Part shown: positions 1-64,000 of the stretch, in pieces
Layout: every line of letters begins with the position of its first letter
Position numbering within the stretch: the stretch's first letter is position 1
Origin: an uncultured Pseudomonadota bacterium
GTDB taxonomy: Bacteria > Babelota > Babeliae > Babelales > RVW-14
DNA length: 64,000 nucleotides
Assembly (NCBI GenBank): GCA_964519365.1
Contig: CAZFHP010000001.1
Coordinates: 3-64,002, forward strand
Reading direction: 5' to 3'
The notes under the pieces: model-generated
What the model saw: the letters and a program-made list of their open reading frames with translations, nothing else
What the model was told of the DNA's origin: nothing
Databases searched by the model: none
Program-made: the position numbers and the translations under genes

Positions 1-471
1 ACTGGCCCCGGCGCAGCTAAAACTGCTATCAATGTTGTTAAAAGAAATCCAAGGGTTTTGGAGCAACCGGGAAAAAGTGCAGGGCAAAGCTTGCGAGAAA
101 TTGCGCAAAAGACTGCGAAAGATGCTAAAAGAATAGCTTCCACTAGGAACCAAGCTTGGAAGTTAAGTCAAAATGATATAAGACACATTAGAAAACACAT
201 ACCAAAAGAGTTTGTAAAGCAAATAGAACATATTCCACAAAGCTCTCTCGAAACAATATTAAAAGAGCGAAATTTTTTTAATCCAACATGGAGTAAAGAA
301 AAAATAATCCAAGGTGTTGAAGAAGCATATAGATCATCTCAAGCAAAGGGCTTAACAGGGAAAATTCAACACCTTACAAACGGAGAAATGATTGAAATAT
401 TCATCGAAGCAAATGGACAATTTAAAACAGCATATGGATTTCACAAACTATCACGAAACCAATTTGTTTAA
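1..471 (+). CDS. 3' part of a polymorphic-toxin-like protein (gene begins upstream of window) ending in a putative RNase-type toxin domain
   Basis: Frame 1 is open from nt 1 (TGPGAAKTAINVVKRNPRVLEQPGK...). It is collinear with the C-terminal ~157 aa of ORF 1117..1863. It ends ...FIEANGQFKTAYGFHKLSRNQFV*. A 184-aa partner ORF starts 21 nt downstream. Confidence 0.6.
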   Translation, partial: TGPGAAKTAINVVKRNPRVLEQPGKSAGQSLREIAQKTAKDAKRIASTRNQAWKLSQNDIRHIRKHIPKEFVKQIEHIPQSSLETILKERNFFNPTWSKEKIIQGVEEAYRSSQAKGLTGKIQHLTNGEMIEIFIEANGQFKTAYGFHKLSRNQFV

Positions 472-492
472 TCAAAATTTATTGGAACTAAA

Positions 493-1047
493 ATGTTTAA
501 AATTAACTATCGAATAACCACAAATAAAAAAAACTTAAACGATCTATCTGAGCAAGATATTAACAATGGAGGAACAATCGAAGGATACTTTCAATTAGTC
601 GCAAATGGAAAAAAGTATGGATATTTCAAAGAAGGCCTTTTAAAAAACGGCGAGGAATGGGACCAATTAATAACCTCTTGGTTTAAAGGGCTACTAGAAA
701 TGCTCCTAAAAATAAAAACCGGCAATCCCTATGTTGTTGTAAGCAATATAGATTCATACAACACTTGGCTAGAATTCAAACTATTAAAAAATAAAGATAT
801 CAGCATCAGCATTATTCATGCCGATAAAAAAGATGGCTCTATGCAAGTAGAAACTATCCCCCCAGAAAATATCGTTTATCCTGATTGGGCAAACGAAGAA
901 GTATCATATGATGAAATGCATCATGAAATCATCAACAAAGTAACTAAATATATCGCAGAAGTGGATAAGATTAACCCACGATTAGCAAATGGTGCAACAT
1001 TTGTTCGCTTGAAAGAACTATTGCGCGAAACAAAAAATCTTGCATAA
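493..1047 (+). CDS. putative cognate immunity protein, copy 1 (184 aa, no recognised family)
   Basis: ATG ORF tightly coupled behind the toxin-like tip. It is a paralog of 1887..2441: same length, C-terminal ~55 aa nearly identical, N-terminal part diverged. Confidence 0.5.
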   Translation: MFKINYRITTNKKNLNDLSEQDINNGGTIEGYFQLVANGKKYGYFKEGLLKNGEEWDQLITSWFKGLLEMLLKIKTGNPYVVVSNIDSYNTWLEFKLLKNKDISISIIHADKKDGSMQVETIPPENIVYPDWANEEVSYDEMHHEIINKVTKYIAEVDKINPRLANGATFVRLKELLRETKNLA

Positions 1048-1116
1048 ATTTGTCATGTTCGAACTTACTGGCTACGAAGTTCGCAGCTAGTAATCTATCT
1101 TTCCTTCCTGCTTTTT

Positions 1117-1863
1117 TTGAAACAAATAGAATCACATGAAATAACACAACGAGAAAGACTTTTAGCCACTTCACGAAATATCAAAACACGTCTTGCCCAA
1201 ATCAAAGCAATGCCTTGGCCTGAATTTATTGCCAGAGGTGCTGGTTTTGGAGCCGGAATATTGCTCGACTACTTAATATTCAAAGGCTGCGGCTTGGTTA
1301 TAAGAAGGCTTGCTTCTCTAATACTAAGCAACACGATTATCCAAAAAATATTTAACGATATTGCAATCGGTGTTAAAATTGGAACTGAGACTGGCCCCGG
1401 CGCAGCCAAAACTACTATCGATGTTGTTAGAAGAAATCCAAGGGTTTTGGAGCAACCGGGAAAAACGGCTGCGCAAAGCTTGCGAGAAATTGCTGGAAAG
1501 ACGGCACGGGATGCTAAAAGAGTAGCTTCTACTAGTAGGCAAGCTTGGAAGCTTAGTAAAATTAAAATCAAACATATTAGTAATCGACATATAGCAACAG
1601 ATTTTGCAAAGCAAGTAAAACATCTATCAAAAGAAGCTCTTGAAATAAGATTAAAAAAGAAATCATTCTTTAACCCTAATTGGAGCAAAGAAGAAATTAT
1701 TCAAGTTGTCGAAGAAGCATATAGATCGTCCCGATCAAAAGGATTAACCGGACCAATTCAATATAAAGTAAAGGGTGAAATTATAGAAATCTACATCGAA
1801 GCAAATGGAGACTTTCGAACAGCTTACGGATTCCATAGACTATCAAGTAATTTTTTTGTTTAA
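1117..1863 (+). CDS. toxin-like ORF, copy 2: conserved pre-toxin module plus C-terminal putative EndoU/BECR-like RNase domain
   Basis: 248-aa ORF (non-ATG start in the track, so the true start is uncertain). N-terminal part RERLLATSRNIKTRLAQIKAMPWPEFI...GTETGPGAAKTTIDV. C-terminal part is homologous to 1..471 and carries the conserved motifs HIxx(K/R)HI, FFNPxWSKE and TAYGFH. Confidence 0.55.
   Translation: MKQIESHEITQRERLLATSRNIKTRLAQIKAMPWPEFIARGAGFGAGILLDYLIFKGCGLVIRRLASLILSNTIIQKIFNDIAIGVKIGTETGPGAAKTTIDVVRRNPRVLEQPGKTAAQSLREIAGKTARDAKRVASTSRQAWKLSKIKIKHISNRHIATDFAKQVKHLSKEALEIRLKKKSFFNPNWSKEEIIQVVEEAYRSSRSKGLTGPIQYKVKGEIIEIYIEANGDFRTAYGFHRLSSNFFV
1151..1422 (+). repeat. pre-toxin module DNA repeat, copy A
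   Basis: Collinear with 3951..4222 at a constant offset of 2800 nt with only scattered substitutions (by eye). Similarity ends right after ...actactatcgat. Confidence 0.8.
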
Positions 1864-1886
1864 TCAAAAATAACATTGAGGCTAAA

Positions 1887-2441
1887 ATGTTTAAAGTTAA
1901 TTACCGAATAACTGATACCATAGAAGAACTAAATAATCTTTCTGAACAAGAAATAGAAGAGGGCGGAGTTATCGAAGGATACTTTGAAATAGTCGTAAAC
2001 AATCAAAATTATGGTTATTTCAAAAAAGGCCCCCTTGAAAAGGATGAGCGCTGGAATGAATTAATAACCACCTGGTTTGAGCAACTATTAAAAGTTCTCA
2101 TGCTTTTAAAAAAAAAATCTGATTATGTTGTTTTAGATGATATAGATTCATACAATACCTTGTTAGAATTTAAACAATTAAAAAATAAAAATATATGCAT
2201 AAGCATCATCAATGCTAAAAAACAATACGGAGTCGACTGCATACAAACAACTCCTCCTGAAAATATCATTCCTTCTGATTGGGCAAACGAAGAAGTATCA
2301 TATGATGAAATGCATCATGAGATTATTAGTAAAGCCACTAAATATATCGCAGAAGTAGATACGATTAATCCGCGATTAGCAAATGGAGCAACGTTTAGTC
2401 GATTGAAAGAACTATTGCGTAAAGCAAAAAATCTTGCATAG
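1887..2441 (+). CDS. putative cognate immunity protein, copy 2 (184 aa)
   Basis: Starts 23 nt after the toxin-like ORF. Paralog of 493..1047. Shares the C-terminal DWANEEVSYDEMHHEII.K.TKYIAEVD.INPRLANGATF.RLKELLR..KNLA. Confidence 0.5.
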   Translation: MFKVNYRITDTIEELNNLSEQEIEEGGVIEGYFEIVVNNQNYGYFKKGPLEKDERWNELITTWFEQLLKVLMLLKKKSDYVVLDDIDSYNTLLEFKQLKNKNICISIINAKKQYGVDCIQTTPPENIIPSDWANEEVSYDEMHHEIISKATKYIAEVDTINPRLANGATFSRLKELLRKAKNLA

Positions 2442-2579
2442 CTTTGTTCTGCTCAAACTTACGTGCTACAAATTAGAAGCTACTACATTATTAGCGAAAC
2501 CTTCTCTCTTTTCTTTTTGTTAAATCAAGGCTATTTTTCTATATAATTTCTCTTAATTTTTTTTCGAAAAGGATAATCG

Positions 2580-3866
2580 ATGAAAGCAAAGATTGATGTA
2601 GAAATGATGGAAATTATGGCAAAAGAACTTGCGTTGCTCGCTCTCATTTTTATTGCCTGGAAAATTTGTAAATTATCTTGGCGGAGCCTATATAAAAAAA
2701 ACAAAAAACACATTTTTGATGGAACAATAAAATCTAGGTCTTTAGCCTTAAGCAAAACTGTTTTAGGAATATATCTATCTTGTTGTAGCATTGTTTTTTT
2801 ATTGAATAGACTTATTGATCTTGCAGAAATATCTAAGAAAGTCGTAAATTGTATAGAAAGAAGAGACTTCAAATACAAAATCATTAACAACGCAAAAAAA
2901 CCAACCGCTCTTTGCGAAATGGGTTGCTCCTTGTTATCTGGAGTCCATGGAGAAACAGATTATACCAAAGCAAAAACTCTTTTTGAAATGGCCGCCAAAC
3001 AAAACTGTATTAAAGCTTATCAAATGCTTGGTTTCATGTATCAAATGGGAATTGGAATTGATTTAAACATTGAAAAAGCCATTGGTTATTATCACCAGGC
3101 CGCAAAAGGAAACTGCCCTGAAGCACAAACAACTTTGGGAACGATATACATATATGGGAAAGGAACAAAACAAGATATAAAAAAAGGATTACACTATTTA
3201 CAACTTGCAGCAAAACAAAATTTTGACAAAGCTCTTTATTTATTAGGACTTTTATATGAAACAGGAACAGGAATACACAAAAACATAGTTCTTGCAAAAA
3301 AGTATTATATTGCAGCTATGAAACAAAACAATCAAGACGCTGTGCCTCGGCTAGGATCAATATACTATCAAGAAAAAAATTACATAGAAGCAAAAAAGAT
3401 GTTGAAAATCGCCGAGAAGCAAGGAAATAGTACCGTAATTACACTTCTGGGATACATGTACCTAACAGGGCTGGGAGGGTCAAAAAATCCTACCAAAGCT
3501 AAAAAGCTTTTCGAAAAAGCTTCGCTCAAGGAAGACGGAAATGCACTATTTGCCCTGGGGAAAATGTACATGAATGGAATCTATATCCCACAAAATTACA
3601 AAAAAGCCTTTAATTTTTTTGATCGAGCATGCAAAATGGGTGCTACTGATGCTCAAATCAACCTTGGGATATTGTACATTGCTGGAGCTGGGGTTGAACA
3701 AAATATCACTAAAGCTAAAACTTGTTTATCAAAAATAGCCCTGAAAAACGATGATGCAAAAACTCTTCTCGATGCATTAAATGATCCAAAACGCTGTAAT
3801 ATTACAATAGAAAAAGTTAGATTTTCTTTACAAAGTAATACCCATTATTACTTACCACAGGGTTAA
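2580..3866 (+). CDS. Sel1-repeat (TPR-like) protein with N-terminal hydrophobic segments
   Basis: About 8 consecutive Sel1-type repeats, for example AAKQNCIKAYQMLGFMYQMGIGIDLNIEKAIGYYHQAAKGNCPEAQTTLGTIYIYGKGTKQDIKKGLHYLQLAA. N-terminal LALLALIFIAWKI and VLGIYLSCCSIVFLL look like TM helices. Confidence 0.8.
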   Translation: MKAKIDVEMMEIMAKELALLALIFIAWKICKLSWRSLYKKNKKHIFDGTIKSRSLALSKTVLGIYLSCCSIVFLLNRLIDLAEISKKVVNCIERRDFKYKIINNAKKPTALCEMGCSLLSGVHGETDYTKAKTLFEMAAKQNCIKAYQMLGFMYQMGIGIDLNIEKAIGYYHQAAKGNCPEAQTTLGTIYIYGKGTKQDIKKGLHYLQLAAKQNFDKALYLLGLLYETGTGIHKNIVLAKKYYIAAMKQNNQDAVPRLGSIYYQEKNYIEAKKMLKIAEKQGNSTVITLLGYMYLTGLGGSKNPTKAKKLFEKASLKEDGNALFALGKMYMNGIYIPQNYKKAFNFFDRACKMGATDAQINLGILYIAGAGVEQNITKAKTCLSKIALKNDDAKTLLDALNDPKRCNITIEKVRFSLQSNTHYYLPQG

Positions 3867-3901
3867 TATTTACCTCAACCCTTTCAGAACACCTTGAAAT
3901 A

Positions 3902-4234
3902 ATGGCATCTCCTGATTGGGAACAACAAATATCACATAAAAACGTACACCGAGAAAGACTTTTAGCCACTTCACGAAACATCAAAACACGCCTTGCCCAA
4001 ATAAAAGCAATGCCTTGGCCTGAATTTATTTCCAGAGACGCTGGTTTTGGCGCCGGGCTAGTTCTTGACTACTTAATATTCAAAGGCTGCGGCTTGGTTG
4101 AAAGAAGGCTTGCTTCTCTAATACTAAGCAACACAATTATCCAAAAAATATTTAACGATATTGCAATCGGTGTTAAAATTGGAACTGAGACTGGCCCCGG
4201 CGCAGCCAAAACTACTATCGATATTGCCAACTGA
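3902..4234 (+). pseudogene. toxin-less orphan copy of the pre-toxin module
   Basis: 110-aa ORF almost identical to residues ~10-105 of ORF 1117..1863. It stops 3 codons after ...GPGAAKTTID, exactly where the toxin domain would begin. Confidence 0.55.
3951..4222 (+). repeat. pre-toxin module DNA repeat, copy B
   Basis: See 1151..1422. There are no indels across ~270 nt. Confidence 0.8.
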
Positions 4235-4616
4235 CACAACTTCTTATTTGGTTATTCAAGCACTAGAACGTTCTGGCTCAGAAATAGGCCATGCAATTAG
4301 ACAACGCCTCACTTTACAACATTACAAAGAATTCATAACAGCTCCACTGTTAACAGGATTGCGCTTAGCATCAATCATTACAGAACATCTTGAAGCACTA
4401 GATTCTCTTGACGTTGACCAAATAGAATCACATGGAAGAACACACCGAGAAAGACTGTTAGCCACTTCACGAAATATTAAAACACGTCTTGCCCAAATCA
4501 AAGCAATGCCTTGGCCTGAATTTATTGCCAAAGGCTGCAGGGTAAATAATTCTATTGTTTTTCCTCTATTTTTTCTGAACATTCAGACAACACGCAACAT
4601 GCCGGCAGTTCGGTAG
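4161..4616 (+). pseudogene. second truncated pre-toxin module (fragment)
   Basis: Contains ...ITEHLEALDSLDVDQIESHGRTHRERLLATSRNIKTRLAQIKAMPWPEFIAKGC and then diverges. DNA 4419..4540 closely matches 1123..1240. The leader resembles the sequence upstream of 3902 (SEHLEIMASPDWEQQISH). Confidence 0.5.
4419..4540 (+). repeat. pre-toxin module DNA repeat, partial copy C
   Basis: High identity to 1123..1240. It appears to skip the RGAGFGAGILLDYLIF segment and then ends. Confidence 0.7.
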
Positions 4617-5403
4617 GAACGACAGATTCAGGCAGCACACAACATGCGGGCAATGTAGTAGGTACAACCGCAGGAACAGGGTATGCAGAAAATGCATGTC
4701 GCTTCCGTCTTTTTAGACAACAATCAAACATCCTGCCTTTTATATACTTAGCAAAACCTCTCAATTCATTCATCCAACATCTTTTCCAATAAGAAAAATC
4801 CCGTTTGGGAGTAAAAAGAGACATTTGGTATTTCTTAAGCTTACTCACAAAATCCATTTTACCTTGCGCCCGAAATTTCCTGATTAAATCATCGATAGAC
4901 CGCAACATATAAGCTCTCTCTAGAACATCGAAACCATTTAGCTCTTTAGAAGAAAGATTCCCATGAACAAAAGCATATTTATAATCCTTTACTTGTTGGA
5001 CAAAAACACGATCTCTCTCCTCTTCTTCAAAACTTTTTATCGTTATATCAAGAATCCTTAGAGCTTGCATTCTTAGAACAAGCTTCCACAGCATATCTTC
5101 GCACGACAAACAATCCCGACACCCTTTCAACTGATTAAAAAATTGTTCAAACAAAATATCATCTCCCTCAACATCTTCGAATTCTTCTATTTGTTTGATC
5201 AATAATTGAATAAATCTGGTTTCGCAAAACCCCCGACATATACTTGGATCAAACCCCTGATAAAATCTACTGTCAAGCTCACCACCCTCAGAAATACTAT
5301 TTTCATCAAAACCATTCATAGCCCATAAACATGAGAATCCAGAAAATATTCCCAACAACACTATTAACACCCATTTTTTTAAACATAAATTAAATCGAAT
5401 CAT
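4552..5403 (-). CDS. hypothetical secreted/anchored protein with Cys-rich tandem C-terminal repeat
   Basis: The likely start MIRFNLCLKKWVLIVLLGIFSGFSCLWA is signal-like. The C-terminus carries VVPTTLPACCVLPE / VVPTELPACCVLSE. I recognise no family. Confidence 0.5.
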   Translation of the reverse strand: MIRFNLCLKKWVLIVLLGIFSGFSCLWAMNGFDENSISEGGELDSRFYQGFDPSICRGFCETRFIQLLIKQIEEFEDVEGDDILFEQFFNQLKGCRDCLSCEDMLWKLVLRMQALRILDITIKSFEEEERDRVFVQQVKDYKYAFVHGNLSSKELNGFDVLERAYMLRSIDDLIRKFRAQGKMDFVSKLKKYQMSLFTPKRDFSYWKRCWMNELRGFAKYIKGRMFDCCLKRRKRHAFSAYPVPAVVPTTLPACCVLPESVVPTELPACCVLSECSEKIEEKQ

Positions 5404-5419
5404 AACAGATACCCTTTCA

Positions 5420-6574
5420 TCAATTCTTAGCGAGCACATTTTTAGCAATTAAGCGTTCACGCAAAATAACACCAACTTTGTCTACAAGCAAATAAAAATC
5501 ATCAGCCCATGTTAAATGTATTGGGTACATGATTACTTTATAATCACCTATGAGTTGTGCTAAAACCCCAAAATACGAACCTGATCGTATCAAACAATCA
5601 AACTTAGTCATGCTAAATAAATCTTGGAAAACCGCTGAGTCTTGACTCGAACATGCAAATTTAATATTAGATTTTGCAACTTTCTCTTTTACTCTGGAAA
5701 CAAGTGCCTGTTTATCTTTAGAATCAGCAAAAATATGGACATACAATGGAGCATCACGAAGCATACTAGATAGCTTTTTTATTTGGTCAACATAATACTG
5801 CTCTGGAGGAAACTTATCAGGAAATCTCCTATCAGACCAACATCTTCTACTAATGCCATTAAATTCACATCCTGTTAAATTTTTTGAAAGATCTGATAAT
5901 TGCTTTTTCTGCGGATCACTAATATCAAACAGCTTATAATATACCGGCCCTTTATTCTCGTAATACTGCTCAGAAATTAATGACTGATCAACAATCTCAC
6001 CTTTACGTATATGAACAGCTACCGTAATTCTATCTTTAGGTAATGTTTCTATACCCGATGGTGGCACAAGAGGCTGCAACATTTTCCTAATAGATTTGCC
6101 AAAAACAGGATCTTTTATCATTACTTCGTACAAAGAAAAATTTTCCAAACGACCATCATCAAATACAGGAGGATTAACTTTGGCAAAAAGGCCCACCATA
6201 AAAATAGCTGATCCTTTTGTTTGTTTTAACTTTTGAGCAAATTGATCTTCTGTTTTAACGTCAATATATTCTCCAAACAAGCTATTAAAAATACGATACG
6301 GCCAAAAAGACCTACTCCTGTAGTTTTTTTCATGCACCAGCATTAATTTCTCTGATTTATCAAAATGGTTCATGCAAAAAGGAACCCCATACTTGTACGC
6401 AAGCCACTTCGCCTTGCCATAAATAAGTACCCGATCTCCCAAGCGTCCGCCGTCATTAGCCATAACAATAGTCACATATGGGTTTCTAAAACTATAAATA
6501 CAAAAAGAAACACTTGCTAAAACAAAAACACTCGCCAAAAATACTATTACTCGTGATATTATTTTTTTCTTCAC
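5420..6574 (-). CDS. N-terminally anchored putative glycosyltransferase (fucosyltransferase-like GT11/GT23-superfamily motifs), paralog 3 of 3
   Basis: TM anchor MKKKIISRVIVFLASVFVLASV. Motifs TVAVHIRKG, YVHIFADSKDKQ and DLFSMTKFDCLIRSGSYFGVLAQLIG resemble the HxRRGD, FSDD and NSTFSWW motifs of alpha-1,2-fucosyltransferases. Confidence 0.45.
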   Translation of the reverse strand: MKKKIISRVIVFLASVFVLASVSFCIYSFRNPYVTIVMANDGGRLGDRVLIYGKAKWLAYKYGVPFCMNHFDKSEKLMLVHEKNYRSRSFWPYRIFNSLFGEYIDVKTEDQFAQKLKQTKGSAIFMVGLFAKVNPPVFDDGRLENFSLYEVMIKDPVFGKSIRKMLQPLVPPSGIETLPKDRITVAVHIRKGEIVDQSLISEQYYENKGPVYYKLFDISDPQKKQLSDLSKNLTGCEFNGISRRCWSDRRFPDKFPPEQYYVDQIKKLSSMLRDAPLYVHIFADSKDKQALVSRVKEKVAKSNIKFACSSQDSAVFQDLFSMTKFDCLIRSGSYFGVLAQLIGDYKVIMYPIHLTWADDFYLLVDKVGVILRERLIAKNVLAKN

Positions 6575-6588
6575 GTTCTTCCCATAAT

Positions 6589-7719
6589 TTATTTCAAATT
6601 TTTACGCAAAATGACACCTACGTTATCAACAACTAAATATTTTCTATCATGCCATGTCAAATGTATCGGATACATGATTATCTTATGCTCACCTAACAAT
6701 TGAGCTAAATACCCAAATCCAGACCCTGATCGTATCAAACAATCACATTTTGTCATCGCATATAAGTCATGCAAAGCTCGCATATTATCACCTGAATATG
6801 CAAACTCAATGTTAGATTTTGCAACGCTTTCTTTTATTCTTGAAACTAACGCTTGCTTATCTTTATCATCCGTAAAAACATGAACATAAAAAGAAGTGTC
6901 ATGTAATATACTTGATAACTTTTTAATTTGATCAACATAGTATTGCTCTGGAGGAAATTTATCAGGCCATTTACCATCAGCATATGACCACGGGCATTGC
7001 TTCTTTCGATCAATCATAGGAATATGCTCAGAAATCTCTGGCGCAAATTTAAAATACTTATATTTTACGTCCCACTTGCTGCTATCATAACACTGCATCG
7101 ACCCTAATTCAGGATCAAAGCCTGTCCCCTTTCGAATATGCACAGCAACTGTAATCTTATTTTTAGGCACACAGTTATAGTTTAAAAGAGACGGGTCAAC
7201 AGGTTCTAAAGCTTTCTTTAATTCGTTCGCAAAATTATGGTCTTCAAGCATCTTTTCGTATAAAACAGAGCAAACCCATGCACTTTCTTTCTTTGTCTCT
7301 GGATACTTCAAATGCTCTAAAAGTCTTGTCTCAGTGTTAATAACAAATCGTATCGGCTTCTTAACTGTTTTTAACGCTTGGACAATCTGATCTTCTGAAT
7401 CGATATAAATTAATACACCAAACAAACGATAAAATAAACGATCAAATAAAAAAGAAAAATCTTTGTAATTTTTGTCATAGCGAGATAACATAAATTTTTC
7501 AGAGCCCTCAAATGGGATCATGTAAAATGGAATCTTATACTTATGCGCAAGCCATTTTGTTTTAGCATATTCTATAATTTTATCTCCCATACGGCCACCG
7601 GCACCACGCGTAACAATAATCATCGAACGATGTTTCAGGTGATACAAACAAAAAAACGCCCCCGCAAGAATAACTCCAGCAAGTAACCCTGCCCCCGCAA
7701 ATACTATACGCTTTCTCAT
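6589..7719 (-). CDS. N-terminally anchored putative glycosyltransferase (fucosyltransferase-like), paralog 2 of 3
   Basis: MRKRIVFAGAGLLAGVILAGAFF anchor. Shared block DKFPPEQYYVDQIKKLSS...YVHVFTDDKDKQALVSRIKESVAKSNIEFA...LIRSGSGFGYLAQLLGEHKIIMYPIHLTW. Confidence 0.45.
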   Translation of the reverse strand: MRKRIVFAGAGLLAGVILAGAFFCLYHLKHRSMIIVTRGAGGRMGDKIIEYAKTKWLAHKYKIPFYMIPFEGSEKFMLSRYDKNYKDFSFLFDRLFYRLFGVLIYIDSEDQIVQALKTVKKPIRFVINTETRLLEHLKYPETKKESAWVCSVLYEKMLEDHNFANELKKALEPVDPSLLNYNCVPKNKITVAVHIRKGTGFDPELGSMQCYDSSKWDVKYKYFKFAPEISEHIPMIDRKKQCPWSYADGKWPDKFPPEQYYVDQIKKLSSILHDTSFYVHVFTDDKDKQALVSRIKESVAKSNIEFAYSGDNMRALHDLYAMTKCDCLIRSGSGFGYLAQLLGEHKIIMYPIHLTWHDRKYLVVDNVGVILRKNLK

Positions 7720-7729
7720 AGTTTCTTTC

Positions 7730-8887
7730 TCATGTTTTTTTGATATCTCTTAAATTTTTACGAACAAAAATTCCTACTTCATCAACAATTAAATAATCTG
7801 GATTGTGCCATGTTAGATGCAATGGGTACATGATTATTTTGTGATTTCCCAATAACTGAGCCACATAGGAAAATCCAGACCCTGCCCGTATTAAACAATC
7901 AAACTGCGTCATAGCAAACAAATCTTGCAACGCACGTACTTGTTTTTTTCTACACGCAAAAGTAATATTCGATTTATCAACATGTGTTTTTATTCTTTCA
8001 AGAATCGCCCTAGGCTCTTTAGTATCTGTGAAAAGATATACATACATGGGAACGTTATCTAACAAATCAGAAAGTTTTTTTATCTGGTCAACGTAATACT
8101 GCTCTGTAGGAAACTTATCAAGCCATATTTTATCTGCAGAATTTCTCTGCGCTATATTCGTATAATCACATGTTGTAATGCTTTTTAAGCTATCCTGTAG
8201 ATCCCCAAGTTCTTTATACGCAACGTTATATCGATTGCTATCATAATACTGGCGAGCACATAATTGTGGATCATAAGCACTTCCCTTGCGCAAATGAACA
8301 GCTACTGTTACTCGATCTTTCGGTAATTTTTCTTTTTCTACAGGAACCATTGGTTGCACCATGGCCTTTAATTTTTTCCCAAAAACAGGATCTTGAATTG
8401 TTAGCTCATAAAGCACAGAATTAACCCATGCACAGTCTTCACGATCAAGACCACTATGCGCAGCAATATGTTCATTTAATCTCGTATTGATATGGGCAAC
8501 AAAGCGGGTTGGCTTATCTAATTTTCTTAGCGCCTGAACAAGCATGTCTTCTGAATCAATATAAATTAATTTCCCAAATAACTTATAAAAGACCCGATAC
8601 ACAAAGTACGACAAACTTGTGTATTTTTTTTCACACGAAATTTTTATTTTTTCTGAACCTTTAAATGGAATAAATCTAAATGGGATATTATATTTGTGTG
8701 AAAGCCATTTTGTTTTAGCACAGGCTATTACTTGATCCCCAAAGCGCCCTCCACCAAGATTATTTACAATAATAATTGTCTTATTTTTTAGATTTATTGC
8801 AACAAATAGTCCCCCTACAAAAATACCCGAAACAACAATCAAACTAATTATTTTTAGCCAAAAACGTTTCTTCATAAATTCTCCCAT
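7730..8887 (-). CDS. N-terminally anchored putative glycosyltransferase (fucosyltransferase-like), paralog 1 of 3
   Basis: Same architecture and conserved blocks as 5420..6574 and 6589..7719. The start may be MKKRF at 8875. Confidence 0.45.
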   Translation of the reverse strand: MGEFMKKRFWLKIISLIVVSGIFVGGLFVAINLKNKTIIIVNNLGGGRFGDQVIACAKTKWLSHKYNIPFRFIPFKGSEKIKISCEKKYTSLSYFVYRVFYKLFGKLIYIDSEDMLVQALRKLDKPTRFVAHINTRLNEHIAAHSGLDREDCAWVNSVLYELTIQDPVFGKKLKAMVQPMVPVEKEKLPKDRVTVAVHLRKGSAYDPQLCARQYYDSNRYNVAYKELGDLQDSLKSITTCDYTNIAQRNSADKIWLDKFPTEQYYVDQIKKLSDLLDNVPMYVYLFTDTKEPRAILERIKTHVDKSNITFACRKKQVRALQDLFAMTQFDCLIRAGSGFSYVAQLLGNHKIIMYPLHLTWHNPDYLIVDEVGIFVRKNLRDIKKT

Positions 8888-8975
8888 AAAATTACTGACT
8901 TAAAAATTTTATCACTTGTGCAAAATTTTGATACATTTAAATTTTATAAAACATGATACCAAAGAAAGTCATGCC

Positions 8976-10352
8976 ATGCATTCAAATCTATCTCTTGCAA
9001 TTAAAAAAAATTATTGGTTTTTGCTGCTCTCAACACTTATCGCATTATGTATTAGAGTTCTCTGGTTTGCGAGCTACACACAACATGAAAATTATAGAAT
9101 TACTATTGACTCAGGGCAATATCAAGAAGTCGCCCTTCAAGTCGCACAAAAAAATCAACTTACCAAGCAAGACGGCTCTCCTAATTTCTTTAGGCTCCCA
9201 GCTTACCCACTTTTCTTGGGCACCTTCTATAAAATCTTTGGACACAAGCCACAAAAAACTCTCTGTATCCAAGTTATTTTGTCAACGTTTGTTATCCCAT
9301 TAATATTTGCATTATCACACACACTCTCTCCTAATATTCTTGTTGTTTCTAAAATAGCAACGCTTGCTGCTGCGCTACACCCAGGGTTTATTCTCTTTTC
9401 AGGAATGCAATCAACTGAAACGCTCTTTCTTCTGTTCTTTCTCTTATTTTTGATATTCTTTTTTCAGGGTATCAAAAATAATCGATTATCATATTTTTGC
9501 ATAGCAGGGCTTTCGCTTGCCGTTGCATCACTTTTTCGCGCGTTTGGGCACTTTGTACTTATTCTTTCACTTATTTTGCTCTTCTTACTTTTTGCCCAAA
9601 AGATTCTTCGACGCTTATCCGCAGCCAGTATTCTTACTTCCAGCTGGCTTGCTCTTTTTGGGCTCTGGCTCGCTCGCAATTATATACTTACTGGGTTTAT
9701 TTTCGTACACACGCTCACAGGCCAACACTTTTTACGATACAACGCCGTTCATATCCTTATGGACGTTAAAAAAACAAGTTGGCAAGAGCCACACGCAGAA
9801 CTTTTTGCATTAAGAGATACACTTGCAAAACAACAAGAAACAAGAATGGGAAGAAAACTGCTTGAAATAGAACGTGATAACATTGCGCTCAAGATAGCCC
9901 AAGGCGTCATAAAAAAGCACCCATATCTTGCGCTTAAACACGCGAGCAAAAACGTCTTGCGAACAATATTTTCTTTGCACTCGCTTAAACTCTTTCAGCT
10001 ACCATCTGAAACTATTTTCACAGCACAAACATCGTTTTGGTTTAAACTGAAAAAATATCTTTCTTGTCTTAAGACCTACCCATTTATTATTTTATTTCTT
10101 TTATGGGACATGCTTTTTAGCTTTTTACTTTTCTTGGGAATCATATTTTTTGTGTTTTTTAGTTTCAAAAATAAGAATCTTTGGAAAATTTGGCTCGCAA
10201 CATTCCCATTTATCACACTGCTTTTAGGCATTACGCTCTCTTATGGCGAGGCCAGACTACGCTTCCCAGCAGAGCCATTTCTAATTATACTCGCATCATA
10301 TGGGCTCTACCAGGCGTATTTCACCTACAAAAAACATCTAAGTTACAGGTAA
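8976..10352 (+). CDS. GT-C fold membrane glycosyltransferase (ArnT / PMT / GT39-GT83-like)
   Basis: About 11 hydrophobic segments. The N-terminal loop DSGQYQEVA...FFRLPAYPLFLG is typical of the ArnT/dolichyl-phosphate-mannose transferase family. An ATG at 8976 is likelier than the track start 8916. Confidence 0.6.
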   Translation: MHSNLSLAIKKNYWFLLLSTLIALCIRVLWFASYTQHENYRITIDSGQYQEVALQVAQKNQLTKQDGSPNFFRLPAYPLFLGTFYKIFGHKPQKTLCIQVILSTFVIPLIFALSHTLSPNILVVSKIATLAAALHPGFILFSGMQSTETLFLLFFLLFLIFFFQGIKNNRLSYFCIAGLSLAVASLFRAFGHFVLILSLILLFLLFAQKILRRLSAASILTSSWLALFGLWLARNYILTGFIFVHTLTGQHFLRYNAVHILMDVKKTSWQEPHAELFALRDTLAKQQETRMGRKLLEIERDNIALKIAQGVIKKHPYLALKHASKNVLRTIFSLHSLKLFQLPSETIFTAQTSFWFKLKKYLSCLKTYPFIILFLLWDMLFSFLLFLGIIFFVFFSFKNKNLWKIWLATFPFITLLLGITLSYGEARLRFPAEPFLIILASYGLYQAYFTYKKHLSYR

Positions 10353-10386
10353 TTTATACACATAGTCCCTTAAATTTAAAAATACT

Positions 10387-10415
10387 TTGACTAAAACATC
10401 TTTTTATTTTAATCT
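10387..10415 (+). promoter_or_regulatory. candidate sigma70-type promoter for the tRNA-Val/tRNA-Asn unit
   Basis: TTGACT, then a 17-nt spacer, then TAATCT, about 65 nt upstream of tRNA-Val. Confidence 0.35.
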
Positions 10416-10479
10416 TTTCTTCGTTAGGAGGGCAGGTTTAGGCGCCTTTGATTTCGGCCAAATCGCTGCTCTTTATGAC

Positions 10480-10556
10480 GGGCGAATAGCTCAGCTGGTT
10501 AGAGCACCTGCCTTACAAGCAGGGGGTCACAGGTTCGAATCCTGTTTCGCCCACCA
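10480..10556 (+). tRNA. tRNA-Val (anticodon UAC), CCA encoded
   Basis: Cloverleaf read by eye. Acceptor GGGCGAA/TTCGCCC, anticodon arm CCTGC-CTTACAA-GCAGG, T arm ACAGG-TTCGAAT-CCTGT, then A-CCA. Confidence 0.9.
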
Positions 10557-10599
10557 TACTACGCCCTCGCTTCGCTCCTGGCTACGTATGGCAGGCCAT
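10555..10599 (+). repeat. GC-rich element immediately 3' of tRNA-Val
   Basis: CATACTACGCCCTCGC...GCTACGTATGGCAGGCCAT. Both of its ends match the element that follows tRNA-Asn. Confidence 0.4.
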
Positions 10600-10641
10600 T
10601 TTAAAACGATGGTCACATTTTGAAAGTTCTAAAAAATTCGT

Positions 10642-10717
10642 TCCCCGATAGCTCAGTTGGTAGAGCAAACGACTGTTAATCGTTGGGTCACAGGTTCGAG
10701 TCCTGTTCGGGGAGCCA
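10642..10717 (+). tRNA. tRNA-Asn (anticodon GUU), CCA encoded
   Basis: Acceptor TCCCCGA/TCGGGGA, anticodon arm AACGA-CTGTTAA-TCGTT, T arm ACAGG-TTCGAGT-CCTGT, then G-CCA. Confidence 0.9.
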
Positions 10718-10774
10718 TCCTACGCTCTGCGCCCTATCGGGCTTGTAGCTACGGATGGCAGGCCATCCTACGCC
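10716..10774 (+). repeat. GC-rich element immediately 3' of tRNA-Asn, bounded by an 11-nt direct repeat
   Basis: CATCCTACGCTCTGCG...GCTACGGATGGCAGGCCAT. CCATCCTACGC occurs at 10715-10725 and again at 10763-10773. There is a small hairpin GGATGG-CAGG-CCATCC. Confidence 0.4.
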
Positions 10775-10844
10775 AGGTTACTTCTGGAGGGACTAGACAT
10801 CGATGTAATACTAGCCACCCAGAATCTATATACCCAGGTAACTT

Positions 10845-11087
10845 ATGTATTATGTTTATATCTTAAGATCAATCGCTCATCCAGAAAAAATATATGTTGG
10901 TTATACCAAAAATATTCCACAACGAATCAATCTTCACAATAATGGTAAATCAACATATTCTGCTAAGTTTAAACCTTGGAAATTACACAACTATCTCACT
11001 TTCCAAGAAGAATCAAAAGCTATTGCCTTTGAAAAATATTTAAAGACAGGATCAGGAAAAGCTTTTGCAAAAAAATATTTTTTATAA
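10845..11087 (+). CDS. GIY-YIG nuclease family protein (small stand-alone, UPF0213-like)
   Basis: MYYVYILRS...KIYVGYTKNIPQRINLHNNG...E..A...E..LK matches the GIY-(x10)-YIG core. Confidence 0.8.
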   Translation: MYYVYILRSIAHPEKIYVGYTKNIPQRINLHNNGKSTYSAKFKPWKLHNYLTFQEESKAIAFEKYLKTGSGKAFAKKYFL

Positions 11088-11103
11088 ATTAAGGTGTTAT
11101 ACT

Positions 11104-11454
11104 ATGACCAATTTTATTCCCTTTTCTCAAACCCAGATTAAACATAACGGTTCTTCATGCACCGTAAACGAATACATCTTCAATCAACCGTCCATTGATA
11201 TTGCACAAGCAATAATCAAAAATAGATATCCACTTGAACACAACAAAAAATCTGTCAATCTTACCTGCGATCTTATCTATTATGTTCTTGAAGGACAATG
11301 CATTGTTCACACAGAACAAAAAAGCTACACACTCAACCCACACGATGCTCTGTTTATCACTCATGAAAATTGGTATTGGGTTGAAAGTACATACGTTAAA
11401 CTCTTAGTTATATCAACACCACAATGGAGTGCTAAACAATACAAAGAAATTTAG
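11104..11454 (+). CDS. cupin domain protein
   Basis: YVLEGQCIVHTEQKSYTLNPHDALFITHENWYWVE has a beta-barrel cupin pattern. AAGGTG lies upstream of the ATG at 11104. Confidence 0.5.
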   Translation: MTNFIPFSQTQIKHNGSSCTVNEYIFNQPSIDIAQAIIKNRYPLEHNKKSVNLTCDLIYYVLEGQCIVHTEQKSYTLNPHDALFITHENWYWVESTYVKLLVISTPQWSAKQYKEI

Positions 11455-11463
11455 GAAACAAGT

Positions 11464-12186
11464 ATGAATAGGACAGACCCAATAATCACGGTTATTTATG
11501 ACAATAACCCCTATAAAGAAAATCTAAAAACTGCATGGGGGTTTGCATGTCTTGTTCAAATAGCTCAAAACAATATTCTTTTTGATACCGGAGGAGAGGG
11601 GGATCTTTTATTAGAAAACATGAGAAAACTCAACATTGATCCTTCATTGATAAATATTGTTGTTATTTCACACGCTCATTGGGACCATATGGGTGGATTG
11701 GAAACGTTTTTAAATAAAAATTCCAATGTTACCGTTTATCTTCCAAGCTCTTCCCCAACAACACTTAAAGATATGGTCCGAAATAAAGGAGCAAAGATCG
11801 TTGAAATAAAAAACGATTATGCGATTTGTGAACATGTCATGACTACTGGTGAACTTGATAGCGACAAATTAAAAGAACAAGCTCTGGTAGTAGACAGTCA
11901 AAAGGGGTCCATAATAATAACTGGCTGTGCCCACCCAAAAATCATAAAAATAATAGAGAAAGCCAAAGAAATAGGCAAACAAAATATATTTTTTGTAATG
12001 GGCGGATTCCATTTTTATAAAACGCCCCCCGAAACTGTAAATAAGATTATAGCCAACTTTAAACAACTTAATGTTCAAAAAGTTAGTCCTTGCCATTGCT
12101 CCGGAGAGCAAGCTCAAGAATTATTTAAGAAAAATTATAACGAAAATTATCTACATGTTGGTGTAGGAAAAGTAATAACCCCCTAA
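11464..12186 (+). CDS. MBL-fold metallo-hydrolase (COG1237-like)
   Basis: Metallo-beta-lactamase motif VVISHAHWDHMGGL, plus downstream GCAHP and CHC ligand-like residues. Confidence 0.75.
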   Translation: MNRTDPIITVIYDNNPYKENLKTAWGFACLVQIAQNNILFDTGGEGDLLLENMRKLNIDPSLINIVVISHAHWDHMGGLETFLNKNSNVTVYLPSSSPTTLKDMVRNKGAKIVEIKNDYAICEHVMTTGELDSDKLKEQALVVDSQKGSIIITGCAHPKIIKIIEKAKEIGKQNIFFVMGGFHFYKTPPETVNKIIANFKQLNVQKVSPCHCSGEQAQELFKKNYNENYLHVGVGKVITP

Positions 12187-12194
12187 TTACGAAG

Positions 12195-12229
12195 AAGAGG
12201 TTCTTTCTACAAGATAGAAAGAACCTCTT
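12195..12229. terminator. bidirectional intrinsic terminator hairpin between convergent genes
   Basis: Perfect 14-bp stem AAGAGGTTCTTTCT / AGAAAGAACCTCTT with a 7-nt loop, followed by AATTTT. Confidence 0.7.
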
Positions 12230-12233
12230 AATT

Positions 12234-12434
12234 TTAGCTTTTTTTCAACATGGGAAGGCCTGTTCTTTGGTTCTCAATAACTTCATAGCCTTCAGGTAAA
12301 GCGTCAAGCGCATTTTCCTTTATTTCTCCGGCGAAATAAAAGATTTTTTGAAGTCTGTCACCTTTAAGTTTTACTTCTTTTGAATGCAAATAATACGTCT
12401 TCCCACTTTTTTTAGATTTAACGCTATAGGCCAT
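12234..12434 (-). CDS. small conserved hypothetical protein (66 aa)
   Basis: ATG ORF MAYSVKSKKSGKTYYLHSKEVKLKG...IFYFAG... with a terminator downstream. I assign no family confidently. Confidence 0.45.
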   Translation of the reverse strand: MAYSVKSKKSGKTYYLHSKEVKLKGDRLQKIFYFAGEIKENALDALPEGYEVIENQRTGLPMLKKS

Positions 12435-12672
12435 GAAATCTCCTTCATATTCTAAACAAACAATTATATCTCATAAAACAACACAACAAAGAGTGTACCC
12501 GTAATATTAAAGTATAGCACATAAAAAAATCAATGGTGCTATTTATTAAAACGCATAACACTGCATTACCGGAACAAAGAAGATCTTGCCACTGAAGCGA
12601 TTAAAGCATTCAAAGAAAAGAATTTACACAAAACTGTCATATATACACGTCATGGCGCACAAACAAAAAAGT

Positions 12673-13158
12673 TTACTGTAATTCTTTCCAAATACCCGAA
12701 GCATCTTTTTGCTGTGTGATAACTTTTTTGACAGCGGCTCTTGGAATTTTCTGAGTTCCATATAAATGTGGAAACTTTTCACCCCCAGGCTTATTAGGCT
12801 CAACCCGAAGCACCGATCCATTATTTTGTAGCATTTTCAAATCAATCTCAAGAACTAAAACGCGCTGAACATTCTTGAAGAATTTTTGCAAAATATGAGC
12901 AACCTGATTCTTGTAAGCCAAATGTATAAATCCAGAATTAAGATCCAATGGCGATCTTTTTATACAATTTTCGATATTTTTTTCATCAAAATCAACAATC
13001 GGAACAATTTTATAAAGAACCCCTGAGTTCTTACGATCAATCTTTTTTTCACATTTATTGCTTTTAAAAAGCTTAGCTAAAAGCTTACAGCCAGGGAAAA
13101 TAGCTAGCATCATAATAAAGCTTATTAGCTTTACAAAAAATTCAAATTGTCTATTCAT
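12673..13158 (-). CDS. DUF952 family protein with N-terminal hydrophobic segment
   Basis: GFIHLAYKNQV...VLVLEIDLKML...VEPNKPGGEKFPHLYGT.KIP..AV matches the DUF952 pattern (FIHLS...FPHLYG). Confidence 0.6.
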   Translation of the reverse strand: MNRQFEFFVKLISFIMMLAIFPGCKLLAKLFKSNKCEKKIDRKNSGVLYKIVPIVDFDEKNIENCIKRSPLDLNSGFIHLAYKNQVAHILQKFFKNVQRVLVLEIDLKMLQNNGSVLRVEPNKPGGEKFPHLYGTQKIPRAAVKKVITQQKDASGIWKELQ

Positions 13159-13415
13159 AAGATTTCTTTCGAATATCTTTATATATTTTTTTAAAAAACT
13201 ACATAAATCTACCTGTTTAAAGTATCATATAACACGTACATACTCTTAGATCAAATCTCCAAAAAGTTTATTTTAAATTTTTCTTGACCCTCAGGTTACC
13301 TTATCCCTTAAGCTGATATTTAATGAAAACAATTGGCTTGAGCAAGCAGCCAAAGCTTTAAACGGCAAAGAATTTAAAAAATCTTACACAAAAATAAATT
13401 AGGAGAAAAAAAAGT

Positions 13416-13850
13416 ATGAAAGAAGATGTCCCAATTAAAAATGGCATTGTTATTCCAGGCAACGAGATTGAAATAACAGCCAGCAGATCAGGTGGTGCAG
13501 GAGGGCAACATGTTAACAAAACAGATACACGAATAACTGTTCGTTGGAACATAAAAAGCACAAAATCTTTAAACGAAAAACAAAAAGAACGTGTCTTACA
13601 AAACCTACAAGCACAGCTGACAAAAGATGGCGATTTAATTATTCATAACAGCGAATCTCGTAGTCAGCAAAAAAATAAAGAGAATGCCCTTTTGCAACTT
13701 GCTCAAAAAATACGCAAAGCACTTCATGTTCCCAAGAAACGCAAAAAAACACGTGTTCCAAAATCAGTCAAAGAAGCTCGGTTGCGAGCAAAAACACATC
13801 GAAGCGAAATTAAAAAAATGCGTAAAATCAAAGAACAGGATTATGAATAG
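13416..13850 (+). CDS. arfB: alternative ribosome-rescue factor ArfB (peptidyl-tRNA hydrolase, GGQ domain)
   Basis: SRSGGAGGQHVNKTDTRITVRW GGQ motif. About 140 aa with a basic C-terminal tail, KKRKKTRVPKSVKEARLRAKTHRSEIKKMR. Confidence 0.85.
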   Translation: MKEDVPIKNGIVIPGNEIEITASRSGGAGGQHVNKTDTRITVRWNIKSTKSLNEKQKERVLQNLQAQLTKDGDLIIHNSESRSQQKNKENALLQLAQKIRKALHVPKKRKKTRVPKSVKEARLRAKTHRSEIKKMRKIKEQDYE

Positions 13851-13937
13851 TCGCATTTGATTTATAACAAGACTAAGTTACAATAATCATATAAATAAAC
13901 TAGGCGTTATGGTGCTATTATAAATCACGGAACCCCT

Positions 13938-14798
13938 ATGAAAATCTACAAAAAATACATGGAAGTTTGGCGGGAAGGAAAAAGTTGTGCAGGCTTCTCT
14001 TCACGGCTGCCAGACTATGCAATTTATTTTTGGCTCAAATGTTTTGAAAAAGCAATCACGCTATCCCCAAAAGGGAAATTTCTAGACATCGGCGCTGGCG
14101 ATGGTCGCTTAAGTCAATTATTACTGCATCAGTATAGTCAAGAAGGCGTTGCTATAGAAGTTCAAGTAAACCAAGAAAAATGGGATCCTATTTTAAAACA
14201 ATATCCAGGATTTGAATTAAAAGCCGGCTTATGCCAAGATTGGCTTAAAAAACTCCAGGGAACGTATGTATTTGATTTCGTGATTCTTATTGAGTTTTTT
14301 GAACACTTACCACCAGAAGAAGCACTCCCGTTTTTAAAACAACTTAATAAAGTAATAGCTAACAATGGCATGCTCTTCTTAACAACGCCCAACAGAATCG
14401 TTCAAGGGCCCGCAGAACAAAGTCCCATTTGGCATGAAAAGCAACCATACGGACATCACAAACATTACACATATCAAGAATTAAAAGATCTTTTAGCACG
14501 AGCTGGTTTTTCCATTCAATGGCACGGCTTTGAATGTCATTGGATCAAAACAAAATTTTACAATAAACTATTTTACCCAATATCTAAGCTTGATGCTCGC
14601 TTGTCTGGATCACAGAAGCTTCCAGCATGGTTACGAAAAACTTATAGTTTTGTAACGATACCTGTAGTATTAGCAATACGAGCTTTCTTCTGGACGTTAG
14701 CAAAAGCTATTTATTTTGTCGAAAAAAATTATGGCAATCAAAACTCATCTGGAACAATAATGCTCTTGGCTCAACAAAAACTTGAAAAAAAAATATGA
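13938..14798 (+). CDS. class I SAM-dependent methyltransferase
   Basis: Motif I FLDIGAGDGRLS, post-I acidic residue, and FDFVILIEFFEHL. The C-terminal part is hydrophobic. Confidence 0.7.
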   Translation: MKIYKKYMEVWREGKSCAGFSSRLPDYAIYFWLKCFEKAITLSPKGKFLDIGAGDGRLSQLLLHQYSQEGVAIEVQVNQEKWDPILKQYPGFELKAGLCQDWLKKLQGTYVFDFVILIEFFEHLPPEEALPFLKQLNKVIANNGMLFLTTPNRIVQGPAEQSPIWHEKQPYGHHKHYTYQELKDLLARAGFSIQWHGFECHWIKTKFYNKLFYPISKLDARLSGSQKLPAWLRKTYSFVTIPVVLAIRAFFWTLAKAIYFVEKNYGNQNSSGTIMLLAQQKLEKKI

Positions 14799-15581
14799 AA
14801 AACATGATCATAGGCTTTATTGGCGGCGGAAAAATGGCCGAAGCCTTAATTGCAGGAATCAAAAAAAACACCCCAAACAAAATAATCGCATCGGATATTT
14901 TAGAAAAACGAAGAAATTACCTTGAAAAGACTTATGACATAACAACTAAGTCAAACCAAGATATTGCAAAAAATTCTGATGTTATAATTTTAGCCGTAAA
15001 ACCACAAAACATGTCGCTTGTTCTTGATGAAATTGTACAGGAGATAACAAGCGATGAAATAATTGTATCAATAGCCGCAGGAATAAAAATCGAATATCTG
15101 CAAAACAAACTTCAAACAAAAAAAAATCGCCCGAGCAATGCCCAACATTCCTGTGCTTGTACGCGCAGGCACAACTGCATTATCTTTTAGTAACGAGCTT
15201 TCAGAAAAAGATATCACCAAAGTCCAAGCGATCTTTTCATCTGTTGGCACAACACTAACCATTCCTGAAACGAGCATGCCTGCAATGTCACCCCTTTCAG
15301 GAAGCAGCCCCGCGTTTATTGCGTTATTTTTAGAAGCACTCATTGACGCTGGTATAAAATATGGTATACCTAAAGAACAAGCACAAACAGCGATTATCAA
15401 TACAATTATTGGCACCTCTGAACTTCTTAAAACAGGCATCAGCCCAAAAGATCTGCGCACAATGGTAACCTCTCCAGAAGGCATTACAGCAGAAGGAATT
15501 AACGTTTTTGAAAACAAAAATCTAAAAAAAATAGTTGCAGATGCACTTAATGCTGCAATAAAAAAAGAAAAGAGCTTTTGA
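14795..15581 (+). pseudogene. proC: pyrroline-5-carboxylate reductase (proC) interrupted by a +1 frameshift in an A9 run
   Basis: The N-terminal half, IGFIGGGKMAEALIAGI...ILAVKPQ...SIAAGI, is ORF 14795..15190. The C-terminal half continues in the next frame as KKIARAMPNIPVLVRAGTTAL...SGSSPAF...TSPEG.T. The frames join at A9, nt 15118-15126. Confidence 0.75.
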
Positions 15582-15825
15582 AATATGAAATTCGGCATAC
15601 ACAAAACAGTTTTTATCTCACTCTTCCTGTGCTTAGCAGGACTTTTAAAAAAACAATTTAATACAGATTTCTATTGCTAAAAATTAAAAAATATATATAA
15701 TTTTCTTTCTTGTTTAGAAATGCAAAAAATAGACAAAAAGAAAAAGTCTCCGGAGCAGGCTTTGAAAATTATTAAAACTCAAAATAGGTTTTTTAAAAAC
15801 CTACAATTAGGGTTTCTGGAAGGCG

Positions 15826-17109
15826 TTATCGTATGAAATCAAAAGTCCTGCTGTAATAACGCGAACCAAACAATCTCTCACGCTTCAACCACGCAAACAA
15901 CTCTTTACTACGTTGATCATTTTGATGGCAATAGCAAACATACCCATCTTCAAATTCTTCACTTCGCAAATAATATAGAATATCATCATCATCTTTACAA
16001 CCTAAAAATATAGCCCACCTTAACCAAAAACTTCTTTTGATTTTTCTATATTTTAATGGCTTAAAACAAAAAGATTCTTTTGTGCTAACTCGCCCCTTTT
16101 TAAAAGCAGAAACACAACAACTCGCACACATAAGCTTATATCCATTAATTGAACGCATTTCTCCGGTATATTCAAGCGGAATAGCAAGCTCTTGGTCATC
16201 ACTTCGCATTAAAAGAAATTGTCCTAAATCTCCTTTGGGTTCGTTCTTCCTAAATAGTTGACCAACCCCGTTCGCAACAAAAATATTCCAACATTCTTGA
16301 GGAAAACTCAAAACCTCGTTTGAACTATCAAATGCTACAAAGAAACCATCAGCTATCAACATCCCTTGCGATGGTGATAAAAGACTATACATTCGGCTAA
16401 GTGTTCCAAGAGGATCGACAAGGTGCCGAAGCGTCCAACTTGAAACAATTAAATCAACTTGCCCTTTAAGGGCAAAACCTCTTTTTTCAAATTCTTCATC
16501 AATGTTTTCAATTTTAAATTGATTTAGTCGACAATGCGTAATATTTCCACAACGCTCAACTTCTCTCTCACATTCTTTACCACCAGTAACACTAAAAATA
16601 TGAACCTTCTTTCCAGTCTTTTGACACTCTTCATCCTGTCCAAGAACACGCATAGCATGAGAGCCCCATTCACCAGTACCACAACCAACATCGATTATGC
16701 AAATCTCATTTTTCCCCTTAGAAAAAAGTTTTTTAAACACTAAATCATCATTCAACCCAAGTAAACCATAAGCCTCTTTACCTTTTTCAGCCCAGCTATA
16801 ACCGTTCTCTTTTTTATTTTTTTCAAACGCCTTATCAACAGCATCTTGCACAGCCCTTGGCCGGGCTCCAAGGACTATTTTCTGTGCTTGCTCATATGTT
16901 TCTTTCTTTTGAGTTAGTTCCTGCTCTGTTTTAGCTGTTTTTACAGAAGTCTCTTCAGGTTCTCTTTGTGACGCTGGAGCCTTTCTTTTTTCTCCCTTTT
17001 CTTTAGGGTGCTGCATAACTATGCAGTTATCAAAAGAAAAACTCGCAAGCAACACACTTGCTACAAATAAACGTTTTAAAAAAAATCGAGAAAATTTAGT
17101 AGAAATCAT
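15826..17109 (-). CDS. signal/anchor-bearing class I SAM-dependent methyltransferase (427 aa)
   Basis: N-terminal FFLKRLFVASVLLASFSF, then a Lys/Glu-rich linker, then motif I CIIDVGCGTGEWG. Paralog of 17695..18600. Confidence 0.6.
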   Translation of the reverse strand: MISTKFSRFFLKRLFVASVLLASFSFDNCIVMQHPKEKGEKRKAPASQREPEETSVKTAKTEQELTQKKETYEQAQKIVLGARPRAVQDAVDKAFEKNKKENGYSWAEKGKEAYGLLGLNDDLVFKKLFSKGKNEICIIDVGCGTGEWGSHAMRVLGQDEECQKTGKKVHIFSVTGGKECEREVERCGNITHCRLNQFKIENIDEEFEKRGFALKGQVDLIVSSWTLRHLVDPLGTLSRMYSLLSPSQGMLIADGFFVAFDSSNEVLSFPQECWNIFVANGVGQLFRKNEPKGDLGQFLLMRSDDQELAIPLEYTGEMRSINGYKLMCASCCVSAFKKGRVSTKESFCFKPLKYRKIKRSFWLRWAIFLGCKDDDDILYYLRSEEFEDGYVCYCHQNDQRSKELFAWLKRERLFGSRYYSRTFDFIR

Positions 17110-17197
17110 AGCAATGCCTCCATTTTAACCAAATTATAACCTCATATTTTTATTTTAACACATTTATCATTTTCATCAAGAGCCCCATTCACACGCA

Positions 17198-17674
17198 TCA
17201 TTGCAACAGGCATGTCTCAATATAAAGCTCAGAGTGACAAAGCGTAATTGGTTTACGATAATCTTGGCTTTGCAGCTCACACATTGCCCGAGCAAGATCA
17301 TGTGCACATTCTAAGTCTCTACCCTCTGATAATTTCGTACACGACACAAGCCATTCCATCACCCACGATATAACATCATCAAACGTTTGATCAAGCATAA
17401 AATTTTTCGTATGGGCATACTCAAAAGAAAGATTCTGTATCCCAGCATACGTTTCTTGTGCTGTTTTCAGCATACTTGGGGAAAAATTAATCCCAATAAC
17501 TTTTCCAGCAGGAACTTGTTACACAATGGTCGCGACAACTTTACCATCACGGCAACCAATATCAAGAATAGTTTCATGCCCTTTAAAAGAAATGTCTTGT
17601 AAAACGTTAAACACAAATTGCTTTTGCGGTTTTGAACGTTCTTCGTAACATTTCCCATCCCATCTATCACTCAT
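17198..17674 (-). pseudogene. small class I SAM methyltransferase interrupted by an in-frame TAA
   Basis: Reverse-strand ATG at 17674 is preceded by GGGGGAG. Translation is MSDRWDGKCYEERSKPQKQF...ILDIGCRDGKVVATIV-TAA-QVPAGKVIGINFSPSMLKTAQ... and continues into track ORF 17198..17473. The stop is at 17519-17521. Confidence 0.6.
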
Positions 17675-17694
17675 AACTCCCCCTTTCTATTACG

Positions 17695-18600
17695 TTATTT
17701 GGGCCGCACTATCTTTCTTTTTTTAAACACCGTTACAAAGCCACTTGAGCACTGATACGATTTTGCGACTTGATGAATATCTCCTGTATATTCAGGAATA
17801 ATAAGTTCCTGGTTATTGTTTCGCATTAAAAGAAAATCATCTAAATCTTGTCCATCGTCATAAAAACGAAAGAATAAACTATTACTATCTACGCCAAGCA
17901 AACCTTTATTGTCCTTGGGAAAACACTGAATCTTTTTTGAGCTATCAAGGGCAAACCAAAAGCCGTTAGACATTATTATCCCTTGCTGTGAGGTTAACAA
18001 ACGATACATTCGTTTAAGCGTCCCAACAGGGTCAACTAAATGCCTAAGTGTCCAGCGAGAAACAATTAAATCAACTTTATTTTTAAGATCAAAGCCTCGT
18101 TTTAAAAACTCTTCATCAATATTCTCTATTTTAAATTGATTTAATTGATAATGCATAACGTTACCCTGACACGTAATAACTTCTTTACACTCTTGCCCGC
18201 CAGTAACACTAAAAATATGGATCTTTTTTGTCTTTTGATATTGTTTGCTCTTGCTAAGAACATCCATTGCATGGCGCCCCCATTTACCCGTTGCACAACC
18301 AACATCAATTATATAGATCTCATCTTTTTTAGGAAAAGCAAGCTTCTTAAGAACGCTATCATCATTAAGCCCAAATAGTTTATAACGAGAAGAGCCATTT
18401 TTCCCAGTCCATCTTTTCCCTTTTTTGTTTTTTTCAAAAGCTTTATCAACAGCCTCTTGTACTCTCTTGGGGCGATCTGATTCTACTTTTTTTTGTATTT
18501 TCCTGTGCTGTTTTTTCTTTTTTTTAGCAATGCAATCACCACAAAAAAAACTTGCAACCAAAACGCTTAAAAAAAATCGAAACAATAGAGCATAAAACAT
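17695..18600 (-). CDS. signal/anchor-bearing class I SAM-dependent methyltransferase (301 aa)
   Basis: N-terminal FFLSVLVASFF, a basic linker, and motif I YIIDVGCATGKWG. Shares RP.RVQ.AVDKAFEKNKK...LFGLNDD...LNQFKIENIDEEF with 15826..17109. Confidence 0.6.
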   Translation of the reverse strand: MFYALLFRFFLSVLVASFFCGDCIAKKKKKQHRKIQKKVESDRPKRVQEAVDKAFEKNKKGKRWTGKNGSSRYKLFGLNDDSVLKKLAFPKKDEIYIIDVGCATGKWGRHAMDVLSKSKQYQKTKKIHIFSVTGGQECKEVITCQGNVMHYQLNQFKIENIDEEFLKRGFDLKNKVDLIVSRWTLRHLVDPVGTLKRMYRLLTSQQGIIMSNGFWFALDSSKKIQCFPKDNKGLLGVDSNSLFFRFYDDGQDLDDFLLMRNNNQELIIPEYTGDIHQVAKSYQCSSGFVTVFKKRKIVRPK

Positions 18601-18692
18601 TTTATTCCCAAAAACGTAAGAAAATAAGCACTATCTTGAAAAAATTAGCATTTAACTTTTTTTGCATTTACTCTCCTAAAGAGGATTGAACA

Positions 18693-20330
18693 ATGTTAAA
18701 ATGCAAACAATTACTTATTGTAACAATAATAACAAGCGCTATCAATAGCATTCAAGCCCCCATAGTCTCTGCGATGCACCCACCCGTTGTACCTCTGAGC
18801 GAAAGAGACCTTGCAACCTTCAGACAAAATGTAGAACACGCCAACGAACGTGCTGAAGATGCCGTTGAAAAATCCGACCAGTGTCTCTCAGTCATTTGCT
18901 CAATAAACCGTGAAGCTCTTTCCGCAGTAGATAGAACACGCGACACCATAAATGCACTTCGCGAAACAACAGATCGCCTATCACAACAAACCCAAGAAAT
19001 TGCCCCGAGAATAGAGCAAGCACAAACTGCTACACGAAATTTAGAACAAGAGTATCAACGGCTCAATACTGCTATGGCACAAAACTTTGCTCAAAACATT
19101 ACACAAGCAGAAGAGCGATTATCAGCAGTTGCACAGCAAGAACGAGCTCTTGACGTGCAAGATCGAATCAGAATAGAACAAGCAAGCATACATGAAATGC
19201 AACAACAGGGAGTTTATGAACAAGCACAAAGAATTCAAGCACAAGCAACAATAAACGTCGAAAAAGAAAAGTGGAAAAATATTCACCAAATCTTAAATAG
19301 CTCAAAGCCCATAATAAAAATTGTATCGGCGATAATCGCTATTGCTTTAGGCGTTTATCTAATTAAGCATGGGATGCCTATGCTCCTTGATTACTTAACC
19401 GAACCAAGCGTTATAAAAGAAACATCTCGTATCGACTGGCTTGATTGGTTTGGACTTGATATTTGGCAAGACTCTTTAAAAGAAGATAGTAATCTTGACG
19501 ATCTTATTTTCACACCAAGCCTACATAAACAATTATTTGATCTTTTCCTACGCGTACAAACAGCTCACGAATATGATCAAACCCTTCCTAACGTATTATT
19601 TCATGGCCCTTCAGGAACAGGAAAAACAGCTGTTGCCAAAATACTAGCATATGTATCAGGCTTTGATTATGCTATCACATCAGGTTCAGAGTTTGCCAAA
19701 GATTTAAAAATAGCAACCAAAGAATTACATAATCTTTTAAACTGGGCAGAAGAAAGCGACCGGGGAGTTATTATTTTTATTGATGAAGCAGAATCACTCT
19801 TTGCAAACAGAAATCTTTCCACAACACCAAACGCCAAGCAAGACTTTATTAATACTTTTTTATCACTTATTTCAGATCAATCGCAAAAAAATATAATGTT
19901 TATTTTCGTAACAAATCATCCATTTAAGTTAGACGATGCAATTACTAATCGTATAGGAACAAGTATAAAATTCACATTACCAACAGCATTAGAACGAGAA
20001 CAAATTCTTTTAACATACCTTAATCAGTTTGCCAAAGAAAATAACGATGCAATCGTTGCGATACAACCAGAAGTTAAACAATCTCTTGCAAAATATGTCA
20101 CCAATTTTGAAGACGTTTGCCCAAGAGATCTTAAATTTATGGCTGAAAAAATGATCATCACAGCTCGACGACAAGAACCTCAAGAACTAACACCAGATAT
20201 CGTTCAAGCAATAGTTGACGAAAAGAAAGATGCCCTTGATCAAATAACACTTTGGAAAAAAGAACGCGAAAAATGGGTTGACGGTATCAAGTGGTCGCCG
20301 AACAAAACACTTATTTACTACACAGGCTGA
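18693..20330 (+). CDS. ATAD3-like AAA+ ATPase (signal peptide, Gln-rich coiled coil, TM helix, AAA domain)
   Basis: Walker A HGPSGTGKTAVAK and Walker B IIFIDEAESL. The TM and junction region ALGVYLIKHG...EPSVIKETSRI, plus GFDYAITSGSEFA and the AAA core, align collinearly with my recollection of human ATAD3A (AVGVYSAKNAT...KPSLVRETSRI, GMDYAIMTGGDVA). Confidence 0.65.
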   Translation: MLKCKQLLIVTIITSAINSIQAPIVSAMHPPVVPLSERDLATFRQNVEHANERAEDAVEKSDQCLSVICSINREALSAVDRTRDTINALRETTDRLSQQTQEIAPRIEQAQTATRNLEQEYQRLNTAMAQNFAQNITQAEERLSAVAQQERALDVQDRIRIEQASIHEMQQQGVYEQAQRIQAQATINVEKEKWKNIHQILNSSKPIIKIVSAIIAIALGVYLIKHGMPMLLDYLTEPSVIKETSRIDWLDWFGLDIWQDSLKEDSNLDDLIFTPSLHKQLFDLFLRVQTAHEYDQTLPNVLFHGPSGTGKTAVAKILAYVSGFDYAITSGSEFAKDLKIATKELHNLLNWAEESDRGVIIFIDEAESLFANRNLSTTPNAKQDFINTFLSLISDQSQKNIMFIFVTNHPFKLDDAITNRIGTSIKFTLPTALEREQILLTYLNQFAKENNDAIVAIQPEVKQSLAKYVTNFEDVCPRDLKFMAEKMIITARRQEPQELTPDIVQAIVDEKKDALDQITLWKKEREKWVDGIKWSPNKTLIYYTG

Positions 20331-20334
20331 CACT

Positions 20335-21252
20335 ATGAAATATCGATATTTATTTTGTTGTATCACATGCTTTGTCACACTAAACATTTACTCTTTTTTA
20401 TGCGCACATAACGCACAAGCACACCCAATAGAAACTCCAAATATTATTTCAGGATACGAAAAAGACATAACACTTCTTGCCGAACATATTTACGACCTGC
20501 TTGAGCAAAAGCTCTCACTTGATCAAATCGCAGATATTTTCATAGAAAATCCAAACGGTACCTACAATATCGAGAATCTCACACAGTATATTCAAGAGTT
20601 ATTAGATCAAGATCTCTCAAAAGAAAAGATCATCAATATTATTGTTAAAAATAAAGAAGCAGAAGAGTTTTATGCCCACAAAAACTTTTGGGACAAAATA
20701 GAGCATGGGTATCTTACGTTCAAAATTATTATCATTGTTACTATCGTCACTATTATCAGTTATATGATATATCGTTATTGCAAAAACAATCAAGGCGGTT
20801 CTGGAAATGCCTCTGGAGCAGGGAGTAACCCCGTTCAAGAATCACACCCCGACCAAACACTTATAGATCCACCCCCACAGCCAGATCTACCACAACAAAC
20901 ACCCACTCAGCCAGAACCTCTAGAGCTGACCCCATCAGAAGAACCACAAAATCATTCAGAACCTGAACCACATAACCCACAAGAAGCAATAGAGCCACAC
21001 TCAATTCCGGAAGAAAACAATCAAGAAGAAGCCATACCACATATTCCCGAAGGCAATCAAATAACCCCTAATACTCCGCCGCTAGGGGGGCAAGAAACGC
21101 CGTCACAAGAAATACCTAATCCAGACCTCCCCCCCGCCCGCATACAACAAATACAACAAATACAACAAATACAACAAATACGAACTTCCAGATACTCCTC
21201 AACAGCCGGAGAACAATTTACACACTTTTCTCGTTTGAGATTAGATCTCTAG
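20335..21252 (+). CDS. membrane protein with Pro/Gln/Glu-rich C-terminal tail
   Basis: Starts 5 nt after the AAA gene. Signal-like MKYRYLFCCITCFVTLNIYSFLCA, a TM helix FKIIIIVTIVTIISYMIY, then a PQPDLPQQTPTQPEP...IQQIQQIQQIQQI low-complexity tail. Confidence 0.55.
   Translation: MKYRYLFCCITCFVTLNIYSFLCAHNAQAHPIETPNIISGYEKDITLLAEHIYDLLEQKLSLDQIADIFIENPNGTYNIENLTQYIQELLDQDLSKEKIINIIVKNKEAEEFYAHKNFWDKIEHGYLTFKIIIIVTIVTIISYMIYRYCKNNQGGSGNASGAGSNPVQESHPDQTLIDPPPQPDLPQQTPTQPEPLELTPSEEPQNHSEPEPHNPQEAIEPHSIPEENNQEEAIPHIPEGNQITPNTPPLGGQETPSQEIPNPDLPPARIQQIQQIQQIQQIRTSRYSSTAGEQFTHFSRLRLDL
21142..21180 (+). repeat. 9-bp coding tandem repeat (ATACAACAA x4 plus a partial unit)
   Basis: Four perfect tandem units encode the IQQ repeats inside ORF 20335..21252. 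Confidence 0.9.
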
Positions 21253-21331
21253 AAAACATTTGACATCACACACAAGAGCCTTTAAATTTATTGCTTGTGT
21301 AACTCTCTAATCTCAAAATAATGGGACCAAT

Positions 21332-21895
21332 ATGTCCAACTTAAAAAATACTAAGACCGAAAAAAATATTTTGACGGCATTTGCTGGTGAATCACAAGCA
21401 CGAAATCGATATACCTACTTTGCGTCAAAAGCAAAAAAAGAAGGCTTCGTACAAATAGCTGCTATTTTTGAAGAAACCGCAAATCACGAAAAAGAACATG
21501 CAAAAAGATTGTTTAAGTTTCTTGAAGGGGGAGAAGTCGAAGTTCAGGCAAGCTTTCCTGCAGGTAAAATTGGAACTACCTTAGAAAATCTTGAAGCATC
21601 TGTTCGTGGCGAAAACGAAGAACATACACATATGTACCCAACGTTTGCCAAAGAAGCACGAGAAGAAGGTTTTGAAAATATAGCACAAGTATTTGAATCG
21701 ATCGCACAAGCAGAAATATATCACGAATCTCGCTTTAAACATTTTGCCGAACGTATCAAAAGCAATACTGTATTTAAACAAGACAAAGAAGTAAAATGGG
21801 TATGTAGAAACTGTGGATATGTACACACAGGAGCAGAAGCTCCTGATGAGTGTCCTGCATGCGCTCACCCACAAGCACATTATCAATTAATCTGA
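21332..21895 (+). CDS. rubrerythrin
   Basis: N-terminal ferritin-like di-iron domain (ESQARNRYTYFA...EHAKR...E..H...F) plus a C-terminal rubredoxin-like CRNCG...CPAC. Confidence 0.85.
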   Translation: MSNLKNTKTEKNILTAFAGESQARNRYTYFASKAKKEGFVQIAAIFEETANHEKEHAKRLFKFLEGGEVEVQASFPAGKIGTTLENLEASVRGENEEHTHMYPTFAKEAREEGFENIAQVFESIAQAEIYHESRFKHFAERIKSNTVFKQDKEVKWVCRNCGYVHTGAEAPDECPACAHPQAHYQLI

Positions 21896-21916
21896 ACTTT
21901 ATTATCCAATACGTAC

Positions 21917-21949
21917 AAAAAAGCGTAAGCAGTTATTGCTTACGCTTTT
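21917..21949. terminator. bidirectional terminator hairpin
   Basis: AAAAAAGCGTAAGCA-GTTAT-TGCTTACGCTTTT lies between convergent rubrerythrin and ORF 21940..22143. Confidence 0.6.
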
Positions 21950-22143
21950 CTAACAAATTCCCAAATAACTTTGCCTTTGCAATTTCGACATGGCGGAAAC
22001 TTTTCCCCTTTGGTCAATGGAATTTCTCGTTGTTCTTCTGACTTACAACTTTCTTTGCCTGTACAATCACGACCTTTTAAACGATAAACTCCAGACTCTG
22101 GACAAACTTCTCCAATATGAAACGTATCACCTCTATGAGCCAT
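21940..22143 (-). CDS. small Cys-rich hypothetical protein (67 aa)
   Basis: ATG ORF with CPESG...C.GKESC...PPCRNCKG, possibly a zinc-binding arrangement. I am not sure of any family. Confidence 0.4.
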   Translation of the reverse strand: MAHRGDTFHIGEVCPESGVYRLKGRDCTGKESCKSEEQREIPLTKGEKFPPCRNCKGKVIWEFVRKA

Positions 22144-22234
22144 AGCTTCTCTCCCTCTTTGTTAAACTCAAAAAAATCTTTTATCTCTCGAAGTTATTTA
22201 TAGATTAACGCTACAGGATACCATATTGTCAAGA

Positions 22235-22684
22235 TTATTGATCTAATCGACCTAATCTCATTTGTTCTGCAAGCTTTAAACTTGCTTTCGTATGTTCATC
22301 AACTTTTTCATGAGCAAGAGCTTCACCTAGAGTCATCCAGGCAACACTGTCAAGCTCATCCGGCTCAAGAGCTCGAGCTTCACCAGATTTGTATCGACAA
22401 AGAAAAACAATATCAAGAACCCACGCCCCAAAATCAGCATAAAACAAACTGCTTTTTATATAGCGCATGTCATTATGAACTTCTAAGCCAACTTCTTCCA
22501 TAATTTCACGTTTAAGAGTCTGTTCTAAAACATCCTGGCAATTCTCTGTCGCTTCAACTTTGCCTCCAACTATCGAAAAAACACCTGGAGCATGATCTTC
22601 TTTGTGACTTCGCTCTGCTAACAACCATTTATTATCTTTAAAAATAGCCGCTTCGACGTTTACAACATATAGTTTCTTAGGCAT
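22235..22684 (-). CDS. NUDIX hydrolase
   Basis: Nudix box GGKVEATE-(11 aa)-REIMEEVGL. The spacer between the first Glu and RE is longer than the canonical x7. Confidence 0.8.
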   Translation of the reverse strand: MPKKLYVVNVEAAIFKDNKWLLAERSHKEDHAPGVFSIVGGKVEATENCQDVLEQTLKREIMEEVGLEVHNDMRYIKSSLFYADFGAWVLDIVFLCRYKSGEARALEPDELDSVAWMTLGEALAHEKVDEHTKASLKLAEQMRLGRLDQ

Positions 22685-22701
22685 AACGACCTTTCATCAC
22701 A

Positions 22702-23103
22702 TTAAAAAATATCCAGCTGGTCACTTTCTGGTTCAGAAATTTTTTTCAAGACAAACCTCATAATGCTTTGCGCAGACTTAATGGCAATCTTGACGTCATC
22801 TGATTCTGGAATATCATGTTCTGTTGGATATCTAAACTTAGTTGCAAATGGATTAAGCTGCTCAACTATCTCGTTAAGTTTATTAAAATTTTGATCAATT
22901 TGAACACACAACCAGTTAAGTTTAATAAGATCATGCGTTTTTAGAATTTCTTGTTTTTGAAAAGCTAAATAACCCTTCAGAGATTTCTCAGATGCTTGCT
23001 GGCAATGATACACCGCTGTTGAAAACAACTCATTCTTTAAAAGCACTTTAGCAGAAAGCAAATCTGTTTTCGCGATCTTCAACCAGTCTTCATGCCCGAG
23101 CAT
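22702..23103 (-). CDS. HEPN domain protein (HepT-like toxin of an MNT/HEPN pair)
   Basis: About 130 aa and helical. It has the R-x4-H motif (KFRYPTEH) near the C-terminus and overlaps the upstream nucleotidyltransferase gene. Confidence 0.75.
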   Translation of the reverse strand: MLGHEDWLKIAKTDLLSAKVLLKNELFSTAVYHCQQASEKSLKGYLAFQKQEILKTHDLIKLNWLCVQIDQNFNKLNEIVEQLNPFATKFRYPTEHDIPESDDVKIAIKSAQSIMRFVLKKISEPESDQLDIF

Positions 23104-23413
23104 AAATAAGCTCTCCGTCCCTTTTAATCTTATGGCTAAGCGTTGTTACATTATTTGAAATACGATCAAATTCTTCTTTGGTTTGAACAATAAGATCCTT
23201 TGATATCCCCTCTAAACCACGAAGCGCCTTGTACCCAATAAGAGGCCGCTTATACGTTTTTTGTTCAGATTCTTCGACAACAATCAATAAATCTAAGTCG
23301 CTATCTTCTGTTGGGGTACCCCATGCATATGATCCAAAAAGATAAATTTCTACAGGGTCATACGCCTTTACAAGCCGACTTTTTATCTCTTCTATAACCT
23401 CTTTACTTACCAT
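23090..23413 (-). CDS. minimal nucleotidyltransferase (MntA-like antitoxin)
   Basis: The LFGSYAWGTPTEDSDLDLLIVV motif matches GSxxxGxxxxxSDxDL. The start could also be 23431 or 23449. Confidence 0.75.
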   Translation of the reverse strand: MVSKEVIEEIKSRLVKAYDPVEIYLFGSYAWGTPTEDSDLDLLIVVEESEQKTYKRPLIGYKALRGLEGISKDLIVQTKEEFDRISNNVTTLSHKIKRDGELIYARA

Positions 23414-23499
23414 GCATCCCTCTACTTCCATACCAACAATACTAATCAATCTGATATTAATTAGATTGTACCGCCAAAAAGTAAAAAATCAAAAAAGCT

Positions 23500-24969
23500 T
23501 TAACGTCGAAATCTCCGAAAATTGTTTGATCGCCTTTGAGAGTTACTTGATCGACCTTGGAAACTACCAGACCGACCACCTTGTTTATCAGATTCAATTA
23601 CAATTTTAAGCAAAGCTGCTGTAACGGCATCGGGCTTATGATCCCCAATAAAATTTCCAATCGCATGCAAATAACGCGCAAGATCATCCCCATTAATCGA
23701 TCGTTCAACACGTTTGAAAATTTTGCTTGCTTTTTTCTGTATCCGTCTCTCAGGCGTTTCCTGGGCTTGCTCTTGTTGTTTAGAAGCTTGAGAGTTATCA
23801 TTACCGCTAACGCTATAATTATCGCTCAAAACAGGAGCTTCGCGCTCTTCAATCGACATATTCGTATAAAAACTAATGTCACGAATACGATGAACTTCTC
23901 TTCTCCCAGAAACTAAGCTAATGGCTTTGCCTGTTTTGCCTGCTCGCCCGGTACGGCCAATTCTATGAACATATGAATCATGATCTTTTGGAATCTCAAA
24001 ATTAAAGACAATCTCGATATTTGCTACGTCTATACCGCGAGCCGCAACATCTGTTGCAACAAGAATATTTGTTCTGCCTGACCGGAAATTCTTCATAATT
24101 CTATCGCGCTTTGCTTGACGACAGTCACCATGAATCCCTTCAGCATGGAAACCACACGTTTCAAGACGCTTGGCTATTTTATCTACTTTTCTCTTTGTGT
24201 TACAAAAAACAATAGCTAATTCTGGATTATGCTGTTTAATCAAGCATATAAGAGTATCGATCTTTCTTGTTTGATCTACGTCAAAATATACTTGTTCAAC
24301 AGCAGACATATCTCTCTTTTCAGGAGCAACTTTAATAATTTTAGGGTTCTTTTGATAACGTTTTGCTAGCTGCAAAACTTCTTTTGGCATCGTCGCAGAA
24401 AAAAGAACTGTTTGACGTTTATCATGTTTAATCGACTTTAAAATTTTCTCAATATCAGGTCTAAAACCCATATCAAGCATCTCATCAGCTTCATCAAGAA
24501 CGATCATGTTAACGTTATGCAATTTTAATGTTCTACGTTCAATGTGATCCAATACTCGACCTGGCGTTCCAACAATAATCTGAGGCTTCTTGCGTAACCC
24601 AAACAATTGTCGTTCAATTGGTTGTCCACCATAAATAGGCAATGCTTTAATCGCTTTTTTGTATTGTAAAAACTTCGTAATTTCACCAGATACTTGCATA
24701 GCCAACTCTCGCGTTGGACATAAAATAAGAACCTGAACATCTTTGCTTTCTATATTAATCTTTTCAATAGCAGGAAGAGCAAACGCTGCTGTTTTACCTG
24801 TTCCAGTTGATGCCTGTCCAATAACATCTCTGCCCGCAATAATTTCTGGAATAGCTTCTGCCTGAATAGGAGTAGCTTTACTAAAACCCATCTTTGTAAT
24901 GGATTTTAAAAGATCTTGAGATAAGTTTAATTTCTCAAATTCTATAGAATTATTTGTTTTATTCGTCAT
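23500..24969 (-). CDS. DEAD-box ATP-dependent RNA helicase (DeaD/CshA-like)
   Basis: Q motif, AQTGTGKT-like ASTGTGKTAAF, PTRELA, VLDEADEML, SAT, HRIGRTGRAG, and an Arg/Ser-rich C-terminal tail. Confidence 0.9.
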   Translation of the reverse strand: MTNKTNNSIEFEKLNLSQDLLKSITKMGFSKATPIQAEAIPEIIAGRDVIGQASTGTGKTAAFALPAIEKINIESKDVQVLILCPTRELAMQVSGEITKFLQYKKAIKALPIYGGQPIERQLFGLRKKPQIIVGTPGRVLDHIERRTLKLHNVNMIVLDEADEMLDMGFRPDIEKILKSIKHDKRQTVLFSATMPKEVLQLAKRYQKNPKIIKVAPEKRDMSAVEQVYFDVDQTRKIDTLICLIKQHNPELAIVFCNTKRKVDKIAKRLETCGFHAEGIHGDCRQAKRDRIMKNFRSGRTNILVATDVAARGIDVANIEIVFNFEIPKDHDSYVHRIGRTGRAGKTGKAISLVSGRREVHRIRDISFYTNMSIEEREAPVLSDNYSVSGNDNSQASKQQEQAQETPERRIQKKASKIFKRVERSINGDDLARYLHAIGNFIGDHKPDAVTAALLKIVIESDKQGGRSGSFQGRSSNSQRRSNNFRRFRR

Positions 24970-25259
24970 AAGTATAATCTTTCGGTTATAAAAAAGTAAC
25001 AGTTATATCCTCGGTGTGTTTTCATGAGTTAAAGTCAAAAGCAAACTCTGCAAGAATTTGTCACTTTTATAAAACCGTCGATTACTGCTTAACGCTTGAA
25101 TAAGCCCCCCAACGATTCTCTTTCATTTAAGAAATCTCTATCTCAAATAAACACATATAAACTCTTAGAATTAGAAGTCTATATAAACACATCATATCAC
25201 AATACTTCTATTTGTCAAACACAAACAAAAACCGTAAGAAAAATACTATTTTGCCTCTG

Positions 25260-26186
25260 CTATCGCTCTAAAAGCCGTCGTTTTAACCCACGATACTTCC
25301 ATCTAACCTGATCAAGAAGCTTTTTATACACAGACTTGCCTTTCAAGACACTGGGATATCGTTTTATAACGTCTTCATGCAAGCGTAAGAACTTTTCACC
25401 CGTTTTTGCCTGATCAGCATAAAACTTTTCTATAATCTTGCCCAAATTGTTTTCTTGAGGATCATAAAAAATATCTTCCCATTTTTTGAGATAATTTTTG
25501 AGATCATGCTTAAACTTTGCATAATTCGTCTTACGAACGTTTACATTTGCATGCGGATAATGCTCAACATACGAATCAGGCGAATCGATAACTTCATAGC
25601 CCTTATCCCACATTTTTAAACATAAATCACCGTCACCGTTATAAAAAAAGAACGTTTGCTCGTCAATATAACCAACATCTTCTAATGCTCGCTTAAGATA
25701 CATGCCATGGTTAACATACATTTTTTCACCAAGCGTACACCCAACATGATAAGACTTATCACATGACCAATCTCGAAAGTAAAACGCAACCGCTCCAACT
25801 TTCTTCCCATTATTCAAAGCACTTTCAAAACACGAATACCCATTAATAATCGCACCGGGAACAAGTAAGCAATCGTCACTTAACATACATACGTATTTAC
25901 CCTGAGATATTTTAAAGCCCAAATTCATAAAATATCCCCACGACCGTCGCTCGATTTTTTTGCCAAGCCAATCCCCCCGATTATGCTGCACAATCGTAAT
26001 AATATCTTTTTGTGCGCGTAACCATTCAAGCGAACCGTCGTCAGAACCCCCATCTATTACGATTATTTCATAGCATAAGTTAAAACGAGAATTCTGAAAC
26101 TCTTCGCGAATACTATTAACCGTCAGGGGCAAAAACTTTATGCGATTATATGATCCTAAAACAACAGAGATTATGGGCTTGTTCAT
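25260..26186 (-). CDS. glycosyltransferase family 2 (GT-A)
   Basis: ISVVLGSYNR...VIDGGSDDGS...MLSDDC. About 70% identical by eye to 32117..33052. Confidence 0.75.
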   Translation of the reverse strand: MNKPIISVVLGSYNRIKFLPLTVNSIREEFQNSRFNLCYEIIVIDGGSDDGSLEWLRAQKDIITIVQHNRGDWLGKKIERRSWGYFMNLGFKISQGKYVCMLSDDCLLVPGAIINGYSCFESALNNGKKVGAVAFYFRDWSCDKSYHVGCTLGEKMYVNHGMYLKRALEDVGYIDEQTFFFYNGDGDLCLKMWDKGYEVIDSPDSYVEHYPHANVNVRKTNYAKFKHDLKNYLKKWEDIFYDPQENNLGKIIEKFYADQAKTGEKFLRLHEDVIKRYPSVLKGKSVYKKLLDQVRWKYRGLKRRLLER

Positions 26187-27334
26187 GCAATCTCTTTTAT
26201 CGCATTTACGACCAGTTCTATTTGTTCCTGCGTTATGCCAAGGCCACTTGGAATATAAAAACCTCGTTGTGCTAATTTTTCAGCGACAGGATAACGTTCT
26301 CCAAAAAAAAGTCCCAGTTTATAAAAAACAGGCTGCTTGTGCATACACCAAAAAAATGGGCGTGTTTCTATGTTTTTCGCTGCAAGTTTTTTCATAATCA
26401 CCTGAGCGTCATACTCTACCGAATCTTTTAATACAAGTCCATATACCCAATAAATATTTTCAGCATAATCTGTTCGAGCTAGTGGCCTTTGAAAAATATC
26501 GATATCCTGCAAGGCTACATCGTACGATTTACCAATAACACGTTTTTTTTCAATAAAAGAATCTAAGCGTTCCAACTGGGCCAGCCCAACGGCTGCTTGC
26601 AAATTTGTCATGCGCGCACTAAAACCAAGGCCTTCATGGACAAAACGTTGCTCCGGCTTAAAACACAAATTTCTCAGCATATTACTTCGTCTTGCTAGGT
26701 TTTCGTCATCTGTTAGAATCATGCCACCTTCACCTGTTGTCACATGTTTGTTTGGATAAAAACTTACGACACTTATATCACCAAAACTCCCACATGGCTT
26801 ATCTTTATACGTTTGCCCAATAACTTCAGCCGCATCTTCAATTATTTTTAAATCATATTTTTGAGCAAGCTCAAGAATTGGATCCATGTCGACAGGAAGC
26901 CCATACGTATGCACAACCATGATAGCTTTTGTTTGCATAGTAATTTTGCGCTCTATTTGACTAACATCAATGTTCCATGTTTCTGGGTCGCTATCAACTA
27001 ATACAGGTATTGCTCCAGACCTAACAATAGCGTTAGCACATGAAATAATAGCAAATGTCGGCATAATAACTTCGTCACCAACACCAATTTCCAACGCTTG
27101 TACAGCAATATCAAGCGCCACAGACCCACTAGAAACAGCAATCGCATGCTTTCGCAAAGCTCTTTGCGCAAAAGCTTCTTCAAACTTTTTTACAAACGGC
27201 CCATCAGACGATATCCACCCAGTATCTATGCATTCAGCTAAATATTTTTTTTCGTTACCTGTTAACAGTGGTTCATTAACAGGAACAGAAATAACTTTAT
27301 CTTCTTGTACGCTAGTATTTTCAATAGTTTCCAT
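26183..27334 (-). CDS. DegT/DnrJ/EryC1/StrS family sugar aminotransferase
   Basis: GNEKKYL...C...GWISS.GPFV..FE..FA. Also DAAE, SFYPNKHVTTGEGGM with the PLP lysine context, and FCMHKQP. Confidence 0.8.
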   Translation of the reverse strand: METIENTSVQEDKVISVPVNEPLLTGNEKKYLAECIDTGWISSDGPFVKKFEEAFAQRALRKHAIAVSSGSVALDIAVQALEIGVGDEVIMPTFAIISCANAIVRSGAIPVLVDSDPETWNIDVSQIERKITMQTKAIMVVHTYGLPVDMDPILELAQKYDLKIIEDAAEVIGQTYKDKPCGSFGDISVVSFYPNKHVTTGEGGMILTDDENLARRSNMLRNLCFKPEQRFVHEGLGFSARMTNLQAAVGLAQLERLDSFIEKKRVIGKSYDVALQDIDIFQRPLARTDYAENIYWVYGLVLKDSVEYDAQVIMKKLAAKNIETRPFFWCMHKQPVFYKLGLFFGERYPVAEKLAQRGFYIPSGLGITQEQIELVVNAIKEIA

Positions 27335-27366
27335 AATTTCTTCTCACTTTCTAACAAACGTCATGC

Positions 27367-27795
27367 CTACTTGATAACAACTTGTGATCTTTTTATTCCA
27401 TCAAAACGCGTCTTATCGCTTACCCCAACATAAGGCCCTTGCTTTACTTCTATTATCTCAACGTCTTCTAGTACCTCAAATCCATGGCCACCACGCCCAA
27501 GTAACATAACATCTCCTGCATGCAAAATTTTACTTTCAAGATATTTCTTATGTTCATCGTAAAGATCTACCTGTATTTTTCCCTTTTTGATAAACAAAAC
27601 TTCTTCCGTATAAACGACTTCGCGCAAAACATGATTATGCACATGTGCCGGAATACTATCTCCCGCTGGGCGTTTTATGCAACCCAACTGCTGAGAAAAA
27701 TTATCTGGTGTAAAAAACGAAGTTCCATCTTGAGAATAATTTCGTCTCAAAATTACAGCCATTATTTTTTCGTTATGATACACACGTTCAATCAC
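27367..27795 (-). CDS. cupin-fold sugar-nucleotide-modifying protein (WxcM/FdtA- or WbuC-like)
   Basis: 142-aa cupin (PAHVHNH...EEVLFIKKGKIQVDLYD...GGHGFEVLEDVEIIEVKQGPY) translationally coupled to the aminotransferase. Confidence 0.4.
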   Translation of the reverse strand: MIERVYHNEKIMAVILRRNYSQDGTSFFTPDNFSQQLGCIKRPAGDSIPAHVHNHVLREVVYTEEVLFIKKGKIQVDLYDEHKKYLESKILHAGDVMLLGRGGHGFEVLEDVEIIEVKQGPYVGVSDKTRFDGIKRSQVVIK

Positions 27796-29024
27796 ATAGA
27801 CTCTCTTATTTTATTCAAAAACACGTTATACGATTTTTCATACGAGCATAGCATGTTATAACGCTCTTTAATATTTTTTACATACCAATCATAATTATTT
27901 ATAACGTTAACGACTTTACCATGCAAATCACTAACCCCCGCCTGTTCTCCAAAGCCATTATTTTCAGTAAAATCAGAAAGGCCTATCAAGCCTTTTGAAA
28001 CAAGAACAGGTTTGTTGTGCGATAAAAATTTATGATACTTTCCCGAAGCCATTCCCATATACGTTATATTGTCATCACGTTCTGCTTGATAAAAACAAAG
28101 CCCTATATCGATACACGACATGAGATAATTAATGTCACTATTACACAAAACGTCTTCTTTGATATAAACATGCTTCGAATCAAAAGATTTCAAAAGTCGT
28201 TTTATGTCATACATAAAACCATCGCCAGACCACCCAGAAAACACCCACAGATAATCTTTTAACAAAACAATCTTTTCAAATAATTCTAACGAAAGAACCC
28301 AGCGCTCCAAACTCCCGATATACAAAATCTTGGGCTTTCGAGATTTAAAAATCGCATCAAAGCCCGAAACAACCGAATGTTTGTTTTCTAACTCTTGGAT
28401 ATACGCATTAGGCACCGTAAAAGCATGAATAGCTTTATTCCCATAATATTTAAAGAAAAGCTTGAGTCTATCGTGATCTTGAATAATCAGATAATCTATC
28501 GCGTTAAGCGCTCGAGCAAATAATACTCGTTTCAAGTCTATCCCATATACAAGTCTATAAAAAAAAGATCGTACAATTCGTTTTACGTATTTACTTTTAT
28601 TTTCAAGTAAAAGCGTTCCCAAAAAATTATTTCGCACGAACACTAAAAATACTTTCGTCACGAACTTTTCACACACGTTTTTTTTTGCTTGCCGCTTATA
28701 ATCTGAAAGCTCCAAACTGTGAAAAATAATCACAGGTTTAAGTTTACATAAAAAAGAAACCATACCCAAAAGCTCCATATCTGATGGCTCGTAAGCAATA
28801 ACATAATCGTAATTATTAATATCTCGATATAAAATCGATATATTTGAAAAAAAATCCTGCGTAAGCTTAATATGCCCAGAGACATAAACACCAAAAGAAA
28901 CAAGAGCCCCTGCTGTTGCTATATGATTTACAAGGCCTTTAGACGCTAATAAATATAGTGCGTTATAAACAGATGGAAATGTATCCAATCTTCGCGTAGA
29001 ACCTAAAATATGCAAAATCTTCAC
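27792..29024 (-). CDS. hypothetical protein, possible GT-B-type glycosyltransferase
   Basis: 410-aa ORF within the glycan cluster. MKILHILGS... is a GT-B-like N-terminus. I recognise no clear catalytic motif. Confidence 0.3.
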   Translation of the reverse strand: MKILHILGSTRRLDTFPSVYNALYLLASKGLVNHIATAGALVSFGVYVSGHIKLTQDFFSNISILYRDINNYDYVIAYEPSDMELLGMVSFLCKLKPVIIFHSLELSDYKRQAKKNVCEKFVTKVFLVFVRNNFLGTLLLENKSKYVKRIVRSFFYRLVYGIDLKRVLFARALNAIDYLIIQDHDRLKLFFKYYGNKAIHAFTVPNAYIQELENKHSVVSGFDAIFKSRKPKILYIGSLERWVLSLELFEKIVLLKDYLWVFSGWSGDGFMYDIKRLLKSFDSKHVYIKEDVLCNSDINYLMSCIDIGLCFYQAERDDNITYMGMASGKYHKFLSHNKPVLVSKGLIGLSDFTENNGFGEQAGVSDLHGKVVNVINNYDWYVKNIKERYNMLCSYEKSYNVFLNKIRESM

Positions 29025-29053
29025 TATTACTCGTCACACGTTAATCTATAATT

Positions 29054-29947
29054 TTATTTTTCGTTCACAGGTTTTCTTACAACACACGCATGCATGTGAT
29101 TATGCAAAAACGGAACTTTCTTAAATAATTTATTAAGAAGCACTCCCGACTTACTAACTTTAAATTCCCAATTCTTAAAAGAAACAAACGGCCTAAAAAC
29201 TGAGTGGAACAACCCATCAATATGAGCAATGGGAGTACTCTCAATAATATCAAACCCAGCCCGCTTACAAACAGTCTCAAATTGTTTCGGCGTAAAACGA
29301 TACTCAAAAAAATTACCCCGCTGAGGATCAATGTAATACGAAAAGCGCTTTCTATTCCATTTTCTATGTGGCTTGCTAAAAGCCTTTCGAACAAGATTAT
29401 TTTTTCTTGGGTCAATAAAGCTTAATGCATAACTTATTCTGCGCAAAAGATTAAAACTAGGCACCGTAATAATTCCAATCCCGCCTGGCTTTAAAACATT
29501 ATAAAGAGCATTCAGCGGGGCATCAGGCCCATCCGGAAAATGTTCAATAAGGCCATACGACAAAACCATATCAAACGAATTCAAGGGATATTTCATGTTT
29601 AAAATATCACCGTGCTCTATATTTAAGTCAGGAAACGATTTATTAAGCCAGGCAACAGAATCTTGATTTATCTCTATCCCATAGATATTTTTTAAACCTT
29701 TGTCATAAAGATATTTGACAACACGCCCAAGACCACAACCTGTTTCAAGAATTTTCCAATTTTTATTTTTCAAATATTTTAACGTAATGGCAACATCGTC
29801 GGTTCGCTCACAACTCTTTAATAATTGATCAAACTCATTATGTTGCCAAGAAAAAACGATACTCTTTTTATTCTCATTGTCCTTTTGCTCTTGCATCGCT
29901 ACAAACCCTTTTATAAATTTACACCAATATTTTTCCCAAAAAAGCAC
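29054..29947 (-). CDS. class I SAM-dependent methyltransferase
   Basis: Motif I ILETGCGLGRVVKYL, plus FDMVLSYGLIEHF and LKPGG. The likelier start is MQEQKD at 29896. Confidence 0.7.
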   Translation of the reverse strand: MLFWEKYWCKFIKGFVAMQEQKDNENKKSIVFSWQHNEFDQLLKSCERTDDVAITLKYLKNKNWKILETGCGLGRVVKYLYDKGLKNIYGIEINQDSVAWLNKSFPDLNIEHGDILNMKYPLNSFDMVLSYGLIEHFPDGPDAPLNALYNVLKPGGIGIITVPSFNLLRRISYALSFIDPRKNNLVRKAFSKPHRKWNRKRFSYYIDPQRGNFFEYRFTPKQFETVCKRAGFDIIESTPIAHIDGLFHSVFRPFVSFKNWEFKVSKSGVLLNKLFKKVPFLHNHMHACVVRKPVNEK

Positions 29948-31094
29948 TCATGTCAGATGAAAACTTTTCTCGTGAAAATTCTTTTAACGCAAAACTCTGA
30001 CAGGAAGCTATCTGATCTTCAAGCTCATCTTTTGATAACGACATAGCCTGATTCACTACATTTTCAATTTCACTTGTTGCACATGTTTCTAGATACAGCC
30101 CAGCATTATTCGGCAACGTAATCCCATTATTTCTACTTATGATTGGAAATAGTCCTAACTGCAAACACGTAACAACAGCTGGCGATATTCCTTCACTACA
30201 CGATGGGGCAATAAAACAAAAGACCCGCTTAATAATTTCTATAAATTTATCGCTACTTGGGAACAAACAACCATAATATCTAATATTAGAACAGTGAAAA
30301 AGTTCTTGTTCGTAAATTTTTAGAAAATCTCGTTCAGATTCTAGCCGTCCTATTACGTTTAAAACAAGATTTTTATTTTTTTTAAAAACATCGAGAACTA
30401 AATCTAATCCCTTGTGAACAGCCCCACCACCATAGTGCCACAAAAATTCTCGCGTTTCTGGAACATAATCGTCTGAACTTTTAATATATTTTAATCGTGA
30501 CGCAGAAACAGTAACTGTCGAAATCTTTTTTCTATATTCTTCTGGATACGTACTTAACGTATGCTTATTGCCAATCAAAGAACAGGTGTCAGCTAAGCGT
30601 AACGATCGCTCAGCCCAATCTAAATAATCAACAATTCGCTTAGGGGTATAAAATGCTTTTGTTCGCTGTTCTAACGCATGAACCCGTTTTAACTCAGCGT
30701 CCCGCGAAAACCATACATGACTTGTAGTCAAATGCAAAAGCTTTTTTGTTTCTTTTCCAACAACAGGAGTAAGTCTCTGCAAATTAACGTGTATGTCAAA
30801 CACAATATCATACGAACATTTAGGCCAAAAGCGCCTATTGTTCCAGTTTATGCAATCAACAATAAAACCATATGAATTAAAAATTCTGACAATTTCGCGA
30901 CTCTCCCAAAGGTTACTGTGAGCATTAAATCGAATGTCATTGGGTTTCCATAAAACAGCCTGCTCTAAGTAGCTAAAAAGAACTCTCCCTATCGCCTTTT
31001 TATGTTTAGGGTAAACCGTAATCGCACGCTCCCAACTATTCTGATCCCTACCTAAAATTTTTTTGGCTACTTTTTTTAACAACTGAATACTCAC
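29919..31094 (-). CDS. putative GT-B glycosyltransferase (GT4-like C-terminal half)
   Basis: C-terminal APSCSEGISPAVVTCLQLGLFPIISRNNG resembles the E-x7-E region of GT4 enzymes. The N-terminal half is unassigned. Confidence 0.4.
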   Translation of the reverse strand: MSIQLLKKVAKKILGRDQNSWERAITVYPKHKKAIGRVLFSYLEQAVLWKPNDIRFNAHSNLWESREIVRIFNSYGFIVDCINWNNRRFWPKCSYDIVFDIHVNLQRLTPVVGKETKKLLHLTTSHVWFSRDAELKRVHALEQRTKAFYTPKRIVDYLDWAERSLRLADTCSLIGNKHTLSTYPEEYRKKISTVTVSASRLKYIKSSDDYVPETREFLWHYGGGAVHKGLDLVLDVFKKNKNLVLNVIGRLESERDFLKIYEQELFHCSNIRYYGCLFPSSDKFIEIIKRVFCFIAPSCSEGISPAVVTCLQLGLFPIISRNNGITLPNNAGLYLETCATSEIENVVNQAMSLSKDELEDQIASCQSFALKEFSREKFSSDMSAFLGKILV

Positions 31095-31106
31095 ACATGG
31101 CCCTTT

Positions 31107-32120
31107 TTATGATCTTGTTCTTTGCATAATCTTTTCTTTGAAAACACGATATTTTTGCTTTAAAAACGCTTGTGCTTTTTGTGATGGAATACAAAACTTT
31201 AATGCTTTTTTCACCACACTTACACCCATACTAAAAATAGAACGTTTTGGCATTACCGTTAAAATTACATCATAAAGCTTTTTGTCTAACGATTTATCCC
31301 ATTGTATATTGTTAGGGGCAACAAGCAGATCGCTTTCTATCGCTCGAACAGGCATCTGGTGAAAAATACTTTTAGTACCATTACCATGAGCCCCCGAAAA
31401 TCCTATATTTGATACAAGATTAACAACAGAAACAATAGAAAAACCCTGCTGTTTTATACACGCATAAGCCCACTGATAATCCCATGTATCAACATCTTTC
31501 TTGCATACTTTTTTTAAATTATCTACCCAAAACTCTCTAACCCGTCGATCCTTTAAAAAAACTTCTAAGCTTCCTAAAACTTCTTTCGAATCCCATTTTT
31601 CTATGTCATATTCAAAAAACTTCCATGCGCGTCGCCACGTCGCCCACCCCCAAATAGAATAATATTTCGAAAAGAAGAAACTTTCTTTTCTGTTCACTTT
31701 GTTAAAAAAATAACTCGTTCCGCTAATCATCATAACGTTTTCGTGATCTTTATAGTCTTTGAGTAATCGCTGACAAAAATAAAAAAAAGAATCGTCTGGC
31801 ACACAATCATCTTCCAAGATTATGCCTTCTTCAACATGATCAAAAAACCAGTCAATAGCCGAACTTATCGCTTTACCACATCCCAAATTTTCATCTCGAA
31901 ATAACGTTTTAACTTCACAGTCCCAATCAACAGCCTGTATAATATTTCTGGCTGCGTTACATTCTTTTTCTTCCCCATCAACCCCTACCCGCGGCCCATC
32001 AGCAGCTACAAATAAATATTTCGGCTTTACTTTTTTTATCTTTTGAAAAACTCTTTGAGCATGTTCTGAACGATTAAAAATGATAAATAAAACAGGTGTA
32101 AAAAAAGCATTACTGCTCAT
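31107..32120 (-). CDS. GT-A glycosyltransferase with GnT-I (GT13)-like motif
   Basis: PVLFIIFNRSEHAQRVF...LFVAADGPR...GCGKAISSAIDWFF..VEEGIILEDDCVPDDSFFYF resembles the EDD region of GlcNAc-transferase I-type enzymes. An ATGA overlap at 32117-32120 joins it to the upstream gene. Confidence 0.5.
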   Translation of the reverse strand: MSSNAFFTPVLFIIFNRSEHAQRVFQKIKKVKPKYLFVAADGPRVGVDGEEKECNAARNIIQAVDWDCEVKTLFRDENLGCGKAISSAIDWFFDHVEEGIILEDDCVPDDSFFYFCQRLLKDYKDHENVMMISGTSYFFNKVNRKESFFFSKYYSIWGWATWRRAWKFFEYDIEKWDSKEVLGSLEVFLKDRRVREFWVDNLKKVCKKDVDTWDYQWAYACIKQQGFSIVSVVNLVSNIGFSGAHGNGTKSIFHQMPVRAIESDLLVAPNNIQWDKSLDKKLYDVILTVMPKRSIFSMGVSVVKKALKFCIPSQKAQAFLKQKYRVFKEKIMQRTRS

Positions 32121-33052
32121 AACCAAAACCCTTCTTTTATTTTTTTGCGAACAGCACGCACTCTCCATTTTATAGCCCCATATAACTCTTGATGCCATAC
32201 TGGCCCTTGAAACAATTTTGGATGTGTCTTTAAAACGACTTCATGCTCCTGTTTAAATCGATTACACGTCATAGCTTTATCAAAAAATTTCTTCTTTTTA
32301 AGATCTCCTAGATTGCGTGTCGTAAGTTCAGGTATTTTTTTTGTCCACCGAGCCAAAAATTTCTTGTAATCATGATCAGTGTCTTTTTTGTTCGATTTAC
32401 GCACATTCACATTCGCATGGGGATAATGCTCAAGATACGAATCTGGCGAATCTAGTATTTCATATCCTGCATCCCACAATCTAAAACACAAGTCTATATC
32501 TGCAAAATAAAAGTTATACGTATCTTCGTCTATATAATTTACTTCTTGTAAGGCTGATCTTAAATACATGCCGTGATTTACATACATGATCTTTTTAGCG
32601 GGCATGCCAACTTTATAAGCCTCTTCGAGAAAAGACTCTCGCCAATAAAAAGCAAGCGCCCCTACTTTCTTTTTTTCTTTTAACTTTTGCTCAAATAAAT
32701 CATACCCATTTTTTATAGCCCCAGGCACAAGAATACAATCGTCGCTTACCATACAAATATATTTACCTTGGGCCATTTTAAACACCAAGTTCATGAAGTA
32801 CCCCCATGACTTTCTTTCGATCTCTTTCCCAAGCCAATCGCCACGATTATGCTGCACAACCGTAATAATATCTTTCTGCTCGCAAAGCCATTCTAGCGAT
32901 CCATCATCAGAACCCCCATCGACGACTATAATTTCATAGTTTATTTTTGGTAAAAAATTATAAAACTCTTCACGAATACTATTTATAGCTAACGGCAAAA
33001 ATTTTATACGATTATATGAACCAAGAACTACAGAAATTATAGGATTCTTCAT
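32117..33052 (-). CDS. glycosyltransferase family 2 (GT-A), paralog of 25260..26186
   Basis: ISVVLGSYNRIKFLPLAINSIREEF...VVDGGSDDGS...MVSDDC. Confidence 0.75.
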   Translation of the reverse strand: MKNPIISVVLGSYNRIKFLPLAINSIREEFYNFLPKINYEIIVVDGGSDDGSLEWLCEQKDIITVVQHNRGDWLGKEIERKSWGYFMNLVFKMAQGKYICMVSDDCILVPGAIKNGYDLFEQKLKEKKKVGALAFYWRESFLEEAYKVGMPAKKIMYVNHGMYLRSALQEVNYIDEDTYNFYFADIDLCFRLWDAGYEILDSPDSYLEHYPHANVNVRKSNKKDTDHDYKKFLARWTKKIPELTTRNLGDLKKKKFFDKAMTCNRFKQEHEVVLKTHPKLFQGPVWHQELYGAIKWRVRAVRKKIKEGFWL

Positions 33053-33079
33053 ACAATCAAGCCTTCTTTTACTTAAAAA

Positions 33080-33955
33080 CTAAAATAACAGCTTATAATT
33101 AACGCGAGGGAAAACATCCAATAATCCTCCAGCGGTTGCATTATAAATTTTTATATTGTTAGAATCGCAAAATCGCTTTATTTTCTTATACTGATTCCAC
33201 ATCGCTGTTGTCATTTGCAAAACATGTTCAAAATCAGGGCCATTTATCTTATTCCAATCAGGAAAACCATCATTCGCAAATAAATTCCCTTTATAAAAAT
33301 GTAACTGTTGTTTCTGATGAAACTTTGCTATCCAATCATGATCCAAACCAATAAGATATATTTCTTTAAAACCCATATAAATCGCTACCAAAATAGATTG
33401 TAATGCTACATTCGCAACATGAAATGTCTGAGTTGAAAGATCAACTCCATTGGCAAAAATATAATCCAACTTATCATGAAAATCAACATATTGAACACTA
33501 ATTTTATTCTTAAATAACCGATGTTTTTTTATAAACGCATAATCTCCAAAATGTGTAAAAAAGTTTTTACATTTGAGCTTACATTCCAATTCAGAATAAA
33601 ACTTCAACCCAAAATCTTCAGACAAATGTAGGTGATTAATTAAGCCACTATAAATATGGTACCGAGGACTAACTCTGTGATAATCTTTATGTAGATAAAA
33701 TAAATTCAACCCGATACAAATTTCTTGAGATAAAACCGTCAAATCTTGAGTTAAAAGCGATTCTCCTGTTCCAATAATAAAACACCTATCATTTTTATGA
33801 ATATTTTTAAAACAAACATTTTCTCGTAATATATGATTATACTTTCTAGAATAAGCACGCTTAGCTTTTCTTACACACTTTTGCCCAACAGAACAAACTC
33901 CTTCTGGAACAAACCACTTTGATATATTTTTCACAATCCTAACAACTGTACTCAT
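33080..33955 (-). CDS. DUF115 / MptE-like (Maf-like) protein, putative nonulosonic-acid transferase
   Basis: DRCFIIGTGESL and ALQSILVAIYMGFKEIYLIGLDHDW match the two conserved blocks of DUF115 motility-accessory-factor-type proteins. It sits next to the NeuB and CMP-synthetase genes. Confidence 0.5.
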   Translation of the reverse strand: MSTVVRIVKNISKWFVPEGVCSVGQKCVRKAKRAYSRKYNHILRENVCFKNIHKNDRCFIIGTGESLLTQDLTVLSQEICIGLNLFYLHKDYHRVSPRYHIYSGLINHLHLSEDFGLKFYSELECKLKCKNFFTHFGDYAFIKKHRLFKNKISVQYVDFHDKLDYIFANGVDLSTQTFHVANVALQSILVAIYMGFKEIYLIGLDHDWIAKFHQKQQLHFYKGNLFANDGFPDWNKINGPDFEHVLQMTTAMWNQYKKIKRFCDSNNIKIYNATAGGLLDVFPRVNYKLLF

Positions 33956-34526
33956 TATGCCTCCTACATAAAAAGTTTGCTCTTAAATCTATAATTTTTC
34001 AAAGTCTTTATACGGAAAAACATCTAAAATTGTTCGTTTTGAAAGATTCTAAATAGCGATATCTTTAAAAAAAACAATACTGTTTAATCACCAGAAGCTG
34101 CTCAAAAAATTCAATTGTTGTTTCACATGACTTATATTTTTCTGAATACGGCTTCCTATCAGAACAAATACCTGTCATCTTATTTGTATACTTGGTAGAC
34201 ACAACCTGATCAAGACGACTCAGCTTTTTATCATAGAAATACGTATTGTCTGAACCCTTAACTTTTGAGTCTTTTGCCCAAAAATAAGCATTCTATCTCT
34301 TAAATTTTATCCTGATATATCGTCCTCTCCAAATAACACCTTGTCGTACAAAAAAAGATACCAATTTGCTAAAAAAATACCTCTAATATTACTCCCAAAA
34401 TCTAAACTTACACATTCCGCCATAAATAAACCAACCCCAACCAATCACTTTTAATTGATTGACCATACATACTTTTTATAATATCTTAAAATTCAAAAAT
34501 AAAAAACTAAATTCAAGGGGAATTTA

Positions 34527-35558
34527 ATGAAAGACATCAAAATTGGTTCTCGCTTTATCGGACCAAACCATCCATTATTTATTACTGCAGAAACAGGTGT
34601 TACTTGTAACTACGATATGAATATATCCAAAGAGCTTATTGATGTCGTAGCAGAATCACAAGCAGATGCTATCAAATTTATCTTTTGGTTCCCTGACGAA
34701 ATTATGTCCGACCATTCAACAATTTATAAATACAAAACACTCTCTGGAGAAAAAAGCGAAAACATGTATGATATGCTTAATAAACTACGGTTTTCTCTAG
34801 ACCAATGGTACGAGCTCAAAAAATACGCTGATAAAAAAAAGGTAATTTTGTTTGCCACCATAAATTCTCCAAGTGGTATTGAGTATGCAAAAAAATTAAA
34901 TCTTGATGCTTTAAAAGTCAGTTCGTGGGATTTTAATAACATTCCAATGTGGCGTGGAATTAGTCAAATACAAAAACCCGTCATTATCGACACCGGTCCC
35001 GCAACCGTTTTTGAAATTATGAATGCTATAAAAATCATAAAAGATCATGAGATGATTTTTGTACATTGTTATCACACAAAAAACTATGATGAAATAAACA
35101 TGCAAGCAATTCCATACATGAAACACACATTTAACACACAAGTCGGCTTTTCATCTACAGACACTAATACCGATATGGATATAATCTCTATTGCCTTAGG
35201 AAGCACATTTATCGAAAAGCGACTTACTCTCAGTCGATCTCTCCCAGGACATCATCATATTTTATCTATGGAACCCAATGAATTCAAAAATTACGTCACA
35301 CAAATAAGAAATGTCCAAAAAGCATTAGGGACAAAACAAATAATACCATCTCAAGGAGATTTACTCGAACGAAAAAAAGGATTTCGCAGCCTTGTCGCAA
35401 ATAACAATATCCCTGTAGGAACAGTAATTACAGAAAGCATGCTTGCAAGCAAACGACCTGAAAATGGAATCTCACCTGAATATATAAACTTTTTTATTGG
35501 CAAATCCCTTAAACGCACACTCAAAGAAAATCAAACAATTAGCTGGAACGACGTTTAA
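34527..35558 (+). CDS. NeuB-family nonulosonic acid synthase (second, divergent copy) with C-terminal SAF-like domain
   Basis: PLFITAETGVTCNYDMNISKELIDVVAESQADAIKF...LKVSSWD...IIDTG. The C-terminal part, RSLVANNNIPVGTVITESML, is SAF/antifreeze-like. Confidence 0.7.
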   Translation: MKDIKIGSRFIGPNHPLFITAETGVTCNYDMNISKELIDVVAESQADAIKFIFWFPDEIMSDHSTIYKYKTLSGEKSENMYDMLNKLRFSLDQWYELKKYADKKKVILFATINSPSGIEYAKKLNLDALKVSSWDFNNIPMWRGISQIQKPVIIDTGPATVFEIMNAIKIIKDHEMIFVHCYHTKNYDEINMQAIPYMKHTFNTQVGFSSTDTNTDMDIISIALGSTFIEKRLTLSRSLPGHHHILSMEPNEFKNYVTQIRNVQKALGTKQIIPSQGDLLERKKGFRSLVANNNIPVGTVITESMLASKRPENGISPEYINFFIGKSLKRTLKENQTISWNDV

Positions 35559-35566
35559 AAAATATC

Positions 35567-36307
35567 ATGAAAATAATCAATAAACCATTATGTATAATTC
35601 CTGCTCGAGGAAATTCAAAAAGATTTCCTCTTAAAAACATAGCCTTACTTAAGGGCAAACCTCTTGTTAGTTATTCAATAGAAGCGGCCATAGGTAGTAA
35701 TATCTTCGAAACAATTTGTGTTTCTTCAGAAAGTAAAACCGTTCTTAATATCGCATCATCCTATACAAAAGTAGAATGCAAAAAACGCCCCATTCAACTT
35801 TCTTGCGATACCTCAACGGTTAAAGAGGTATGTCTCTACATTATACATAATTTTTTAGAACAAAAAATCATGTATGAAAATTTTGCAGTACTCTTGCCCA
35901 CGAGCCCTCTTCGAGTAAGTACAGATATTCAAAATGCCTACAATATTTTTGAAAAAACAAAAACATCATGCTTGATGAGCATGATCCCCTTCTCTCATCC
36001 TCCTCAACGAGCCATTGTAATAAAAAACAATAAAGCTCAACCATTCTTTGGAATAAAATACATGAAGCGCACACAAGAATTAGAACAACTATATCGCCAT
36101 GATGGATCTATTATTTTTATAAAAACAAAACAATTTTTAGAAAAAAAAGAATTTCACGGATCAAATATTACCCCATTCTTTTTACCAATAGAACGCTCTG
36201 TTGATATTGACAATCCTCTCGATCTAGCCTGGGCCGACTTTTTACTCACAAAACAAATCCTAACAACTCAAAACAAAACATCACATGGTTCTATTGTTAC
36301 GTTATAA
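35567..36307 (+). CDS. acylneuraminate cytidylyltransferase family (CMP-nonulosonic acid synthetase, NeuA/PseF-like)
   Basis: The signature CIIPARGNSKRFPLKNIALLKGKPLVSYSIEAA, plus LLPTSPLR. Confidence 0.8.
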   Translation: MKIINKPLCIIPARGNSKRFPLKNIALLKGKPLVSYSIEAAIGSNIFETICVSSESKTVLNIASSYTKVECKKRPIQLSCDTSTVKEVCLYIIHNFLEQKIMYENFAVLLPTSPLRVSTDIQNAYNIFEKTKTSCLMSMIPFSHPPQRAIVIKNNKAQPFFGIKYMKRTQELEQLYRHDGSIIFIKTKQFLEKKEFHGSNITPFFLPIERSVDIDNPLDLAWADFLLTKQILTTQNKTSHGSIVTL

Positions 36308-37355
36308 GCAAATCCCAACATAATGGAGTTCCCTTTTTAACATCTTGTCTTATTTTCCTTCCCAACAATTGTTCATAATATTTTGGTTGTAACCCATAAC
36401 CAGGTCGAACAACTCTGACACAATCTTTCGTTAAAACCTCTCCAGCCTTAATATCTTTTGACACATACAAAGAACGTTTAAATTTAAGAGATCGTTTTTC
36501 GTCATTCGTTGGTCCATAATGAATATTTCCACGAGCTTTCCAAGCAATTGTCGTTTCTTGAACTAATTGTTTCATTTCATTAGGAGTTAAAGAAAAAGCT
36601 GCATCAATACCAATTTCTTTTGAAAGCGCAAAATGTTTTTCAATAACCGTCGCACCCAAAACAACACTTGCAACAGGCACACCTATCCCTAAGGTATGAT
36701 CTGAGAGGCCTATCTGACATTTAAACAAATCTTGCATATGAGGAATCGTCATAAGATTTGACTCTTTCGGATCTGCAGGATAGTTGCTTGTACACTTCAT
36801 TAAAACTAAGTCTTTACAACCGGCATCTCGAGCAACTCTAACGGCTTCATCAATTTCAGAAATAGTTGCCATACCAGTCGAAATAATTATAGGCTTTCCA
36901 GTTGAAGCAACTTTTTTTATCAATGGCACATGAACATTCTCAAAAGACGCAATTTTATAACAGGATACATTTAACGTCTCTAAAAAATCTACTGCCGTCT
37001 CATCAAACGGCGTACTAAAAACAATAAGACCTAGTTCTTTACATCGCTCAAAAATTGGTTTATGCCACTCCCATGGCGTATGCGCCTTTTTGTACAGATC
37101 ATAAAGCGTATTTCCATGCCATAAATTTTTTTTATCGCTGATATAAAAATCATCACGATCTTTAACATCAAGAGTTATCGTATCAGCGGTATACGTTTGC
37201 AATTTTAAAGCATGAACCCCTGTCTTTGCTGCCGCCTCAACTATTTGCAAAGCACAATCCAATGACTGATTATGATTTCCCGACATCTCAGCAATAATAA
37301 ACGGCGAAAAATCTTTCCCTATTTTCCTACCCCCTATTTCGATTACGTCTGACAT
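36297..37355 (-). CDS. pseI: pseudaminic acid synthase (NeuB family, PseI-like)
   Basis: PFIIAEMSGNHNQSLDCALQIVEAAAKTGVHALKLQTY...YKIASFE...IISTGMA. C-terminal SAF domain. Lies in a Pse gene context. Confidence 0.75.
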   Translation of the reverse strand: MSDVIEIGGRKIGKDFSPFIIAEMSGNHNQSLDCALQIVEAAAKTGVHALKLQTYTADTITLDVKDRDDFYISDKKNLWHGNTLYDLYKKAHTPWEWHKPIFERCKELGLIVFSTPFDETAVDFLETLNVSCYKIASFENVHVPLIKKVASTGKPIIISTGMATISEIDEAVRVARDAGCKDLVLMKCTSNYPADPKESNLMTIPHMQDLFKCQIGLSDHTLGIGVPVASVVLGATVIEKHFALSKEIGIDAAFSLTPNEMKQLVQETTIAWKARGNIHYGPTNDEKRSLKFKRSLYVSKDIKAGEVLTKDCVRVVRPGYGLQPKYYEQLLGRKIRQDVKKGTPLCWDLLIT

Positions 37356-38044
37356 TTATTAACCCTTCTCTTTTTCATGCAATTACTCAAAAAATCATTT
37401 GTTAAAAAATCAAGCGAATTTATAGAATAATCAGCTTCATATTGATTTGACAAAACAAGATCTTTATAGTGCCCCCGTAAAATTCGAATTGTCTTAAATC
37501 CCAACGGCTTAATTCCAACAAAATCTTTATTTGGATTATCCCCAATATAAAAAACCTGACCTGGAGGAACTTTTTCACGTTCACATATTTTTAAAAAGCA
37601 GTAAGGAGATGGCTTTGCATTGTGTATCCCATGCTGATGAGTAACATAACAAAATTTCATCTGATTATATAATCCTAAGCAAGTAATCTTACTCTTTTGA
37701 ACACATTTGTTACCATCTGTTACAATATAACGAGGCAAATCTTTGCATCTTAAAAGACAACGTTGCGCATCATCAAATAATTTAATTTTTGGCTTATGTG
37801 TTCGATAAACAAAAAGACACGCCTTAACATTTTTTTTTGAATGCAAACCTATCATTGTTAATAGTTCATCAAAAACTTTTCCTCGACCATGATCTCTTAA
37901 ATGATCTAGCATAAAAGAAAAGCTTTTTTGCTTACAAACATCATGTGTATCGTGTAGATATTTAGATACCGCTCTAAACCCACTATCTACAAAAGTAATC
38001 TCATCATATAAAGTGTCATCCAAATCAAAAACTAGAACCATCAA
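37343..38044 (-). CDS. HAD-superfamily hydrolase
   Basis: Motif I VFDLDDTLY, motif III/IV YIGDNPNKDF. Confidence 0.7.
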   Translation of the reverse strand: MMVLVFDLDDTLYDEITFVDSGFRAVSKYLHDTHDVCKQKSFSFMLDHLRDHGRGKVFDELLTMIGLHSKKNVKACLFVYRTHKPKIKLFDDAQRCLLRCKDLPRYIVTDGNKCVQKSKITCLGLYNQMKFCYVTHQHGIHNAKPSPYCFLKICEREKVPPGQVFYIGDNPNKDFVGIKPLGFKTIRILRGHYKDLVLSNQYEADYSINSLDFLTNDFLSNCMKKRRVNKCQT

Positions 38045-39953
38045 TCACCAAGTCTTCCGCAAAACGAACCTGTCTCTTTATCATTTTCGTAGGCAGGAAA
38101 CAATATTCATCAATGTTACTTCCTAAACATTCAAGAAAAAACCAATAAAAACTATCTAATCCTGAAGCTAAGCCTAACGTAGAGGCTCCACCAAACCTAC
38201 TATTACATTCTATTATGTGATAAGATCCATCAGAAATCTCCAAAGCTTGTAAAACTACATGTCCATAAAGACCCAATTTTTGAGCAAACTCAGAACACAT
38301 CTTTTCTAAGTCCTGTTTTTTAACAACTGTTGTAATCTGAGATTCACCCTGAACAACCACATCTCTCTGGCGAATAACTGTCCCCTTTGTTTTACTGTTC
38401 AAATCTATATACAAATCAAGACTAAATTCTTTCCCTTCTATAAATGGCTGAAAAATAGGATCTTGCAATTGCTTTGCATAAGTTTTACTTTGTTCATACG
38501 TTAAATTTAATCCAATCTTGCTGCTTCCTGCTCCAAATCTTTCCTTAACAACATACTGTTTCACATTAAGCGTATCTATATTTTGAACCGTTTGTATCAC
38601 AGGAAAATTAAATTCTCGTGTTTGTTCAAAAAAACGCAATTTATCGACACATGTCAAAATTGCATTTTTATTTGAAACCATAACAGAAATTCCATGCGTT
38701 TTTAACGTATCTTTGTATTCAGCAAAAAACTCTAATTCTCCATCTCTTGTTGGAATAATAGCAGTGATGTTTTCTTTCACACAAAAATCAATCAGATCTT
38801 GAATCAACAGTTCAGATAGCTTAGGCATCTGCCAAAAACTATCTACAAAATATTTTGCTATGCACTCATTGCTACAATCAGCACCATATATCTTCCCAGG
38901 AACACCCAGCTTTTCCAAAGCCCTTTTTACAGATTTAATTAAACCTACTTTTTTAGAAATACTTGTTACCAAAACATTAAATATCACTTCTGATTCTTCT
39001 TTTTTGTTATATTTCACATGCTGTTTCTCATGCTTTATAATTTCAGGGATAACGTCTTCTAATTGCCTTGCTGGTTTCCACCCAATAGCCTTTTCAAAAA
39101 ACTCCATATTTGCTTGAGACGCTTCATAGGAAATATCAGAAGCAACATGAATCGTTTTCATCTTAGGAAAATACTTTTTCAGCACATCAAGAACATCTTT
39201 TACCCTACGCGCATTGTCGTTTCCAAGATTGAACACTCCTTTAATAGAATCCCCAGCAAGTCTTAATAAGCCTTGCGCAACCTCTCCTGCATAAATGTAA
39301 TCAAATATTCCCTCTAGCCTGTAAACATTTAATTCTTTATTTTGCAACAGTAATCGAATCCAACGAGATATTATATCTTGAGAATTCTTACCATAACTTC
39401 TAAAAATACGAGCTGACACAAACTCACACTTCTCTGCTTTAAATTCATCTAAAAACCTAAGCTCTATCTCGTGCATCAATTTAGCAGCACCACATAAATT
39501 TCTTGGATAAATAGGATCCGTTTCTTTAAGCCTAACTGCATTTTGTTGCGATTGAGTAAAATTATAAAGCTTTGGATCATAAATTAAATAACTTGAAGCA
39601 AAGATTACTTTTTTTAAATCTGTTGAATCTTTCAAACAATTCATTAAATGGTTGCTCAGGCGTACATTATGATGATAATTTTCTTGCCAAAAATCATATG
39701 TTTCTGTTGAGCGCTCAAACGTTGCAGCTAAATGAAAAAAATACTCAGGATTAAAATCTAGTAATTCTTCTTGAGCAATATAATTCAAATCACCCTGACG
39801 ATACCTTATCTTATCAGACCAACTTTTTGGTCTTTTTTCCAGATCGCCAACAAAGACTGTCGCACCAAAATTATACAACTTTGATACCAATTCATTACCT
39901 ATAACACCAGCCCCCCCACTAACAAAAACTCTTTTCCCTTTCCATTCAACCAT
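38025..39953 (-). CDS. fusion protein: NAD-dependent epimerase/dehydratase (SDR) domain plus ATP-grasp domain
   Basis: N-terminal VFVSGGAGVIGNELV, SSYLIY and Y...AK (extended-SDR pattern). The C-terminal ~300 aa, VVKERFGAGSSKIG...FIEGKEFSLDLY...IIECNSRFGG, is typical of ATP-grasp ligases. Confidence 0.65.
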   Translation of the reverse strand: MVEWKGKRVFVSGGAGVIGNELVSKLYNFGATVFVGDLEKRPKSWSDKIRYRQGDLNYIAQEELLDFNPEYFFHLAATFERSTETYDFWQENYHHNVRLSNHLMNCLKDSTDLKKVIFASSYLIYDPKLYNFTQSQQNAVRLKETDPIYPRNLCGAAKLMHEIELRFLDEFKAEKCEFVSARIFRSYGKNSQDIISRWIRLLLQNKELNVYRLEGIFDYIYAGEVAQGLLRLAGDSIKGVFNLGNDNARRVKDVLDVLKKYFPKMKTIHVASDISYEASQANMEFFEKAIGWKPARQLEDVIPEIIKHEKQHVKYNKKEESEVIFNVLVTSISKKVGLIKSVKRALEKLGVPGKIYGADCSNECIAKYFVDSFWQMPKLSELLIQDLIDFCVKENITAIIPTRDGELEFFAEYKDTLKTHGISVMVSNKNAILTCVDKLRFFEQTREFNFPVIQTVQNIDTLNVKQYVVKERFGAGSSKIGLNLTYEQSKTYAKQLQDPIFQPFIEGKEFSLDLYIDLNSKTKGTVIRQRDVVVQGESQITTVVKKQDLEKMCSEFAQKLGLYGHVVLQALEISDGSYHIIECNSRFGGASTLGLASGLDSFYWFFLECLGSNIDEYCFLPTKMIKRQVRFAEDLVIDGSSF

Positions 39954-40524
39954 AGTAATCTTCCTTTAAATATCCATGCATCAACGAATCAACATATTTT
40001 TGCTCAATAAAAACATGTTGCCTTAATCGACCTTCAATTCTAAAACTACTTTTTTCAAGAACTTGAATATGAACAGACCTAATATCATATGTCTCTGTAA
40101 AAATCTTATTAAACGACAAAACATTAAACGAAACTTCTTTAATCAAAGAAAGAAAAATAGAAAACTTTTGCGTATAAACTTTATCATCAGACGTAAATCC
40201 TGGATCTAACAAAAAAGAAACTTCTGCTCGTTTTGATAACCAATCAATATGAACAAGCCCTCCATATCCAATGCAACGAGATTCATGTAAGTAGCTAAAC
40301 AAAATAAAATTTGGAGTCGAAGAAAAAAACTGTGGCAAAATACATCTCTGGTAATAAGCTTCCTGCTGACTATCCGTTAATAATTCTTGTTGTCGTAAAA
40401 TTGATACCTGTTTATTCCTCCAATCCTTAATCAAAAAAATATCTTCATATCGAATTGGAACCAAAGAATGCTCATTAAAATCAAATCTTTTCTTCGTCAA
40501 ACAAACAAAGGAATTTTCGTGCAT
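39946..40524 (-). CDS. pseH: GNAT N-acetyltransferase, PseH-like
   Basis: LVPIRYEDIFLIKDWRNKQVSILRQQ resembles the PseH N-terminal signature (WRN). It is of GNAT size and lies in a Pse context. Confidence 0.55.
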   Translation of the reverse strand: MHENSFVCLTKKRFDFNEHSLVPIRYEDIFLIKDWRNKQVSILRQQELLTDSQQEAYYQRCILPQFFSSTPNFILFSYLHESRCIGYGGLVHIDWLSKRAEVSFLLDPGFTSDDKVYTQKFSIFLSLIKEVSFNVLSFNKIFTETYDIRSVHIQVLEKSSFRIEGRLRQHVFIEQKYVDSLMHGYLKEDYYG

Positions 40525-40527
40525 TTG

Positions 40528-41457
40528 CTATTTCTCCAAAGAAACATATGCTAAAATCCTTCGACCAAAATTACATTTTGCTGCAGCTTTCATATATTCA
40601 ACATAATTTTCTATACCCTGAGACATCATATATTCTTCAAATAAACACGATGCTTTATATGCACCTTTTCCTTTTTTTTTATCTTTATAATAATGAGAGT
40701 TCTCATTGAGCAAATACATTTCTATAGGAATCATCCCTAAAAAAAATTCAATCTTAAATCCCTTGCTTTTTAAGCATTGCTCAAGAGAAGAAAAAGTAAA
40801 GTAATTCAAATGTTCCGGAGGAGCAAACCATGGATCCGCGCCAATGATCCCTTGTGAAAACAAAAAATTTTGAAAACACGAATAATCATTTGGAAGACGA
40901 ACTCGTAATAATGACTGCTTCGTCATAACTTCACGAACTTTTTCAAGTAACAAAACAGGATCAGCAACATGCTCTAAAATAGCATCCATATTAATAAAAT
41001 CATACGTTTCTGAGCTTTTTATTTTTTCATCGAGAAATTCATAAAAATTACCACAAACAAAATGGTTCAAAAGATGAGGATTATAATTTTCCACACCATA
41101 AGAAGCAAAGTCACACAATACAACATTCCAATTTTTTTGAAAAAAATAATTACTAAAAAAGCCTTCTCCTGCTCCAATATCTAATAATGTGCCAACTTTT
41201 TTATCTCCAAATTTACCCCAAATATATTCCGAAATTTTCGCCTTATTCTCAATGTGATCAATTTCATCTTTCGAATACTTTTTTTTATACCCTCCTTTGT
41301 ATCCACTTTGAAAATATTCATTTTCGTAGAAAGATTTTAATTCTTCTTGAGATGGGGTGGGATCGGCCTGGTAAAAACCAAGCTCATGCTTTTTTCTAGA
41401 ATATTTTTGTGGGACCATACTCAATCCTTTCTTACTAAATTTTATAATCTCGCTCAT
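40528..41457 (-). CDS. class I SAM-dependent methyltransferase
   Basis: Motif I LLDIGAGEGFFSNYF, then DFINMDAILEHV. Confidence 0.7.
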   Translation of the reverse strand: MSEIIKFSKKGLSMVPQKYSRKKHELGFYQADPTPSQEELKSFYENEYFQSGYKGGYKKKYSKDEIDHIENKAKISEYIWGKFGDKKVGTLLDIGAGEGFFSNYFFQKNWNVVLCDFASYGVENYNPHLLNHFVCGNFYEFLDEKIKSSETYDFINMDAILEHVADPVLLLEKVREVMTKQSLLRVRLPNDYSCFQNFLFSQGIIGADPWFAPPEHLNYFTFSSLEQCLKSKGFKIEFFLGMIPIEMYLLNENSHYYKDKKKGKGAYKASCLFEEYMMSQGIENYVEYMKAAAKCNFGRRILAYVSLEK

Positions 41458-41493
41458 ACATCAAAACTAAAATGATTGTTTTCTTATATATCC

Positions 41494-42639
41494 TTACTGG
41501 GAAACCTTCTTGATAATACTTACTATCTTTTTGACATCACTATTTTTTAGCATTGGATATAACGGCAATGACAAAGCCTGCTCATAATATTTTTCTGCTA
41601 CAGGAAAGTCACCGTTTTTAAATCCCAACTTTTTATAAAATGGCTGTGTATGTACAGGAATATAATGCACCTGAAGAAACAAATGATTTTTTTGTAGGCG
41701 TTCAAAAATTTCTTTTTTGCTTGATGTAACTTCATCAAAGTTAATTAATAGTGGACACAAATGAAACGACGCCTTTGAATAATCTTTTTCTTTGAGAAAA
41801 GAAAAGCGTTTATCCCCTGATAATAACGTCTTATAACGGTCTACAATCTCTCTTCTACGCTTTACAAATTTATCAAGCTTTTTAAGTTGAGAAATCCCCA
41901 AAGCTGCTTGCATATCTGTTAAGCGATAATTAAAACCCAAATTATGCATTTGATAATACCAAGGACCATCGTTTTGTGTTAACAAAGACGTATCTTTTGT
42001 TACACCGTGTGTTCGTAGCATTAAAAGTTTTTCGTATAAATCTTTATTGTTTGTCGTAATAGCACCACCTTCACCTGTCGTTATTGTTTTAACAGGATGA
42101 AACGAAAACGTCGTCATATCAGAATATTTACACGAACCCACTTTCTGTCCCTTATATTCTGACCCAATTGCATGGGCAGCATCTTCGATAACAAATAAAT
42201 TATGCTTCTTTGCAATAGCTGCTATTTCTTGCATATCACATGATTGCCCCGCAAAATGCACAGGAATAAGAACACGGGTTTTAGAAGAAATTTGTTTTCG
42301 AACTTCTATAGGATCAATATTTGCTGTATCTTGTTCGATATCTGCAAATTTCGGTTGCCCGCCAGAATATAAAATACAATTAGCTGTCGCTAAAAAAGTA
42401 TTTGGTGATGTGATGCCCTCAAAACCCGGTCCTAAATCAAGAGCAAGCATCGCTAGATGTAATGCGGCTGTCCCGTTAGCTACAGCAACAGCATAGCGCG
42501 CTCCTGTATAATCACATAACGCTTGCTCAAATTCTTTTACTTTCGGCCCCTGTGTAAGCCAAGGCGAACGCAATGTCTTTACAATCTCCCAAATATCTGA
42601 CCATGAAATAGATTGTTTGCCATAGGTGTACTTTTTCAC
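41494..42639 (-). CDS. pseC: UDP-4-amino-4,6-dideoxy-N-acetyl-beta-L-altrosamine transaminase (PseC-like, DegT family)
   Basis: YGKQSISWSDIWEIVKTLRSPWLTQGPKVKEFEQAL, DAAHA and FSFHPVKTITTGEGG. The probable GTG start at 42639 overlaps the pseB stop (GTGA). Confidence 0.8.
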   Translation of the reverse strand: MKKYTYGKQSISWSDIWEIVKTLRSPWLTQGPKVKEFEQALCDYTGARYAVAVANGTAALHLAMLALDLGPGFEGITSPNTFLATANCILYSGGQPKFADIEQDTANIDPIEVRKQISSKTRVLIPVHFAGQSCDMQEIAAIAKKHNLFVIEDAAHAIGSEYKGQKVGSCKYSDMTTFSFHPVKTITTGEGGAITTNNKDLYEKLLMLRTHGVTKDTSLLTQNDGPWYYQMHNLGFNYRLTDMQAALGISQLKKLDKFVKRRREIVDRYKTLLSGDKRFSFLKEKDYSKASFHLCPLLINFDEVTSSKKEIFERLQKNHLFLQVHYIPVHTQPFYKKLGFKNGDFPVAEKYYEQALSLPLYPMLKNSDVKKIVSIIKKVSQ

Positions 42640-43613
42640 AAAATTTCTTTCATCTCTGCAATCGTTAACCAATCAGCATTATTGCCACTATGATACTCAA
42701 AATCATGCGCTACAGGATTCCCCTGAATAGGAACTTTTCGAGCTCCATAAAACGTATATTCAGGCTGAACAATGTAATATTTATCTTGCTCTATTGTTCT
42801 GCGAGCATCTTCACGCGTTATCATAACTTCGTGAATTTTTTCCCCGGGGCGAATACCAACATGACGCAATTCAACCGCTGGATTAATTGCTTTAGCAAGA
42901 TCCGTTATTTTCATAGATGGGATTTTTTTGACAAAAAGCTCCCCGCCTTGCATAATATCAAGCGCTTCTAATACCATATACACAGCATCTTCAAGCTTTA
43001 ACCAAAACCGGGTCATATTAAAATCTGTAATCGGAAACTCTTGCGCCCCCGCTTGCATAAGCTCTTTAAAATATGGAATCACAGAACCTCTGCTTCCTGC
43101 AACATTGCCATAGCGCACAACCGAAAATTTCGTATCATGAGTTCCAGAATACACATTGCCTGCAATAAATAATTTATCCGAACAAAGCTTCGTTGCTCCA
43201 TATAAATTTACGGGAGCGCATGCTTTATCAGTACTCAGCGCAATAACTTTTTTGACGTTTTTATCTATAGCTGCATCAATAACATTTTGGGCTCCCAAAA
43301 TATTCGTTTTAACCGCCTCAAAAGGATTATACTCACATGATGGCACTTGCTTAAGAGCTGCCGCATGAATAACAACATCTATCCCATCAAAAGCACGATA
43401 CAGACGATCTTTATCTCGAACATCTCCAATAAAAAAACGTAACTTGGGATTATCTTTAAACTCAGGTTTATTAGACATCACAAATTGTTTAAACTCATCG
43501 CGAGAAAACACAACGATGCGTTCTACGTCTGGATATTGCTCTAAAACAATCTTGATAAAAGCATTTCCAAAAGACCCTGTCCCTCCTGTTACTAAAATCG
43601 ATTTATATTTCAC
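42636..43613 (-). CDS. pseB: UDP-N-acetylglucosamine 4,6-dehydratase (inverting), PseB-like
   Basis: ILVTGGTGSFGNAF...VFSRDE.KQ...GDVRD...VIHAAALKQVP..E.NP.E..KTN..G..NV...STDKA..P.N.YGATK. Confidence 0.85.
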   Translation of the reverse strand: MKYKSILVTGGTGSFGNAFIKIVLEQYPDVERIVVFSRDEFKQFVMSNKPEFKDNPKLRFFIGDVRDKDRLYRAFDGIDVVIHAAALKQVPSCEYNPFEAVKTNILGAQNVIDAAIDKNVKKVIALSTDKACAPVNLYGATKLCSDKLFIAGNVYSGTHDTKFSVVRYGNVAGSRGSVIPYFKELMQAGAQEFPITDFNMTRFWLKLEDAVYMVLEALDIMQGGELFVKKIPSMKITDLAKAINPAVELRHVGIRPGEKIHEVMITREDARRTIEQDKYYIVQPEYTFYGARKVPIQGNPVAHDFEYHSGNNADWLTIAEMKEIL

Positions 43614-43637
43614 AGCTACAATCCCATTTTATTTTTT

Positions 43638-45560
43638 TTAAACTGTCCAAAACAACAATCTCAAAAGCCTCCCCGCAAACCGATATATCTTTCTAAAAAT
43701 ACCAACGTTATATAGCTCTCGCTGCCTTAACGATTGTGCATGAAATGAAACATAATGATATCCCTGTTTTTTAAATACTTCTAAGCTTTCTAGATCATCA
43801 CTATTTTTCCACATCAAGTGTCGCATTTTTACGTTTTTATTTCGATCAAAAATAAAATTAAAATAAAGCTCATACTCAGACAAACCAGCATAAAGATATC
43901 TATGGTCTATCAGTTTAACAAGAGCAACCCAAGGTTCAAGCTTATGGGTATCCCGAATTGTTCGAAACAAATCTTCTAGCACACATCGCTGAAACAACAT
44001 ATGATGTGTAATCCCAGAGCATTGCTCATATACTTTTCTAAAGCCAGGAATAGCTCTTTTAGCATGCACAAAATATGGCCTATGATATTCTCTTCCCGTA
44101 TTAAAAAGAGCAGCGCCAGAAGACGCCTGAAATCGAACTTTATTCAAAAATATTGTATCAGCATCTAAAATTAAAACGTTTTGAGATATCCCTGGAATAA
44201 CAAATGGAGCATAAAACTTTAGCAGCTGCTGGTATATCCAGCCAACTCGTGATTTCTTATCACAAAGATACTGCTGCGCTTGCTCCAGATCGTCATTAAA
44301 CAAAACCCGTGCAACATCTTGTTTTGTAAATGGAAACTTCTTTTCGTCAAACCAAAAAGCTTTTTCCGAAAACTTTTCAGGAGAAACGACAAACACTTGC
44401 CTGATATTTTCGCCATTCTTTTTTATCCCATCTATAACTCGATCTAATATTCTTGTATCTTTTTTAATACACGGGATAACAACGTCTATAGGCTCATGTG
44501 AGAAATTATATTCACGTTTTTTTTCTTCTTGTGTTTGTTTATCTTGAATATGTTTCTTTTCTATTTTCGTTCGATCTTTTGATAAAAACTTAGTTAATTT
44601 CTTACAGTGAACATGCAAATTATTTATACGATACGTATTATCGTGAAACACAAGATATGGAACTCGCCGGCCTAAAGCATCTATTTTAAATGCATACTTA
44701 AAACGTGCTGGATTAAATAAGCAACTCTCGTTAATAAAACCCGGAACTGGATTCGGACAATTTGTCCCACCTAAATACTGCCCAAGAGCCGCCGCATCAA
44801 AAAGAGATTTAAACTTATCTATGTGAGCAGAATAAGCCTCAGGGCCTTGTGTTTTAAGCCCCGTTGCGCTTTTAAGCAAATACGCTTTGTGATACGCCGC
44901 TGGCACAATTGGCAGCGTTTTTATAAGCTCAGGATATCTTTTTTTATACAAACCTAAAACATGCATATCACTTAAGCGAGACATTATGTTTTTTGCAAAA
45001 AAATCAGCCAAATGCGCCATCGTCTCTTTGTTTGCGACATACACAAAGCCAGGGATACAACGCATATCGTTATCAAACGTTGCGGCAATCCCGGAATAAT
45101 TCTGTTTAAAAACAGAAAGTAATTCGTTTAAATCAAAAAACAAAAGATTGTCGTTCTCTAAATGAAAAACATCTTGAACATCATATTGCAGCATAAAGTC
45201 ATGCAAATACAAAAAGCGCTCAATAGCACAAGCCCCCAACACTCTTCTGTCTCTTTTATCAAGCTTTAAATTTCTTAAAAACAACACGTGTTGCTCTGAG
45301 GGTTTAAGCATTTGCGTAAGAATAACATGCGCATATTCGTGTAAATTATGCGGTTTTTGTAACGCATTATTGTCTGCTATAACATAGATGTCTGTATTGG
45401 GGTTAAACAAACGGGCTTGCCAAACAGCGTCCTCAAGATACGCTGGAAGCGTATCTCCTAAGTGCACAAAAACAAGAACCTGAGCCTGAACAAGCGTAGG
45501 CAAAAGCATAAAGCATAAAATAACTATTCTTTTGAATAAATTTGTTTTGGCGCCCAACAC
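43638..45560 (-). CDS. two-domain putative glycosyltransferase with signal peptide
   Basis: N-terminal signal ILCFMLLPTLVQAQV. The N-terminal domain has IERFLYLHDF...VFHLENDNLLF (GT-A DXD-like). The C-terminal ~300 aa is paralogous to ORF 47126..48106 (EPIDVVIPCIK...GWIYQQLLK.YAPFVIPGIS.NVLI.DADTIFLN). Confidence 0.45.
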   Translation of the reverse strand: MLGAKTNLFKRIVILCFMLLPTLVQAQVLVFVHLGDTLPAYLEDAVWQARLFNPNTDIYVIADNNALQKPHNLHEYAHVILTQMLKPSEQHVLFLRNLKLDKRDRRVLGACAIERFLYLHDFMLQYDVQDVFHLENDNLLFFDLNELLSVFKQNYSGIAATFDNDMRCIPGFVYVANKETMAHLADFFAKNIMSRLSDMHVLGLYKKRYPELIKTLPIVPAAYHKAYLLKSATGLKTQGPEAYSAHIDKFKSLFDAAALGQYLGGTNCPNPVPGFINESCLFNPARFKYAFKIDALGRRVPYLVFHDNTYRINNLHVHCKKLTKFLSKDRTKIEKKHIQDKQTQEEKKREYNFSHEPIDVVIPCIKKDTRILDRVIDGIKKNGENIRQVFVVSPEKFSEKAFWFDEKKFPFTKQDVARVLFNDDLEQAQQYLCDKKSRVGWIYQQLLKFYAPFVIPGISQNVLILDADTIFLNKVRFQASSGAALFNTGREYHRPYFVHAKRAIPGFRKVYEQCSGITHHMLFQRCVLEDLFRTIRDTHKLEPWVALVKLIDHRYLYAGLSEYELYFNFIFDRNKNVKMRHLMWKNSDDLESLEVFKKQGYHYVSFHAQSLRQRELYNVGIFRKIYRFAGRLLRLLFWTV

Positions 45561-45570
45561 AGTTTTAATC

Positions 45571-46497
45571 CTATTTATTGTTTGTTACAGCGTCTATTTG
45601 CTTTTCTTTAATTAAATTCAGCCAATAGCCTGCAAATATTCTTTCTTCTTTAAATGCTTGCGTTTGAATTTCTTCATACTTTTTTTCTAAAAACGCTTCT
45701 GTCACTTCTGACCAATCGTTTACCAAAACTACTGGCATCCCTTCATACATAGGGTCTAATATCGAATGTTTTAAAACAGGAATAGCACCCATGAGTAACA
45801 CTTCCCATGTTCTATGACAGTCAATCCCGTTTCCTCGAGGACAAATAACAAAACGCGCATAAATCAGCTCTTCTAAATATTCTTTGTGAGGCTTGCGAGC
45901 AGCTTTTATGCACCAAGGTTTATCCGCAAAAAACTTTTCAACAACTTTTCGTTCCGGATGCGTTTTTAAAACATTAAGATACGCTAACCATGGTCGCTCT
46001 TTATTTTCCCGATTTTGAACCACATGATCAAAATTCTTAACGCTACCCCACGGCCAATACTGATTTGCTACTCCTATTGGTATTGGAACAAACTTTGGAT
46101 GAACCCGATCACAATTTTGCCCGAACCAGGCAATAAGTTTATCGTCATCTAAATACTTAAAAGAAGCTCCTGGCGCAGCCATATCACCATTATGCGATAT
46201 AAGAATATAGCGATTTGTAATATACGGGTGAACTTCTTTGAAAAAAAACGGAACAAAGTCTACTTTAACAAAAATAGCATCCCCTTCTTTTATAGCATCC
46301 GTATCAAGCGGCATCCGTTTTTCATCAAAAATAAAATCTGCGGCTGCACGAAACGTATCGCCAGAAATATAAGGGGCACTTGAAGATCGCAAGCCCGTCA
46401 TTGATTGTCTACTCTCTTGTCTTTTGGGTGGATAAAAAACTTTTGCCGAAAGACTCCCCACCAAAAGAAAGCTCAATACGCACACAAAATACTTCAT
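45571..46497 (-). CDS. exostosin (GT47)-like glycosyltransferase with signal peptide
   Basis: The C-terminal motif YARFVICPRGNGIDCHRTWEVLLMGAIPVL matches the exostosin-family pattern (F.L.P.G....S.R..EAL..G.IPV). N-terminal part is MKYFVCVLSFLLVGSLSA. Confidence 0.55.
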   Translation of the reverse strand: MKYFVCVLSFLLVGSLSAKVFYPPKRQESRQSMTGLRSSSAPYISGDTFRAAADFIFDEKRMPLDTDAIKEGDAIFVKVDFVPFFFKEVHPYITNRYILISHNGDMAAPGASFKYLDDDKLIAWFGQNCDRVHPKFVPIPIGVANQYWPWGSVKNFDHVVQNRENKERPWLAYLNVLKTHPERKVVEKFFADKPWCIKAARKPHKEYLEELIYARFVICPRGNGIDCHRTWEVLLMGAIPVLKHSILDPMYEGMPVVLVNDWSEVTEAFLEKKYEEIQTQAFKEERIFAGYWLNLIKEKQIDAVTNNK

Positions 46498-46527
46498 GAT
46501 CTTCTACCTTCTTATTTAACCATCTTC

Positions 46528-47115
46528 TTATTTAACCATCGCAACCATAATATTGTCTTTATACTCAGCCTGATCACCACCATCTACATAGGTAATCGTA
46601 TAATCTGTGTTAATTTCTAAAACTTTTGCTTTTATTTGCTCTTTCGTCAAGTAATCAAATAAAACAGTCCCACAACAATGCATGTCGTCTATCAAAATCG
46701 TATGCGTTTTTATCGGATGCTTCTTTATCTGTTCTAACTCTGCTAACAATGGCGTATTATTACCATGCTCTTGAGGCATGCCAGCATGCCCATCAAGCCA
46801 AAATGTTATCGGCTTATCAATCTCTTTAATAACGTCCCAAAGGATAATTCCAGAGTCCCCTTGCCAAATACGTACGTTATCATAATTTCGAAACATCTTT
46901 CGCGCATTGTTTACAAAATCATCTAGAATCTCAACAGAATGAATATCTGCAAAGCCAGCCCTTAAAGCAAATAAAATTCCATTACCTTTTTGCGTTCCAG
47001 TTTCAACAAAAACATCGTTCAAAAATCGTTCAAATCCTTCTGGAGCCATATTTGAATGCAACAATGAAAAAAACATTAAAGCAAACACTAAAAAAAATTT
47101 TCTTGTTTTCAACAC
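46528..47115 (-). CDS. putative SAM-dependent methyltransferase-like protein with signal peptide
   Basis: FVETGTQKGNGILFALRAGFADIHSVEI...FWLDGH...TILIDDMH resembles small class I MTase-fold proteins found in LPS loci. N-terminal part is FFLVFALMFFSLL. Confidence 0.4.
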   Translation of the reverse strand: MLKTRKFFLVFALMFFSLLHSNMAPEGFERFLNDVFVETGTQKGNGILFALRAGFADIHSVEILDDFVNNARKMFRNYDNVRIWQGDSGIILWDVIKEIDKPITFWLDGHAGMPQEHGNNTPLLAELEQIKKHPIKTHTILIDDMHCCGTVLFDYLTKEQIKAKVLEINTDYTITYVDGGDQAEYKDNIMVAMVK

Positions 47116-47125
47116 TTTATCTCTC

Positions 47126-48106
47126 CTATTTGTTTACACCAATAATACCCGCTAATAAAGATCTCCCCTGTCTTGCTAAAAATCTATATAATCGCTTGAC
47201 AAATCGTTGATCTTGTCGCCATTTTCGCCCTCTCAAATAGTGATGAAAAGAAACATAATGACACCCTTGTTTTTTGAACGTCTGCAAACTATCCAAATCA
47301 CCACTATTATCCCACTTTAAATGCCTAATCTTAACGTTACTATTTCGCTCAAAAACAAAATTAAAATATATTTCATATTCAGAAAGAGCAGACCCCCAAA
47401 GCTGTTGTTTGTCGATCTGTTGCACAAGAGCAACCCAGGGTTCAACGTTATGAAGGTTTCTAATCTCGTTAAATAAATCTTCTAAAACACTCCGCTGAAA
47501 TAGCATGTGATGGGCAATCCCTGAATGCTGAGAATATACCCTTCTAAAACCAGGAATAAGTTTTTTTGCATGCTCAAAATATGGCTTATGATGCTCTGTT
47601 CCTGGGTTAAAAAAAGCAGCACCTGAAGACGTCTGAAATCGAACTGGGTTTAAAAATATTGTATCAGCATCTACAATTAAAACATTTTCTGATATTCCTG
47701 GTATAACAAATGGAGCATATAATTTTAACAATTGCTGATATATCCAACCGATTCTTGTTTTCTTATGATTTATGTATTTGTTTGCTTGCTCGCTATCCCC
47801 ATCAAATATGGCATTTGCGACACTTGCTTTTGTAAATGGAAATATAGCTTCATCAATCCATAGAGCATTTTTAGTAAATGGCTCAGAAGAAACAATAAAA
47901 ACATTTCTAATATTGTGTCCATTTTCCCGAATTCCGGCAATCGCAAGGTCAAGCGTACTCATATCACTTTTTATACAAGGAATAACAACATCAATCGGCT
48001 CTAAAGAAAAGTTATACTTTTTTTTAGACGTATCTATTTTAAAAAATAAAATAACACCAATAAAACTAGCTATTGCAAGAATACATAACAAATACTTCCA
48101 TGACAT
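47126..48106 (-). CDS. N-terminally anchored putative glycosyltransferase (paralog of the C-terminal domain of 43638..45560)
   Basis: TM helix YLLCILAIASFIGVILFF, then EPIDVVIPCIKSD...GWIYQQLLKLYAPFVIPGISENVLIVDADTIFLN. Confidence 0.45.
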   Translation of the reverse strand: MSWKYLLCILAIASFIGVILFFKIDTSKKKYNFSLEPIDVVIPCIKSDMSTLDLAIAGIRENGHNIRNVFIVSSEPFTKNALWIDEAIFPFTKASVANAIFDGDSEQANKYINHKKTRIGWIYQQLLKLYAPFVIPGISENVLIVDADTIFLNPVRFQTSSGAAFFNPGTEHHKPYFEHAKKLIPGFRRVYSQHSGIAHHMLFQRSVLEDLFNEIRNLHNVEPWVALVQQIDKQQLWGSALSEYEIYFNFVFERNSNVKIRHLKWDNSGDLDSLQTFKKQGCHYVSFHHYLRGRKWRQDQRFVKRLYRFLARQGRSLLAGIIGVNK

Positions 48107-49221
48107 TACGCATCTACCTTTTTCTTTGCGCTAACACGCTCTTTAGACAAAAACTTTTTTAAGTTCTTCGAATGATACCATTGATAAGTTTTTTCTATCC
48201 CTTCTTGTAAAGAAATAAATTTTGATAAACCCATATCTCTAAGCCGCGAAATATCAAGCAGTTTTTTCGGAGTTCCATCGGGTTTTGAACTGTCATAACA
48301 AATCTCGCCATCAAACCCAACGATATTTTTTATGAGACCTGCAAGATCACGAATCGTAATATCTGTACCTATGCCAATATTAATAAACTCTCCAAGCTCG
48401 TTTGCATTATAATTTTTCATGAGAAAGAACAGCGTTTGAGCGAGGTCGTCGACATATAAAAATTCTCGATACGGTGTACCTGAGCCCCAAAGCGTGATAC
48501 TTTTTTTTGTTATCCCAATTTTTTCAAGCACCGAAGCAAGTGCTTTTGTGTCGTTTTTTTCAAGAATCTTATCTAGTGCATGCCCAACGGGATAACGAGT
48601 TAAATCACACATAATCGCGTCAAAGCTTTCTTCCCGAAGTAATTTTGCTAAGTAAAATTTTCGAATTAAAGCAGGTAAAACATGTGCCGTTTCAAGATTA
48701 AAATTATCGCCCGGGCCGTAAAGATTTGTTGGCATGACAGACATAAAATTCGTTTGATATTGCTCGTTATAATAACTACACAACTTAATTGCTGCTATTT
48801 TTGCAAGCGCATACGGCTCATTTGTTGGCTCAAGAAGGCCTGTGAGTAAGTATTCTTCTTTTAACGGCTGAGGGGCTAACTTAGGATAAATACATGAAGA
48901 CCCAAGATTAAGAAGCTTTTTGACGCCAAATTTATATGCAGCATGAATAATATTCGTAGCAATCATAAGATTGTCATAAATAAACTCTGCTTTATACGTG
49001 TTATTTGCAAGAATCCCGCCAACTTTTGCTGCCGCTAAAAAAACATATTCTGGCTGCTCTTGTTTAAAAAAATTTTCGACAGCTGCTTGATTTCGCAAGT
49101 CGAGCTCTGAAAACGTTCGCGTGATTATATTCGTATATCCAGCCCTTTTTAGCATGCGCATAATAGCTGAACCAACAAGCCCCGCATGTCCCGCTACATA
49201 TATTTTTGAAGACGTTTTCAT
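48106..49221 (-). CDS. fcl: GDP-L-fucose synthase (GDP-4-keto-6-deoxy-D-mannose 3,5-epimerase/4-reductase)
   Basis: IYVAGHAGLVGSAI.R.L...FLAAAKVGGI.AN...AEFIYDNL.I..N.I.AA...GVKKLLNLGSSCIYPK...EPTNEPYA.AK...WGSGTPYREFLYVDDLA. Confidence 0.85.
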   Translation of the reverse strand: MKTSSKIYVAGHAGLVGSAIMRMLKRAGYTNIITRTFSELDLRNQAAVENFFKQEQPEYVFLAAAKVGGILANNTYKAEFIYDNLMIATNIIHAAYKFGVKKLLNLGSSCIYPKLAPQPLKEEYLLTGLLEPTNEPYALAKIAAIKLCSYYNEQYQTNFMSVMPTNLYGPGDNFNLETAHVLPALIRKFYLAKLLREESFDAIMCDLTRYPVGHALDKILEKNDTKALASVLEKIGITKKSITLWGSGTPYREFLYVDDLAQTLFFLMKNYNANELGEFINIGIGTDITIRDLAGLIKNIVGFDGEICYDSSKPDGTPKKLLDISRLRDMGLSKFISLQEGIEKTYQWYHSKNLKKFLSKERVSAKKKVDA

Positions 49222-49236
49222 AACACTCTCTTTATA

Positions 49237-50454
49237 TTACTCACCCATAATATCATGCTGTGCATAGGTAAAATTCTTGTCTTTGCAAACTTTTATTCCA
49301 TCACCGATAGGCTTCATACTATGAAGCTTAAAGTCATAGTCGACCATGATTTTTACAAGCTCATCAAACGTAACTCGCGGCTGCCATGATAATTCTTCCT
49401 GTGCTTTACGTATATCTGCTTGTAAAAACGCTACTTCTGTGGGCCTAAAATATTTTGGATTAATTCCAACCAACGTTTGCCCAACACGGATTAGGTGCTC
49501 CCATCTATCGCTTATTTTTTTTACGACGCCTCGCTCGTTTACCCCTGCTCCTATCCATTCTAATTCAACGCCAACATATGCAAATGCTTTATCAACAAAT
49601 TCACGAACCGTATGGCTTTCTCCCGTTCCTACGACATAATCTCGAGGCGTATCTTGCTGCAGCATAAGCCACATCATTTCAACATATTCTGGTGCGAAAC
49701 CCCAATCACGTCTTGCATCTAAATTACCCAAGTATAATTTTTTTTGTTTGCCCGATAAAATCGCAGCAACCGCTCGTGTAATTTTCCGCGTTACAAACGT
49801 TGGACCACGTCTAGGGCTCTCGTGATTAAATAAAATCCCGTTACATGCAAAAATATCATACGACTCTCGATAATTAATCGTTAGCCAGTAGGCATATAAT
49901 TTTGCAACAGCATACGGACTACGGGGATAAAACGACGTTTGTTCGTTTTGTGGGGCCGGAGAAGAACCAAAGAGTTCAGAAGTAGATGCTTGATATAGTT
50001 TCGTTTTAATCCCGCTACGTTTTATTGCATCAAGCAAACGCGTCACGCCAATGCCTGTTACATTTGCAGTATACTCAGGCATATCAAAAGAAACTTTAAC
50101 ATGCGACTGAGCCCCTAAGTTATAAATCTCGTCTGGTTTTATGTTCCAGATAATATCACTTAAGATCCCAGGGTCAGACAAATCTCCATAATGCAAAAAT
50201 AATTTTGTTTCTTGCTCTAGAGGATCTATATAAAGATGGTCGATGCGTTTGGTATTAAAAGACGAACTACGACGAATAACCCCATGAACTTCATATCCCT
50301 TAGACAAAAGAAACTCTGCGAGGTAAGAACCATCTTGCCCTGTTATTCCCGTAATCAAAGCTTTCTTAGAAATAATATTTTTAGCAGAAACAAAACCAAA
50401 AAAAATAATTATCCCAAAAAGAGCATATCGTGCTATACGAACTATTTTAATCAT
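49237..50454 (-). CDS. gmd: GDP-mannose 4,6-dehydratase with an extra N-terminal hydrophobic segment
   Basis: [42 protein letters not shown]... is preceded by [31 protein letters not shown], which the neighbouring copy lacks. Confidence 0.85.
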
Positions 50455-50473
50455 CTTTAATCATCACTTTCTC

Positions 50474-51607
50474 TTAACGAAACTGGGCAACATTATGATC
50501 TGTATACGTAAAGTTTTTGTTCTTACAAACGTTTATCCCATGACCAATAGGTTTTATGTTAGAAAATTTAAGATCATAATCGACCATTATTTTTACAAGT
50601 TCATCAAATGTAACGCGTGGCTGCCACTGTAATTCTTTTTGCGCTTTGCTTATATCTGCATGCAAGTGTTCTACTTCTGTTGGTCTAAAATATTTTGGAT
50701 CAACAGAAACAAGTGTTTGCCCGACGGTTACAATATTTGCCCACGTATTATTTATACTTTTCACGACACCATATTCATTTACACCCGTACCTACCCACTC
50801 AAGCTCTAAACCCGTATATGCAAATGCTTTATCAACAAATTCACGAACCGCATGACTTTCTCCCGTTCCAACAGCATAATCTCGAGCACTGTCATGCTGT
50901 AACATAAGCCACATCATTTCAACATACTCTGGGGCAAAACCCCAATCTCGCTTGGCATTTAAATTCCCCAAATATAACTTCTCTTGTTTGCCGGACAAAA
51001 TTGCAGCGACAGCTCGTGTAATTTTTCTGGTTACAAACGTTGCACCCCGTCTCGGGCTTTCATGATTAAACAAAATCCCGTTACATGCAAAAAGATCATA
51101 CGATTCACGATAATTAACGGTCATCCAGTAGGCATATAACTTTGCTGCAGCATAGGGGCTACGTGGATAAAACGGCGTTTGTTCGTTTTGCGGCGCAGGC
51201 GAAGAACCATAGAGCTCTGACGACGATGCCTGGTAAAACTTCGTTTTAATCCCACTACGCTTAATAGCATCAAGCAAACGAGTCACACCAATGCCCGTTA
51301 CGTTTCCTGTATATTCAGGCATATCAAAAGAAACTTTGACATGCGACTGGGCTCCTAAGTTATAAATCTCATCTGGTTTTATGTTCCAGATAATATCACT
51401 TAAGATCCCAGGATCCGACAAATCGCCGTAATGCAAAAATAATTTTGTTTTTTGTTCTAGTGGGTCAATATATAAGTGATCAATGCGCTGGGTATTAAAA
51501 GACGAGCTTCGACGAATTATTCCGTGAACCTCATATCCCTTGGACAAAAGAAACTCAGCAAGATACGATCCATCTTGTCCTGTTATTCCTGTGATTAATG
51601 CTTTCAT
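50474..51607 (-). CDS. gmd: GDP-mannose 4,6-dehydratase (second tandem copy)
   Basis: [21 protein letters not shown].... High identity to 49237..50454 across the whole enzyme. The track ORF extends to 51628. Confidence 0.9.
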
Positions 51608-51640
51608 CTTTCCCCTTTGTGTTATCAAAAATCTTGTTGA

Positions 51641-53386
51641 TCATATCGCAATATTTTGGGCTTGTCTATTTCTACAATGGCTCACCGAAACATCGATTGT
51701 AAAGCCATCTTCTATCTTGTATACTCTGTCACAACGCTCTATTGTCGTAAGCCTGTGAGCAATCACAATAAGCGTTTTATCTTGACTCACATCATAAATT
51801 TCATCCATGATTTTACTTTCTGTCTCATTGTCAAGCGCAGACGTTGCCTCGTCAAGCACAAGAACATCAGGATCCGCATAAAGCGCCCGCGCGATAGCAA
51901 CACGCTGTTTGTGCCCCCCACTAAGCTTACTTCCCCCCTCGCCCGTTTTTGTTTCCAAACCATCTTTAGACATAAGAAAATCATAAATATGCGCTTTCTT
52001 TAAAGCCATAATAACTTTTTCTTCATCATATTCACGCCCACAAACAATATTTTCAGCAATTGTCCCATCAAATAAATAAATTGTTTGCGGAATATACCCA
52101 ATTTTTCGTCGCCATGATTTTAGGTTTTGCATTGTAAGAAGCTGTTTGTCTATAAAAATTTGGCCTTTTTGTGGATGAAACAACCCCATAACAATATCTA
52201 CTATTGTGCTTTTGCCAGCACCACTTTCTCCGACAAAACCAACTCGTTGCCCTTTGGGAATAACAAGATTTGCATTAGACAAGACGCTATCTTTTTCTGT
52301 ATAAGCAAACGCTATATTTTTTAATTCTATCGTCTTGTCAAATATAATATGATCGTTACCAAGCTGCTCATAATCATGAAGCAAAAACTTATAAAGCGGC
52401 TGCAGAGCATGTTTATTAAACATAATCTGATTATATCCCATGACCATTTTATTAAGCGACGGCATAAAACGATAAAATGCTAACGCGTACATAGAAACTG
52501 TCGGCAAAACAAACGACGCATTGTTATACATAAAAACAACATAGACTATTATGCTCAACAAGATAAAAAAACCTATTGTTTCAAGAACATATCTAGGCAA
52601 CGCCTGCCAAACTGCGTTTACTGTATTTGCTTGAGCTAAACCAAAACGCGCAGATGCATAACGATCAAAAATCGGCTTTGGGTTGGCAACTAGCTTTAAG
52701 AACTTATAATTTCCAAACGACTCCCCATACGTTTTGCCTGCGCGCAATGAAAATTTTTGACGACGTTTGCCAGCCCGAGCAATACGATTAGAAAAGGTCT
52801 TAACGACAAAAAATACTTTTATTGAAAGCAAAAATGACAACACTATGGTCATCTTCCAGTTGACATAAAAAAGCATACAATAGATACATAGAACAGTAAA
52901 AAGCTCCGAAAAAATAGTTAATAGTGCTGATATAACTTGAGTTGCATTTGTTGTATATCCAGAAATTGCTTCACTTATTTTAGCAGAATTTTTTTGAACA
53001 AGGTCTTTATACTTAAATTCTAAATAAATTTTAAAAAGACGTCTTGAAAAAAAATACTCACGCATATAAGCAAACTTATTCATGTAATAAATATGAACCG
53101 TACATAAAATGGCTCTAAAAAAATAAAATACTATAAGTCCAAGCCCCATAAGTACAACAAAATCACTCGGTTTAGCAAAGCCTAGTTTATAATAGAGAGA
53201 GCCTAAGTACTTATTTCTAAGAACGGCTTCAAAATTTGTTGCAATACCAATAAAGACCATAATTGCAGAAATACTCACCGTTTCTATCGCTGAAACAATA
53301 ACCGATGCAAGCAAAAGAATCAGTATTCTTTTTTTATCTTGACGATTAAAAAGTCTTCTGAGCAACGCAACGAGTGATAATTCCAT
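51641..53386 (-). CDS. ABC transporter, fused permease/ATP-binding protein (MsbA/PglK-type exporter)
   Basis: Six N-terminal TM segments. Walker A GESGAGKST, signature LSGGHKQRVAIARAL, Walker B VLVLDEATSALD. Confidence 0.85.
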   Translation of the reverse strand: MELSLVALLRRLFNRQDKKRILILLLASVIVSAIETVSISAIMVFIGIATNFEAVLRNKYLGSLYYKLGFAKPSDFVVLMGLGLIVFYFFRAILCTVHIYYMNKFAYMREYFFSRRLFKIYLEFKYKDLVQKNSAKISEAISGYTTNATQVISALLTIFSELFTVLCIYCMLFYVNWKMTIVLSFLLSIKVFFVVKTFSNRIARAGKRRQKFSLRAGKTYGESFGNYKFLKLVANPKPIFDRYASARFGLAQANTVNAVWQALPRYVLETIGFFILLSIIVYVVFMYNNASFVLPTVSMYALAFYRFMPSLNKMVMGYNQIMFNKHALQPLYKFLLHDYEQLGNDHIIFDKTIELKNIAFAYTEKDSVLSNANLVIPKGQRVGFVGESGAGKSTIVDIVMGLFHPQKGQIFIDKQLLTMQNLKSWRRKIGYIPQTIYLFDGTIAENIVCGREYDEEKVIMALKKAHIYDFLMSKDGLETKTGEGGSKLSGGHKQRVAIARALYADPDVLVLDEATSALDNETESKIMDEIYDVSQDKTLIVIAHRLTTIERCDRVYKIEDGFTIDVSVSHCRNRQAQNIAI

Positions 53387-53500
53387 AAACTATTTTCTCC
53401 TTTTCAAAATAGTTATTTTCGCTATGCTAGTTTTAAAATTATTAGGAGCATAACGTGAACTTGCAATAGTTGCAAAAAATAATCCTGAAAGAGAGAGGCT

Positions 53501-54505
53501 ATGATTGAGAATGTAATTAAAAATAAAAAGATTCTTGTTACTGGCGGAGCAGGGTTTCTTGGAAGCCACTTATGTCAAAAACTTTTAGAGCTTAATAATC
53601 GCGTTATCGCACTTGATAATTTATACACAGGTCGCATGGCCAATCTTGCACACTTACTTGAACATGAAAACTTTCATGTGATCAAACATGATGTTATTAA
53701 TCCCATAAATATTGATATCGATTTAATCTTCAATCTTGCCTGTCCCGCTTCTCCTCCACATTATCAAAAAGACCCGCTATTTACCACAAAAACAAGTGTT
53801 TTGGGTATTCTAAACATACTTGAACTAGCACAAAAAAATAATGCTCGTATTTTACAAGCTTCTACAAGCGAAGTCTATGGGGACCCTGAAAAACACCCTC
53901 AGCCAGAAAGTTATAAGGGCAGCGTTAATCCTATTGGCATTAGAGCATGTTATGACGAAGGCAAACGATGTGCCGAATCACTTATGTTTGACCACAAACG
54001 TATGTACGAAACTGATATTAAAATTGTTCGCATCTTTAATACATACGGCCCACACATGGACCCAAACGACGGTCGTGTCGTTAGTAACTTTATTATTCAA
54101 GCATTACAAAACCAGCCTATAACTATGTACGGCGATGGGAACCAAACACGTTCTTTTTGTTACGTAGATGACCTGATTAACGGGATTGTCTCTATGATGG
54201 GTTCAAAAAAATCTTTTACTGGTCCCGTTAATTTAGGTAACCCAATAGAATTTAACTTACTCGAACTCGCACAACTTATTTTAGATCTTACAGATAGCAA
54301 GTCACAGATTATTTTTAAGCCATTACCTGAAGACGACCCAACACGCAGGCAACCAGATATTAGCTTGGCTAAAGAAAAATTAAATTGGGAGCCTAAAATT
54401 AATTTAAAAACTGGGTTAGAAAAAACAATCCCGTATTTTGAAAAAGTCCTGAGGACATCGTGTTTAGAACATAAAACATATGATGCAAAACAAACAATAC
54501 TATAA
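53501..54505 (+). CDS. UDP-glucuronate decarboxylase (UDP-xylose synthase)
   Basis: [16 protein letters not shown]...N.VIALDN.YTGR..N...[18 protein letters not shown]...[32 protein letters not shown]...IFNTYGP.M...[12 protein letters not shown]. Confidence 0.85.
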
Positions 54506-54513
54506 GCAAGCCT

Positions 54514-55701
54514 ATGAAAGTAGCAATCGCCGCCGGTGGACGGTTTCACGCGTTTCATCTTGCACATCAATTAGCCAAACGAAATAGCCTTAAAAGACTT
54601 TTTACGTTTTGCTACACAAAACAAGACAAAAGTTATGTCACTCCAGCACTTGTAACAAACGATAGATTTTGTGGGACACTTAACTATGCCTATTCTAAGC
54701 TACGCCTATACAAAGTACTCCCCCCATCTAAGTTTAATATCTTTAAAGATAATTGCTTTGATAATTTTGTACGCAAAGAAATTAAAAACTTGGGAACACT
54801 AGACATCTTTGTTGGCTGGGGACATTATGTAAAAAACAGCATTCCTGAGATAAAAAAAACAGGCGCAAAACTTATCATCGAATCTGGATCATGTCACATT
54901 AAAACACAACAAGAGCTCTTACAAGAAGAATACAAAAAATGGGAATTACACTATCCCCCAATCTCACAAAAAAATATCGACAAAATGGTCACAGAATATC
55001 AAGCAGCTGATTATATTATGACACTCTCAGAATTTTCTCGCCAAAGTTTTATTGACCAAGGTATAAAATCTGAAAAACTCTTAAAAGTCCCATGCGGATG
55101 CGACGTCGAGTATTTTTTAAAAACACACGACACAGAAAATAATCTTCACAAACAAAACATTAAACAAAAAAAATTTACGGTAATATTCGTCGGGCTTTTA
55201 AGCCTGCGCAAAGGCATACAGTATCTCTTACAAGCTTGGAACAAGCTTAATCTCCCAGAGCACAATACGCAATTACTTCTTGTTGGCACGTTACATAAAG
55301 ATCTTAAAACTGTCTTAAGCAAAATTAAAATCAAAAATAACGTCGTTTTTTTTGGGTCTACAAACAGGCAAACACTTCGAAAGCTTTATCACGATGCATC
55401 TGTGTTTGTTTTGCCATCAGTCGAAGATGGCTTTGGAATGGTCATGGGCGAAGCAATGGCAAGTAGGTTGCCCGTTATTTGCTCAAGTCATACCGGAGGC
55501 ACAGAGATAATTAAAAATGGGCAAGAAGGCTTTATCGTCCCAGCTTATGGTAGTAAAGCGCTGGCTGAAAAAATTTCATGGTGCTATGAACATCCTGAAA
55601 AATCCCAAGCTATGGGAGCCCTTGGGCAACAAAAAATTTTAAATTTTTCTTGGGATATTTATGGGCAACAAGTATATGAAACATATCAAAAGCTTGTCTG
55701 A
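54514..55701 (+). CDS. glycosyltransferase family 4 (GT-B)
   Basis: C-terminal FVLPSVEDGFGMVMGEAMASRLPVICSSHTGGTEII (E-x7-E region). Confidence 0.75.
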   Translation: MKVAIAAGGRFHAFHLAHQLAKRNSLKRLFTFCYTKQDKSYVTPALVTNDRFCGTLNYAYSKLRLYKVLPPSKFNIFKDNCFDNFVRKEIKNLGTLDIFVGWGHYVKNSIPEIKKTGAKLIIESGSCHIKTQQELLQEEYKKWELHYPPISQKNIDKMVTEYQAADYIMTLSEFSRQSFIDQGIKSEKLLKVPCGCDVEYFLKTHDTENNLHKQNIKQKKFTVIFVGLLSLRKGIQYLLQAWNKLNLPEHNTQLLLVGTLHKDLKTVLSKIKIKNNVVFFGSTNRQTLRKLYHDASVFVLPSVEDGFGMVMGEAMASRLPVICSSHTGGTEIIKNGQEGFIVPAYGSKALAEKISWCYEHPEKSQAMGALGQQKILNFSWDIYGQQVYETYQKLV

Positions 55702-55821
55702 ATAGCCCTTTCAAATTTAATTCCTACCTGCAAAAGAACAACCGTTTGTAGATTGCCAGATTTATGCTATCCTGGCTCAATAGCGTTTTTATCGTAAACC
55801 CTATAACCAGAAAGACGCTCC

Positions 55822-56376
55822 ATGAAGCAATACATAAAAAAAGCATTTTGTACAAAGATATTATTTGCTTTTATCGCCCTTGCGCTTTTTTCTTTACATG
55901 TTTCTTGTAAGCAGGCTCCTGTTAATACTCAAACTCCTGTTCTTCGTGCCGCAAAAACATATGGCCAGGCAACTGTTGCCAATCTTATTAGCGTATACGA
56001 TGGCGATACGTTTAAAGTTAACATACATAATTATCCGGCAATCATAGGCGAAAATATAAGTATTAGAATAAATGGCATCGATACCCCTGAGATAAGAAAC
56101 AAAGATGAATTTCTTAAAGCAAAAGCATACGAAGCTCGTGATTTTGCATATAAGCTTTTAAGCTCAGCACAAAAAATCACACTTAAAAATATGCAGCGAG
56201 GGAAATATTTTAGAATTATAGCAGACGTTATACTTGACGATACCATAGATTTAGCCCAAGAACTAATCAAAGCCCGGCTCGCACAGCCATATGATGGAGG
56301 ACCTCGTCCAAGCTGGGATGGCTTTTTTGATACAAAAAATATGACCCAGCAAAAACAGTTACAACAAACCCAATAA
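55822..56376 (+). CDS. secreted thermonuclease (SNase/micrococcal nuclease-like)
   Basis: Signal peptide, then VYDGDTFKV...IRINGIDTPE...A..A..F.... Confidence 0.75.
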   Translation: MKQYIKKAFCTKILFAFIALALFSLHVSCKQAPVNTQTPVLRAAKTYGQATVANLISVYDGDTFKVNIHNYPAIIGENISIRINGIDTPEIRNKDEFLKAKAYEARDFAYKLLSSAQKITLKNMQRGKYFRIIADVILDDTIDLAQELIKARLAQPYDGGPRPSWDGFFDTKNMTQQKQLQQTQ

Positions 56377-56396
56377 TAAACGAAAGACTCGGGTGC

Positions 56397-57665
56397 ATGA
56401 TAATTAAACATAACAAAATAAATTTTAACGTGTTTTATTTTCTTCTCGTTGTTTTATGTGCTTGTTTTACATGTCATGCACAACAAAACACGTGCCAGTT
56501 TAACTACACGTTCAAAACAGAAGTAGTTTATAACGACACACACGGCTTTGAAGTTTCTGATACAATCGAACGCTTTGCTCGAGAACAAAATAAGTACTTA
56601 AACAAGTCACGTTATTTTGATTCAAAATTTATTCGCAAACCAAAAGAAGTTCGCAAATATCACACAAAACAAAAGCATAATACAGGTGACGTTGGGCAAT
56701 TAATAGATATTTACACAGAAGATGGACAATGGGTCCCATGTACATATTTCGACAGAAATAGCGATACACTTTTAATCGTCGGCGAGGGTTTTACCAACGA
56801 ACGGGAAGTTATGACACCGTTCGTTGATATGTTTGATTGTGACATTGTCTTATTTGACTTTAGAGGCCAAGGCTATAAACCATTTGATATAAAAAATCCT
56901 GAAACCTGGCCATTAGACCTGGCACAAGTAAGCTTTGGCATGGACTCTGAAATCTGCACACTGGGACAAGATGAAGAAAAAGACGTATTTGCTGTTATCG
57001 ATTATTTTAAAACGAAAAAAAACTATAAGCATGTTAATGGCGTTTCAGTGTGCTACGCATCATTTATTTTCTTAAAAGCAGAAGCGCTCAGGCCAGGGCT
57101 TTTTGATAAAATTGTCGTCGATGGTTGTTGGATTTCGGTACCCCTAATTGTTGAAAAATTAAAAAAAGACCCCAAAATGATCTTTAGCCCACAATACGGT
57201 GGATGGTCCAAAACGTGGCCTTGTTCTCAAAAATGGTGCGGCGACTTGTTGGAATTTTTAGCAGACGCCGTCTGGAAGTTACCATTTAACAACGTGTCTC
57301 TTTTAGATTATCTGCCAAAAATTAAAAATACCCCCGTGTTATTTTTCTATGGCAAAGACGATCTTATGGTAACCAGAAACGAATTTGAGCAGCTATGGGA
57401 AGCTCTTGGAACTCGTGAAAAAGTTGCGATAATTACATCAAACCCACATGTACGTAATCACCTTAAGCAAAAAGAGTTTTATAAACTCGCATGTGATCTA
57501 TTTTTCGATCTTTCTCCTGCACAATGCGTTGAGCACTTGAAAAGCATACATAACGTAGTAGACTATCACACAGAAAAGTTATTGAAATACAAAGGAAACA
57601 AAAACCCTTCGAGACGCTCCCCTTCGCAAGCTCAGGATTCGCTCCTCAGGGCGAACGGGAGATAA
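56397..57665 (+). CDS. secreted alpha/beta-hydrolase fold protein
   Basis: Signal FYFLLVVLCACFTCHA. Blocks LLIVGEGF, VLFDFRGQG, NGVSVCYAS and PVLFFYGKDDLMV are typical of alpha/beta hydrolases. The last ~20 codons are GC-rich. Confidence 0.55.
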   Translation: MIIKHNKINFNVFYFLLVVLCACFTCHAQQNTCQFNYTFKTEVVYNDTHGFEVSDTIERFAREQNKYLNKSRYFDSKFIRKPKEVRKYHTKQKHNTGDVGQLIDIYTEDGQWVPCTYFDRNSDTLLIVGEGFTNEREVMTPFVDMFDCDIVLFDFRGQGYKPFDIKNPETWPLDLAQVSFGMDSEICTLGQDEEKDVFAVIDYFKTKKNYKHVNGVSVCYASFIFLKAEALRPGLFDKIVVDGCWISVPLIVEKLKKDPKMIFSPQYGGWSKTWPCSQKWCGDLLEFLADAVWKLPFNNVSLLDYLPKIKNTPVLFFYGKDDLMVTRNEFEQLWEALGTREKVAIITSNPHVRNHLKQKEFYKLACDLFFDLSPAQCVEHLKSIHNVVDYHTEKLLKYKGNKNPSRRSPSQAQDSLLRANGR

Positions 57666-57705
57666 ATAAGTTCTCGAACTTTTTTCAAAAACCAAAGTCT
57701 ATTGT

Positions 57706-59223
57706 ATGAAAATACGCAAAATTCTCATCGCAAACAGAAGCGAAGTTGCCCTTCGCATACAACACACATGTCGAACGTTGGACATAAAAACTATCGCTAT
57801 CTATGCACCACAAGACGTAACGCTTTCTTATGTTTGCCAGGCAGACGAAGCGTATTGTTTATCTCAAGATGGCGCCCTTGGGTATTTTAATGCCAACAAG
57901 ATTATTGCAATCGCAAAAAAAGCTCATGTCTGTGCCATTCACCCCGGGTACGGGTTTTTATCAGAAAATGCTGATTTCGCCCAAAAAGTAATCGATGCTG
58001 GTATTATATGGATCGGGCCCAGTCCCAAACAAATTGCTTTGATGGCAGACAAAAACAAAGCTCGAACGCTCGCACAAAAAGCTGGCGTTCCCGTTATCCC
58101 AGGCGAAAAAGTATCGCTAGATAACGCACATGCATACGAACAGATTTGTTCTTATGCAACAAACATAGGTTACCCCGTTTTATTAAAAGACCCCCTGAGT
58201 GGCGGGGGCAAAGCCATGCGCTCAGCCTGTGATAAGCACGAACTAAAAAAAGCATTCGATCGTGTTATAAGCGAATCCAAAACAGGAGCCCGAGAAATTT
58301 TAATCGAAAGGCATCTAGAAAATACACGTCACGTAGAAGTTCAAATAGCAGGTGACGGCACAAATTTTGTACACCTGTATGAACGCGACTGTTCTACACA
58401 AAGAAAATATCAAAAGATTATTGAAGAGGCTCCGTGCACGTTTATTAATAATATCACTCAGGAAAAGCTTCATAACGCAGCATGTACGTTAGCTCGCGCA
58501 GCTGCGTATAATAATATCGGCACCGTAGAATTTCTTGTCACACCAGAAGAAGATTTTTATTTTCTAGAAATGAACACACGCTTGCAAGTAGAACACGGGG
58601 TCACAGAGTTGATAACAGGAATCGATCTTGTTGCGCTACAAATCGAAATTGCTCAATCAGGCATATTACCCGTAAAGCAAAAAGATGTCTCTTGTCGTGG
58701 ACATGCAATAGAGTGTCGCTTGTACGCCGAAGACGCACAAAATAACTTCTTGCCGTCAACCGGGACAATCTCTCACTTACACTTGCCCAATGGACCCTTT
58801 GTTCGATATGAACACGATTTGCACACAGATATCGATATTACACCCTATTTTGACCCCATGATCGCAAAAATACTGACCCATAATAATTCTCGAGAAAATA
58901 CACGCAAAAACATGCTTGCTATTCTCAAAAACATAGCACTTTGCGGGGTAACGACAAATCTTGACTTTTTACAAACAGTGCTAAATTCTAACGCTTTTAT
59001 ACACGGGAACCTTTACACACAATATCTTAATAGTCACGATCTTAATAATCACGATCATGTACGAACACTATTAGAAATACACGAAACGGCAAAAAGTATT
59101 CTTGAAAAAGATATCAGCACGCACGTACACAAGCTTATTGTGAGCAAACAAAAGCAAAAACAAAAAAAACAAGTACAACACGGTCCCAAACAAAACCTCT
59201 GGAAAGCGCTCCAATGGCAATAA
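57706..59223 (+). CDS. biotin carboxylase domain protein (acyl-CoA carboxylase alpha subunit, N-terminal part)
   Basis: KILIANRSEVALRI...HPGYGFLSEN..FA...ATP-grasp core...FLEMNTRLQVEH.VTE. Lys/Gln-rich C-terminal tail. Confidence 0.8.
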   Translation: MKIRKILIANRSEVALRIQHTCRTLDIKTIAIYAPQDVTLSYVCQADEAYCLSQDGALGYFNANKIIAIAKKAHVCAIHPGYGFLSENADFAQKVIDAGIIWIGPSPKQIALMADKNKARTLAQKAGVPVIPGEKVSLDNAHAYEQICSYATNIGYPVLLKDPLSGGGKAMRSACDKHELKKAFDRVISESKTGAREILIERHLENTRHVEVQIAGDGTNFVHLYERDCSTQRKYQKIIEEAPCTFINNITQEKLHNAACTLARAAAYNNIGTVEFLVTPEEDFYFLEMNTRLQVEHGVTELITGIDLVALQIEIAQSGILPVKQKDVSCRGHAIECRLYAEDAQNNFLPSTGTISHLHLPNGPFVRYEHDLHTDIDITPYFDPMIAKILTHNNSRENTRKNMLAILKNIALCGVTTNLDFLQTVLNSNAFIHGNLYTQYLNSHDLNNHDHVRTLLEIHETAKSILEKDISTHVHKLIVSKQKQKQKKQVQHGPKQNLWKALQWQ

Positions 59224-59723
59224 CAAAAGATTCTGTAAAAGTTCTTGTTTGGGACGAAAAAAATAATATCCTGCTTGTTACGGTCAAAAACAAAGTATAC
59301 AAAGCTAAGCTTGTTAAACATAACGATCATGATGTGATCTACTTGCTTAACACACAAAAAGCTTTTGCCATCGAACACAAAAAGAAAAACGCTTTAAGCC
59401 CATCAGACATGACAAAAGCAAAATCTTCTTTTTTTGAGAGTTCGCTAAAAAGCCCCCTGGCGGGAAGAGTAACGAAAATGCTGGTAAAAACTGGCCAGGC
59501 TGTTACTAAAAATCAGCCCCTGATAATTATCGAATCTATGAAGATGGATAACGAAATTTGCGCCACTTGCAACGCTCTTGTAAAAACTATTTCAATTTCG
59601 GAAGGAAATTTGGTACAACCAGATCAAGTGCTTATATCTTTTGAAAAAAGAGAAGAAAAAAGAGAAGAAAAAGGAGAAAAGAATGCATCATCAAAAAACA
59701 GAAATGTCCAAGAAAAAGTTTAG
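59214..59723 (+). CDS. biotin carboxyl carrier (biotinyl/lipoyl) domain protein
   Basis: SPLAGRVTKMLVKTGQAVTKNQPLIIIESMKMDNEI contains the (A/S)MKM biotinylation motif. ATGGCAATAA overlaps the biotin carboxylase stop. Confidence 0.75.
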   Translation: MAITKDSVKVLVWDEKNNILLVTVKNKVYKAKLVKHNDHDVIYLLNTQKAFAIEHKKKNALSPSDMTKAKSSFFESSLKSPLAGRVTKMLVKTGQAVTKNQPLIIIESMKMDNEICATCNALVKTISISEGNLVQPDQVLISFEKREEKREEKGEKNASSKNRNVQEKV

Positions 59724-60126
59724 AATCGGTGAACTTGCCAAAGAGCTAAAAATCAAAAAATACGTTATTCGATTCTGGGAAAAGGAGTTTGCTCTTAGCT
59801 CTGATCGTTCAGAAGGCGGCCAACGCTTTTATACACAAAAAGACCTTGATACGTTTAGTCACATCAAAGATCTTTTGTATGGACAAGGGTTTACGATATC
59901 CGGCGCAAAGAAACAGTTAGAAGATGAGAAAACGGGAGTAAAACAAAAAACAACAAGCGCTCTTGTCTTACAAGAAAAAACAAATGTCGATTCACAAAAT
60001 ATTATCGCAGCACGCAAAGAGCAACAAGTAAGTCTAGACAATTCAGAAAAATTTGATATTTTCTTGAAAGAATTAAAACAGTTAAAGAGACAATTAATCA
60101 ACTTTAAAAGCCTTCTCGATACTTAA
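59683..60126 (+). CDS. MerR-family transcriptional regulator
   Basis: HTH FRIGELAKELKIKKYVIRFWEKEF...RSEGGQRFYTQKDL. AAGGAG lies 6 nt upstream of the ATG at 59683. Confidence 0.75.
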   Translation: MHHQKTEMSKKKFRIGELAKELKIKKYVIRFWEKEFALSSDRSEGGQRFYTQKDLDTFSHIKDLLYGQGFTISGAKKQLEDEKTGVKQKTTSALVLQEKTNVDSQNIIAARKEQQVSLDNSEKFDIFLKELKQLKRQLINFKSLLDT

Positions 60127-60131
60127 ACTTT

Positions 60132-60920
60132 ATGCTTGAACATACAGGTTATAACGACACAACAGGCTTTCTTGTTATCAATAAGCCCACAGAAATCACA
60201 AGTTTTGATTGTATTCGAAAAATAAAAAAGCTTTTTGTAAACACAAACACAAAAAGCAAAATTAAAATTGGCCATACGGGAACACTCGATGATTTTGCTC
60301 AGGGGTTATTGATTATTTGTATTGGAAGACAAGCTACACGTTATGTTCGTGACCTTATGCGCATCAAAAAAGAGTATATCGTTAAAGCAAAACTTGGCGA
60401 ACTCACTGATTCATTAGATCTAACGGGCAATATCGTACAAAGCTCAGAACACACGCCCAATTTAAAGATCACAGCAAACGATATTAAAAAAGCAATTACA
60501 GAGCTGGGAAGCTCGTATGAACAAACGCCGCCCGTTTATTCAGCACTTAAACACAAAGGCAAACCGTTATATGATTTGGTTCGTAATCAAAAATTAGCTC
60601 AAGAAAAACTTGAAAAAATAATCAAAACAAAAAAAAGAACAGTTTTTTTGTACGAGTTTGAGCTTCTTGAATTTGATGCCCCATATTTTACATTTAGAGC
60701 GTTAGTCTCAAAGGGCACGTATGTACGCTCACTAGCTAACGATATCGCCAAAAAACTTGGAACACATGCAACAACATACGAACTTACACGTTCAAAAATT
60801 GGGAATATTTGGTTCGACGATGCGGTTGATATAAACAATATCAAAACGCTTACTGACATAAAAAATAATCTTTGGGATTTAAAAAAAATACAAGAAAAAC
60901 TGGGAATTTCTGAGAATTTT

Positions 60921-60941
<21 letters not shown>
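60132..60941 (+). CDS. truB: tRNA pseudouridine(55) synthase TruB
   Basis: The catalytic block GHTGTLDDFAQGLL and YSALKHKGKPLY. The 3' end runs 21 nt into the antisense tRNA-fMet gene. Confidence 0.85.
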
Positions 60942-60997
<56 letters not shown>

Positions 60998-61072
60998 CCA
61001 ATTTTGTGAAGTGATTATGTTTTAAGTATAGACCCCAGTTTACAATTGTCAAACGATAATCAAACAAAAAGC

Positions 61073-62035
61073 TTATTTCTCTAGTGTTTTTAACAACTTA
61101 CTAAAGTCCCGAGGGACTGGAAGGCTATATGCAAATGTTTGTCCTTCATACTCAAATTCAAGTTTCCATGCATGTAATGCTTGTCGTTTAATAAGCTTTG
61201 ACTGAACTCCATAGGTTGCATCGCCTAAAATCCCATGACCAATCGATGCTAAATGCACACGAATTTGATGGGTTCTACCTGTCACTGGGCTAGCCGCAAC
61301 GAGTGTTGTCTCTTTGTAATACGCAAGAACGTTATAATTGGTCAAAGCTGATCTACTGCAAATGCCTAAATGCGACATTTTGTGTCTATGTACAGGATGC
61401 CGACCAATATCATACGTAACACAACCAGTTTTATCTGGATGACCTTTGACAACGGCACAGTATGTCTTATGTATTTTTCTGTCTTTAAAAAGATTACTTA
61501 GTTTTATTTGGGCTATTTGGTTTCGTGCAACTAATATTAATCCCGAAGTATCTTTGTCTAAACGATGAACAATCCCAGGACGTTCTTTATCATCAAACGC
61601 ACATAATTCCTGAAAGTAATATAAAAGCCCTTTTACAAGAGATGGTTCTTCTGAATTTATATGCGTATTGTGCACAACAAGCCCTGCAGGTTTGTTGATA
61701 ACAAGAAAGTCTTTGTGCTCAGCAATTATCGCAAAATCTATTTTTTCTGGGGCACAGGTAAACGTATTATGCTGGGCAAAAAGTATATCAATATTATCGT
61801 TTTTGTTTACTAAATAGCTCCCCTTTGTTACAATTTTTGCATTAACATGTACATTATTTGTACGAATAAGCTTTTGAAAGTACGATCGCGAATAGTTCGG
61901 AAACAGATCAAAAAGATACTTGTCTAAGCGAACGGAAAAATCTTTGGTGTGTAAACAAAAAACAGAAAAAGACTTTTTATCACTTTGTAACATTTTCACC
62001 CAGTTTAGTATTAGTTCGTCTATCGTATTTAACAT
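61073..62035 (-). CDS. RluA/RluD-family 23S rRNA pseudouridine synthase
   Basis: N-terminal S4-like RLDKYL......SRSYFQKLI, catalytic HRLDKDTSGLILVA, and HQIRVH. Confidence 0.8.
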   Translation of the reverse strand: MLNTIDELILNWVKMLQSDKKSFSVFCLHTKDFSVRLDKYLFDLFPNYSRSYFQKLIRTNNVHVNAKIVTKGSYLVNKNDNIDILFAQHNTFTCAPEKIDFAIIAEHKDFLVINKPAGLVVHNTHINSEEPSLVKGLLYYFQELCAFDDKERPGIVHRLDKDTSGLILVARNQIAQIKLSNLFKDRKIHKTYCAVVKGHPDKTGCVTYDIGRHPVHRHKMSHLGICSRSALTNYNVLAYYKETTLVAASPVTGRTHQIRVHLASIGHGILGDATYGVQSKLIKRQALHAWKLEFEYEGQTFAYSLPVPRDFSKLLKTLEK

Positions 62036-62197
62036 AATTACTTTTTAAGTATACCGTGAAACTAGCGCTATAAGCGACTGGATATCATTAAAACATTTAT
62101 TTCGTTGCTATTTTTATGTAAAATAAATTCAAATGGGAATTTTACATAGTAATGGTAGTAATAGTAGTAGTAAATCATGCTAAAATTGGGGTAAATC

Positions 62198-63568
62198 ATG
62201 CTTGAAGTAAAAAAGATACTCTTTCAAATCGAAAACAACATAAAAGCGGTCATTAATGGCAAAACACCGCTTGGCATTGATTTATGGAACATTCTTCTTG
62301 AAGAACATCCTGCTGATATAGCACTATTAATTGGACGCATTGGTGACGAACATCAAGTTACCCTTCTAAAGAAACTCCCTTTAGACCTTTCAATAGACGT
62401 TTTTGAAAAAATACCTGAAAACCTTCAAGCCGAACTTCTTGTAGGGCTGGATATTGATCATGCAACAACTATTTTAAAACACATGCATGCTGATGAGCTA
62501 ACAGATCTATTTGATAATTTGTCTGATGAAGACCTTGAAAAATACTTAAAGTTACTCCAAAAAAAGCAGCGTAATCAAATCATATCACTTTTAACATTTG
62601 ATCCAGAATCCGCTGGTGGACGAATGAACAGTGACGTTATTACGTTACAAAAAGATTTTACGGTCAAAAAAAGTATCGAATTACTACAGCGATTAAGCTT
62701 ACAAAAAGACCTAATGGAACGTATCTATGTTACCAATAAAGATAACGTACTCGTCGGACATATTACACTTGAACAATTAGTTTTTAATAAAGCTGAAACG
62801 TTACTTTCACAAATTCTTCAAAAAAATGAAATCCATATTCATGTAGAAGAAGACCAAGAAGACGTTGCAAACCAAATGCAACACTACGAACTATCATCTG
62901 CCCCGGTTGTCGACAAACAAAATCACTTTCTTGGGGTTATAACAGCAAGTGATGTTGCTGAAATTATTCGGGAAGAAGAAAGTGAAGACGCATACAAACG
63001 ATTTGGTCTTTCTACTGTTGAATACAGCTACTTTGAAACCCCTACCTGGAAGCTTGTTCTTCAGCGTAGCACCTGGCTTATTGGTCTATTGCTCCTTCAG
63101 AGTGTTGCTGGCTTTGTGCTTGGGCGATATGAAAACATGCTCAAAGAATTCACGATATTATCTATCTTTCTTGGAATGCTTGTAGGAACCGGAGGCAATG
63201 CTGGGAACCAATCTGCAACACTGGTTATTCGAGGCCTAACGACAAAAGAAATGACCAAAAATAATATTTTTAAAGTATTGTTCCGAGAATTTAGTGTTTC
63301 ATTAGTCATTGCGTCACTGCTCTTTATTGTAGGCTTTGCGAGAGTTTATTATACATCTCATGATCTCATGAGTACGATTGCGATAAATGTTTCTCTTTTT
63401 CTTATCGTTATTGCTTCTATGCTCCTAGGATCAATAATTCCAATTTTGCTGCAATATTTCCATTTTGACCCAGCTCATTCAGCAGCCCCATTTCTTACAA
63501 CCATCATGGACATTTTAGGTATGATTATTTACATGTTTGTCTGTTATCACTTGCTATTTCCTGTTTAA
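62198..63568 (+). CDS. mgtE: magnesium transporter MgtE
   Basis: MgtE N-domain, a CBS pair (SAPVVDKQNHFLGVITASDV), and a TM domain with GTGGNAGNQSATLVIRGL. Confidence 0.9.
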   Translation: MLEVKKILFQIENNIKAVINGKTPLGIDLWNILLEEHPADIALLIGRIGDEHQVTLLKKLPLDLSIDVFEKIPENLQAELLVGLDIDHATTILKHMHADELTDLFDNLSDEDLEKYLKLLQKKQRNQIISLLTFDPESAGGRMNSDVITLQKDFTVKKSIELLQRLSLQKDLMERIYVTNKDNVLVGHITLEQLVFNKAETLLSQILQKNEIHIHVEEDQEDVANQMQHYELSSAPVVDKQNHFLGVITASDVAEIIREEESEDAYKRFGLSTVEYSYFETPTWKLVLQRSTWLIGLLLLQSVAGFVLGRYENMLKEFTILSIFLGMLVGTGGNAGNQSATLVIRGLTTKEMTKNNIFKVLFREFSVSLVIASLLFIVGFARVYYTSHDLMSTIAINVSLFLIVIASMLLGSIIPILLQYFHFDPAHSAAPFLTTIMDILGMIIYMFVCYHLLFPV

Positions 63569-63744
63569 AGAGTCCAAAATATAAAACCTGCCCCTAAAAC
63601 AAACCTCCAAATTATGTCTCCCAACGGCAGAAAACCGATGGATACAAGACCTGTATGATTTTTCTCCGATCAATGTAGCCATCAGGCTTCTTCTAAAAAA
63701 AATCTTTAATCGACCGACTATTTGTTTTTATTGCGAGCTTTTTC

Positions 63745-63773
63745 TTGACAAAAACCCGTAAATTCTTTACATT
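63745..63773 (+). promoter_or_regulatory. candidate sigma70-type promoter for the tRNA-Lys/tRNA-Glu unit
   Basis: TTGACA, then a 17-nt spacer, then TACATT, about 40 nt upstream of tRNA-Lys. Confidence 0.4.
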
Positions 63774-63813
63774 TCAATTCATGCTTAATTACATTTATGT
63801 GTAAGAGAAGTTA

Positions 63814-63889
63814 GAGCCGCTAGCTCAGTTGGTAGAGCAACAGCCTTTTAAGCTGTGGGTCGCAGGTTCGATCCCTGCGCGGCTCACCA
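63814..63889 (+). tRNA. tRNA-Lys (anticodon UUU), CCA encoded
   Basis: Acceptor GAGCCGC/GCGGCTC, anticodon arm ACAGC-CTTTTAA-GCTGT, T arm GCAGG-TTCGATC-CCTGC. Confidence 0.9.
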
Positions 63890-63903
63890 TTTTCTTTGAA
63901 TGC

Positions 63904-63980
63904 GTCCCCATCGTCTAGCCAGGTTAGGACACCAGATTTTCATTCTGGTAACAGGGGTTCGAATCCCCTTGGGGACGCCA
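63904..63980 (+). tRNA. tRNA-Glu (anticodon UUC), CCA encoded
   Basis: Acceptor GTCCCCA/TGGGGAC, anticodon arm CCAGA-TTTTCAT-TCTGG, T arm AGGGG-TTCGAAT-CCCCT. Confidence 0.9.
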
Positions 63981-64000
63981 TATTTCGCAAAAACAGCATC

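Follow-up and report, generated by a model that had tools for sequence, protein, structure and literature searches.

The gene at 18693..20330 on the forward strand of the window (by which we mean the whole 64,000-nucleotide stretch of DNA analysed here) encodes what is, on its sequence, a true and specific homolog of ATAD3, the homology running from the segment just before the transmembrane (TM) helix through that helix, the junction that follows it, the AAA core, and the lid. ATAD3 is generally treated as a eukaryotic protein; it is essential in animals, plants, and Plasmodium, it is mutated in human neurological disease, and its mechanism is itself unsettled. What, then, is such a gene doing in a bacterium, and what might its product do there? 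The protein is a bacterial relative of the ATAD3 family and not an ATAD3 ortholog in the strict sense, because its gene lies on a bacterial contig among bacterial neighbours, behind a Shine-Dalgarno sequence and within an operon. It belongs to a large, undescribed bacterial family, here called family A, and is probably a bitopic inner-membrane AAA+ ATPase of the ATAD3 lineage, perhaps with a part in organising the cell envelope.

The bacterial homologs have in common with ATAD3 a membrane junction and derived ATPase features, and they have an equivalent predicted topology and a conserved partner gene. They are simpler proteins on which structural and biochemical work on ATAD3 could be done, they make the origin of ATAD3 testable by phylogenetics, and family A points to an uncharacterised envelope machine in Dependentiae.

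A bacterial protein assembled like ATAD3

The features of the gene and its immediate surroundings are as follows.

18680..18685, forward strand: Shine-Dalgarno-like AGAGGA, 7 nt 5' of the ATG, read from the sequence
18693..20330, forward strand: ATAD3-family AAA+ ATPase gene of bacterial family A (open reading frame, ATG start, 545 aa)
18693..18773, forward strand: Sec-type signal peptide, aa 1-27, from hydropathy and sequence, presumably cleaved
18801..19205, forward strand: heptad-periodic helix, aa 37-171, from the AlphaFold2 (AF2) model and periodicity, a predicted periplasmic coiled-coil stalk
19308..19376, forward strand: TM helix, aa 206-228 (hydropathy 2.4-2.8; AF2 helix at 204-235; aligned to the ATAD3A TM helix)
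19377..19442, forward strand: membrane-to-ATPase junction, aa 229-250, with the motif P238-S-V-I-K-E-T-S245-R, which matches ATAD3 KPSLVRETSR
19578..19982, forward strand: AAA core, aa 296-430 (Walker A GPSGTGKT, 305-312; Walker B IIFIDE, 360-365; sensor-1 N408; arginine finger R420)
19983..20297, forward strand: AAA lid and C-terminal helices, aa 431-535 (sensor-2 R478; AF2 pLDDT >90)
20335..21252, forward strand: partner gene, 305 aa, presumed co-transcribed, 4 nt after the ATPase stop codon

From its N to its C terminus, the 545-aa protein consists of a Sec-type signal peptide, a heptad helix of ~135 residues, one TM helix, and an intact AAA domain. That is the layout a first-pass annotation had read from the sequence, and hydropathy, AF2, and the Pfam AAA family PF00004 (matched at 301-428, E 1.7e-24) all bear it out. 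The signal peptide, predicted from hydropathy and sequence, opens with a charged n-region (MLKCK), continues with a hydrophobic core at 7-25, and closes with a VSA|M site of the cleavage type. In the AF2 model (pLDDT 84), made from a 115-sequence alignment, residues 37-171 form one unbroken helix, which would measure ~20 nm if straight; its 3.5-residue hydrophobic periodicity has a power of 97.5 against 10.2 +/- 9.9 for shuffled sequences, a value reached in none of 2000 shuffles. The annotation had described this part as a ~170-aa Gln/Glu-rich coiled coil; the helix is there, within narrower limits, and the epithet is roughly right, residues 30-195 being 13.9% Q, 12.7% A, 11.4% E, and 9.6% R. 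The TM helix bears the GVY..K.G signature found also in the TM helix of ATAD3, and P238 and S245 of the junction are invariant in an alignment of 115 bacterial and vertebrate sequences. In the AAA domain, which has the single arginine finger R420, the residues K311, D364, E365, N408, R420, and R478 are likewise invariant across that alignment, vertebrate ATAD3 included. Pfam finds no peptidase M41, no second AAA domain, and no N-domain in the protein.

How specific is the likeness? We gathered ATAD3 sequences with a human ATAD3A as the query, a sequence 99% identical to chimpanzee ATAD3A, and by an exhaustive search of representatives. BLASTP aligns residues 195-523 of the bacterial protein with residues 235-573 of a primate ATAD3A (P0125) at 139 bits (E 1e-39, 28% identity over 341 aa), an alignment that takes in the GVYxxKxG of the TM helix, the junction (PSVIKETSRI in the one and PSLVRETSRI in the other), the AAA core, and the lid. 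The matches in the TM helix, junction, and core that the annotation had pointed to are thereby reproduced. "Residue by residue," as it had put it, overstates an identity of 28%, but the match is specific and well beyond what chance would give; the domain order, which it had called the same, is the same. The protein matches 146 of 150 ATAD3-family representatives at 127-167 bits and is 27-34% identical to eukaryotic ATAD3. The best AAA domains in the PDB reach ~42 bits per domain and the best curated prokaryotic family 53 bits; scores to ATAD3 exceed those to any other AAA protein, taken per domain, by a factor of three to four. A PDB search with ATAD3A itself brings up the same neighbours, ranked alike.

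One might suppose all the same that this is an ordinary bacterial AAA protein of the FtsH, CDC48, or SpoVK kind, with a likeness to ATAD3 that is convergent or confined to the generic core. Pfam does give a generic AAA domain only, and NCBI labels relatives "AAA family ATPase" and the Chlamydiae relative FtsH. The match to ATAD3, however, reaches beyond the AAA core and is significant without it: hhalign of the TM helix, junction, and linker alone (103 aa, with no P-loop) gives a probability of 98.5% at E 2.9e-15, against 0.2% for reversed controls. Compared with CDC48-like AAA proteins, family A and ATAD3 also have derived characters in common. A 2-residue deletion leaves the second region of homology with a single arginine, pore loop 1 no longer shows its aromatic-hydrophobic-Gly motif, sensor 2 has an arginine, and the junction follows the motif P..[VL][VI].E[TS]S. 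(Pore loop 1 reads AKITDLNxAN in family A and AK--DLKIATK in the protein described here, against K[WF]xGESE in CDC48-like proteins.) Together with the ATAD3 scores and with the missing M41, second AAA, and N-domains, these features leave the ordinary-AAA reading scarcely credible. Searches and trees alike find the nearest relatives outside the protein's own family in ATAD3 and not in ordinary bacterial AAA families, as the annotation had supposed. A Foldseek search of the PDB returned only generic AAA matches (FtsH, p97, and proteasome ATPases), because the PDB set searched contains no solved structure of ATAD3.

Homology of the coiled coil to the ATAD3 N-terminal domain (ATAD3_N/DUF3523, PF12037), which the annotation had named for an HMM search, is less clear than that of the TM junction: PF12037 has no match in the protein at E <= 1. 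Its gathering score (25) is passed by 4 of 33 family members, P0095 doing so at 45 bits, and that match is lost once the TM-proximal part is removed. With hmmsearch and a eukaryotic N-terminal HMM, the bacterial sequences score no better than reversed or shuffled ones, and hhalign of the coiled coil alone against ATAD3 gives a weak signal (42% in global mode, with controls at 0.1%, and 11% in local mode). Sequence homology of this coiled coil to ATAD3_N is, at present, not demonstrable.

Relatives in other bacteria and the question of origin

The annotation had offered two origins for the gene, a transfer from host to bacterium or a rare bacterial relative of ATAD3, and "rare" turns out to be wrong. 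Family A comprises at least 115 sequence clusters, its named members being Dependentiae/TM6/Babeliales, with several paralogs per genome and with clusters that have diverged to 39-56% identity. From the taxonomy of these homologs, the bacterium itself is probably one of the Dependentiae. Of 103 family A members, 79 have an N-terminal hydrophobic segment, as none of 119 vertebrate ATAD3 proteins does; 94 have the TM helix and 101 the junction motif, which 114 of the 119 vertebrate sequences also have. The heptad helix has a conservation of 0.31 across the family, against 0.81 for the AAA core, and its length varies from 111 to 347 aa. The ectodomain is, that is, the least conserved and most length-variable part, which fits a spacer and would equally fit a fast-evolving interaction surface.

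Beyond family A there are at least two further bacterial ATAD3-like families, which we have named B and C, as well as single genes in a Chlamydiae and in an Oligoflexales MAG; the named members of family B are Dependentiae, Babeliales, and Chromulinivorax. All of these resemble family A in having a signal-type N terminus, an ectodomain, a TM helix, a P..[IV][IV].E[TS]S junction, and an ATAD3-type AAA domain, and for the junction segment hhalign puts A against B at 98.7% and B against eukaryotes at 98.3%. Each is just as remote from family A as eukaryotic ATAD3 (mean distances 1.6-1.7; within A, 0.6). Eukaryotic ATAD3 has nearer bacterial relatives in families B and C than in family A: family C matches it with 35-41% identity at 207-246 bits, and the alignment of P0378 with ATAD3A extends over 490 aa. 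A scan of viral contigs returned only generic AAA matches at 24-32% identity. Full-text searches found no literature on bacterial relatives of ATAD3. IMG already labels several bacterial homologs "ATAD3A/B," and because automated annotation thus displays them, what is new here is their recognition and analysis and not their raw detection.

Our trees were built by neighbour joining (NJ) with a Kimura-type correction and bootstraps, and CDC48-like proteins were their only outgroups. The ATAD3-like sequences separate from those outgroups with 92, 99, and 71.5% bootstrap support in three NJ trees, and family A, which falls outside the eukaryotic clade, is recovered as monophyletic in 100% of bootstraps. 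In the outgroup-rooted trees, the eukaryotes are a single clade set within a ladder of bacterial branches, of which family C is the closest, and in 0 of 200 bootstraps do all bacterial sequences come out as monophyletic. Support for the backbone is weak, however, and the same ladder would result from long-branch attraction. The split between family A and eukaryotic ATAD3 is ancient, and an ancient transfer may have run in either direction.

A recent transfer of a eukaryotic ATAD3 gene from a host into the lineage of the window is another matter. ATAD3 is widespread in eukaryotes, and the bacterial carriers found belong mostly to groups associated with eukaryotic hosts, Dependentiae and Chlamydiae; both points speak for such a transfer. 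Yet the protein has at most 34% identity with any eukaryotic sequence, and the size and internal divergence of family A speak against a newcomer, as do a bacterial signal peptide, a Shine-Dalgarno sequence, and an operon partner. The composition of the gene is native to the window (GC z = 0.77, GC3 z = -0.67), and its codon usage is typical too. Because family A is monophyletic, is not nested in eukaryotes, and is native in composition, a recent host-to-bacterium transfer is unlikely, and we put its chances close to nil; ancient transfer from the eukaryotic stem is a separate hypothesis.

It is tempting to turn the question around. Could the ATAD3 lineage have diversified first in bacteria, with the eukaryotic stem acquiring its ATAD3 from a Dependentiae-type intracellular parasite? 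Parasites of this type carry three or more deep families, A, B, and C among them. We regard this as a speculation with perhaps less in its favour than against it. If it were true, an essential organiser of the mitochondrial inner membrane would be the gift of a parasite and neither a eukaryotic invention nor an alphaproteobacterial inheritance, and the bacterial proteins would be working examples of an ATP-driven machine that reaches across both membranes.

The locus, the partner gene, and a proposed function

The AGAGGA lies within a 92-bp intergenic region common to the ATPase gene and a divergent upstream gene. Scans for promoters and terminators near the ATPase gene stayed at background level, and we claim no promoter because promoter-like matches are no commoner there than in shuffled sequence. 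The genes adjoining it are bacterial, putative secreted methyltransferases with signal peptides among them, and its context contains no secretion-system genes. Related family A loci have no synteny with the window apart from the partner gene.

That partner is a constant companion of the ATPase. Its product begins with a signal peptide, after which come a helical ectodomain of ~100 aa and, at ~aa 127-145, a single TM helix; a long tail rich in Pro, Glu, and Gln, predicted to be cytoplasmic, follows. A homolog or like-built gene lies directly 3' of the ATPase gene in 11 of 11 family A loci from the genome collection (9 by BLAST matches; the other two, L010 and L012, judged like-built by eye). 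The same order holds in a named TM6 genome, GCA_000989955.1. The partner protein belongs to no Pfam family, and its single-sequence AF2 model is poor (pLDDT 48) and unusable. Two conserved "[IV]x[YI]AK[SK]IGL" motifs close the tail in many orthologs; they are absent from the partner protein encoded in the window.

We have tried to fit these parts into one picture. From the sequence, the topology is probably, as the annotation had proposed, one in which the coiled coil is periplasmic, the TM helix is a stop-transfer anchor, and the ATPase is cytoplasmic: the Sec signal peptide would export the coiled coil to the periplasm, the TM helix would then stop transfer and anchor the protein in the inner membrane, and the ATPase would remain in the cytoplasm, where ATP is available. 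Mitochondrial ATAD3 has its coiled coil in the intermembrane space and exposes its ATPase to the matrix (PMC10419812), and the coiled coil has an oligomerising role (PMC13249166). By analogy, the ATPases may form a ring at the inner membrane, on its cytoplasmic side, as other classical AAA proteins do, and the ~20-nm stalks may bundle and span the periplasm towards the peptidoglycan or the outer membrane. ATP-driven motions of the ring would be transmitted through the conserved junction and the TM helices, and those motions could, jointly with the partner protein, organise or remodel a contact that spans the envelope, a bacterial counterpart of the way in which ATAD3 links or organises the two mitochondrial membranes. 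As a whole, this mechanism is tentative and rather less likely than not to be right. Several paralogs per genome are unusual for a single housekeeping machine.

A different use of the same ring would be as a membrane-anchored unfoldase or extractase that threads, removes, or remodels membrane proteins, like an FtsH without its protease or like Msp1 or Bcs1; the tail of the partner would then be an adaptor or a substrate, and the coiled coil only a periplasmic sensor or a handle for oligomerisation. The fold and the nearest solved structures are those of FtsH, p97, and proteasome ATPases, no catalytic residue is lost, and the partner offers a disordered tail of ~150 aa, predicted to lie on the ATPase side of the membrane, whose motifs in many orthologs could dock on the ring. 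Pore loop 1, however, lacks the aromatic-hydrophobic-Gly motif of threading AAA proteins, a single arginine is left in the second region of homology, and the window's own partner is without the YAKSIGL motifs. The degenerate pore loop 1, which is common to ATAD3, is our reason for favouring a scaffold or remodeller, and as a sequence feature it argues for that role over the part of a classical threading unfoldase; we judge the unfoldase reading unlikely, though not fanciful.

Dependentiae are obligate intracellular parasites of protists, and this raises a further thought: might the protein be an ATAD3 mimic that is delivered to the host and inserted in mitochondrial or vacuolar membranes to manipulate organelles? 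Several paralogs per genome, a fast-evolving ectodomain, and the adjoining methyltransferases would suit an effector of this sort. One stop-transfer TM helix after a cleavable Sec signal, on the other hand, predicts retention in the bacterial inner membrane; family A is conserved and its catalytic residues are invariant; the locus offers no secretion-system context; and a conserved, presumably co-transcribed bitopic partner of the same topology looks like part of a resident envelope machine. We think export to the host improbable and prefer to see the protein as an organiser of the parasite's own envelope. (An anti-phage defence ATPase was also considered and set aside, PADLOC giving only generic AAA likeness, with IetA at 56 bits and TRIP13 at 53 bits, well below the ATAD3 scores.)

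Comparison with known systems

FtsH resembles the protein in being a classical AAA protein anchored in the inner membrane and facing the cytoplasm, with an extracytoplasmic N-terminal part, and it is among the top structural matches. FtsH differs in having two TM helices with a small alpha/beta domain on the periplasmic side, a pore loop that is aromatic, a pair of arginines in the second region of homology, and an M41 zinc protease (HEXXH) at the C terminus, all of them absent here; the FtsH NCBIfam models score the protein at 32-40 bits, against cut-offs of 600-1008. CDC48/p97/VAT and Rix7 have the classical AAA fold and supply the best PDB matches both for the protein and for ATAD3A, but they are soluble, with tandem AAA domains and an N-domain, and are without a TM helix, junction, or coiled coil; TIGR01243 gives the protein 39.5 bits against a cut-off of 803.

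The closest known system is eukaryotic ATAD3 itself (ATAD3A/B, Drosophila bor, and the plant and apicomplexan proteins; PF12037 + PF00004, KEGG K17681). Unlike ATAD3, the bacterial protein has a predicted cleavable Sec-type signal peptide, lacks the proline-rich N terminus and the second hydrophobic segment (TM1), and is encoded in a two-gene operon with a bitopic partner, in a bacterial host with several paralogs per genome. Like ATAD3, it runs from a coiled coil through a short amphipathic pre-TM segment, TM helix, junction, and linker to the AAA core and lid; its TM helix lies ~90 aa before Walker A and is followed by a KPSLVRETSR-type junction; and its AAA core has an invariant Trp after helix 2. 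And if the topology proposed here is right, it would, like ATAD3, hold its coiled coil between two membranes and its ATPase in the compartment that holds the ATP.

The window gene, its partner and their neighbours

What does the gene encode, and what stands beside it? The first-pass annotation had read it as a bacterial homolog of ATAD3 with the same domain order, and because the ORF and all of the listed parts of its product (signal-type N-terminus, long helix, one transmembrane (TM) helix and AAA domain) were recovered, that observation is confirmed. The features are as follows, the AlphaFold2 model having been built on a 115-sequence alignment (pLDDT 84).

18693..20330 (+): AAA gene, ORF of 545 aa with an ATG start
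7 nt upstream of that start (+): Shine-Dalgarno sequence AGAGGA
Product, N-terminus: signal-type, MLKCK, hydrophobic core 7-25, VSA|M (sequence and hydropathy)
Product, residues 37-171: single long helix (AlphaFold2)
Product, residues ~206-228: single TM helix (hydropathy and AlphaFold2)
Product, thereafter: AAA domain (PF00004, E 1.7e-24), then lid
20335..21252 (+): partner ORF of 305 aa, starting 4 nt past the AAA stop codon

The ATPase residues are intact. The helix has a heptad hydrophobic periodicity (power 97.5 versus 10.2 +/- 9.9 in shuffles) that none of 2000 shuffles equalled, and, if straight, it would form a stalk of ~20 nm (135 residues x 0.15 nm).

The partner protein, which matched no Pfam family, begins with a signal peptide and a helical ectodomain of ~100 aa; a single TM helix follows, and then a tail rich in Pro, Glu and Gln. 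A homologous or similarly built gene lies directly downstream of the AAA gene at all 11 loci of family A (the bacterial family of the window protein) in the genome collection, nine of them called by BLAST and two (L010 and L012) alike by eye, as well as in the TM6 genome GCA_000989955.1; one MAG with two AAA paralogs has a separate partner beside each. In other Dependentiae, the partner usually terminates in a pair of '[IV]x[YI]AK[SK]IGL' motifs (L003-L013; L120:7650-8501), in place of which the window partner has IQQIQQIQQIQQI.

On the window, which is JGI metagenome contig Ga0115649_1001955, the AAA gene has bacterial genes around it, encoding an RF-1-domain protein, pyrroline-5-carboxylate reductase, rubrerythrin, a HEPN/nucleotidyltransferase (MNT-type) pair (~22702..23431, -; precomputed Pfam), a DEAD-box helicase and glycosyltransferases. 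Directly upstream and divergently transcribed are two paralogous class-I SAM methyltransferases (Methyltransf_23; 15826..17109 and 17695..18600, both -), which have in common a signal-type N-terminus and an RPxxVQxAVDKAFEKNKK segment and may be secreted or effector-like enzymes. Elsewhere in the window are two 184-aa paralogs (MFK[IV]NYRIT...EGYF...; 493..1047 and 1887..2441, +) with one gene between them, a gene of the metallo-beta-lactamase fold that matches Apyc1 (anti-Pycsar; 11464..12186, +; precomputed Pfam) and, at ~25000..55000, an extended gene cluster, mainly on the minus strand, for polysaccharide or nonulosonic-acid biosynthesis (sugar-nucleotide, glycosyltransferase and NeuB-like genes), where GC skew is negative in almost all 2-kb bins and cumulative skew falls to -5.3.

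Kinship with ATAD3

How specific is the resemblance to ATAD3? Our ATAD3 reference set was gathered with a human ATAD3A sequence as query, whose named matches were primate and other vertebrate ATAD3 proteins, up to 99% identical to it. Against primate ATAD3A (P0125), the window protein scores 139 bits by BLASTP (E 1e-39, 28% identity, 341 residues) in an alignment that spans the pre-TM segment, TM helix, junction, AAA core and lid, and against Xenopus ATAD3, it scores 131 bits. When 1.84 billion representatives were searched exhaustively with the Xenopus protein (HMMER), 805 proteins were found at E <= 1e-30; of the best 150, the window protein hits 146 at 127-167 bits, and names sampled among these 150 include Phytophthora, pineapple and MMETSP protists. 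AAA domains of solved structures (CDC48, Rix7, p97, NSF, AFG2 and YME1) reach ~42 bits per domain at best, and curated prokaryotic families reach 53 bits. No solved structure of ATAD3A was among the PDB matches, and its PDB neighbours are those of the window protein in identical order.

The decisive test is a comparison free of the P-loop, in which the profiles were restricted to the 103-residue stretch preceding Walker A (pre-TM, TM, junction and linker): family A and the eukaryotic proteins match with a probability of 98.5% (hhalign, E 2.9e-15; reversed controls 0.2%). Thus, on sequence evidence, the similarity to ATAD3 is real and specific, and the homology claimed for the TM junction and the AAA domain stands. 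Group consensus sequences also reveal derived characters common to the bacterial and eukaryotic proteins: relative to CDC48-like AAA, both have the junction P..[VL][VI].E[TS]S, a sensor-2 arginine, in the second region of homology a 2-residue deletion that spares only one arginine (A[IV]x--[NDR]R rather than ALLRPGR), and no aromatic-hydrophobic-Gly pore loop 1.

The coiled coil is another matter. The window protein has no match to ATAD3_N (PF12037, DUF3523); four of 33 relatives pass its gathering score, and the match of one of the relatives, P0095 (E 8.8e-12), is lost once the TM-proximal part is removed. Under a eukaryotic N-terminal HMM, bacterial ectodomains score no higher than their own reversed or shuffled versions, and global hhalign between bacterial and eukaryotic coils gives only 42%. 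We therefore count the coil as an architectural equivalent, whose homology cannot be demonstrated. It is the least conserved part of family A (0.31 versus 0.81 for the AAA core), and its length ranges from 111 to 347 aa.

Bacterial families and the direction of transfer

The suggestion of a "rare bacterial relative" gives way to a sizeable assemblage. Family A comprises about 115 clusters above 244 bits, 39-56% identical to the window protein, and below it the next match is CDC48 at 99 bits. All named sources fall in Dependentiae, TM6 or Babeliales; the 11 loci in the species-level genome collection belong to MAGs of this type, the gene is present two or three times on some contigs, and several of the MAG records bear the label "uncultured Pseudomonadota." Homolog taxonomy would place the window in Dependentiae.

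Distant relatives of the same build occur in one Chlamydiae, one Oligoflexales and two unclassified MAGs. By score, each of the four is nearer to the ATAD3 lineage (eukaryotic ATAD3 or family A) than to CDC48, and three prefer eukaryotic ATAD3 to family A. The Chlamydiae protein P0410 (L016:2933-4696) reaches 152 bits with an ATAD3-family representative versus 84 with CDC48; its NCBI name, "ATP-dependent zinc metalloprotease FtsH," is probably a misannotation. In the unclassified MAG CSMAG_1513, an ATAD3-like pair (L014:271-975 and L014:3905-5260) lies ~3 kb apart with a gene for a 447-aa membrane protein between. A profile of the four found family B, with more than 100 further clusters (named members: Dependentiae, Babeliales and Chromulinivorax). 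The smaller family C, around P0378 (L083:627-2234) and L121-L124, has a signal-type N-terminus and is closer to eukaryotic ATAD3 than A or B (35-41% identity, 207-246 bits; the alignment of P0378 with ATAD3A covers 490 residues). Its member L124, on a 275-kb contig of 28.5% GC, is a bacterial gene, because its neighbours encode penicillin-binding protein, thioredoxin reductase, RarA and RsmA; another shares metagenome and GC with a family A locus of a named Dependentiae MAG. The signal-type N-terminus is found in 79 of 103 family A and 73 of 114 family B proteins versus none of 119 vertebrate ATAD3.

Among ATAD3 paralogs are also long forms of 700-870 aa (P0355 at L084:8001-10379, P0322, P0352, P0369, P0373 and P0375). 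They have an ER-type signal peptide, are extended N-terminally by a Cys-containing segment and, in two cases, match Peptidase_S74 weakly. The P0355 gene is intronless, on a contig with the eukaryotic genes CSN8, TMEM120 and MIF4G; such paralogs may be non-mitochondrial or complex-plastid ATAD3 of protists.

Who gave the gene to whom? Host-to-bacterium transfer, the other suggestion, is very unlikely as a recent event, because the window protein is not nested within eukaryotes, shares no more than 34% identity with any eukaryotic sequence and is encoded with GC, GC3 and codon usage typical of the window. For older events, we have neighbour-joining trees (290-308 columns, TM helix to lid; distance methods only, with a narrow, CDC48-like outgroup), in which "eukaryote" labels come from sampled names and one contig check. 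ATAD3-like and CDC48-like proteins separate in three trees (bootstrap 92, 99 and 71.5%); family A (100%), family C (93.5%) and eukaryotes (64.5-74%) are each monophyletic, and all bacterial sequences together are so in 0 of 200 bootstraps. The rooted backbone is a bacterial ladder (two single genes, then A, then B, the Chlamydiae gene and P0378/C) with eukaryotes as one clade at the top, its internal branches short and weakly supported. The same order would arise if the faster-evolving bacterial families were drawn to the outgroup by long-branch attraction, so an ancient transfer may have run in either direction.

From detection to a model

Raw detection is not new, since the name ATAD3A/B has already been given to some of these proteins by automated annotation. 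Our full-text literature search found no paper tying ATAD3 to Dependentiae or to bacteria, and a 2026 study frames it as eukaryotic, once believed restricted to multicellular organisms (PMC13249166). What is new is the demonstrated TM-junction homology, the derived ATPase characters common to the bacterial proteins and ATAD3, the diversification into multiple bacterial families, the probable Sec-dependent topology and the conserved partner gene.

How might such a protein work? The main functional rival to our model is an extractase working on the tail of the partner; the degenerate pore loop, as read from sequence, argues against classical substrate threading. We tentatively favour an envelope-spanning contact organised jointly with the partner. 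The signal peptide would send the stalk to the periplasm, with the ATPase retained in the cytoplasm; the protein would assemble as a ring, its bundled stalks reaching across much of the periplasm, and ATP-driven changes would travel via the conserved junction. The model is drawn by analogy with ATAD3, which works between the mitochondrial membranes (PMC10419812; PMC13249166).

Follow-up and report, generated by a model that had tools for sequence, protein, structure and literature searches.

Between positions 25260 and 55701 of the 64,000-nucleotide stretch of DNA analysed here (the window) lies a block of glycan genes. A first-pass annotation had described it as encoding an elaborate glycan, either a capsule, an LPS or a protein glycan. 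The question is whether these genes serve one product, and of which kind. Our preferred answer, with a probability of roughly 0.6, is that a single locus directs the synthesis of a complex, non-polymerised, lipid-linked heteroglycan, which is flipped and placed on an acceptor.

Extent and integrity of the locus

The block comprises 28 ORFs with a coding density of 97.5%, and its proposed limits coincide exactly with ORF boundaries. The expected total of about 28 genes was confirmed, but not their placement on the minus strand, which carries 24; two genes are on the plus strand (34527-36307) and the UXS/GT4 pair is divergent. Intergenic distances range from -82 to +36 bp, with two exceptions: 571 bp at 33956-34526 and 114 bp in the divergent region 53387-53500. 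Inside the cluster, terminator and promoter signals did not rise above chance. Since 14.7 kb of the locus is 99.99% identical in two other metagenome assemblies, the 30-kb block is a real locus and not an assembly artefact.

The first-pass annotation had envisaged that the genes might prove scattered in relatives, or their pathways unsupported by profiles. Instead, the core order is syntenic with L027 (another MAG, from a more distant relative) and partly with L019, and profiles support the pathway assignments. Most proteins shared with L027, which carries the core only, are 57-78% identical; the methyltransferase, GNAT and Maf-like proteins show lower identity (36-46%). Three markers place the contig near Dependentiae (TM6), and the host is probably an uncultured marine Dependentiae (TM6)-like, protist-dependent bacterium.

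Nonulosonic acid genes

42636..43613, minus strand: PseB, inverting UDP-GlcNAc 4,6-dehydratase (NCBIfam PseB 511 bits, cut-off 407.75)
41494..42672, minus strand: PseC aminotransferase (NCBIfam PseC 515 bits, cut-off 423.5)
40528..41457, minus strand: class I SAM methyltransferase inside the Pse module (Pfam Methyltransf_23 50.6 bits)
39946..40524, minus strand: GNAT N-acetyltransferase, weakly PseH-like (Pfam Acetyltransf_4 57.5 bits)
38025..39953, minus strand: fusion of an extended SDR (epimerase/dehydratase type) and an ATP-grasp ligase (Pfam Epimerase, PylC-like_N, ATP-grasp_3)
37343..38044, minus strand: HAD-family hydrolase of the conserved Pse module (Pfam HAD)
36297..37355, minus strand: PseI, pseudaminic acid synthase (NCBIfam PseI 495.7 bits, cut-off 340.25)
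35567..36307, plus strand: CMP-sugar cytidylyltransferase, the only one in the cluster (Pfam CTP_transf_3)
34527..35558, plus strand: divergent NeuB-family nonulosonic acid synthase of a second Pse-type clade (sub-threshold NCBIfam matches)

The proposed Pse-type pathway is borne out for PseB, PseC and PseI. No PseG was detectable in the profile annotation of the cluster, and the matches to PseH (GNAT, 25.8 bits, cut-off 93.1) and PseF (cytidylyltransferase, 163 bits, cut-off 205.7) fall below threshold, so the identity of the nonulosonic product is uncertain. The cytidylyltransferase was rejected as the orthologue of the L027 PseF, which had no BLAST match among the window proteins at E < 1e-5. 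By these profile and BLAST results the pathway appears incomplete as detected, lacking PseG and the orthologous cytidylyltransferase.

The module order PseB-PseC-GNAT-fusion-HAD-PseI recurs in unrelated phyla. Proteins 54-60% identical to the fusion occur in Paenibacillus, Bacteroidota, Nitrospirae and others, and the fusion probably tailors the Pse precursor. The HAD gene, with sub-threshold matches to NCBIfam CTE7 and YjjG-like, also adjoins the fusion gene in L026, L027 and L028, and the methyltransferase is 45% identical to the same-position gene in L027. Together, GNAT, fusion, HAD and methyltransferase could modify the precursor, for instance through an amino or hydroxy acid attached by N-acylation, and the missing PseG step might be covered by these proteins or by a gene elsewhere.

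The plus-strand pair encodes a further, divergent synthase of Pse type together with a cytidylyltransferase that belongs to it. The synthase missed both NCBIfam cut-offs, with 234 bits for NeuB and 178 for PseI, and matched NeuB, PseI and SpsE structures in the PDB alike (~100-110 bits). Its orthologues in L030 and L029 (58-61% identity) lie downstream of PseB-like and PseC-like genes, and the L030 partner gene matches the cytidylyltransferase with 36% identity.

GDP-fucose, UDP-xylose and a second amino-sugar gene

50474..51628, minus strand: Gmd copy 2, GDP-mannose 4,6-dehydratase without N-terminal extension (NCBIfam gmd 556 bits)
49237..50454, minus strand: Gmd copy 1 (NCBIfam gmd 552 bits, cut-off 415)
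48106..49221, minus strand: Fcl, GDP-L-fucose synthase (NCBIfam Fcl 454 bits, cut-off 500)
53501..54505, plus strand: UXS, UDP-glucuronate decarboxylase (UDP-xylose synthase), related to human UXS1 (4gll, 2b69)
26183..27334, minus strand: second DegT-family sugar aminotransferase (Pfam DegT 375 bits)
27367..27795, minus strand: small cupin, weakly WbuC-like (NCBIfam WbuC 22.8 bits, cut-off 42)

The predicted syntheses of GDP-fucose (two gmd genes and fcl) and UDP-xylose are both supported, although Fcl scores below its cut-off. The Gmd copies share 85% identity. The Fcl match is in two stretches, split by a ~45-aa insertion that is present in L027 and absent from L048. UXS matched human UXS1 with 380 bits (E = 1e-112), the second-best PDB family reaching 138 bits, and is 70% identical to an L027 protein; no UDP-glucose dehydrogenase to supply it is present.

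Of the suggested DegT/cupin pair, the aminotransferase held up and the cupin, whose start overlaps the adjacent gene by 4 bp, is weak. The aminotransferase is 31% identical to the PseC of the window, and its best model was the NCBIfam LegC family (329 bits, cut-off 420), whose members use GDP-linked 4-keto sugars as substrates; the product of Gmd may be the sugar that it aminates.

Glycosyltransferases, methyltransferases and unassigned proteins

25260..26186, minus strand: GT2 glycosyltransferase (Pfam Glycos_transf_2 46.6 bits)
27792..29024, minus strand: divergent GT-B (GT4-like) glycosyltransferase, with no Pfam match of its own and supported through homologues
29054..29947, minus strand: class I SAM methyltransferase, candidate sugar O-methylase (Pfam Methyltransf_11 63.5 bits)
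29919..31094, minus strand: GT-B (GT1/GT4-like) glycosyltransferase (Pfam Glycos_transf_1 24.8 bits, below the cut-off of 26.4)
31107..32198, minus strand: protein of no known family, possibly GT-A ('EDD' motif by eye)
32117..33052, minus strand: GT2 glycosyltransferase (Pfam Glycos_transf_2 50.7 bits)
33080..33955, minus strand: Maf/DUF115 (MptE-like) protein of 291 aa (Pfam MptE-like 28.4 bits, below the cut-off of 34.6)
43638..45560, minus strand: two-domain protein, C-terminal half DUF6492 (Pfam DUF6492 27.1 bits)
45571..46497, minus strand: GT114 homologue of PBCV-1 A075L (PDB 8q8i, 8avq, 8asa; Pfam RXYLT1_C 33.8 bits)
46528..47115, minus strand: 195-aa protein of no known family, methyltransferase-like by eye only
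47126..48106, minus strand: DUF6492 protein with N-terminal membrane anchor, putative GT-A-like transferase (Pfam DUF6492 33.4 bits)
54514..55701, plus strand: GT4 glycosyltransferase (Pfam Glycos_transf_1 127.7 bits)

At least ten transferase-like genes had been anticipated and about ten were found, five of them with family support (two GT2, GT4, the GT114 homologue and the GT4-like protein). The GT2 genes are paralogues (58% identity). The GT4-like protein has 258 homologue clusters in a search of 1.84 billion proteins, and among 60 aligned homologues Glycos_transf_1 was found in 22 and Glyco_transf_4 in nine. In the other half, the GT1-like and Maf-like proteins score below threshold, no function is known for the two DUF6492 proteins, and 31107..32198, which had no profile match, was picked by its motif by eye. 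The true start of this last gene is probably near 32120, giving 337 aa, the length of the JGI gene call; a 39%-identical homologue adjoins the ABC gene in L019, where 29919..31094 also has a homologue (51% identity).

The Maf/DUF115-like protein is, on sequence grounds, a candidate nonulosonic-acid transferase; its same-position counterpart in L027 is 36% identical, with an unmarked MptE-like match. The GT114 homologue matched the three PDB entries with E = 7e-31 (30% identity over 207 aa) and resembles chlorovirus PBCV-1 A075L, a UDP-Xyl:fucoside beta-1,4-xylosyltransferase that adds Xyl to O4 of Fuc (PMC11571054), in both homology and conserved catalytic residues (Asp73, Arg158, Arg208, Asn202 and Gly203). 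The DUF6492 protein 47126..48106 has 'IDVVIPC' and 'DAD' motifs by eye; its AF2 model failed (pLDDT 44). It is 64% identical to 43638..45560, whose N-terminal domain belongs to no known family and which had no match in a PDB search.

Two of the four methyltransferase-type genes counted by the first-pass annotation are profile-supported (29054-29947 and 40528-41457), a 50%-identical homologue of the former adjoining fcl in L019. A third, the 195-aa protein, had no Pfam, NCBIfam or PDB match.

Two further sets of transferase genes lie outside the flagged range:

5420-6574, 6589-7719 and 7730-8887, minus strand: three tandem fucosyltransferase-fold paralogues, 17 kb away
8916..10352, plus strand: PMT_2-family GT-C membrane glycosyltransferase (Pfam PMT_2 32.1 bits, cut-off 26.1)

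The paralogues (42-50% mutual identity) are probable users of GDP-fucose. An AF2 model (pLDDT 92) gave POFUT1, AtFUT1, FUT8 or NodZ as 40 of the 42 top Foldseek PDB matches, and homologues flank fcl and gmd in L048 and L052. The family has 143 matches, the named ones being from Babeliales, Dependentiae or Simkaniaceae except one 'bacterium'. The PMT_2 gene, divergent from these paralogues and with ~9 hydrophobic segments, may encode a periplasmic-side transferase.

ABC exporter and proposed route

51641..53386, minus strand: PglK/Wzk-like ABC half-transporter, fused TMD and NBD (NCBIfam PglK 537 bits)

Judging from its PglK score (cut-off 1000) against 279 bits for MsbA, the ABC protein could act as the flippase of a lipid-linked oligosaccharide. 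Among species representatives, Helicobacter and Wolinella proteins come closest to it (42-48% identity), and its L027 counterpart is 61% identical. The ABC-gmd(-fcl) adjacency was also found in L019, L021, L022 and L027.

Signal-peptide-like N-termini were found on Gmd copy 1 (an extension of ~24 aa, with comparable ones in L048 and L052), the GT114 homologue, both DUF6492 proteins and the 195-aa protein. Such N-termini on one Gmd and several transferases recur in related genomes.

Overall, the gene content supports an elaborate glycan with a predicted Pse-type nonulosonic acid, fucose, xylose and methyl groups. The heteroglycan would be assembled on a polyprenyl-phosphate carrier at the inner membrane, could include Xyl linked beta-1,4 to Fuc, with a Pse-type residue at its end, and would be flipped by the PglK/Wzk-type protein. 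Enzymes whose genes lie outside the cluster would then move it to its acceptor, a protein or a lipid. As no initiating phosphoglycosyltransferase, ligase or oligosaccharyltransferase was found in the cluster or identified in the window, it is the ABC homology that carries the lipid-linked route. Against this reading, the PglK score is well under the equivalog cut-off, PseG is absent with PseH and PseF sub-threshold, the signal-like N-termini fit poorly with purely cytoplasmic assembly, and the dehydrogenase feeding UXS is missing.

Alternative readings of the locus

The 30 kb could also be a patchwork for two or more separate products, with a conserved core (UXS/GT4, ABC, Gmd, Fcl, the Pse module, the Maf-like gene and one GT2) and later additions for another glycan (43638-48106, containing the DUF6492, GT114 and 195-aa proteins; the gmd duplicate; the plus-strand synthase pair; and 25260-32198). 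L027 has the core alone, L019 has homologues of 31107, 29054 and 29919 with ABC, fcl and gmd genes and no Pse genes, two synthases are served by one cytidylyltransferase, and signal-like N-termini occur solely in the window-specific block. However, the parts share one orientation and no gap between them exceeds 36 bp, the absence of internal signals above chance speaks for continuity, there is only one exporter, and the GT114 homologue depends on the core Fuc and Xyl pathways; separate products are a possible but rather doubtful reading. An LPS O-antigen or outer core of Helicobacter type, with Und-PP assembly, a Wzk-like flip and ligation to lipid A-core by a WaaL encoded elsewhere, is unlikely. 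It would agree with the closest relatives of the ABC protein, with the adjoining Gmd and Fcl, and with H. pylori Wzk, a PglK homologue that flips a fucosylated Und-PP-linked O-antigen (PMC2841628), but WaaL and lipid A/core genes were not found in the window, and the five Babeliales genomes examined, near which the three markers put the contig, lack most LPS genes (PMC4776705). Moreover, the H. pylori route also serves protein glycosylation (PMC9553153), so the ABC homology cannot separate an LPS from a protein glycan.

Direct transfer of CMP-Pse by Maf to a cytoplasmic protein, as in a flagellin or pilin glycosylation island whose other genes decorate it, is very unlikely. The Maf/DUF115-like gene does follow the Pse module here and in L027, and flagellin modification in Shewanella goes with ATP-grasp and methyltransferase genes (PMC3765264); yet no flagellar or pilin genes were found within the 64 kb, the Maf-like protein is short and sub-threshold, and Maf-type glycosylation needs no flippase, GDP-Fuc and UDP-Xyl pathways or some nine more transferases. 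DUF115 transferases also act on lipid-assembled glycans (PMC5420450). A group 2-like capsule or Wzx/Wzy-dependent polysaccharide locus is highly improbable, despite the general look of the locus (nucleotide-sugar genes, transferases, ABC protein), as the exporter is a fused TMD-NBD protein of PglK/MsbA type, not KpsM/KpsT, and there are no KpsC, S, D, E, Wza or Wzc candidates. Because the ABC flippase is the sole polytopic membrane protein of the cluster, Wzx and Wzy are absent, and a classical Wzx/Wzy O-antigen or KpsMT-type capsule is unlikely. The window does not discriminate between the products first suggested, a capsule, an LPS or a protein glycan.

Comparison with known glycan systems

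The lipid-linked heteroglycan that we favour would be similar in its sugars to the protein O-glycan of Tannerella forsythia. That glycan, the product of a 27-kb cluster, has two methylated sugars besides Pse, Fuc and Xyl (PMC6120980); it is assembled on a lipid and receives its Pse or Leg from DUF115-type transferases (PMC5420450, PMC6120980). Chlorovirus N-glycans likewise combine Fuc, Xyl and methylation (PMC9614988). The elaborate glycan of the first-pass annotation is thus upheld in gene content, but the combination itself has precedent. Because Pse, Fuc, Xyl and methyl groups, predicted here from the genes, are already combined in the T. forsythia O-glycan, this is a new member of a familiar class of loci, with a few unusual enzymes.

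Organization and context of the cluster

The region at window positions 25260-55701 contained 28 open reading frames (ORFs), 24 of which are on the minus strand (25260-33955 and 36297-53386). The remaining four are on the plus strand, two of them within the cluster at 34527-36307 and two at 53501-55701, divergent from the ABC transporter gene. Two longer intergenic stretches occur, one of 571 bp (33956-34526) and, at the divergent pair, one of 114 bp; otherwise adjoining genes overlap or are no more than 36 bp apart. The coding density of the cluster is 97.5%. Its GC content (0.31-0.39) is the same as that of the flanks, which contain the following genes:

Left flank: DEAD-box helicase, NTase/HEPN toxin-antitoxin pair (22702-23449), Nudix gene
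Right flank: secreted-type nuclease, unknown protein, biotin carboxylase and BCCP, TruB, RluD-type pseudouridine synthase, MgtE

The window sequence is that of the JGI metagenome contig Ga0115649_1001955. The same locus was found in a second JGI sample and an ENA assembly (99.99% identity over 14.7 kb), as well as in a Logan assembly (100% identity over 3.9 kb), excluding an assembly artefact. Promoter and terminator consensus scans of positions 24500-44000 gave counts equal to those of shuffled sequence, and a check for signs of inversion at the plus-strand genes recovered only short AT-rich chance repeats. The 571-bp gap contained no ORF longer than 45 aa and no Rfam family.

Nonulosonic acid genes

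Genes related to the biosynthesis of a pseudaminic (Pse)-type nonulosonic acid were found in the centre of the cluster, with scores given in bits against the model cut-offs:

42636-43613, minus strand: PseB, inverting UDP-GlcNAc 4,6-dehydratase (TIGR03589, 511; equivalog cut-off 407.75)
41494-42672, minus strand: PseC aminotransferase (TIGR03588, 515; equivalog cut-off 423.5)
40528-41457, minus strand: methyltransferase
39946-40524, minus strand: GNAT protein, weak match to PseH (TIGR03585, 25.8; cut-off 93.1)
38025-39953, minus strand: 642-aa fusion of an extended SDR and an ATP-grasp ligase
37343-38044, minus strand: HAD hydrolase
36297-37355, minus strand: PseI synthase (TIGR03586, 495.7; equivalog cut-off 340.25)
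35567-36307, plus strand: cytidylyltransferase (TIGR03584 for PseF, 163; cut-off 205.7)
34527-35558, plus strand: NeuB-family synthase (NeuB 234 and PseI 178, both below cut-off)

The interval between PseC and PseI is thus occupied by the methyltransferase, GNAT, fusion and HAD genes, while none of the 28 cluster proteins matched the PseG or Glyco_tran_28_C models at E <=1e-3. Homologues of the SDR/ATP-grasp fusion with 54-60% identity were found in Paenibacillus, Aneurinibacillus, Bacteroidota, Nitrospirae and Thermodesulfovibrionales. The order GNAT-fusion-HAD-PseI was kept in all three genomes inspected, which include Paenibacillus (among L026-L028), Thermodesulfovibrionales (contig L028) and the related NCBI MAG GCA_043822925.1 (L027); in these the module lies beside a PseC-type aminotransferase and a 4,6-dehydratase-type SDR, usually with PseF and a methyltransferase, and PseG was likewise not found in the homologous modules of L026, L027 and L028. 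Since the fusion and the gene order recur in distant taxa without PseG, the PseG-less Pse module (36297-43613) is widespread and conserved across Firmicutes, Nitrospirota-like MAGs and this lineage. UDP-sugar hydrolysis without PseG and an ATP-grasp attachment step are candidate roles within the module. Literature searches on ATP-grasp enzymes in Pse pathways and on the chemistry of PseG-less modules returned nothing directly relevant. Several NTase/HEPN-like pairs, as in the left flank of the cluster, interrupt the homologous Pse module in L028 (4324-5141 and 19228-20048).

Comparison with PDB entries placed the synthase at 34527-35558 equidistant from NeuB, PseI and SpsE. Its orthologues (58-61% identical) directly follow PseB-like and PseC-like genes in two metagenome contigs, and in one of these, L030, the next gene encodes a cytidylyltransferase 36% identical to 35567-36307. 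By this position and the recurrence of the cytidylyltransferase partner, 34527-35558 belongs to a second clade of Pse-type synthases, and 35567-36307 is the activating enzyme that goes with it. The PseF gene that L027 carries between PseC and the methyltransferase has no orthologue in the window, so 35567-36307 is the only cytidylyltransferase present.

GDP-fucose, UDP-xylose and amino-sugar genes

Three further sets of genes are related to nucleotide-sugar or amino-sugar synthesis:

50474-51628, minus strand: Gmd copy 2
49237-50454, minus strand: Gmd copy 1
48106-49221, minus strand: Fcl (NF047922, 454 bits; cut-off 500)
53501-54505, plus strand: SDR of the UXS type (380 bits against human UXS1; next PDB structural family 138 bits)
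26183-27334, minus strand: second DegT gene (best model LegC family, 329 bits; cut-off 420), adjoined by a weakly WbuC-like cupin

The tandem Gmd copies are 85% identical and scored 552 and 556 bits with TIGR01472 (cut-off 415). In Fcl, about 45 additional residues after the 'HVLPALIRKFYLAK' helix interrupt the match, and the next-best model reached 72 bits. The insertion is shared with the L027 homologue (4503-5600) and missing from that of contig L048 (8930-9952, 50% identical). The SDR at 53501-54505, specifically similar along its whole length to characterised UDP-GlcA decarboxylases, is a UDP-glucuronate decarboxylase (UDP-xylose synthase). No UDP-glucose dehydrogenase (Ugd; UDPG_MGDP_dh) was detected among the window ORFs scanned, and UDP-glucuronate may be supplied by an enzyme encoded elsewhere or taken from a host. 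LegC-type enzymes use GDP-linked 4-keto sugars, which is why the second DegT enzyme may, as a hypothesis, draw on the Gmd product.

Glycosyltransferases and the GT114 homologue

The transferase-like proteins of the cluster belong to several families:

25260-26186 and 32117-33052, minus strand: GT2 pair, 58% identical to each other, above the Pfam cut-off
54514-55701, plus strand: GT4, above the Pfam cut-off
27792-29024, minus strand: divergent GT4-like GT-B protein without a Pfam match of its own (homologues: Glycos_transf_1 in 22/60, Glyco_transf_4 in 9/60)
29919-31094, minus strand: GT1-like, slightly sub-threshold in Pfam
33080-33955, minus strand: MptE/DUF115 (Maf)-like (PF01973, 28.4 bits; gathering score 34.6)
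43638-45560 (640 aa) and 47126-48106, minus strand: DUF6492 proteins by domain match, a family of unknown function
31107-32198, minus strand: possible GT-A protein, from a DXD-like motif recognised by eye
45571-46497, minus strand: GT114 homologue, matching the crystal structures of PBCV-1 A075L

The Maf-like protein gave no PDB sequence match, and the L027 gene at the same position has a confident MptE-like match. PDB sequence searches with the DUF6492 proteins (the 640-aa protein included), the 195-aa protein at 46528-47115 (minus strand) and 31107-32198 gave no meaningful matches, and an AlphaFold2 (AF2) model of the DUF6492 protein 47126-48106, built from a two-sequence alignment, was unusable (pLDDT 44). 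Three more class I methyltransferases are located outside the cluster at 13938-18600, two of which (15826-17109 and 17695-18600) form a paralogous pair (55% identity) and have hydrophobic segments at the N-terminus.

The GT114 homologue aligned with the A075L structures over 207 residues in the catalytic region (E = 7e-31, 30% identity). A075L is the enzyme on which CAZy family GT114 was founded; it xylosylates L-Fuc at O4 with UDP-Xyl as donor, using Asp73 as catalytic base and Arg158 and Arg208 for phosphate binding (PMC11571054). Residues D105, R183 and R229 of the window protein align with these three, and Asn202 and Gly203 are also kept, while the acceptor-contact residues Ser72, Thr112 and Asn153 of A075L differ. 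Because the catalytic residues are kept and UXS, Gmd and Fcl are encoded in the same cluster, a Xyl-beta-1,4-Fuc element is predicted in the glycan; specificity for UDP-Xyl as donor and for O4 of L-Fuc as acceptor is predicted from this genomic context. For this bacterial GT114 enzyme, the surrounding genes thus predict what it does, namely the addition of Xyl onto Fuc. The 640-aa, 195-aa and DUF6492 proteins were also considered as homologues of A064R, A061L and other neighbours of a075l, and were rejected at the sequence level: in BLASTP and phmmer --max searches against PBCV-1 and five related loci, A075L was the sole match.

Fucosyltransferase-fold paralogues outside the cluster

Three tandem paralogues were found to the left of the cluster:

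5420-6574, 6589-7719 and 7730-8887: 42-50% identical to each other, without a significant Pfam match

Relaxed Pfam scans of the proteins without a match gave a single lead, a weak, sub-threshold GT11 match for these three. The family comprises 143 matches, and its named members are from Babeliales, Dependentiae and Simkaniaceae, except for one labelled just 'bacterium'; they come almost only from protist-associated bacteria. An AF2 model built from an alignment of 63 family members had a pLDDT of 92, and 40 of its top 42 Foldseek matches in the PDB were fucosyltransferases (POFUT1, AtFUT1, FUT8, NodZ; probability 1.00, TM-score 0.32-0.49). The 'VAVHIRKGGGFD' motif, of the HxRxG GDP-binding type, is invariant in the alignment, and together with GRLGD and FTDD we take it to resemble the motifs of GT11 enzymes. 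The modelled structure therefore matches the fucosyltransferase GT-B superfamily fold (GT11/23/37/65).

Homologues of the paralogues occur in L047-L052; they adjoin fcl and gmd in L048 and L052, which are related Dependentiae-like genomes, and are found inside large glycosyltransferase-rich islands in L049, L051 and L052. The three proteins are the likeliest consumers of the GDP-fucose made by the cluster, and the glycan system therefore probably extends beyond 25260-55701. The islands of L051 and L052 (contigs of 1.73 and 1.48 Mb) also contain Nucleotid_trans (PF03407) and Glyco_transf_6 proteins, more typical of eukaryotes and viruses, together with many family-less proteins. In this group, complex glycan loci may be a trait that recurs and has so far gone undescribed. 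Just downstream of the paralogues, on the same strand, is a 298-aa family-less protein (4552-5448) with an N-terminal membrane segment and a Cys-rich C-terminus, in which 'VPT.LPACCVL' is repeated.

Conservation of the cluster in relatives

The first-pass annotation had described these genes as one glycan supercluster, and in relatives they were neither scattered nor non-syntenic, as seen from a compact version of the locus in L027 and from a gene set shared with L019. In L027, genes for GT4 and UXS are divergent from a run encoding ABC-Gmd-Fcl-PseB-PseC-PseF-methyltransferase-GNAT-fusion-HAD-PseI-Maf-GT2.

Identity (%) between the L027 and window proteins
UXS 70; ABC 61; Gmd 74; Fcl 65; PseB 78
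PseC 67; fusion 58; HAD 57; PseI 67; Maf-like 36

Absent from this compact version, but present in the window, are the duplicated gmd, the 43638-48106 block, the two plus-strand genes at 34527-36307 and most of 25260-32198. L019 (JBQVMC010000064.1, 11 kb, GC 32%) is a contig binned as Methanosarcinaceae that carries a bacterial-type ABC-GT-methyltransferase-fcl-GT-gmd cluster, 39-63% identical to window genes, in the order ABC, homologues of 31107 and 29054, fcl, homologue of 29919, and gmd. This cluster represents either a misbinned contig or a transfer.

Export functions and the location of the enzymes

The ABC protein is the sole polytopic membrane protein encoded within 25260-55701:

51641-53386, minus strand: fused TMD-NBD ABC half-transporter (ABC_membrane and ABC_tran)

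Its top model was PglK with 537 bits (equivalog cut-off 1000), against 279 bits for MsbA. The closest relatives among GTDB species representatives are from Helicobacter and Wolinella (42-48% identity; best 48%, Helicobacter), and a partial match of 56% was found on an 11-kb contig binned as Methanosarcinaceae. The ABC gene and gmd are also neighbours in L019 and L027, in a Campylobacteraceae MAG and in a spirochaete from a termite gut. No candidates for a Wzx flippase or a Wzy polymerase were found within 25260-55701. With the ABC protein as sole polytopic membrane protein, a Wzx/Wzy or a capsule KpsMT scheme is unlikely, and both readings were rejected since the membrane proteins that they require are absent. 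An initiating phosphoglycosyltransferase, a ligase and an oligosaccharyltransferase were not detected in the 30-kb cluster either. The only GT-C enzyme of the window is a PMT_2-family protein with about nine hydrophobic segments at 8916-10352, which adjoins the three fucosyltransferase-like paralogues divergently, 28 bp apart, and may be a periplasmic-side transferase of the glycan system.

Signal-peptide-like sequences were found on several of the enzymes. Gmd copy 1 has a 24-aa extension of this kind (~50383-50454) directly before the Rossmann motif, which copy 2 lacks, and Sec-type signal-peptide-like or signal-anchor N-termini are also present in the GT114 homologue, both DUF6492 proteins, the 195-aa protein and the three paralogues. 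The signal-bearing genes of the cluster, gmd copy 1 included, are all among the additions relative to L027. Similar extensions were found on Gmd and Fcl of L048 (12372-13643 and 8930-9952) and on Gmd, Fcl and a third SDR of L052 (11135-12205, 13488-14489 and 14616-15743); this recurrence on Gmd and Fcl indicates that the extensions are conserved and are not start-codon artefacts. To our knowledge, Gmd and Fcl elsewhere are soluble cytosolic enzymes.

The signal-bearing enzymes could be either membrane-tethered or exported, and the charge distribution of their N-termini is ambiguous in this regard. If they are exported, or face the periplasm or the host, an obligate intracellular bacterium would make GDP-fucose and build or remodel glycans where nucleotide sugars of the host are available, glycosylation would proceed without lipid-linked flipping, possibly aimed at its own envelope or at host structures, and signal-bearing Gmd and Fcl enzymes would be unusual. 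We consider it improbable that one Gmd, the GT114 homologue, both DUF6492 proteins, the 195-aa protein and the three paralogues act outside the bacterial cytoplasm. In a milder version, these N-termini may hold a GDP-fucose metabolon at the cytoplasmic face of the membrane.

Source organism

The window contains no rRNA or ribosomal protein genes. The ABC protein had no close relative in GTDB genomes, TruB gave no exact match on record, and clusters at 90% identity carried no names. The biotin carboxylase of the right flank has no relative above 55% identity; among its best 120 relatives, all those with a lineage name are Dependentiae, Babeliales or TM6 (46-53% identical), and three more are labelled just 'bacterium'. 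Over 515 residues, the AAA protein (18693-20330) shares 39% identity with an AAA protein from L050, a named Dependentiae MAG that also encodes Sel1 and ankyrin proteins. These matches, together with the taxonomic range of the paralogue family, indicate that the source organism is a probable member of Dependentiae (TM6). The GC content of the window (~35%) and its Sel1 protein both fit TM6, for which a GC content of ~35% was reported (PMC4776705).

The AAA ATPase of the region 18693-21252 has a signal-like N-terminus, and a gene for a family-less protein adjoins it here and in L050. Near the left end of the window, duplicated cassettes were found at 58-4616, with EndoU-nuclease-domain proteins at 58-471 and 1117-1863, related fragments at 3902-4616 and 184-aa partners at 493-1047 and 1887-2441 (66% identity); this arrangement resembles that of a polymorphic toxin/immunity array. 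The Sel1-repeat protein (428 aa) is encoded at 2580-3866.

Dependentiae have been described as energy parasites of protists whose genomes measure 1.0-1.5 Mb and encode few biosynthetic pathways, and whose envelope is degenerated (PMC4776705). Should the contig come from this group, ~30 kb, some 2-3% of such a genome, would be devoted to a single ornate glycan, which would point to the surface glycan as a main host interface, and the cluster would provide a concrete locus for its study. Literature searches on glycans of Dependentiae or Chromulinavorax returned nothing directly relevant.

Proposed pathway and comparison with known systems

The cluster is a polysaccharide or oligosaccharide biosynthesis locus of familiar type, because such loci are common and every part belongs to a known family. 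Added interest comes from the probable Dependentiae host, the GT114 context, the PseG-less Pse module and the signal-bearing GDP-fucose enzymes. In the proposed pathway, cytoplasmic enzymes would provide GDP-Fuc, UDP-Xyl, an amino sugar and one or two Pse-type acids in CMP-activated form, from which about ten transferases and two methyltransferases would build up a branched oligosaccharide linked to a carrier lipid. This oligosaccharide would be flipped by the PglK/Wzk-like ABC protein, and an enzyme encoded elsewhere would attach it to protein or lipid. Homology speaks here to the enzyme families, while we infer the assembly order, the lipid carrier, the acceptor and the tailoring of the Pse sugar.

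The closest described analogues differ by function: the O-glycosylation cluster of Tannerella forsythia for content, the Wzk route of Helicobacter pylori for export, and A075L for the Xyl-Fuc step. With the canonical PseB-C-H-G-I-F pathway of Campylobacter and Helicobacter the cluster shares PseB, PseC and PseI above equivalog cut-offs, and a GNAT protein and a cytidylyltransferase are present. In contrast to that pathway, PseG is missing, the fusion, the HAD hydrolase and the methyltransferase are located between or beside GNAT and PseI, and there is an extra divergent synthase with its own cytidylyltransferase. As for A075L, the genes supplying UDP-Xyl and GDP-Fuc are in the same cluster as 45571-46497, matching the Xyl-beta-1,4-Fuc reaction, although A075L is soluble whereas the window protein has an additional signal-peptide-like N-terminus.

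The closest relatives of the ABC protein, at 42-48% identity, belong to the group of H. pylori Wzk, which serves a route of LPS and protein glycosylation, and Campylobacter jejuni PglK (PMC2841628, PMC9553153). In both systems a fused ABC half-transporter flips a Und-PP-linked, non-Wzy glycan, which is fucosylated in H. pylori. However, their glycans lack Pse and Xyl, and they have a known initiating enzyme (WecA or PglC) and transferase (WaaL or PglB), neither of which was found here.

The protein O-glycan cluster of T. forsythia (PMC6120980, PMC5420450) is a single polycistronic cluster similar in size to that of the window, and like it combines genes for CMP-Pse synthesis, a set of glycosyltransferases, methyltransferases and a flippase. 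The glycan made there includes Pse, Fuc and Xyl as well as methylated sugars. A DUF115/Maf-type transferase adds the nonulosonic acid to the glycan, which is assembled on undecaprenyl phosphate. T. forsythia belongs to a different phylum, and its flippase is Wzx rather than a PglK/Wzk-type ABC protein. It has the full PseBCFHGI set, while in the window PseG is missing and the cytidylyltransferase is non-orthologous. In T. forsythia the core with Fuc and Xyl is encoded elsewhere, whereas the cluster of the window itself includes Gmd, Fcl and UXS.

Follow-up and report, generated by a model that had tools for sequence, protein, structure and literature searches.

Why do enzymes that should need cytoplasmic nucleotide sugars or SAM begin with a short basic stretch and a hydrophobic helix? 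An earlier note raised this question for a 64,000-nucleotide stretch of DNA (hereafter the window) and offered three explanations: inward-facing tethers of a membrane-bound complex, export into a host compartment that holds nucleotide sugars, or periplasmic glycosylation fed by a nucleotide-sugar exporter. In a database search, all named matches of the window's biotin carboxylase were Dependentiae, Babeliales or TM6; by these matches, the window is from a divergent Dependentiae (TM6) bacterium, with a genome GC content of ~36%. Judging from its sequence, it carries a glycosylation module of the fucose/xylose type, similar to giant-virus modules and common to bacteria living inside protists, composed of DUF6492, an uncharacterised N-domain family, a GT114 xylosyltransferase homologue, GT11-like fucosyltransferases, a methyltransferase, Gmd, GMER and UXS. 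The module was found again in Chlamydiota and Dependentiae genomes (79 related loci). The genes concerned are the following.

4552..5448, minus strand: 298-aa protein with no assigned family; leader flank charges +4 (N) and -4 (C)
5420..6574, minus strand: GT11-like paralog 3; 21-residue N-terminal anchor, flank charges +4 (N) and +1 (C)
6589..7719, minus strand: GT11-like paralog 2; 24-residue N-terminal anchor, weak GT11 match (E 0.0095)
7730..8887, minus strand: GT11-like fucosyltransferase-superfamily paralog 1; long N-terminal anchor of 21 residues
8916..10352, plus strand: polytopic GT-C (PMT_2/ArnT-like) glycosyltransferase (PF13231, 1.6e-7); eight TM-like segments
15826..17109, minus strand: SAM methyltransferase (Methyltransf_23); signal-peptide-like leader, flanks +4 (N) and 0 (C)
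17695..18600, minus strand: SAM methyltransferase, paralog of the preceding; 13-residue hydrophobic core, then KKKKKQHRK
43638..45560, minus strand: two-domain protein, N-domain plus DUF6492 (domain comparison)
45571..46497, minus strand: GT114 (A075L-like) glycosyltransferase (phmmer against PBCV-1 A075L, 8avq and 8q8i, E 7e-31)
46528..47115, minus strand: probable class I SAM methyltransferase, 195 aa (hhalign against the Methyltransf_24 family)
47126..48106, minus strand: DUF6492 GT-A-like enzyme (PF20102, 33.4 bits against a cutoff of 22.9)
48106..49221, minus strand: GMER, GDP-fucose synthase-like epimerase/reductase, no leader (Pfam Epimerase, 1.4e-63)
49237..50454, minus strand: Gmd-B, GDP-mannose 4,6-dehydratase (TIGR01472, 552 bits against a cutoff of 415)
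50474..51628, minus strand: Gmd-A, paralogous GDP-mannose 4,6-dehydratase, no leader (sequence comparison)
51641..53386, minus strand: PglK/MsbA-type ABC exporter (NCBIfam PglK 537 bits, cutoff 1000; MsbA 279 bits)
53501..54505, plus strand: UXS, UDP-xylose synthase-like decarboxylase, leaderless here, with leader-bearing homologues in related loci

Leaders within the window

Every ORF named earlier was confirmed on the minus strand at the coordinates given, and a Kyte-Doolittle scan and a per-protein table showed a hydrophobic N-terminal segment in each. Using a simple heuristic classifier (control rates 0/119 for ordinary Gmds and 3/119 for biotin carboxylases), we found a leader, that is, a basic stretch followed by a hydrophobic segment, on 10 of the 13 module or SAM enzymes, compared with 1/18 classical sugar enzymes in the window (ORFs at 25-43 kb and 54.5 kb; Fisher p = 6e-5). 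This enrichment is beyond chance, and the sole flagged classical enzyme (31107-32198) is probably a false positive. Not every nucleotide-sugar enzyme of the window has a leader: Gmd-A, GMER, UXS and the entire nonulosonic-acid/GT2/GT4 set have none. The same classifier flagged ~40% of window ORFs, and signal peptides have been reported on 44% of the coding sequences of Chromulinavorax (PMC6561590). Given that Dependentiae genomes encode many leader-bearing proteins, the presence of a leader is by itself weak evidence.

The term 'anchor' used earlier suits some longer segments, whereas most leaders resemble short cleavable signal peptides. Signal-peptide-like leaders are found on the GT114 enzyme (MKYFVCVLSFLLVGSLSA, then K; codons 1-18, nt 46444-46497) and the 46528-47115 methyltransferase (MLKTRKFFLVFALMFFSLLHS, then N; codons 1-21, nt 47053-47115). 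The two-domain protein 43638-45560 begins with MLGAKTNLFKRIVILCFMLLPTLVQA (codons 1-26, nt 45483-45560), ending in VQA directly before Q; its start differs by pipeline, being M1 (640 aa) or M18 (623 aa). The hydrophobic cores of methyltransferases 15826-17109 and 17695-18600 span 13 residues each. Longer cores, of 18-24 residues, occur in four window proteins: the DUF6492 enzyme 47126-48106 begins with MSWKYLLCILAIASFIGVILFFK, which contains an 18-residue anchor-like core (helix at codons 1-22, nt 48041-48106), and in the three GT11-like paralogs a start of MKKK/MRKR/MKKR leads into 21-24 uncharged residues. The positive-inside rule had been taken to place many catalytic domains outside; by flank charge alone, ~5/11 leaders are clearly N-in/C-out, while three are balanced and three lean the opposite way. 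The N-flank/C-flank charges are +3/+4 for 6589, +3/+3 for both 7730 and Gmd-B, +1/+3 for 45571, +1/+2 for 47126 and +1/+6 for 17695, where the KKKKKQHRK after the core gives a charge pattern that speaks against export.

We also examined the families behind these leaders. ORF 45571 conserves the equivalents of A075L Asp73, Asn148, Arg158 and Arg208 (residues per PMC11571054). ORF 46528 had no match in a Pfam search; against the Methyltransf_24 family of the related loci, hhalign gave a probability of 95.7% (E 1e-8). In the 47126 protein D146xD148 is invariant, and its AF2 model (pLDDT 92.7) has helices at residues 3-21 and 294-322, the C-terminal one basic and amphipathic; fold comparison of the model placed it closest to the Stealth-type phosphotransferases CpsY and GNPTAB, followed by further GT-A enzymes. 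ORF 43638 combines the uncharacterised N-domain (~residues 27-330, invariant HxExD) with a DUF6492 domain (~residues 355-610), which also ends in a basic amphipathic helix. Such helices are typical for peripheral membrane binding. The GT11-like family profile matched bona fide GT11 members with an hhalign probability of 96.9% (E 2e-10). Directly downstream of the three paralogs lies ORF 4552-5448, which has no match in Pfam or NCBIfam. The GT-C gene is transcribed divergently from the paralogs, so that an enzyme of a class acting at the periplasmic face stands head-to-head with anchored ones, an arrangement in keeping with export.

Donor synthesis and the ABC exporter

Gmd-B has a 30-residue N-terminal extension ahead of the canonical KALITG; its leader occupies codons 1-24 (nt 50383-50454), and the residue directly after is K. 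Where the canonical ATG would be, the sequence reads AAG; codon 33 is an in-frame TTG that could serve as an alternative start, and the Gmd-A stop lies 19 nt from the upstream Gmd-B ATG. Gmd-B was called as 405 aa in three assemblies. Such a leader is absent from all 119 ordinary Gmds that came closest in the database. Gmd-A likely starts at the ATG that gives MKALITG (377 aa, about nt 51607). The two copies share 83% identity with each other and 71-73% with ordinary bacterial Gmds, but only 49-63% with other leader-bearing Gmds; a dN/dS of 0.08 between them indicates purifying selection on both. By these sequence comparisons, the Gmd-B leader has an independent origin, via a separate duplication. 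If exported, NAD(P)-binding SDR enzymes would have to gain their cofactor after Sec export, and a twin-arginine motif is absent, which counts against export.

GMER begins with MKTSSKIYVAGHAG, and the space upstream is too small for a leader. Because Gmd-A, GMER and UXS are all leaderless, GDP-fucose and UDP-xylose can form in the bacterial cytoplasm, through genes of one array with the leader-bearing transferases. This array begins with the ABC exporter gene, which adjoins the module; among the 79 related loci, 5 have homologues of it, all distant (~30% identity). It is not a conserved module partner, and by sequence it resembles the lipid-linked-oligosaccharide flippase PglK. The earlier suggestion that it exports nucleotide sugars is therefore unsupported.

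Leaders in related bacteria and in giant viruses

Approximately 90% of module members in Chlamydiota and Dependentiae genomes carry short signal-peptide-like leaders. In the 79 loci these were found on 74/86 DUF6492, 43/46 GT114-like and 35/40 N-domain family proteins. They were also found on 44/45 GT11-like proteins and on 12/13 homologues of the 46528 methyltransferase, where they end immediately ahead of the conserved N(I/M)GPxGF. The ORFs of these loci are longest-ORF calls, which may add spurious N-termini; sets based on gene callers agree, with leaders on 109 of 119 DUF6492 database proteins. By inspection, leader-like N-termini also occur in all 15 bona fide GT11 members. Across the families the median core is 10-15 residues, with mean charges of +1.2 to +2.8 on the N-flank and -1.0 to +0.6 on the C-flank, and small -1 residues abut conserved mature N-termini (e.g., xxA before N(I/M)GPxGF or before ..SIVFVHIG). 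In the related loci, leaders were also found on 5-6 of 6 Gmds (0/119 for ordinary Gmds, p = 1e-9), on 2/2 GMERs, on the three best UXS-like matches and on the representative of a UDP-glucose dehydrogenase cluster. To our knowledge, such enzymes are cytoplasmic everywhere else.

In contrast, giant-virus homologues of three families begin at the catalytic domain (leaders on 3/80, 0/27 and 0/29; p = 4e-30 to 1e-14). Giant-virus contigs nevertheless share the trio of DUF6492, N-domain and GT114, including an N-domain plus DUF6492 fusion like that of ORF 43638, leaderless there. One of the closest known systems is capsid glycosylation in PBCV-1, which has its own GMD and GMER and whose A075L is the founder of GT114; ORF 45571 is a clear homologue with conserved catalytic and donor-binding residues. 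Chloroviruses, like the window, place GT114 alongside fucose/xylose donor synthesis and a methyltransferase (PMC11571054, PMC5408694). The viral enzymes are soluble and work in the host cytoplasm, whereas the bacterial copies have leaders. That leaders are kept in Chlamydiae and Dependentiae and are absent from giant viruses suggests glycan assembly outside the bacterial cytoplasm, probably with sugars that the host supplies.

Where the enzymes would act

We lean towards the view that the leaders are true Sec export signals, which would bring Leloir-type enzymes into the periplasm or farther out, with host donors feeding them. The comparative evidence favors the extracytoplasmic explanations because the leaders are conserved and short, have positive N-flanks and neutral or negative C-flanks, and occur also on Gmd, GMER, UXS and UDP-glucose dehydrogenase; only the ABC nucleotide-sugar exporter proposed with them found no support. 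A less probable reading, though a serious one, is that uncleaved or re-entrant (monotopic, PglC-like) segments tether the enzymes to the inner leaflet of the inner membrane; the PglC N-terminal helix was itself long mispredicted as membrane-spanning. Within the window it is strengthened by the lack of leaders on Gmd-A, GMER and UXS, encoded in or beside the same array, and by positive charges flanking several leaders on both sides, including the KKKKKQHRK of 17695; the cores of 18-24 residues and the C-terminal basic amphipathic helices of both DUF6492 proteins also accord with it. Tethered enzymes would then build a lipid-linked glycan from cytoplasmic GDP-fucose and UDP-xylose for flipping by the PglK-like transporter at the head of the array, much as Campylobacter and Helicobacter assemble glycans on undecaprenyl-PP in the cytoplasm and flip them by the ABC proteins PglK/Wzk, and, as in that pathway, the array has classical GT2/GT4 and nonulosonic-acid genes without leaders as neighbours. 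However, transferases of the PglK/Wzk pathway are cytoplasmic without export signals, the window's own classical flippase-pathway enzymes have no tether, and its PglK-like gene falls under the NCBIfam cutoff and does not accompany the module elsewhere. Family cores of mostly 10-15 residues are moreover too short for bilayer spanning or re-entry, neutral or negative C-flanks and small -1 residues recur across families, and repeated gain of tethers by Gmd, GMER, UXS and UDP-glucose dehydrogenase solely in intracellular bacteria would be odd.

Periplasmic enzymes fed by the bacterium itself, through a dedicated transporter of the sugars made by Gmd-A, GMER and UXS, would reconcile leaderless donor synthesis with leader-bearing transferases, and the array does begin with an ABC exporter. 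We consider this improbable: the best match of that protein is a flippase, the 79 related loci contain no conserved polytopic transporter family, and no bacterial nucleotide-sugar exporter is known to us. An exporter would also be unnecessary, given that donor synthesis in other genomes lies with enzymes that bear leaders themselves. It is very improbable that the leaders are artefacts, with T-rich DNA upstream of true starts read as Phe/Ile/Leu-rich pseudo-leaders in an AT-rich genome. The GC content of ~36%, the TTG at Gmd-B codon 33, the M18 start of 43638 in one pipeline and the longest-ORF calls for related loci would allow it, but 18 classical enzymes of the same window lack pseudo-leaders (one doubtful exception), independent gene callers include the leaders, and neither the 19-nt spacing between the Gmd genes nor the mutated Gmd-B ATG leaves it much room. 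In addition, hundreds of homologues repeat leaders with basic N-flanks and small -1 residues, and the giant-virus copies are leaderless though AT-rich.

Golgi type II glycosyltransferases share with the window enzymes a short basic N-terminus, one hydrophobic segment and then the catalytic domain, and the related loci have a Golgi-like repertoire (GT6, GT10, GT11, GT90, GT92, FUT8-like, Fringe-like and sulfotransferase). The likeness drawn earlier holds only partially for lack of a stem region, as no more than a few residues separate the leader from the first strand of the fold. Most leaders are also too short as anchors, and eukaryotic Gmd, GMER and UDP-glucose dehydrogenase are cytosolic. 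A precedent for nucleotide sugar in a pathogen's vacuole is the Chlamydia trachomatis inclusion, into which host SLC35D2 imports UDP-glucose for secreted GlgA, the chlamydial glycogen synthase, a nucleotide-sugar-dependent bacterial transferase outside the bacterium with a host-supplied donor (PMC4829429). However, GlgA leaves by type III export without a Sec leader and serves one storage-polymer pathway, with no extracellular interconversion of nucleotide sugars. Within the phylum, secreted proteins of Babela massiliensis and Chromulinavorax destructans have the same kind of N-terminal signal. Their described cargo differs, consisting of ankyrin-repeat proteins, proteases, nucleases and ubiquitin- or SUMO-modifying enzymes; for Dependentiae cargo, the literature searched yielded no set of Leloir glycosyltransferases together with enzymes that convert nucleotide sugars.

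In the export reading, most family members would have a short signal peptide that can be cleaved off and lies right in front of the first catalytic-domain strand, while in this organism the longer segments of the three GT11-like paralogs and one DUF6492 protein would probably stay uncleaved and retain them on the inner membrane. The GT114, DUF6492 and N-domain proteins, the GT11-like paralogs, the methyltransferase and one Gmd copy would act outside the bacterial cytoplasm, whether at the periplasmic face, in the periplasm or farther out through type II secretion, and we infer that they would need host-derived nucleotide sugars, SAM and NAD(P). In Dependentiae, effectors have signal peptides and type II is the only secretion route found (PMC4378268), and proteins with Sec signal peptides have been read as exported toward the host (PMC4378268, PMC6561590). 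Export into a space containing host nucleotide sugars would fit this published view of Dependentiae secretion (PMC4378268, PMC6561590).

Leaders in the window

The window, a metagenome contig (JGI 3300009008, Ga0115649_1001955), has a GC content of ~36% and contains bacterial housekeeping genes and tRNAs. All named database matches of the biotin carboxylase at 57706-59223 belonged to Candidatus Dependentiae, Babeliales or TM6, with ~50% identity. On the basis of this one protein, we treat the window as DNA of a divergent member of the Dependentiae, which are obligate intracellular parasites of protists.

Table. Genes of the window considered here (ORFs are named by their start coordinate)
43.6-53.4 kb, minus strand: tightly packed array, made up of the following eight genes
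51641-53386, minus: PglK/MsbA-type ABC exporter
50474-51628, minus: Gmd-A
49237-50454, minus: Gmd-B
48106-49221, minus: GMER-like reductase
47126, minus: DUF6492 protein
46528, minus: 195-aa protein
45571, minus: A075L-like glycosyltransferase
43638, minus: 640-aa two-domain protein
53501-54505: UXS-like enzyme, without leader
36-43.6 kb: nonulosonic-acid genes (PseB/PseC/PseH/NeuB-type) without leaders, downstream of the array
25-34 kb: more GT2, DegT, GT4-like and methyltransferase genes
15.8-18.6 kb, minus: two SAM methyltransferases (15826, 17695)
5.4-8.9 kb, minus: three GT11-like paralogs (5420, 6589, 7730)

The earlier note listed enzymes of the array together with the three paralogs and the two methyltransferases as beginning with a basic stretch and a hydrophobic segment (a leader), and described such leaders as systematic on nucleotide-sugar enzymes. 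The hydrophobic segment was present in every protein that it named, and it marks one gene set; Gmd-A, GMER and the UXS-like enzyme have no leader. Leaders were scored with a heuristic classifier of our own, which looks for 8 or more consecutive uncharged residues, starting within 45 residues of the N-terminus, with a Kyte-Doolittle mean of 2.0 or higher over 10 residues. As controls, 0 of 119 ordinary Gmds and 3 of 119 biotin carboxylases were flagged. The classifier flagged 22 of the 55 window ORFs of at least 150 aa, which is close to the published figure of 44% signal-peptide proteins in Chromulinavorax, an isolate of the Dependentiae (PMC6561590). The spread was uneven: the module together with the two methyltransferases contributed 10 flagged proteins out of 13, versus 1/18 for the classical sugar enzymes (p = 6e-5). 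Therefore, the observation is confirmed but limited to one gene set. The lone classical match, 31107-32198, looks like the opening strand of a Rossmann fold preceded by a wrongly set start.

Other features of the window were also observed. The classical sugar region holds duplicate pairs, namely GT2 genes with near-identical N-termini (25260-26186 and 32117-33052, minus), NeuB-type synthases (34527-35558, plus; 36297-37355, minus) and DegT aminotransferases (26183-27334 and 41494-42672, minus), which points either to two pathways for nonulosonic acids or to duplication of a segment. Two 184-aa paralogs with the N-terminus MFK(I/V)NYRIT.. (493-1047 and 1887-2441, plus) lie on either side of ORF 1117-1863. 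Two leader-bearing ORFs have no Pfam or NCBIfam match: 4552-5448 (minus), directly downstream of the GT11-like paralogs, and 56397-57665 (plus), adjoining a leader-bearing SNase-like nuclease (55822-56376). The AAA ATPase at 18693-20330 (plus) has a signal-peptide-like N-terminus and recalls the signal-peptide-bearing AAA-ATPase family of Babela massiliensis (PMC4378268). Finally, tRNA-Met (60920-60996, minus) shares ~20 nt with the truB ORF (60132-60941, plus), at the 3' end of the latter.

Enzyme families of the module

A075L is a chlorovirus beta-xylosyltransferase and the founder of CAZy family GT114, with Asp73 as catalytic base and Asn148, Arg158 and Arg208 as donor-binding residues (PMC11571054). 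ORF 45571 matched A075L with a phmmer E-value of 7.1e-31, its residues 92-298 aligning over the GT-B fold to 62-279 of 8q8i, and the counterparts of all four residues were identical in the HMMER alignment when a 2-residue tag offset was allowed for. By sequence, 45571 is accordingly placed in GT114 as a predicted member of the A075L family. Gmd-B scored 552 bits against TIGR01472 (equivalog cutoff 415), and Gmd-A matched Pfam GDP_Man_Dehyd at 2.5e-145.

DUF6492 (PF20102; gathering threshold 22.9) was matched by 47126 with 33.4 bits and by the C-terminal domain of 43638 with 27.1 bits. The DxD motif is invariant, and the structural model has a pLDDT of 92.7. In Foldseek the best match of this model was 8j2n (E 5.7e-10, TM 0.49/0.58), followed by 7s6n and 9bgf, at 13-16% sequence identity; the Stealth-type sugar-1-phosphate transferases CpsY and GNPTAB matched best, and GT6, GT8 and LARGE1 came next. 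Giant-virus Stealth proteins likewise matched DUF6492, and no Stealth Pfam family was found in the DUF6492 domains at E <= 0.01. As modelled, DUF6492 is a predicted GT-A-like nucleotide-sugar enzyme that has no Stealth signatures. The C-terminal ~30 codons of both window proteins form a basic amphipathic helix, ..FVKRLYRFLARQGRSLL.. in 47126 (47126-47230) and ..FRKIYRFAGRLLRLLFWTV in 43638 (43638-43730). This helix is absent from most DUF6492 homologues, the closest and viral ones included, which suggests an added membrane attachment particular to this organism.

The three paralogs 5420, 6589 and 7730 missed the gathering threshold of PF01531 (GT11; 23.9), the best score being 15.6 bits (E 0.0095), for 6589 only. 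Profile-profile comparison with bona fide GT11 by hhalign gave a probability of 96.9% (E 2e-10, 229 columns), spanning the N-terminal G-x-x-G-N/D and H-x-R motifs, with G47, R48, G50, D51, H198 and R200 invariant. Searches of the PDB by sequence or profile gave nothing useful for this family, and it is by the profile-profile comparison alone that we call these proteins GT11-like. The 195-aa protein 46528 aligned to a Methyltransf_24 family with an hhalign probability of 95.7% and is thus a probable SAM methyltransferase of class I.

The N-terminal half of 43638 (the N-domain) represents a separate, widespread family of ~325 residues with an invariant HxExD motif. Its AlphaFold pLDDT was below 50, because only three sequences covered the domain. 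The family had no match in the PDB by profile search or in Pfam scans of 15 members, and its hhalign comparison with DUF6492 was not significant, though HLENDxxL fell on the DXD motif.

Leaders in related bacteria and giant viruses

We scanned the DUF6492 alignment against one genome per GTDB species and obtained 564 relatives, of which the best 79 loci (L005-L083) were used. Their sources are Chlamydiota (Rhabdochlamydiaceae, Parachlamydiaceae, Simkaniaceae, Waddliaceae), Dependentiae/Babeliales/TM6 and a few MAGs that bear a Pseudomonadota or Verrucomicrobia label.

Table. Genes within 10 kb of DUF6492 in the best 79 loci, and ORFs of the N-domain family in these loci
GT114-like: 46 ORFs, 32 loci
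GT11-like: 44 ORFs, 32 loci
Methyltransferase: 13 loci
UXS-like: 11 loci
Gmd: 8 loci
GMER: 3 loci
N-domain family: ~40 further ORFs

Each of the related loci amounts to a sugar-enzyme island, and nonulosonic-acid genes are absent from all 79. Their cluster representatives match GT2, GT4, GT6, GT10, GT11, GT25, GT90, GT92, FUT8-like and Fringe-like families, together with UDP-glucose dehydrogenase, FkbM and Methyltransf_24 methyltransferases, a PAPS-type sulfotransferase and a GH130-like protein. The repertoire of these Chlamydiota and Dependentiae loci looks Golgi-like. Examples of this repertoire are found at L066 7265-8461, L044 15961-16791 and in L051.

Leaders were frequent throughout these families. 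They occurred in 109 of 119 database DUF6492 proteins, whose N-termini are those of the original gene callers, and among the longest-ORF calls of the 79 loci in DUF6492 (74/86), GT114-like (43/46), N-domain (35/40), GT11-like (44/45) and methyltransferase (12/13) proteins; by inspection, all 15 bona fide GT11 members had leader-like N-termini. Otherwise cytoplasmic enzymes of the related loci also carried them, including 5-6 of 6 true Gmd homologues, both GMERs, the three best UXS-like proteins and the UDP-glucose dehydrogenase representative. Among the 119 closest Gmds in a database of 5.8 billion proteins, none had a hydrophobic extension (p = 1e-9 for ordinary Gmds against those of module loci). 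Gmd-A and Gmd-B share 83% identity, and each is 71-73% identical to ordinary bacterial Gmds and just 49-63% to other leader-bearing Gmds; the leader of Gmd-B is therefore of separate origin. In Gmd-B the canonical ATG is now AAG, and the upstream ATG lies 19 nt past the Gmd-A stop. Selection on the gene is strongly purifying (dN/dS 0.08, dS 1.18), its 405-aa form is called in three assemblies, and an in-frame TTG at codon 33 is a possible alternative start.

Giant viruses provided a control. With the DUF6492 alignment as query, giant-virus contigs (many of which are GVMAGs) yielded 201 relatives with 33-41% identity. Members of the N-domain family and GT114-like proteins are encoded on such contigs (L084-L162) as well, the trio often within 5 kb, and some contigs carry the N-domain and DUF6492 fused as in 43638. 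This shared trio suggests that giant viruses and protist-dwelling intracellular bacteria have exchanged genes. Examples on giant-virus contigs are L092 4277-5855, L097 4142-5732 and L106 4160-5759. The viral copies begin at the catalytic domain (MFDIVIPI, MNIVLVHIGE), and only 3/80, 0/27 and 0/29 copies of the three families had leaders, in contrast to the bacterial ones (p = 4e-30, 5e-17 and 1e-14). Viral enzymes are made directly in the host cytoplasm, whereas bacterial ones must cross the inner membrane to meet host metabolites, and the presence of leaders follows exactly this difference in access. The gene-caller sets, the viral control and the cytoplasmic controls argue against an artefact of the heuristic or of longest-ORF calling.

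Probable export and possible membrane tethering

Across the families, the leaders have a hydrophobic core with a median of 10-15 residues and a mean charge of +1.2 to +2.8 before and -1.0 to +0.6 after it. A small -1 residue abuts the conserved mature N-terminus, as in ..A|N(I/M)GPxGF of the methyltransferases and ..A|..SIVFVHIG of the N-domain family. This anatomy is that predicted for a cleavable Sec signal peptide, not a membrane anchor. Sec export is thus the most likely function of the leaders, which would place a Leloir-type fucose/xylose glycosylation toolkit beyond the bacterial cytoplasm. Here we infer that export occurs, where the enzymes end up, what the acceptor is and where the donors come from. 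For the NAD(P)-binding enzymes, export by Tat was set aside, since the leaders contain no twin-arginine motif.

The window itself gave a more mixed picture. Judged by heuristic only, 43638, 45571, 46528, Gmd-B and 15826 fit the Sec (type I) pattern of a basic n-region, an h-region of ~7-15 residues and small residues at -3/-1, and in 5420, 6589, 7730, 47126 and 4552 the h-region exceeds Sec length, at 18-24 residues. The charge pattern of 17695 is adverse to a Sec signal, with KKKKKQHRK behind the core. Flank charges were clearly N-in/C-out in five leaders (5420, 4552, 15826, 43638, 46528), balanced in three (6589, 7730, Gmd-B) and leaned the opposite way in three (45571, 47126 and, strongly, 17695). 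Because of these mixed charges, a tether that holds the enzymes at the cytoplasmic face and feeds the PglK-like flippase, perhaps through a PglC-like re-entrant helix, is a serious though less likely rival of export for this organism. The rival also draws on the leaderless Gmd-A, GMER and UXS, which allow cytoplasmic synthesis of GDP-fucose and UDP-xylose beside the leader-bearing transferases. Basic residues on both flanks, a PglC-like pattern, were seen in 6589, 7730 and Gmd-B; no Ser-Pro break was seen in the long anchors of the window, and most leaders across the families are too short for a PglC-like re-entrant helix.

The ABC transporter at 51641-53386 had been proposed earlier as a candidate nucleotide-sugar exporter. 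Its best-scoring family is PglK (537 bits, below the NCBIfam equivalog cutoff of 1000; MsbA, 279 bits), its distant relatives (~30% identity) occur in 5 of the 79 related loci, and no polytopic transporter family is conserved across these loci. We have thus set this proposal aside.

Under Sec export, the long cores of the GT11-like paralogs and 47126, with no stem, and the C-terminal helix of the DUF6492 pair would retain these proteins, so that the GT11-like paralogs and DUF6492 proteins of the window are probably kept on the membrane, not released. Golgi type II glycosyltransferases have a cytoplasmic tail, signal anchor, stem and lumenal catalytic domain; the window proteins, in contrast, have no stem, and their conserved domain begins 2-10 residues past the hydrophobic segment. 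A polytopic PMT_2/ArnT-like GT-C (8916-10352, plus) lies divergently from the anchored paralogs, 29 nt apart; this class works at the periplasmic face, and its position fits an envelope-directed process. No homologue of it was found in the 79 related loci.

For NAD(P)-dependent enzymes, export by Sec would require the cofactor on site, which is plausible only if that space is supplied with host metabolites. In the chlamydial inclusion, SLC35D2 brings in UDP-glucose that is used by secreted GlgA, a precedent for a host nucleotide sugar in a pathogen compartment (PMC4829429). Published work on other Dependentiae supports the proposed route: signal peptides occur on most ankyrin effectors of Babela, in which type II was the sole secretion system found (PMC4378268), and outer-membrane vesicles as well as a very large exported set of signal-peptide proteins are described for Chromulinavorax (PMC6561590).

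Known or named families (GT114, Gmd, PF20102, the GT11-like superfamily) account for the catalytic parts, and export would follow a route already known from these phyla, Sec/type II. In the literature on DUF6492, on Dependentiae/Babelota glycosyltransferases and on chlamydial fucosyltransferases with signal peptides, we found no account of a conserved giant-virus-shared toolkit with export signals on both transferases and nucleotide-sugar-converting enzymes in intracellular bacteria. It is possible, though we would not yet call it probable, that protist-dwelling bacteria (Chlamydiota, Dependentiae and some others) carry out Golgi-like Leloir glycosylation beyond their own cytoplasm. In the periplasm or a host-facing compartment, Gmd, GMER, UXS and UDP-glucose dehydrogenase would interconvert nucleotide sugars, methyl- and sulfotransferases would take part, and the host would supply GDP-mannose, UDP-glucose, SAM, PAPS and NAD(P). 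The Sec leader would be the adaptation by which a walled-off bacterium uses the giant-virus-shared toolkit. Given that the cultivable amoeba symbionts Protochlamydia and Parachlamydia carry module genes, this idea is directly testable.

In textbook bacterial glycosylation, nucleotide-sugar-dependent enzymes are cytoplasmic and only lipid-linked intermediates pass the membrane. A conserved set of exported Leloir transferases and nucleotide-sugar converters, if real, would be a different arrangement, tied to life in eukaryotic cells, and a new mode of parasitising host metabolites. They would also connect giant viruses with intracellular bacteria of the same protist hosts through their glycan machineries, and would provide hypotheses of function and location for DUF6492, the ~325-residue N-domain family and bacterial GT114 members.
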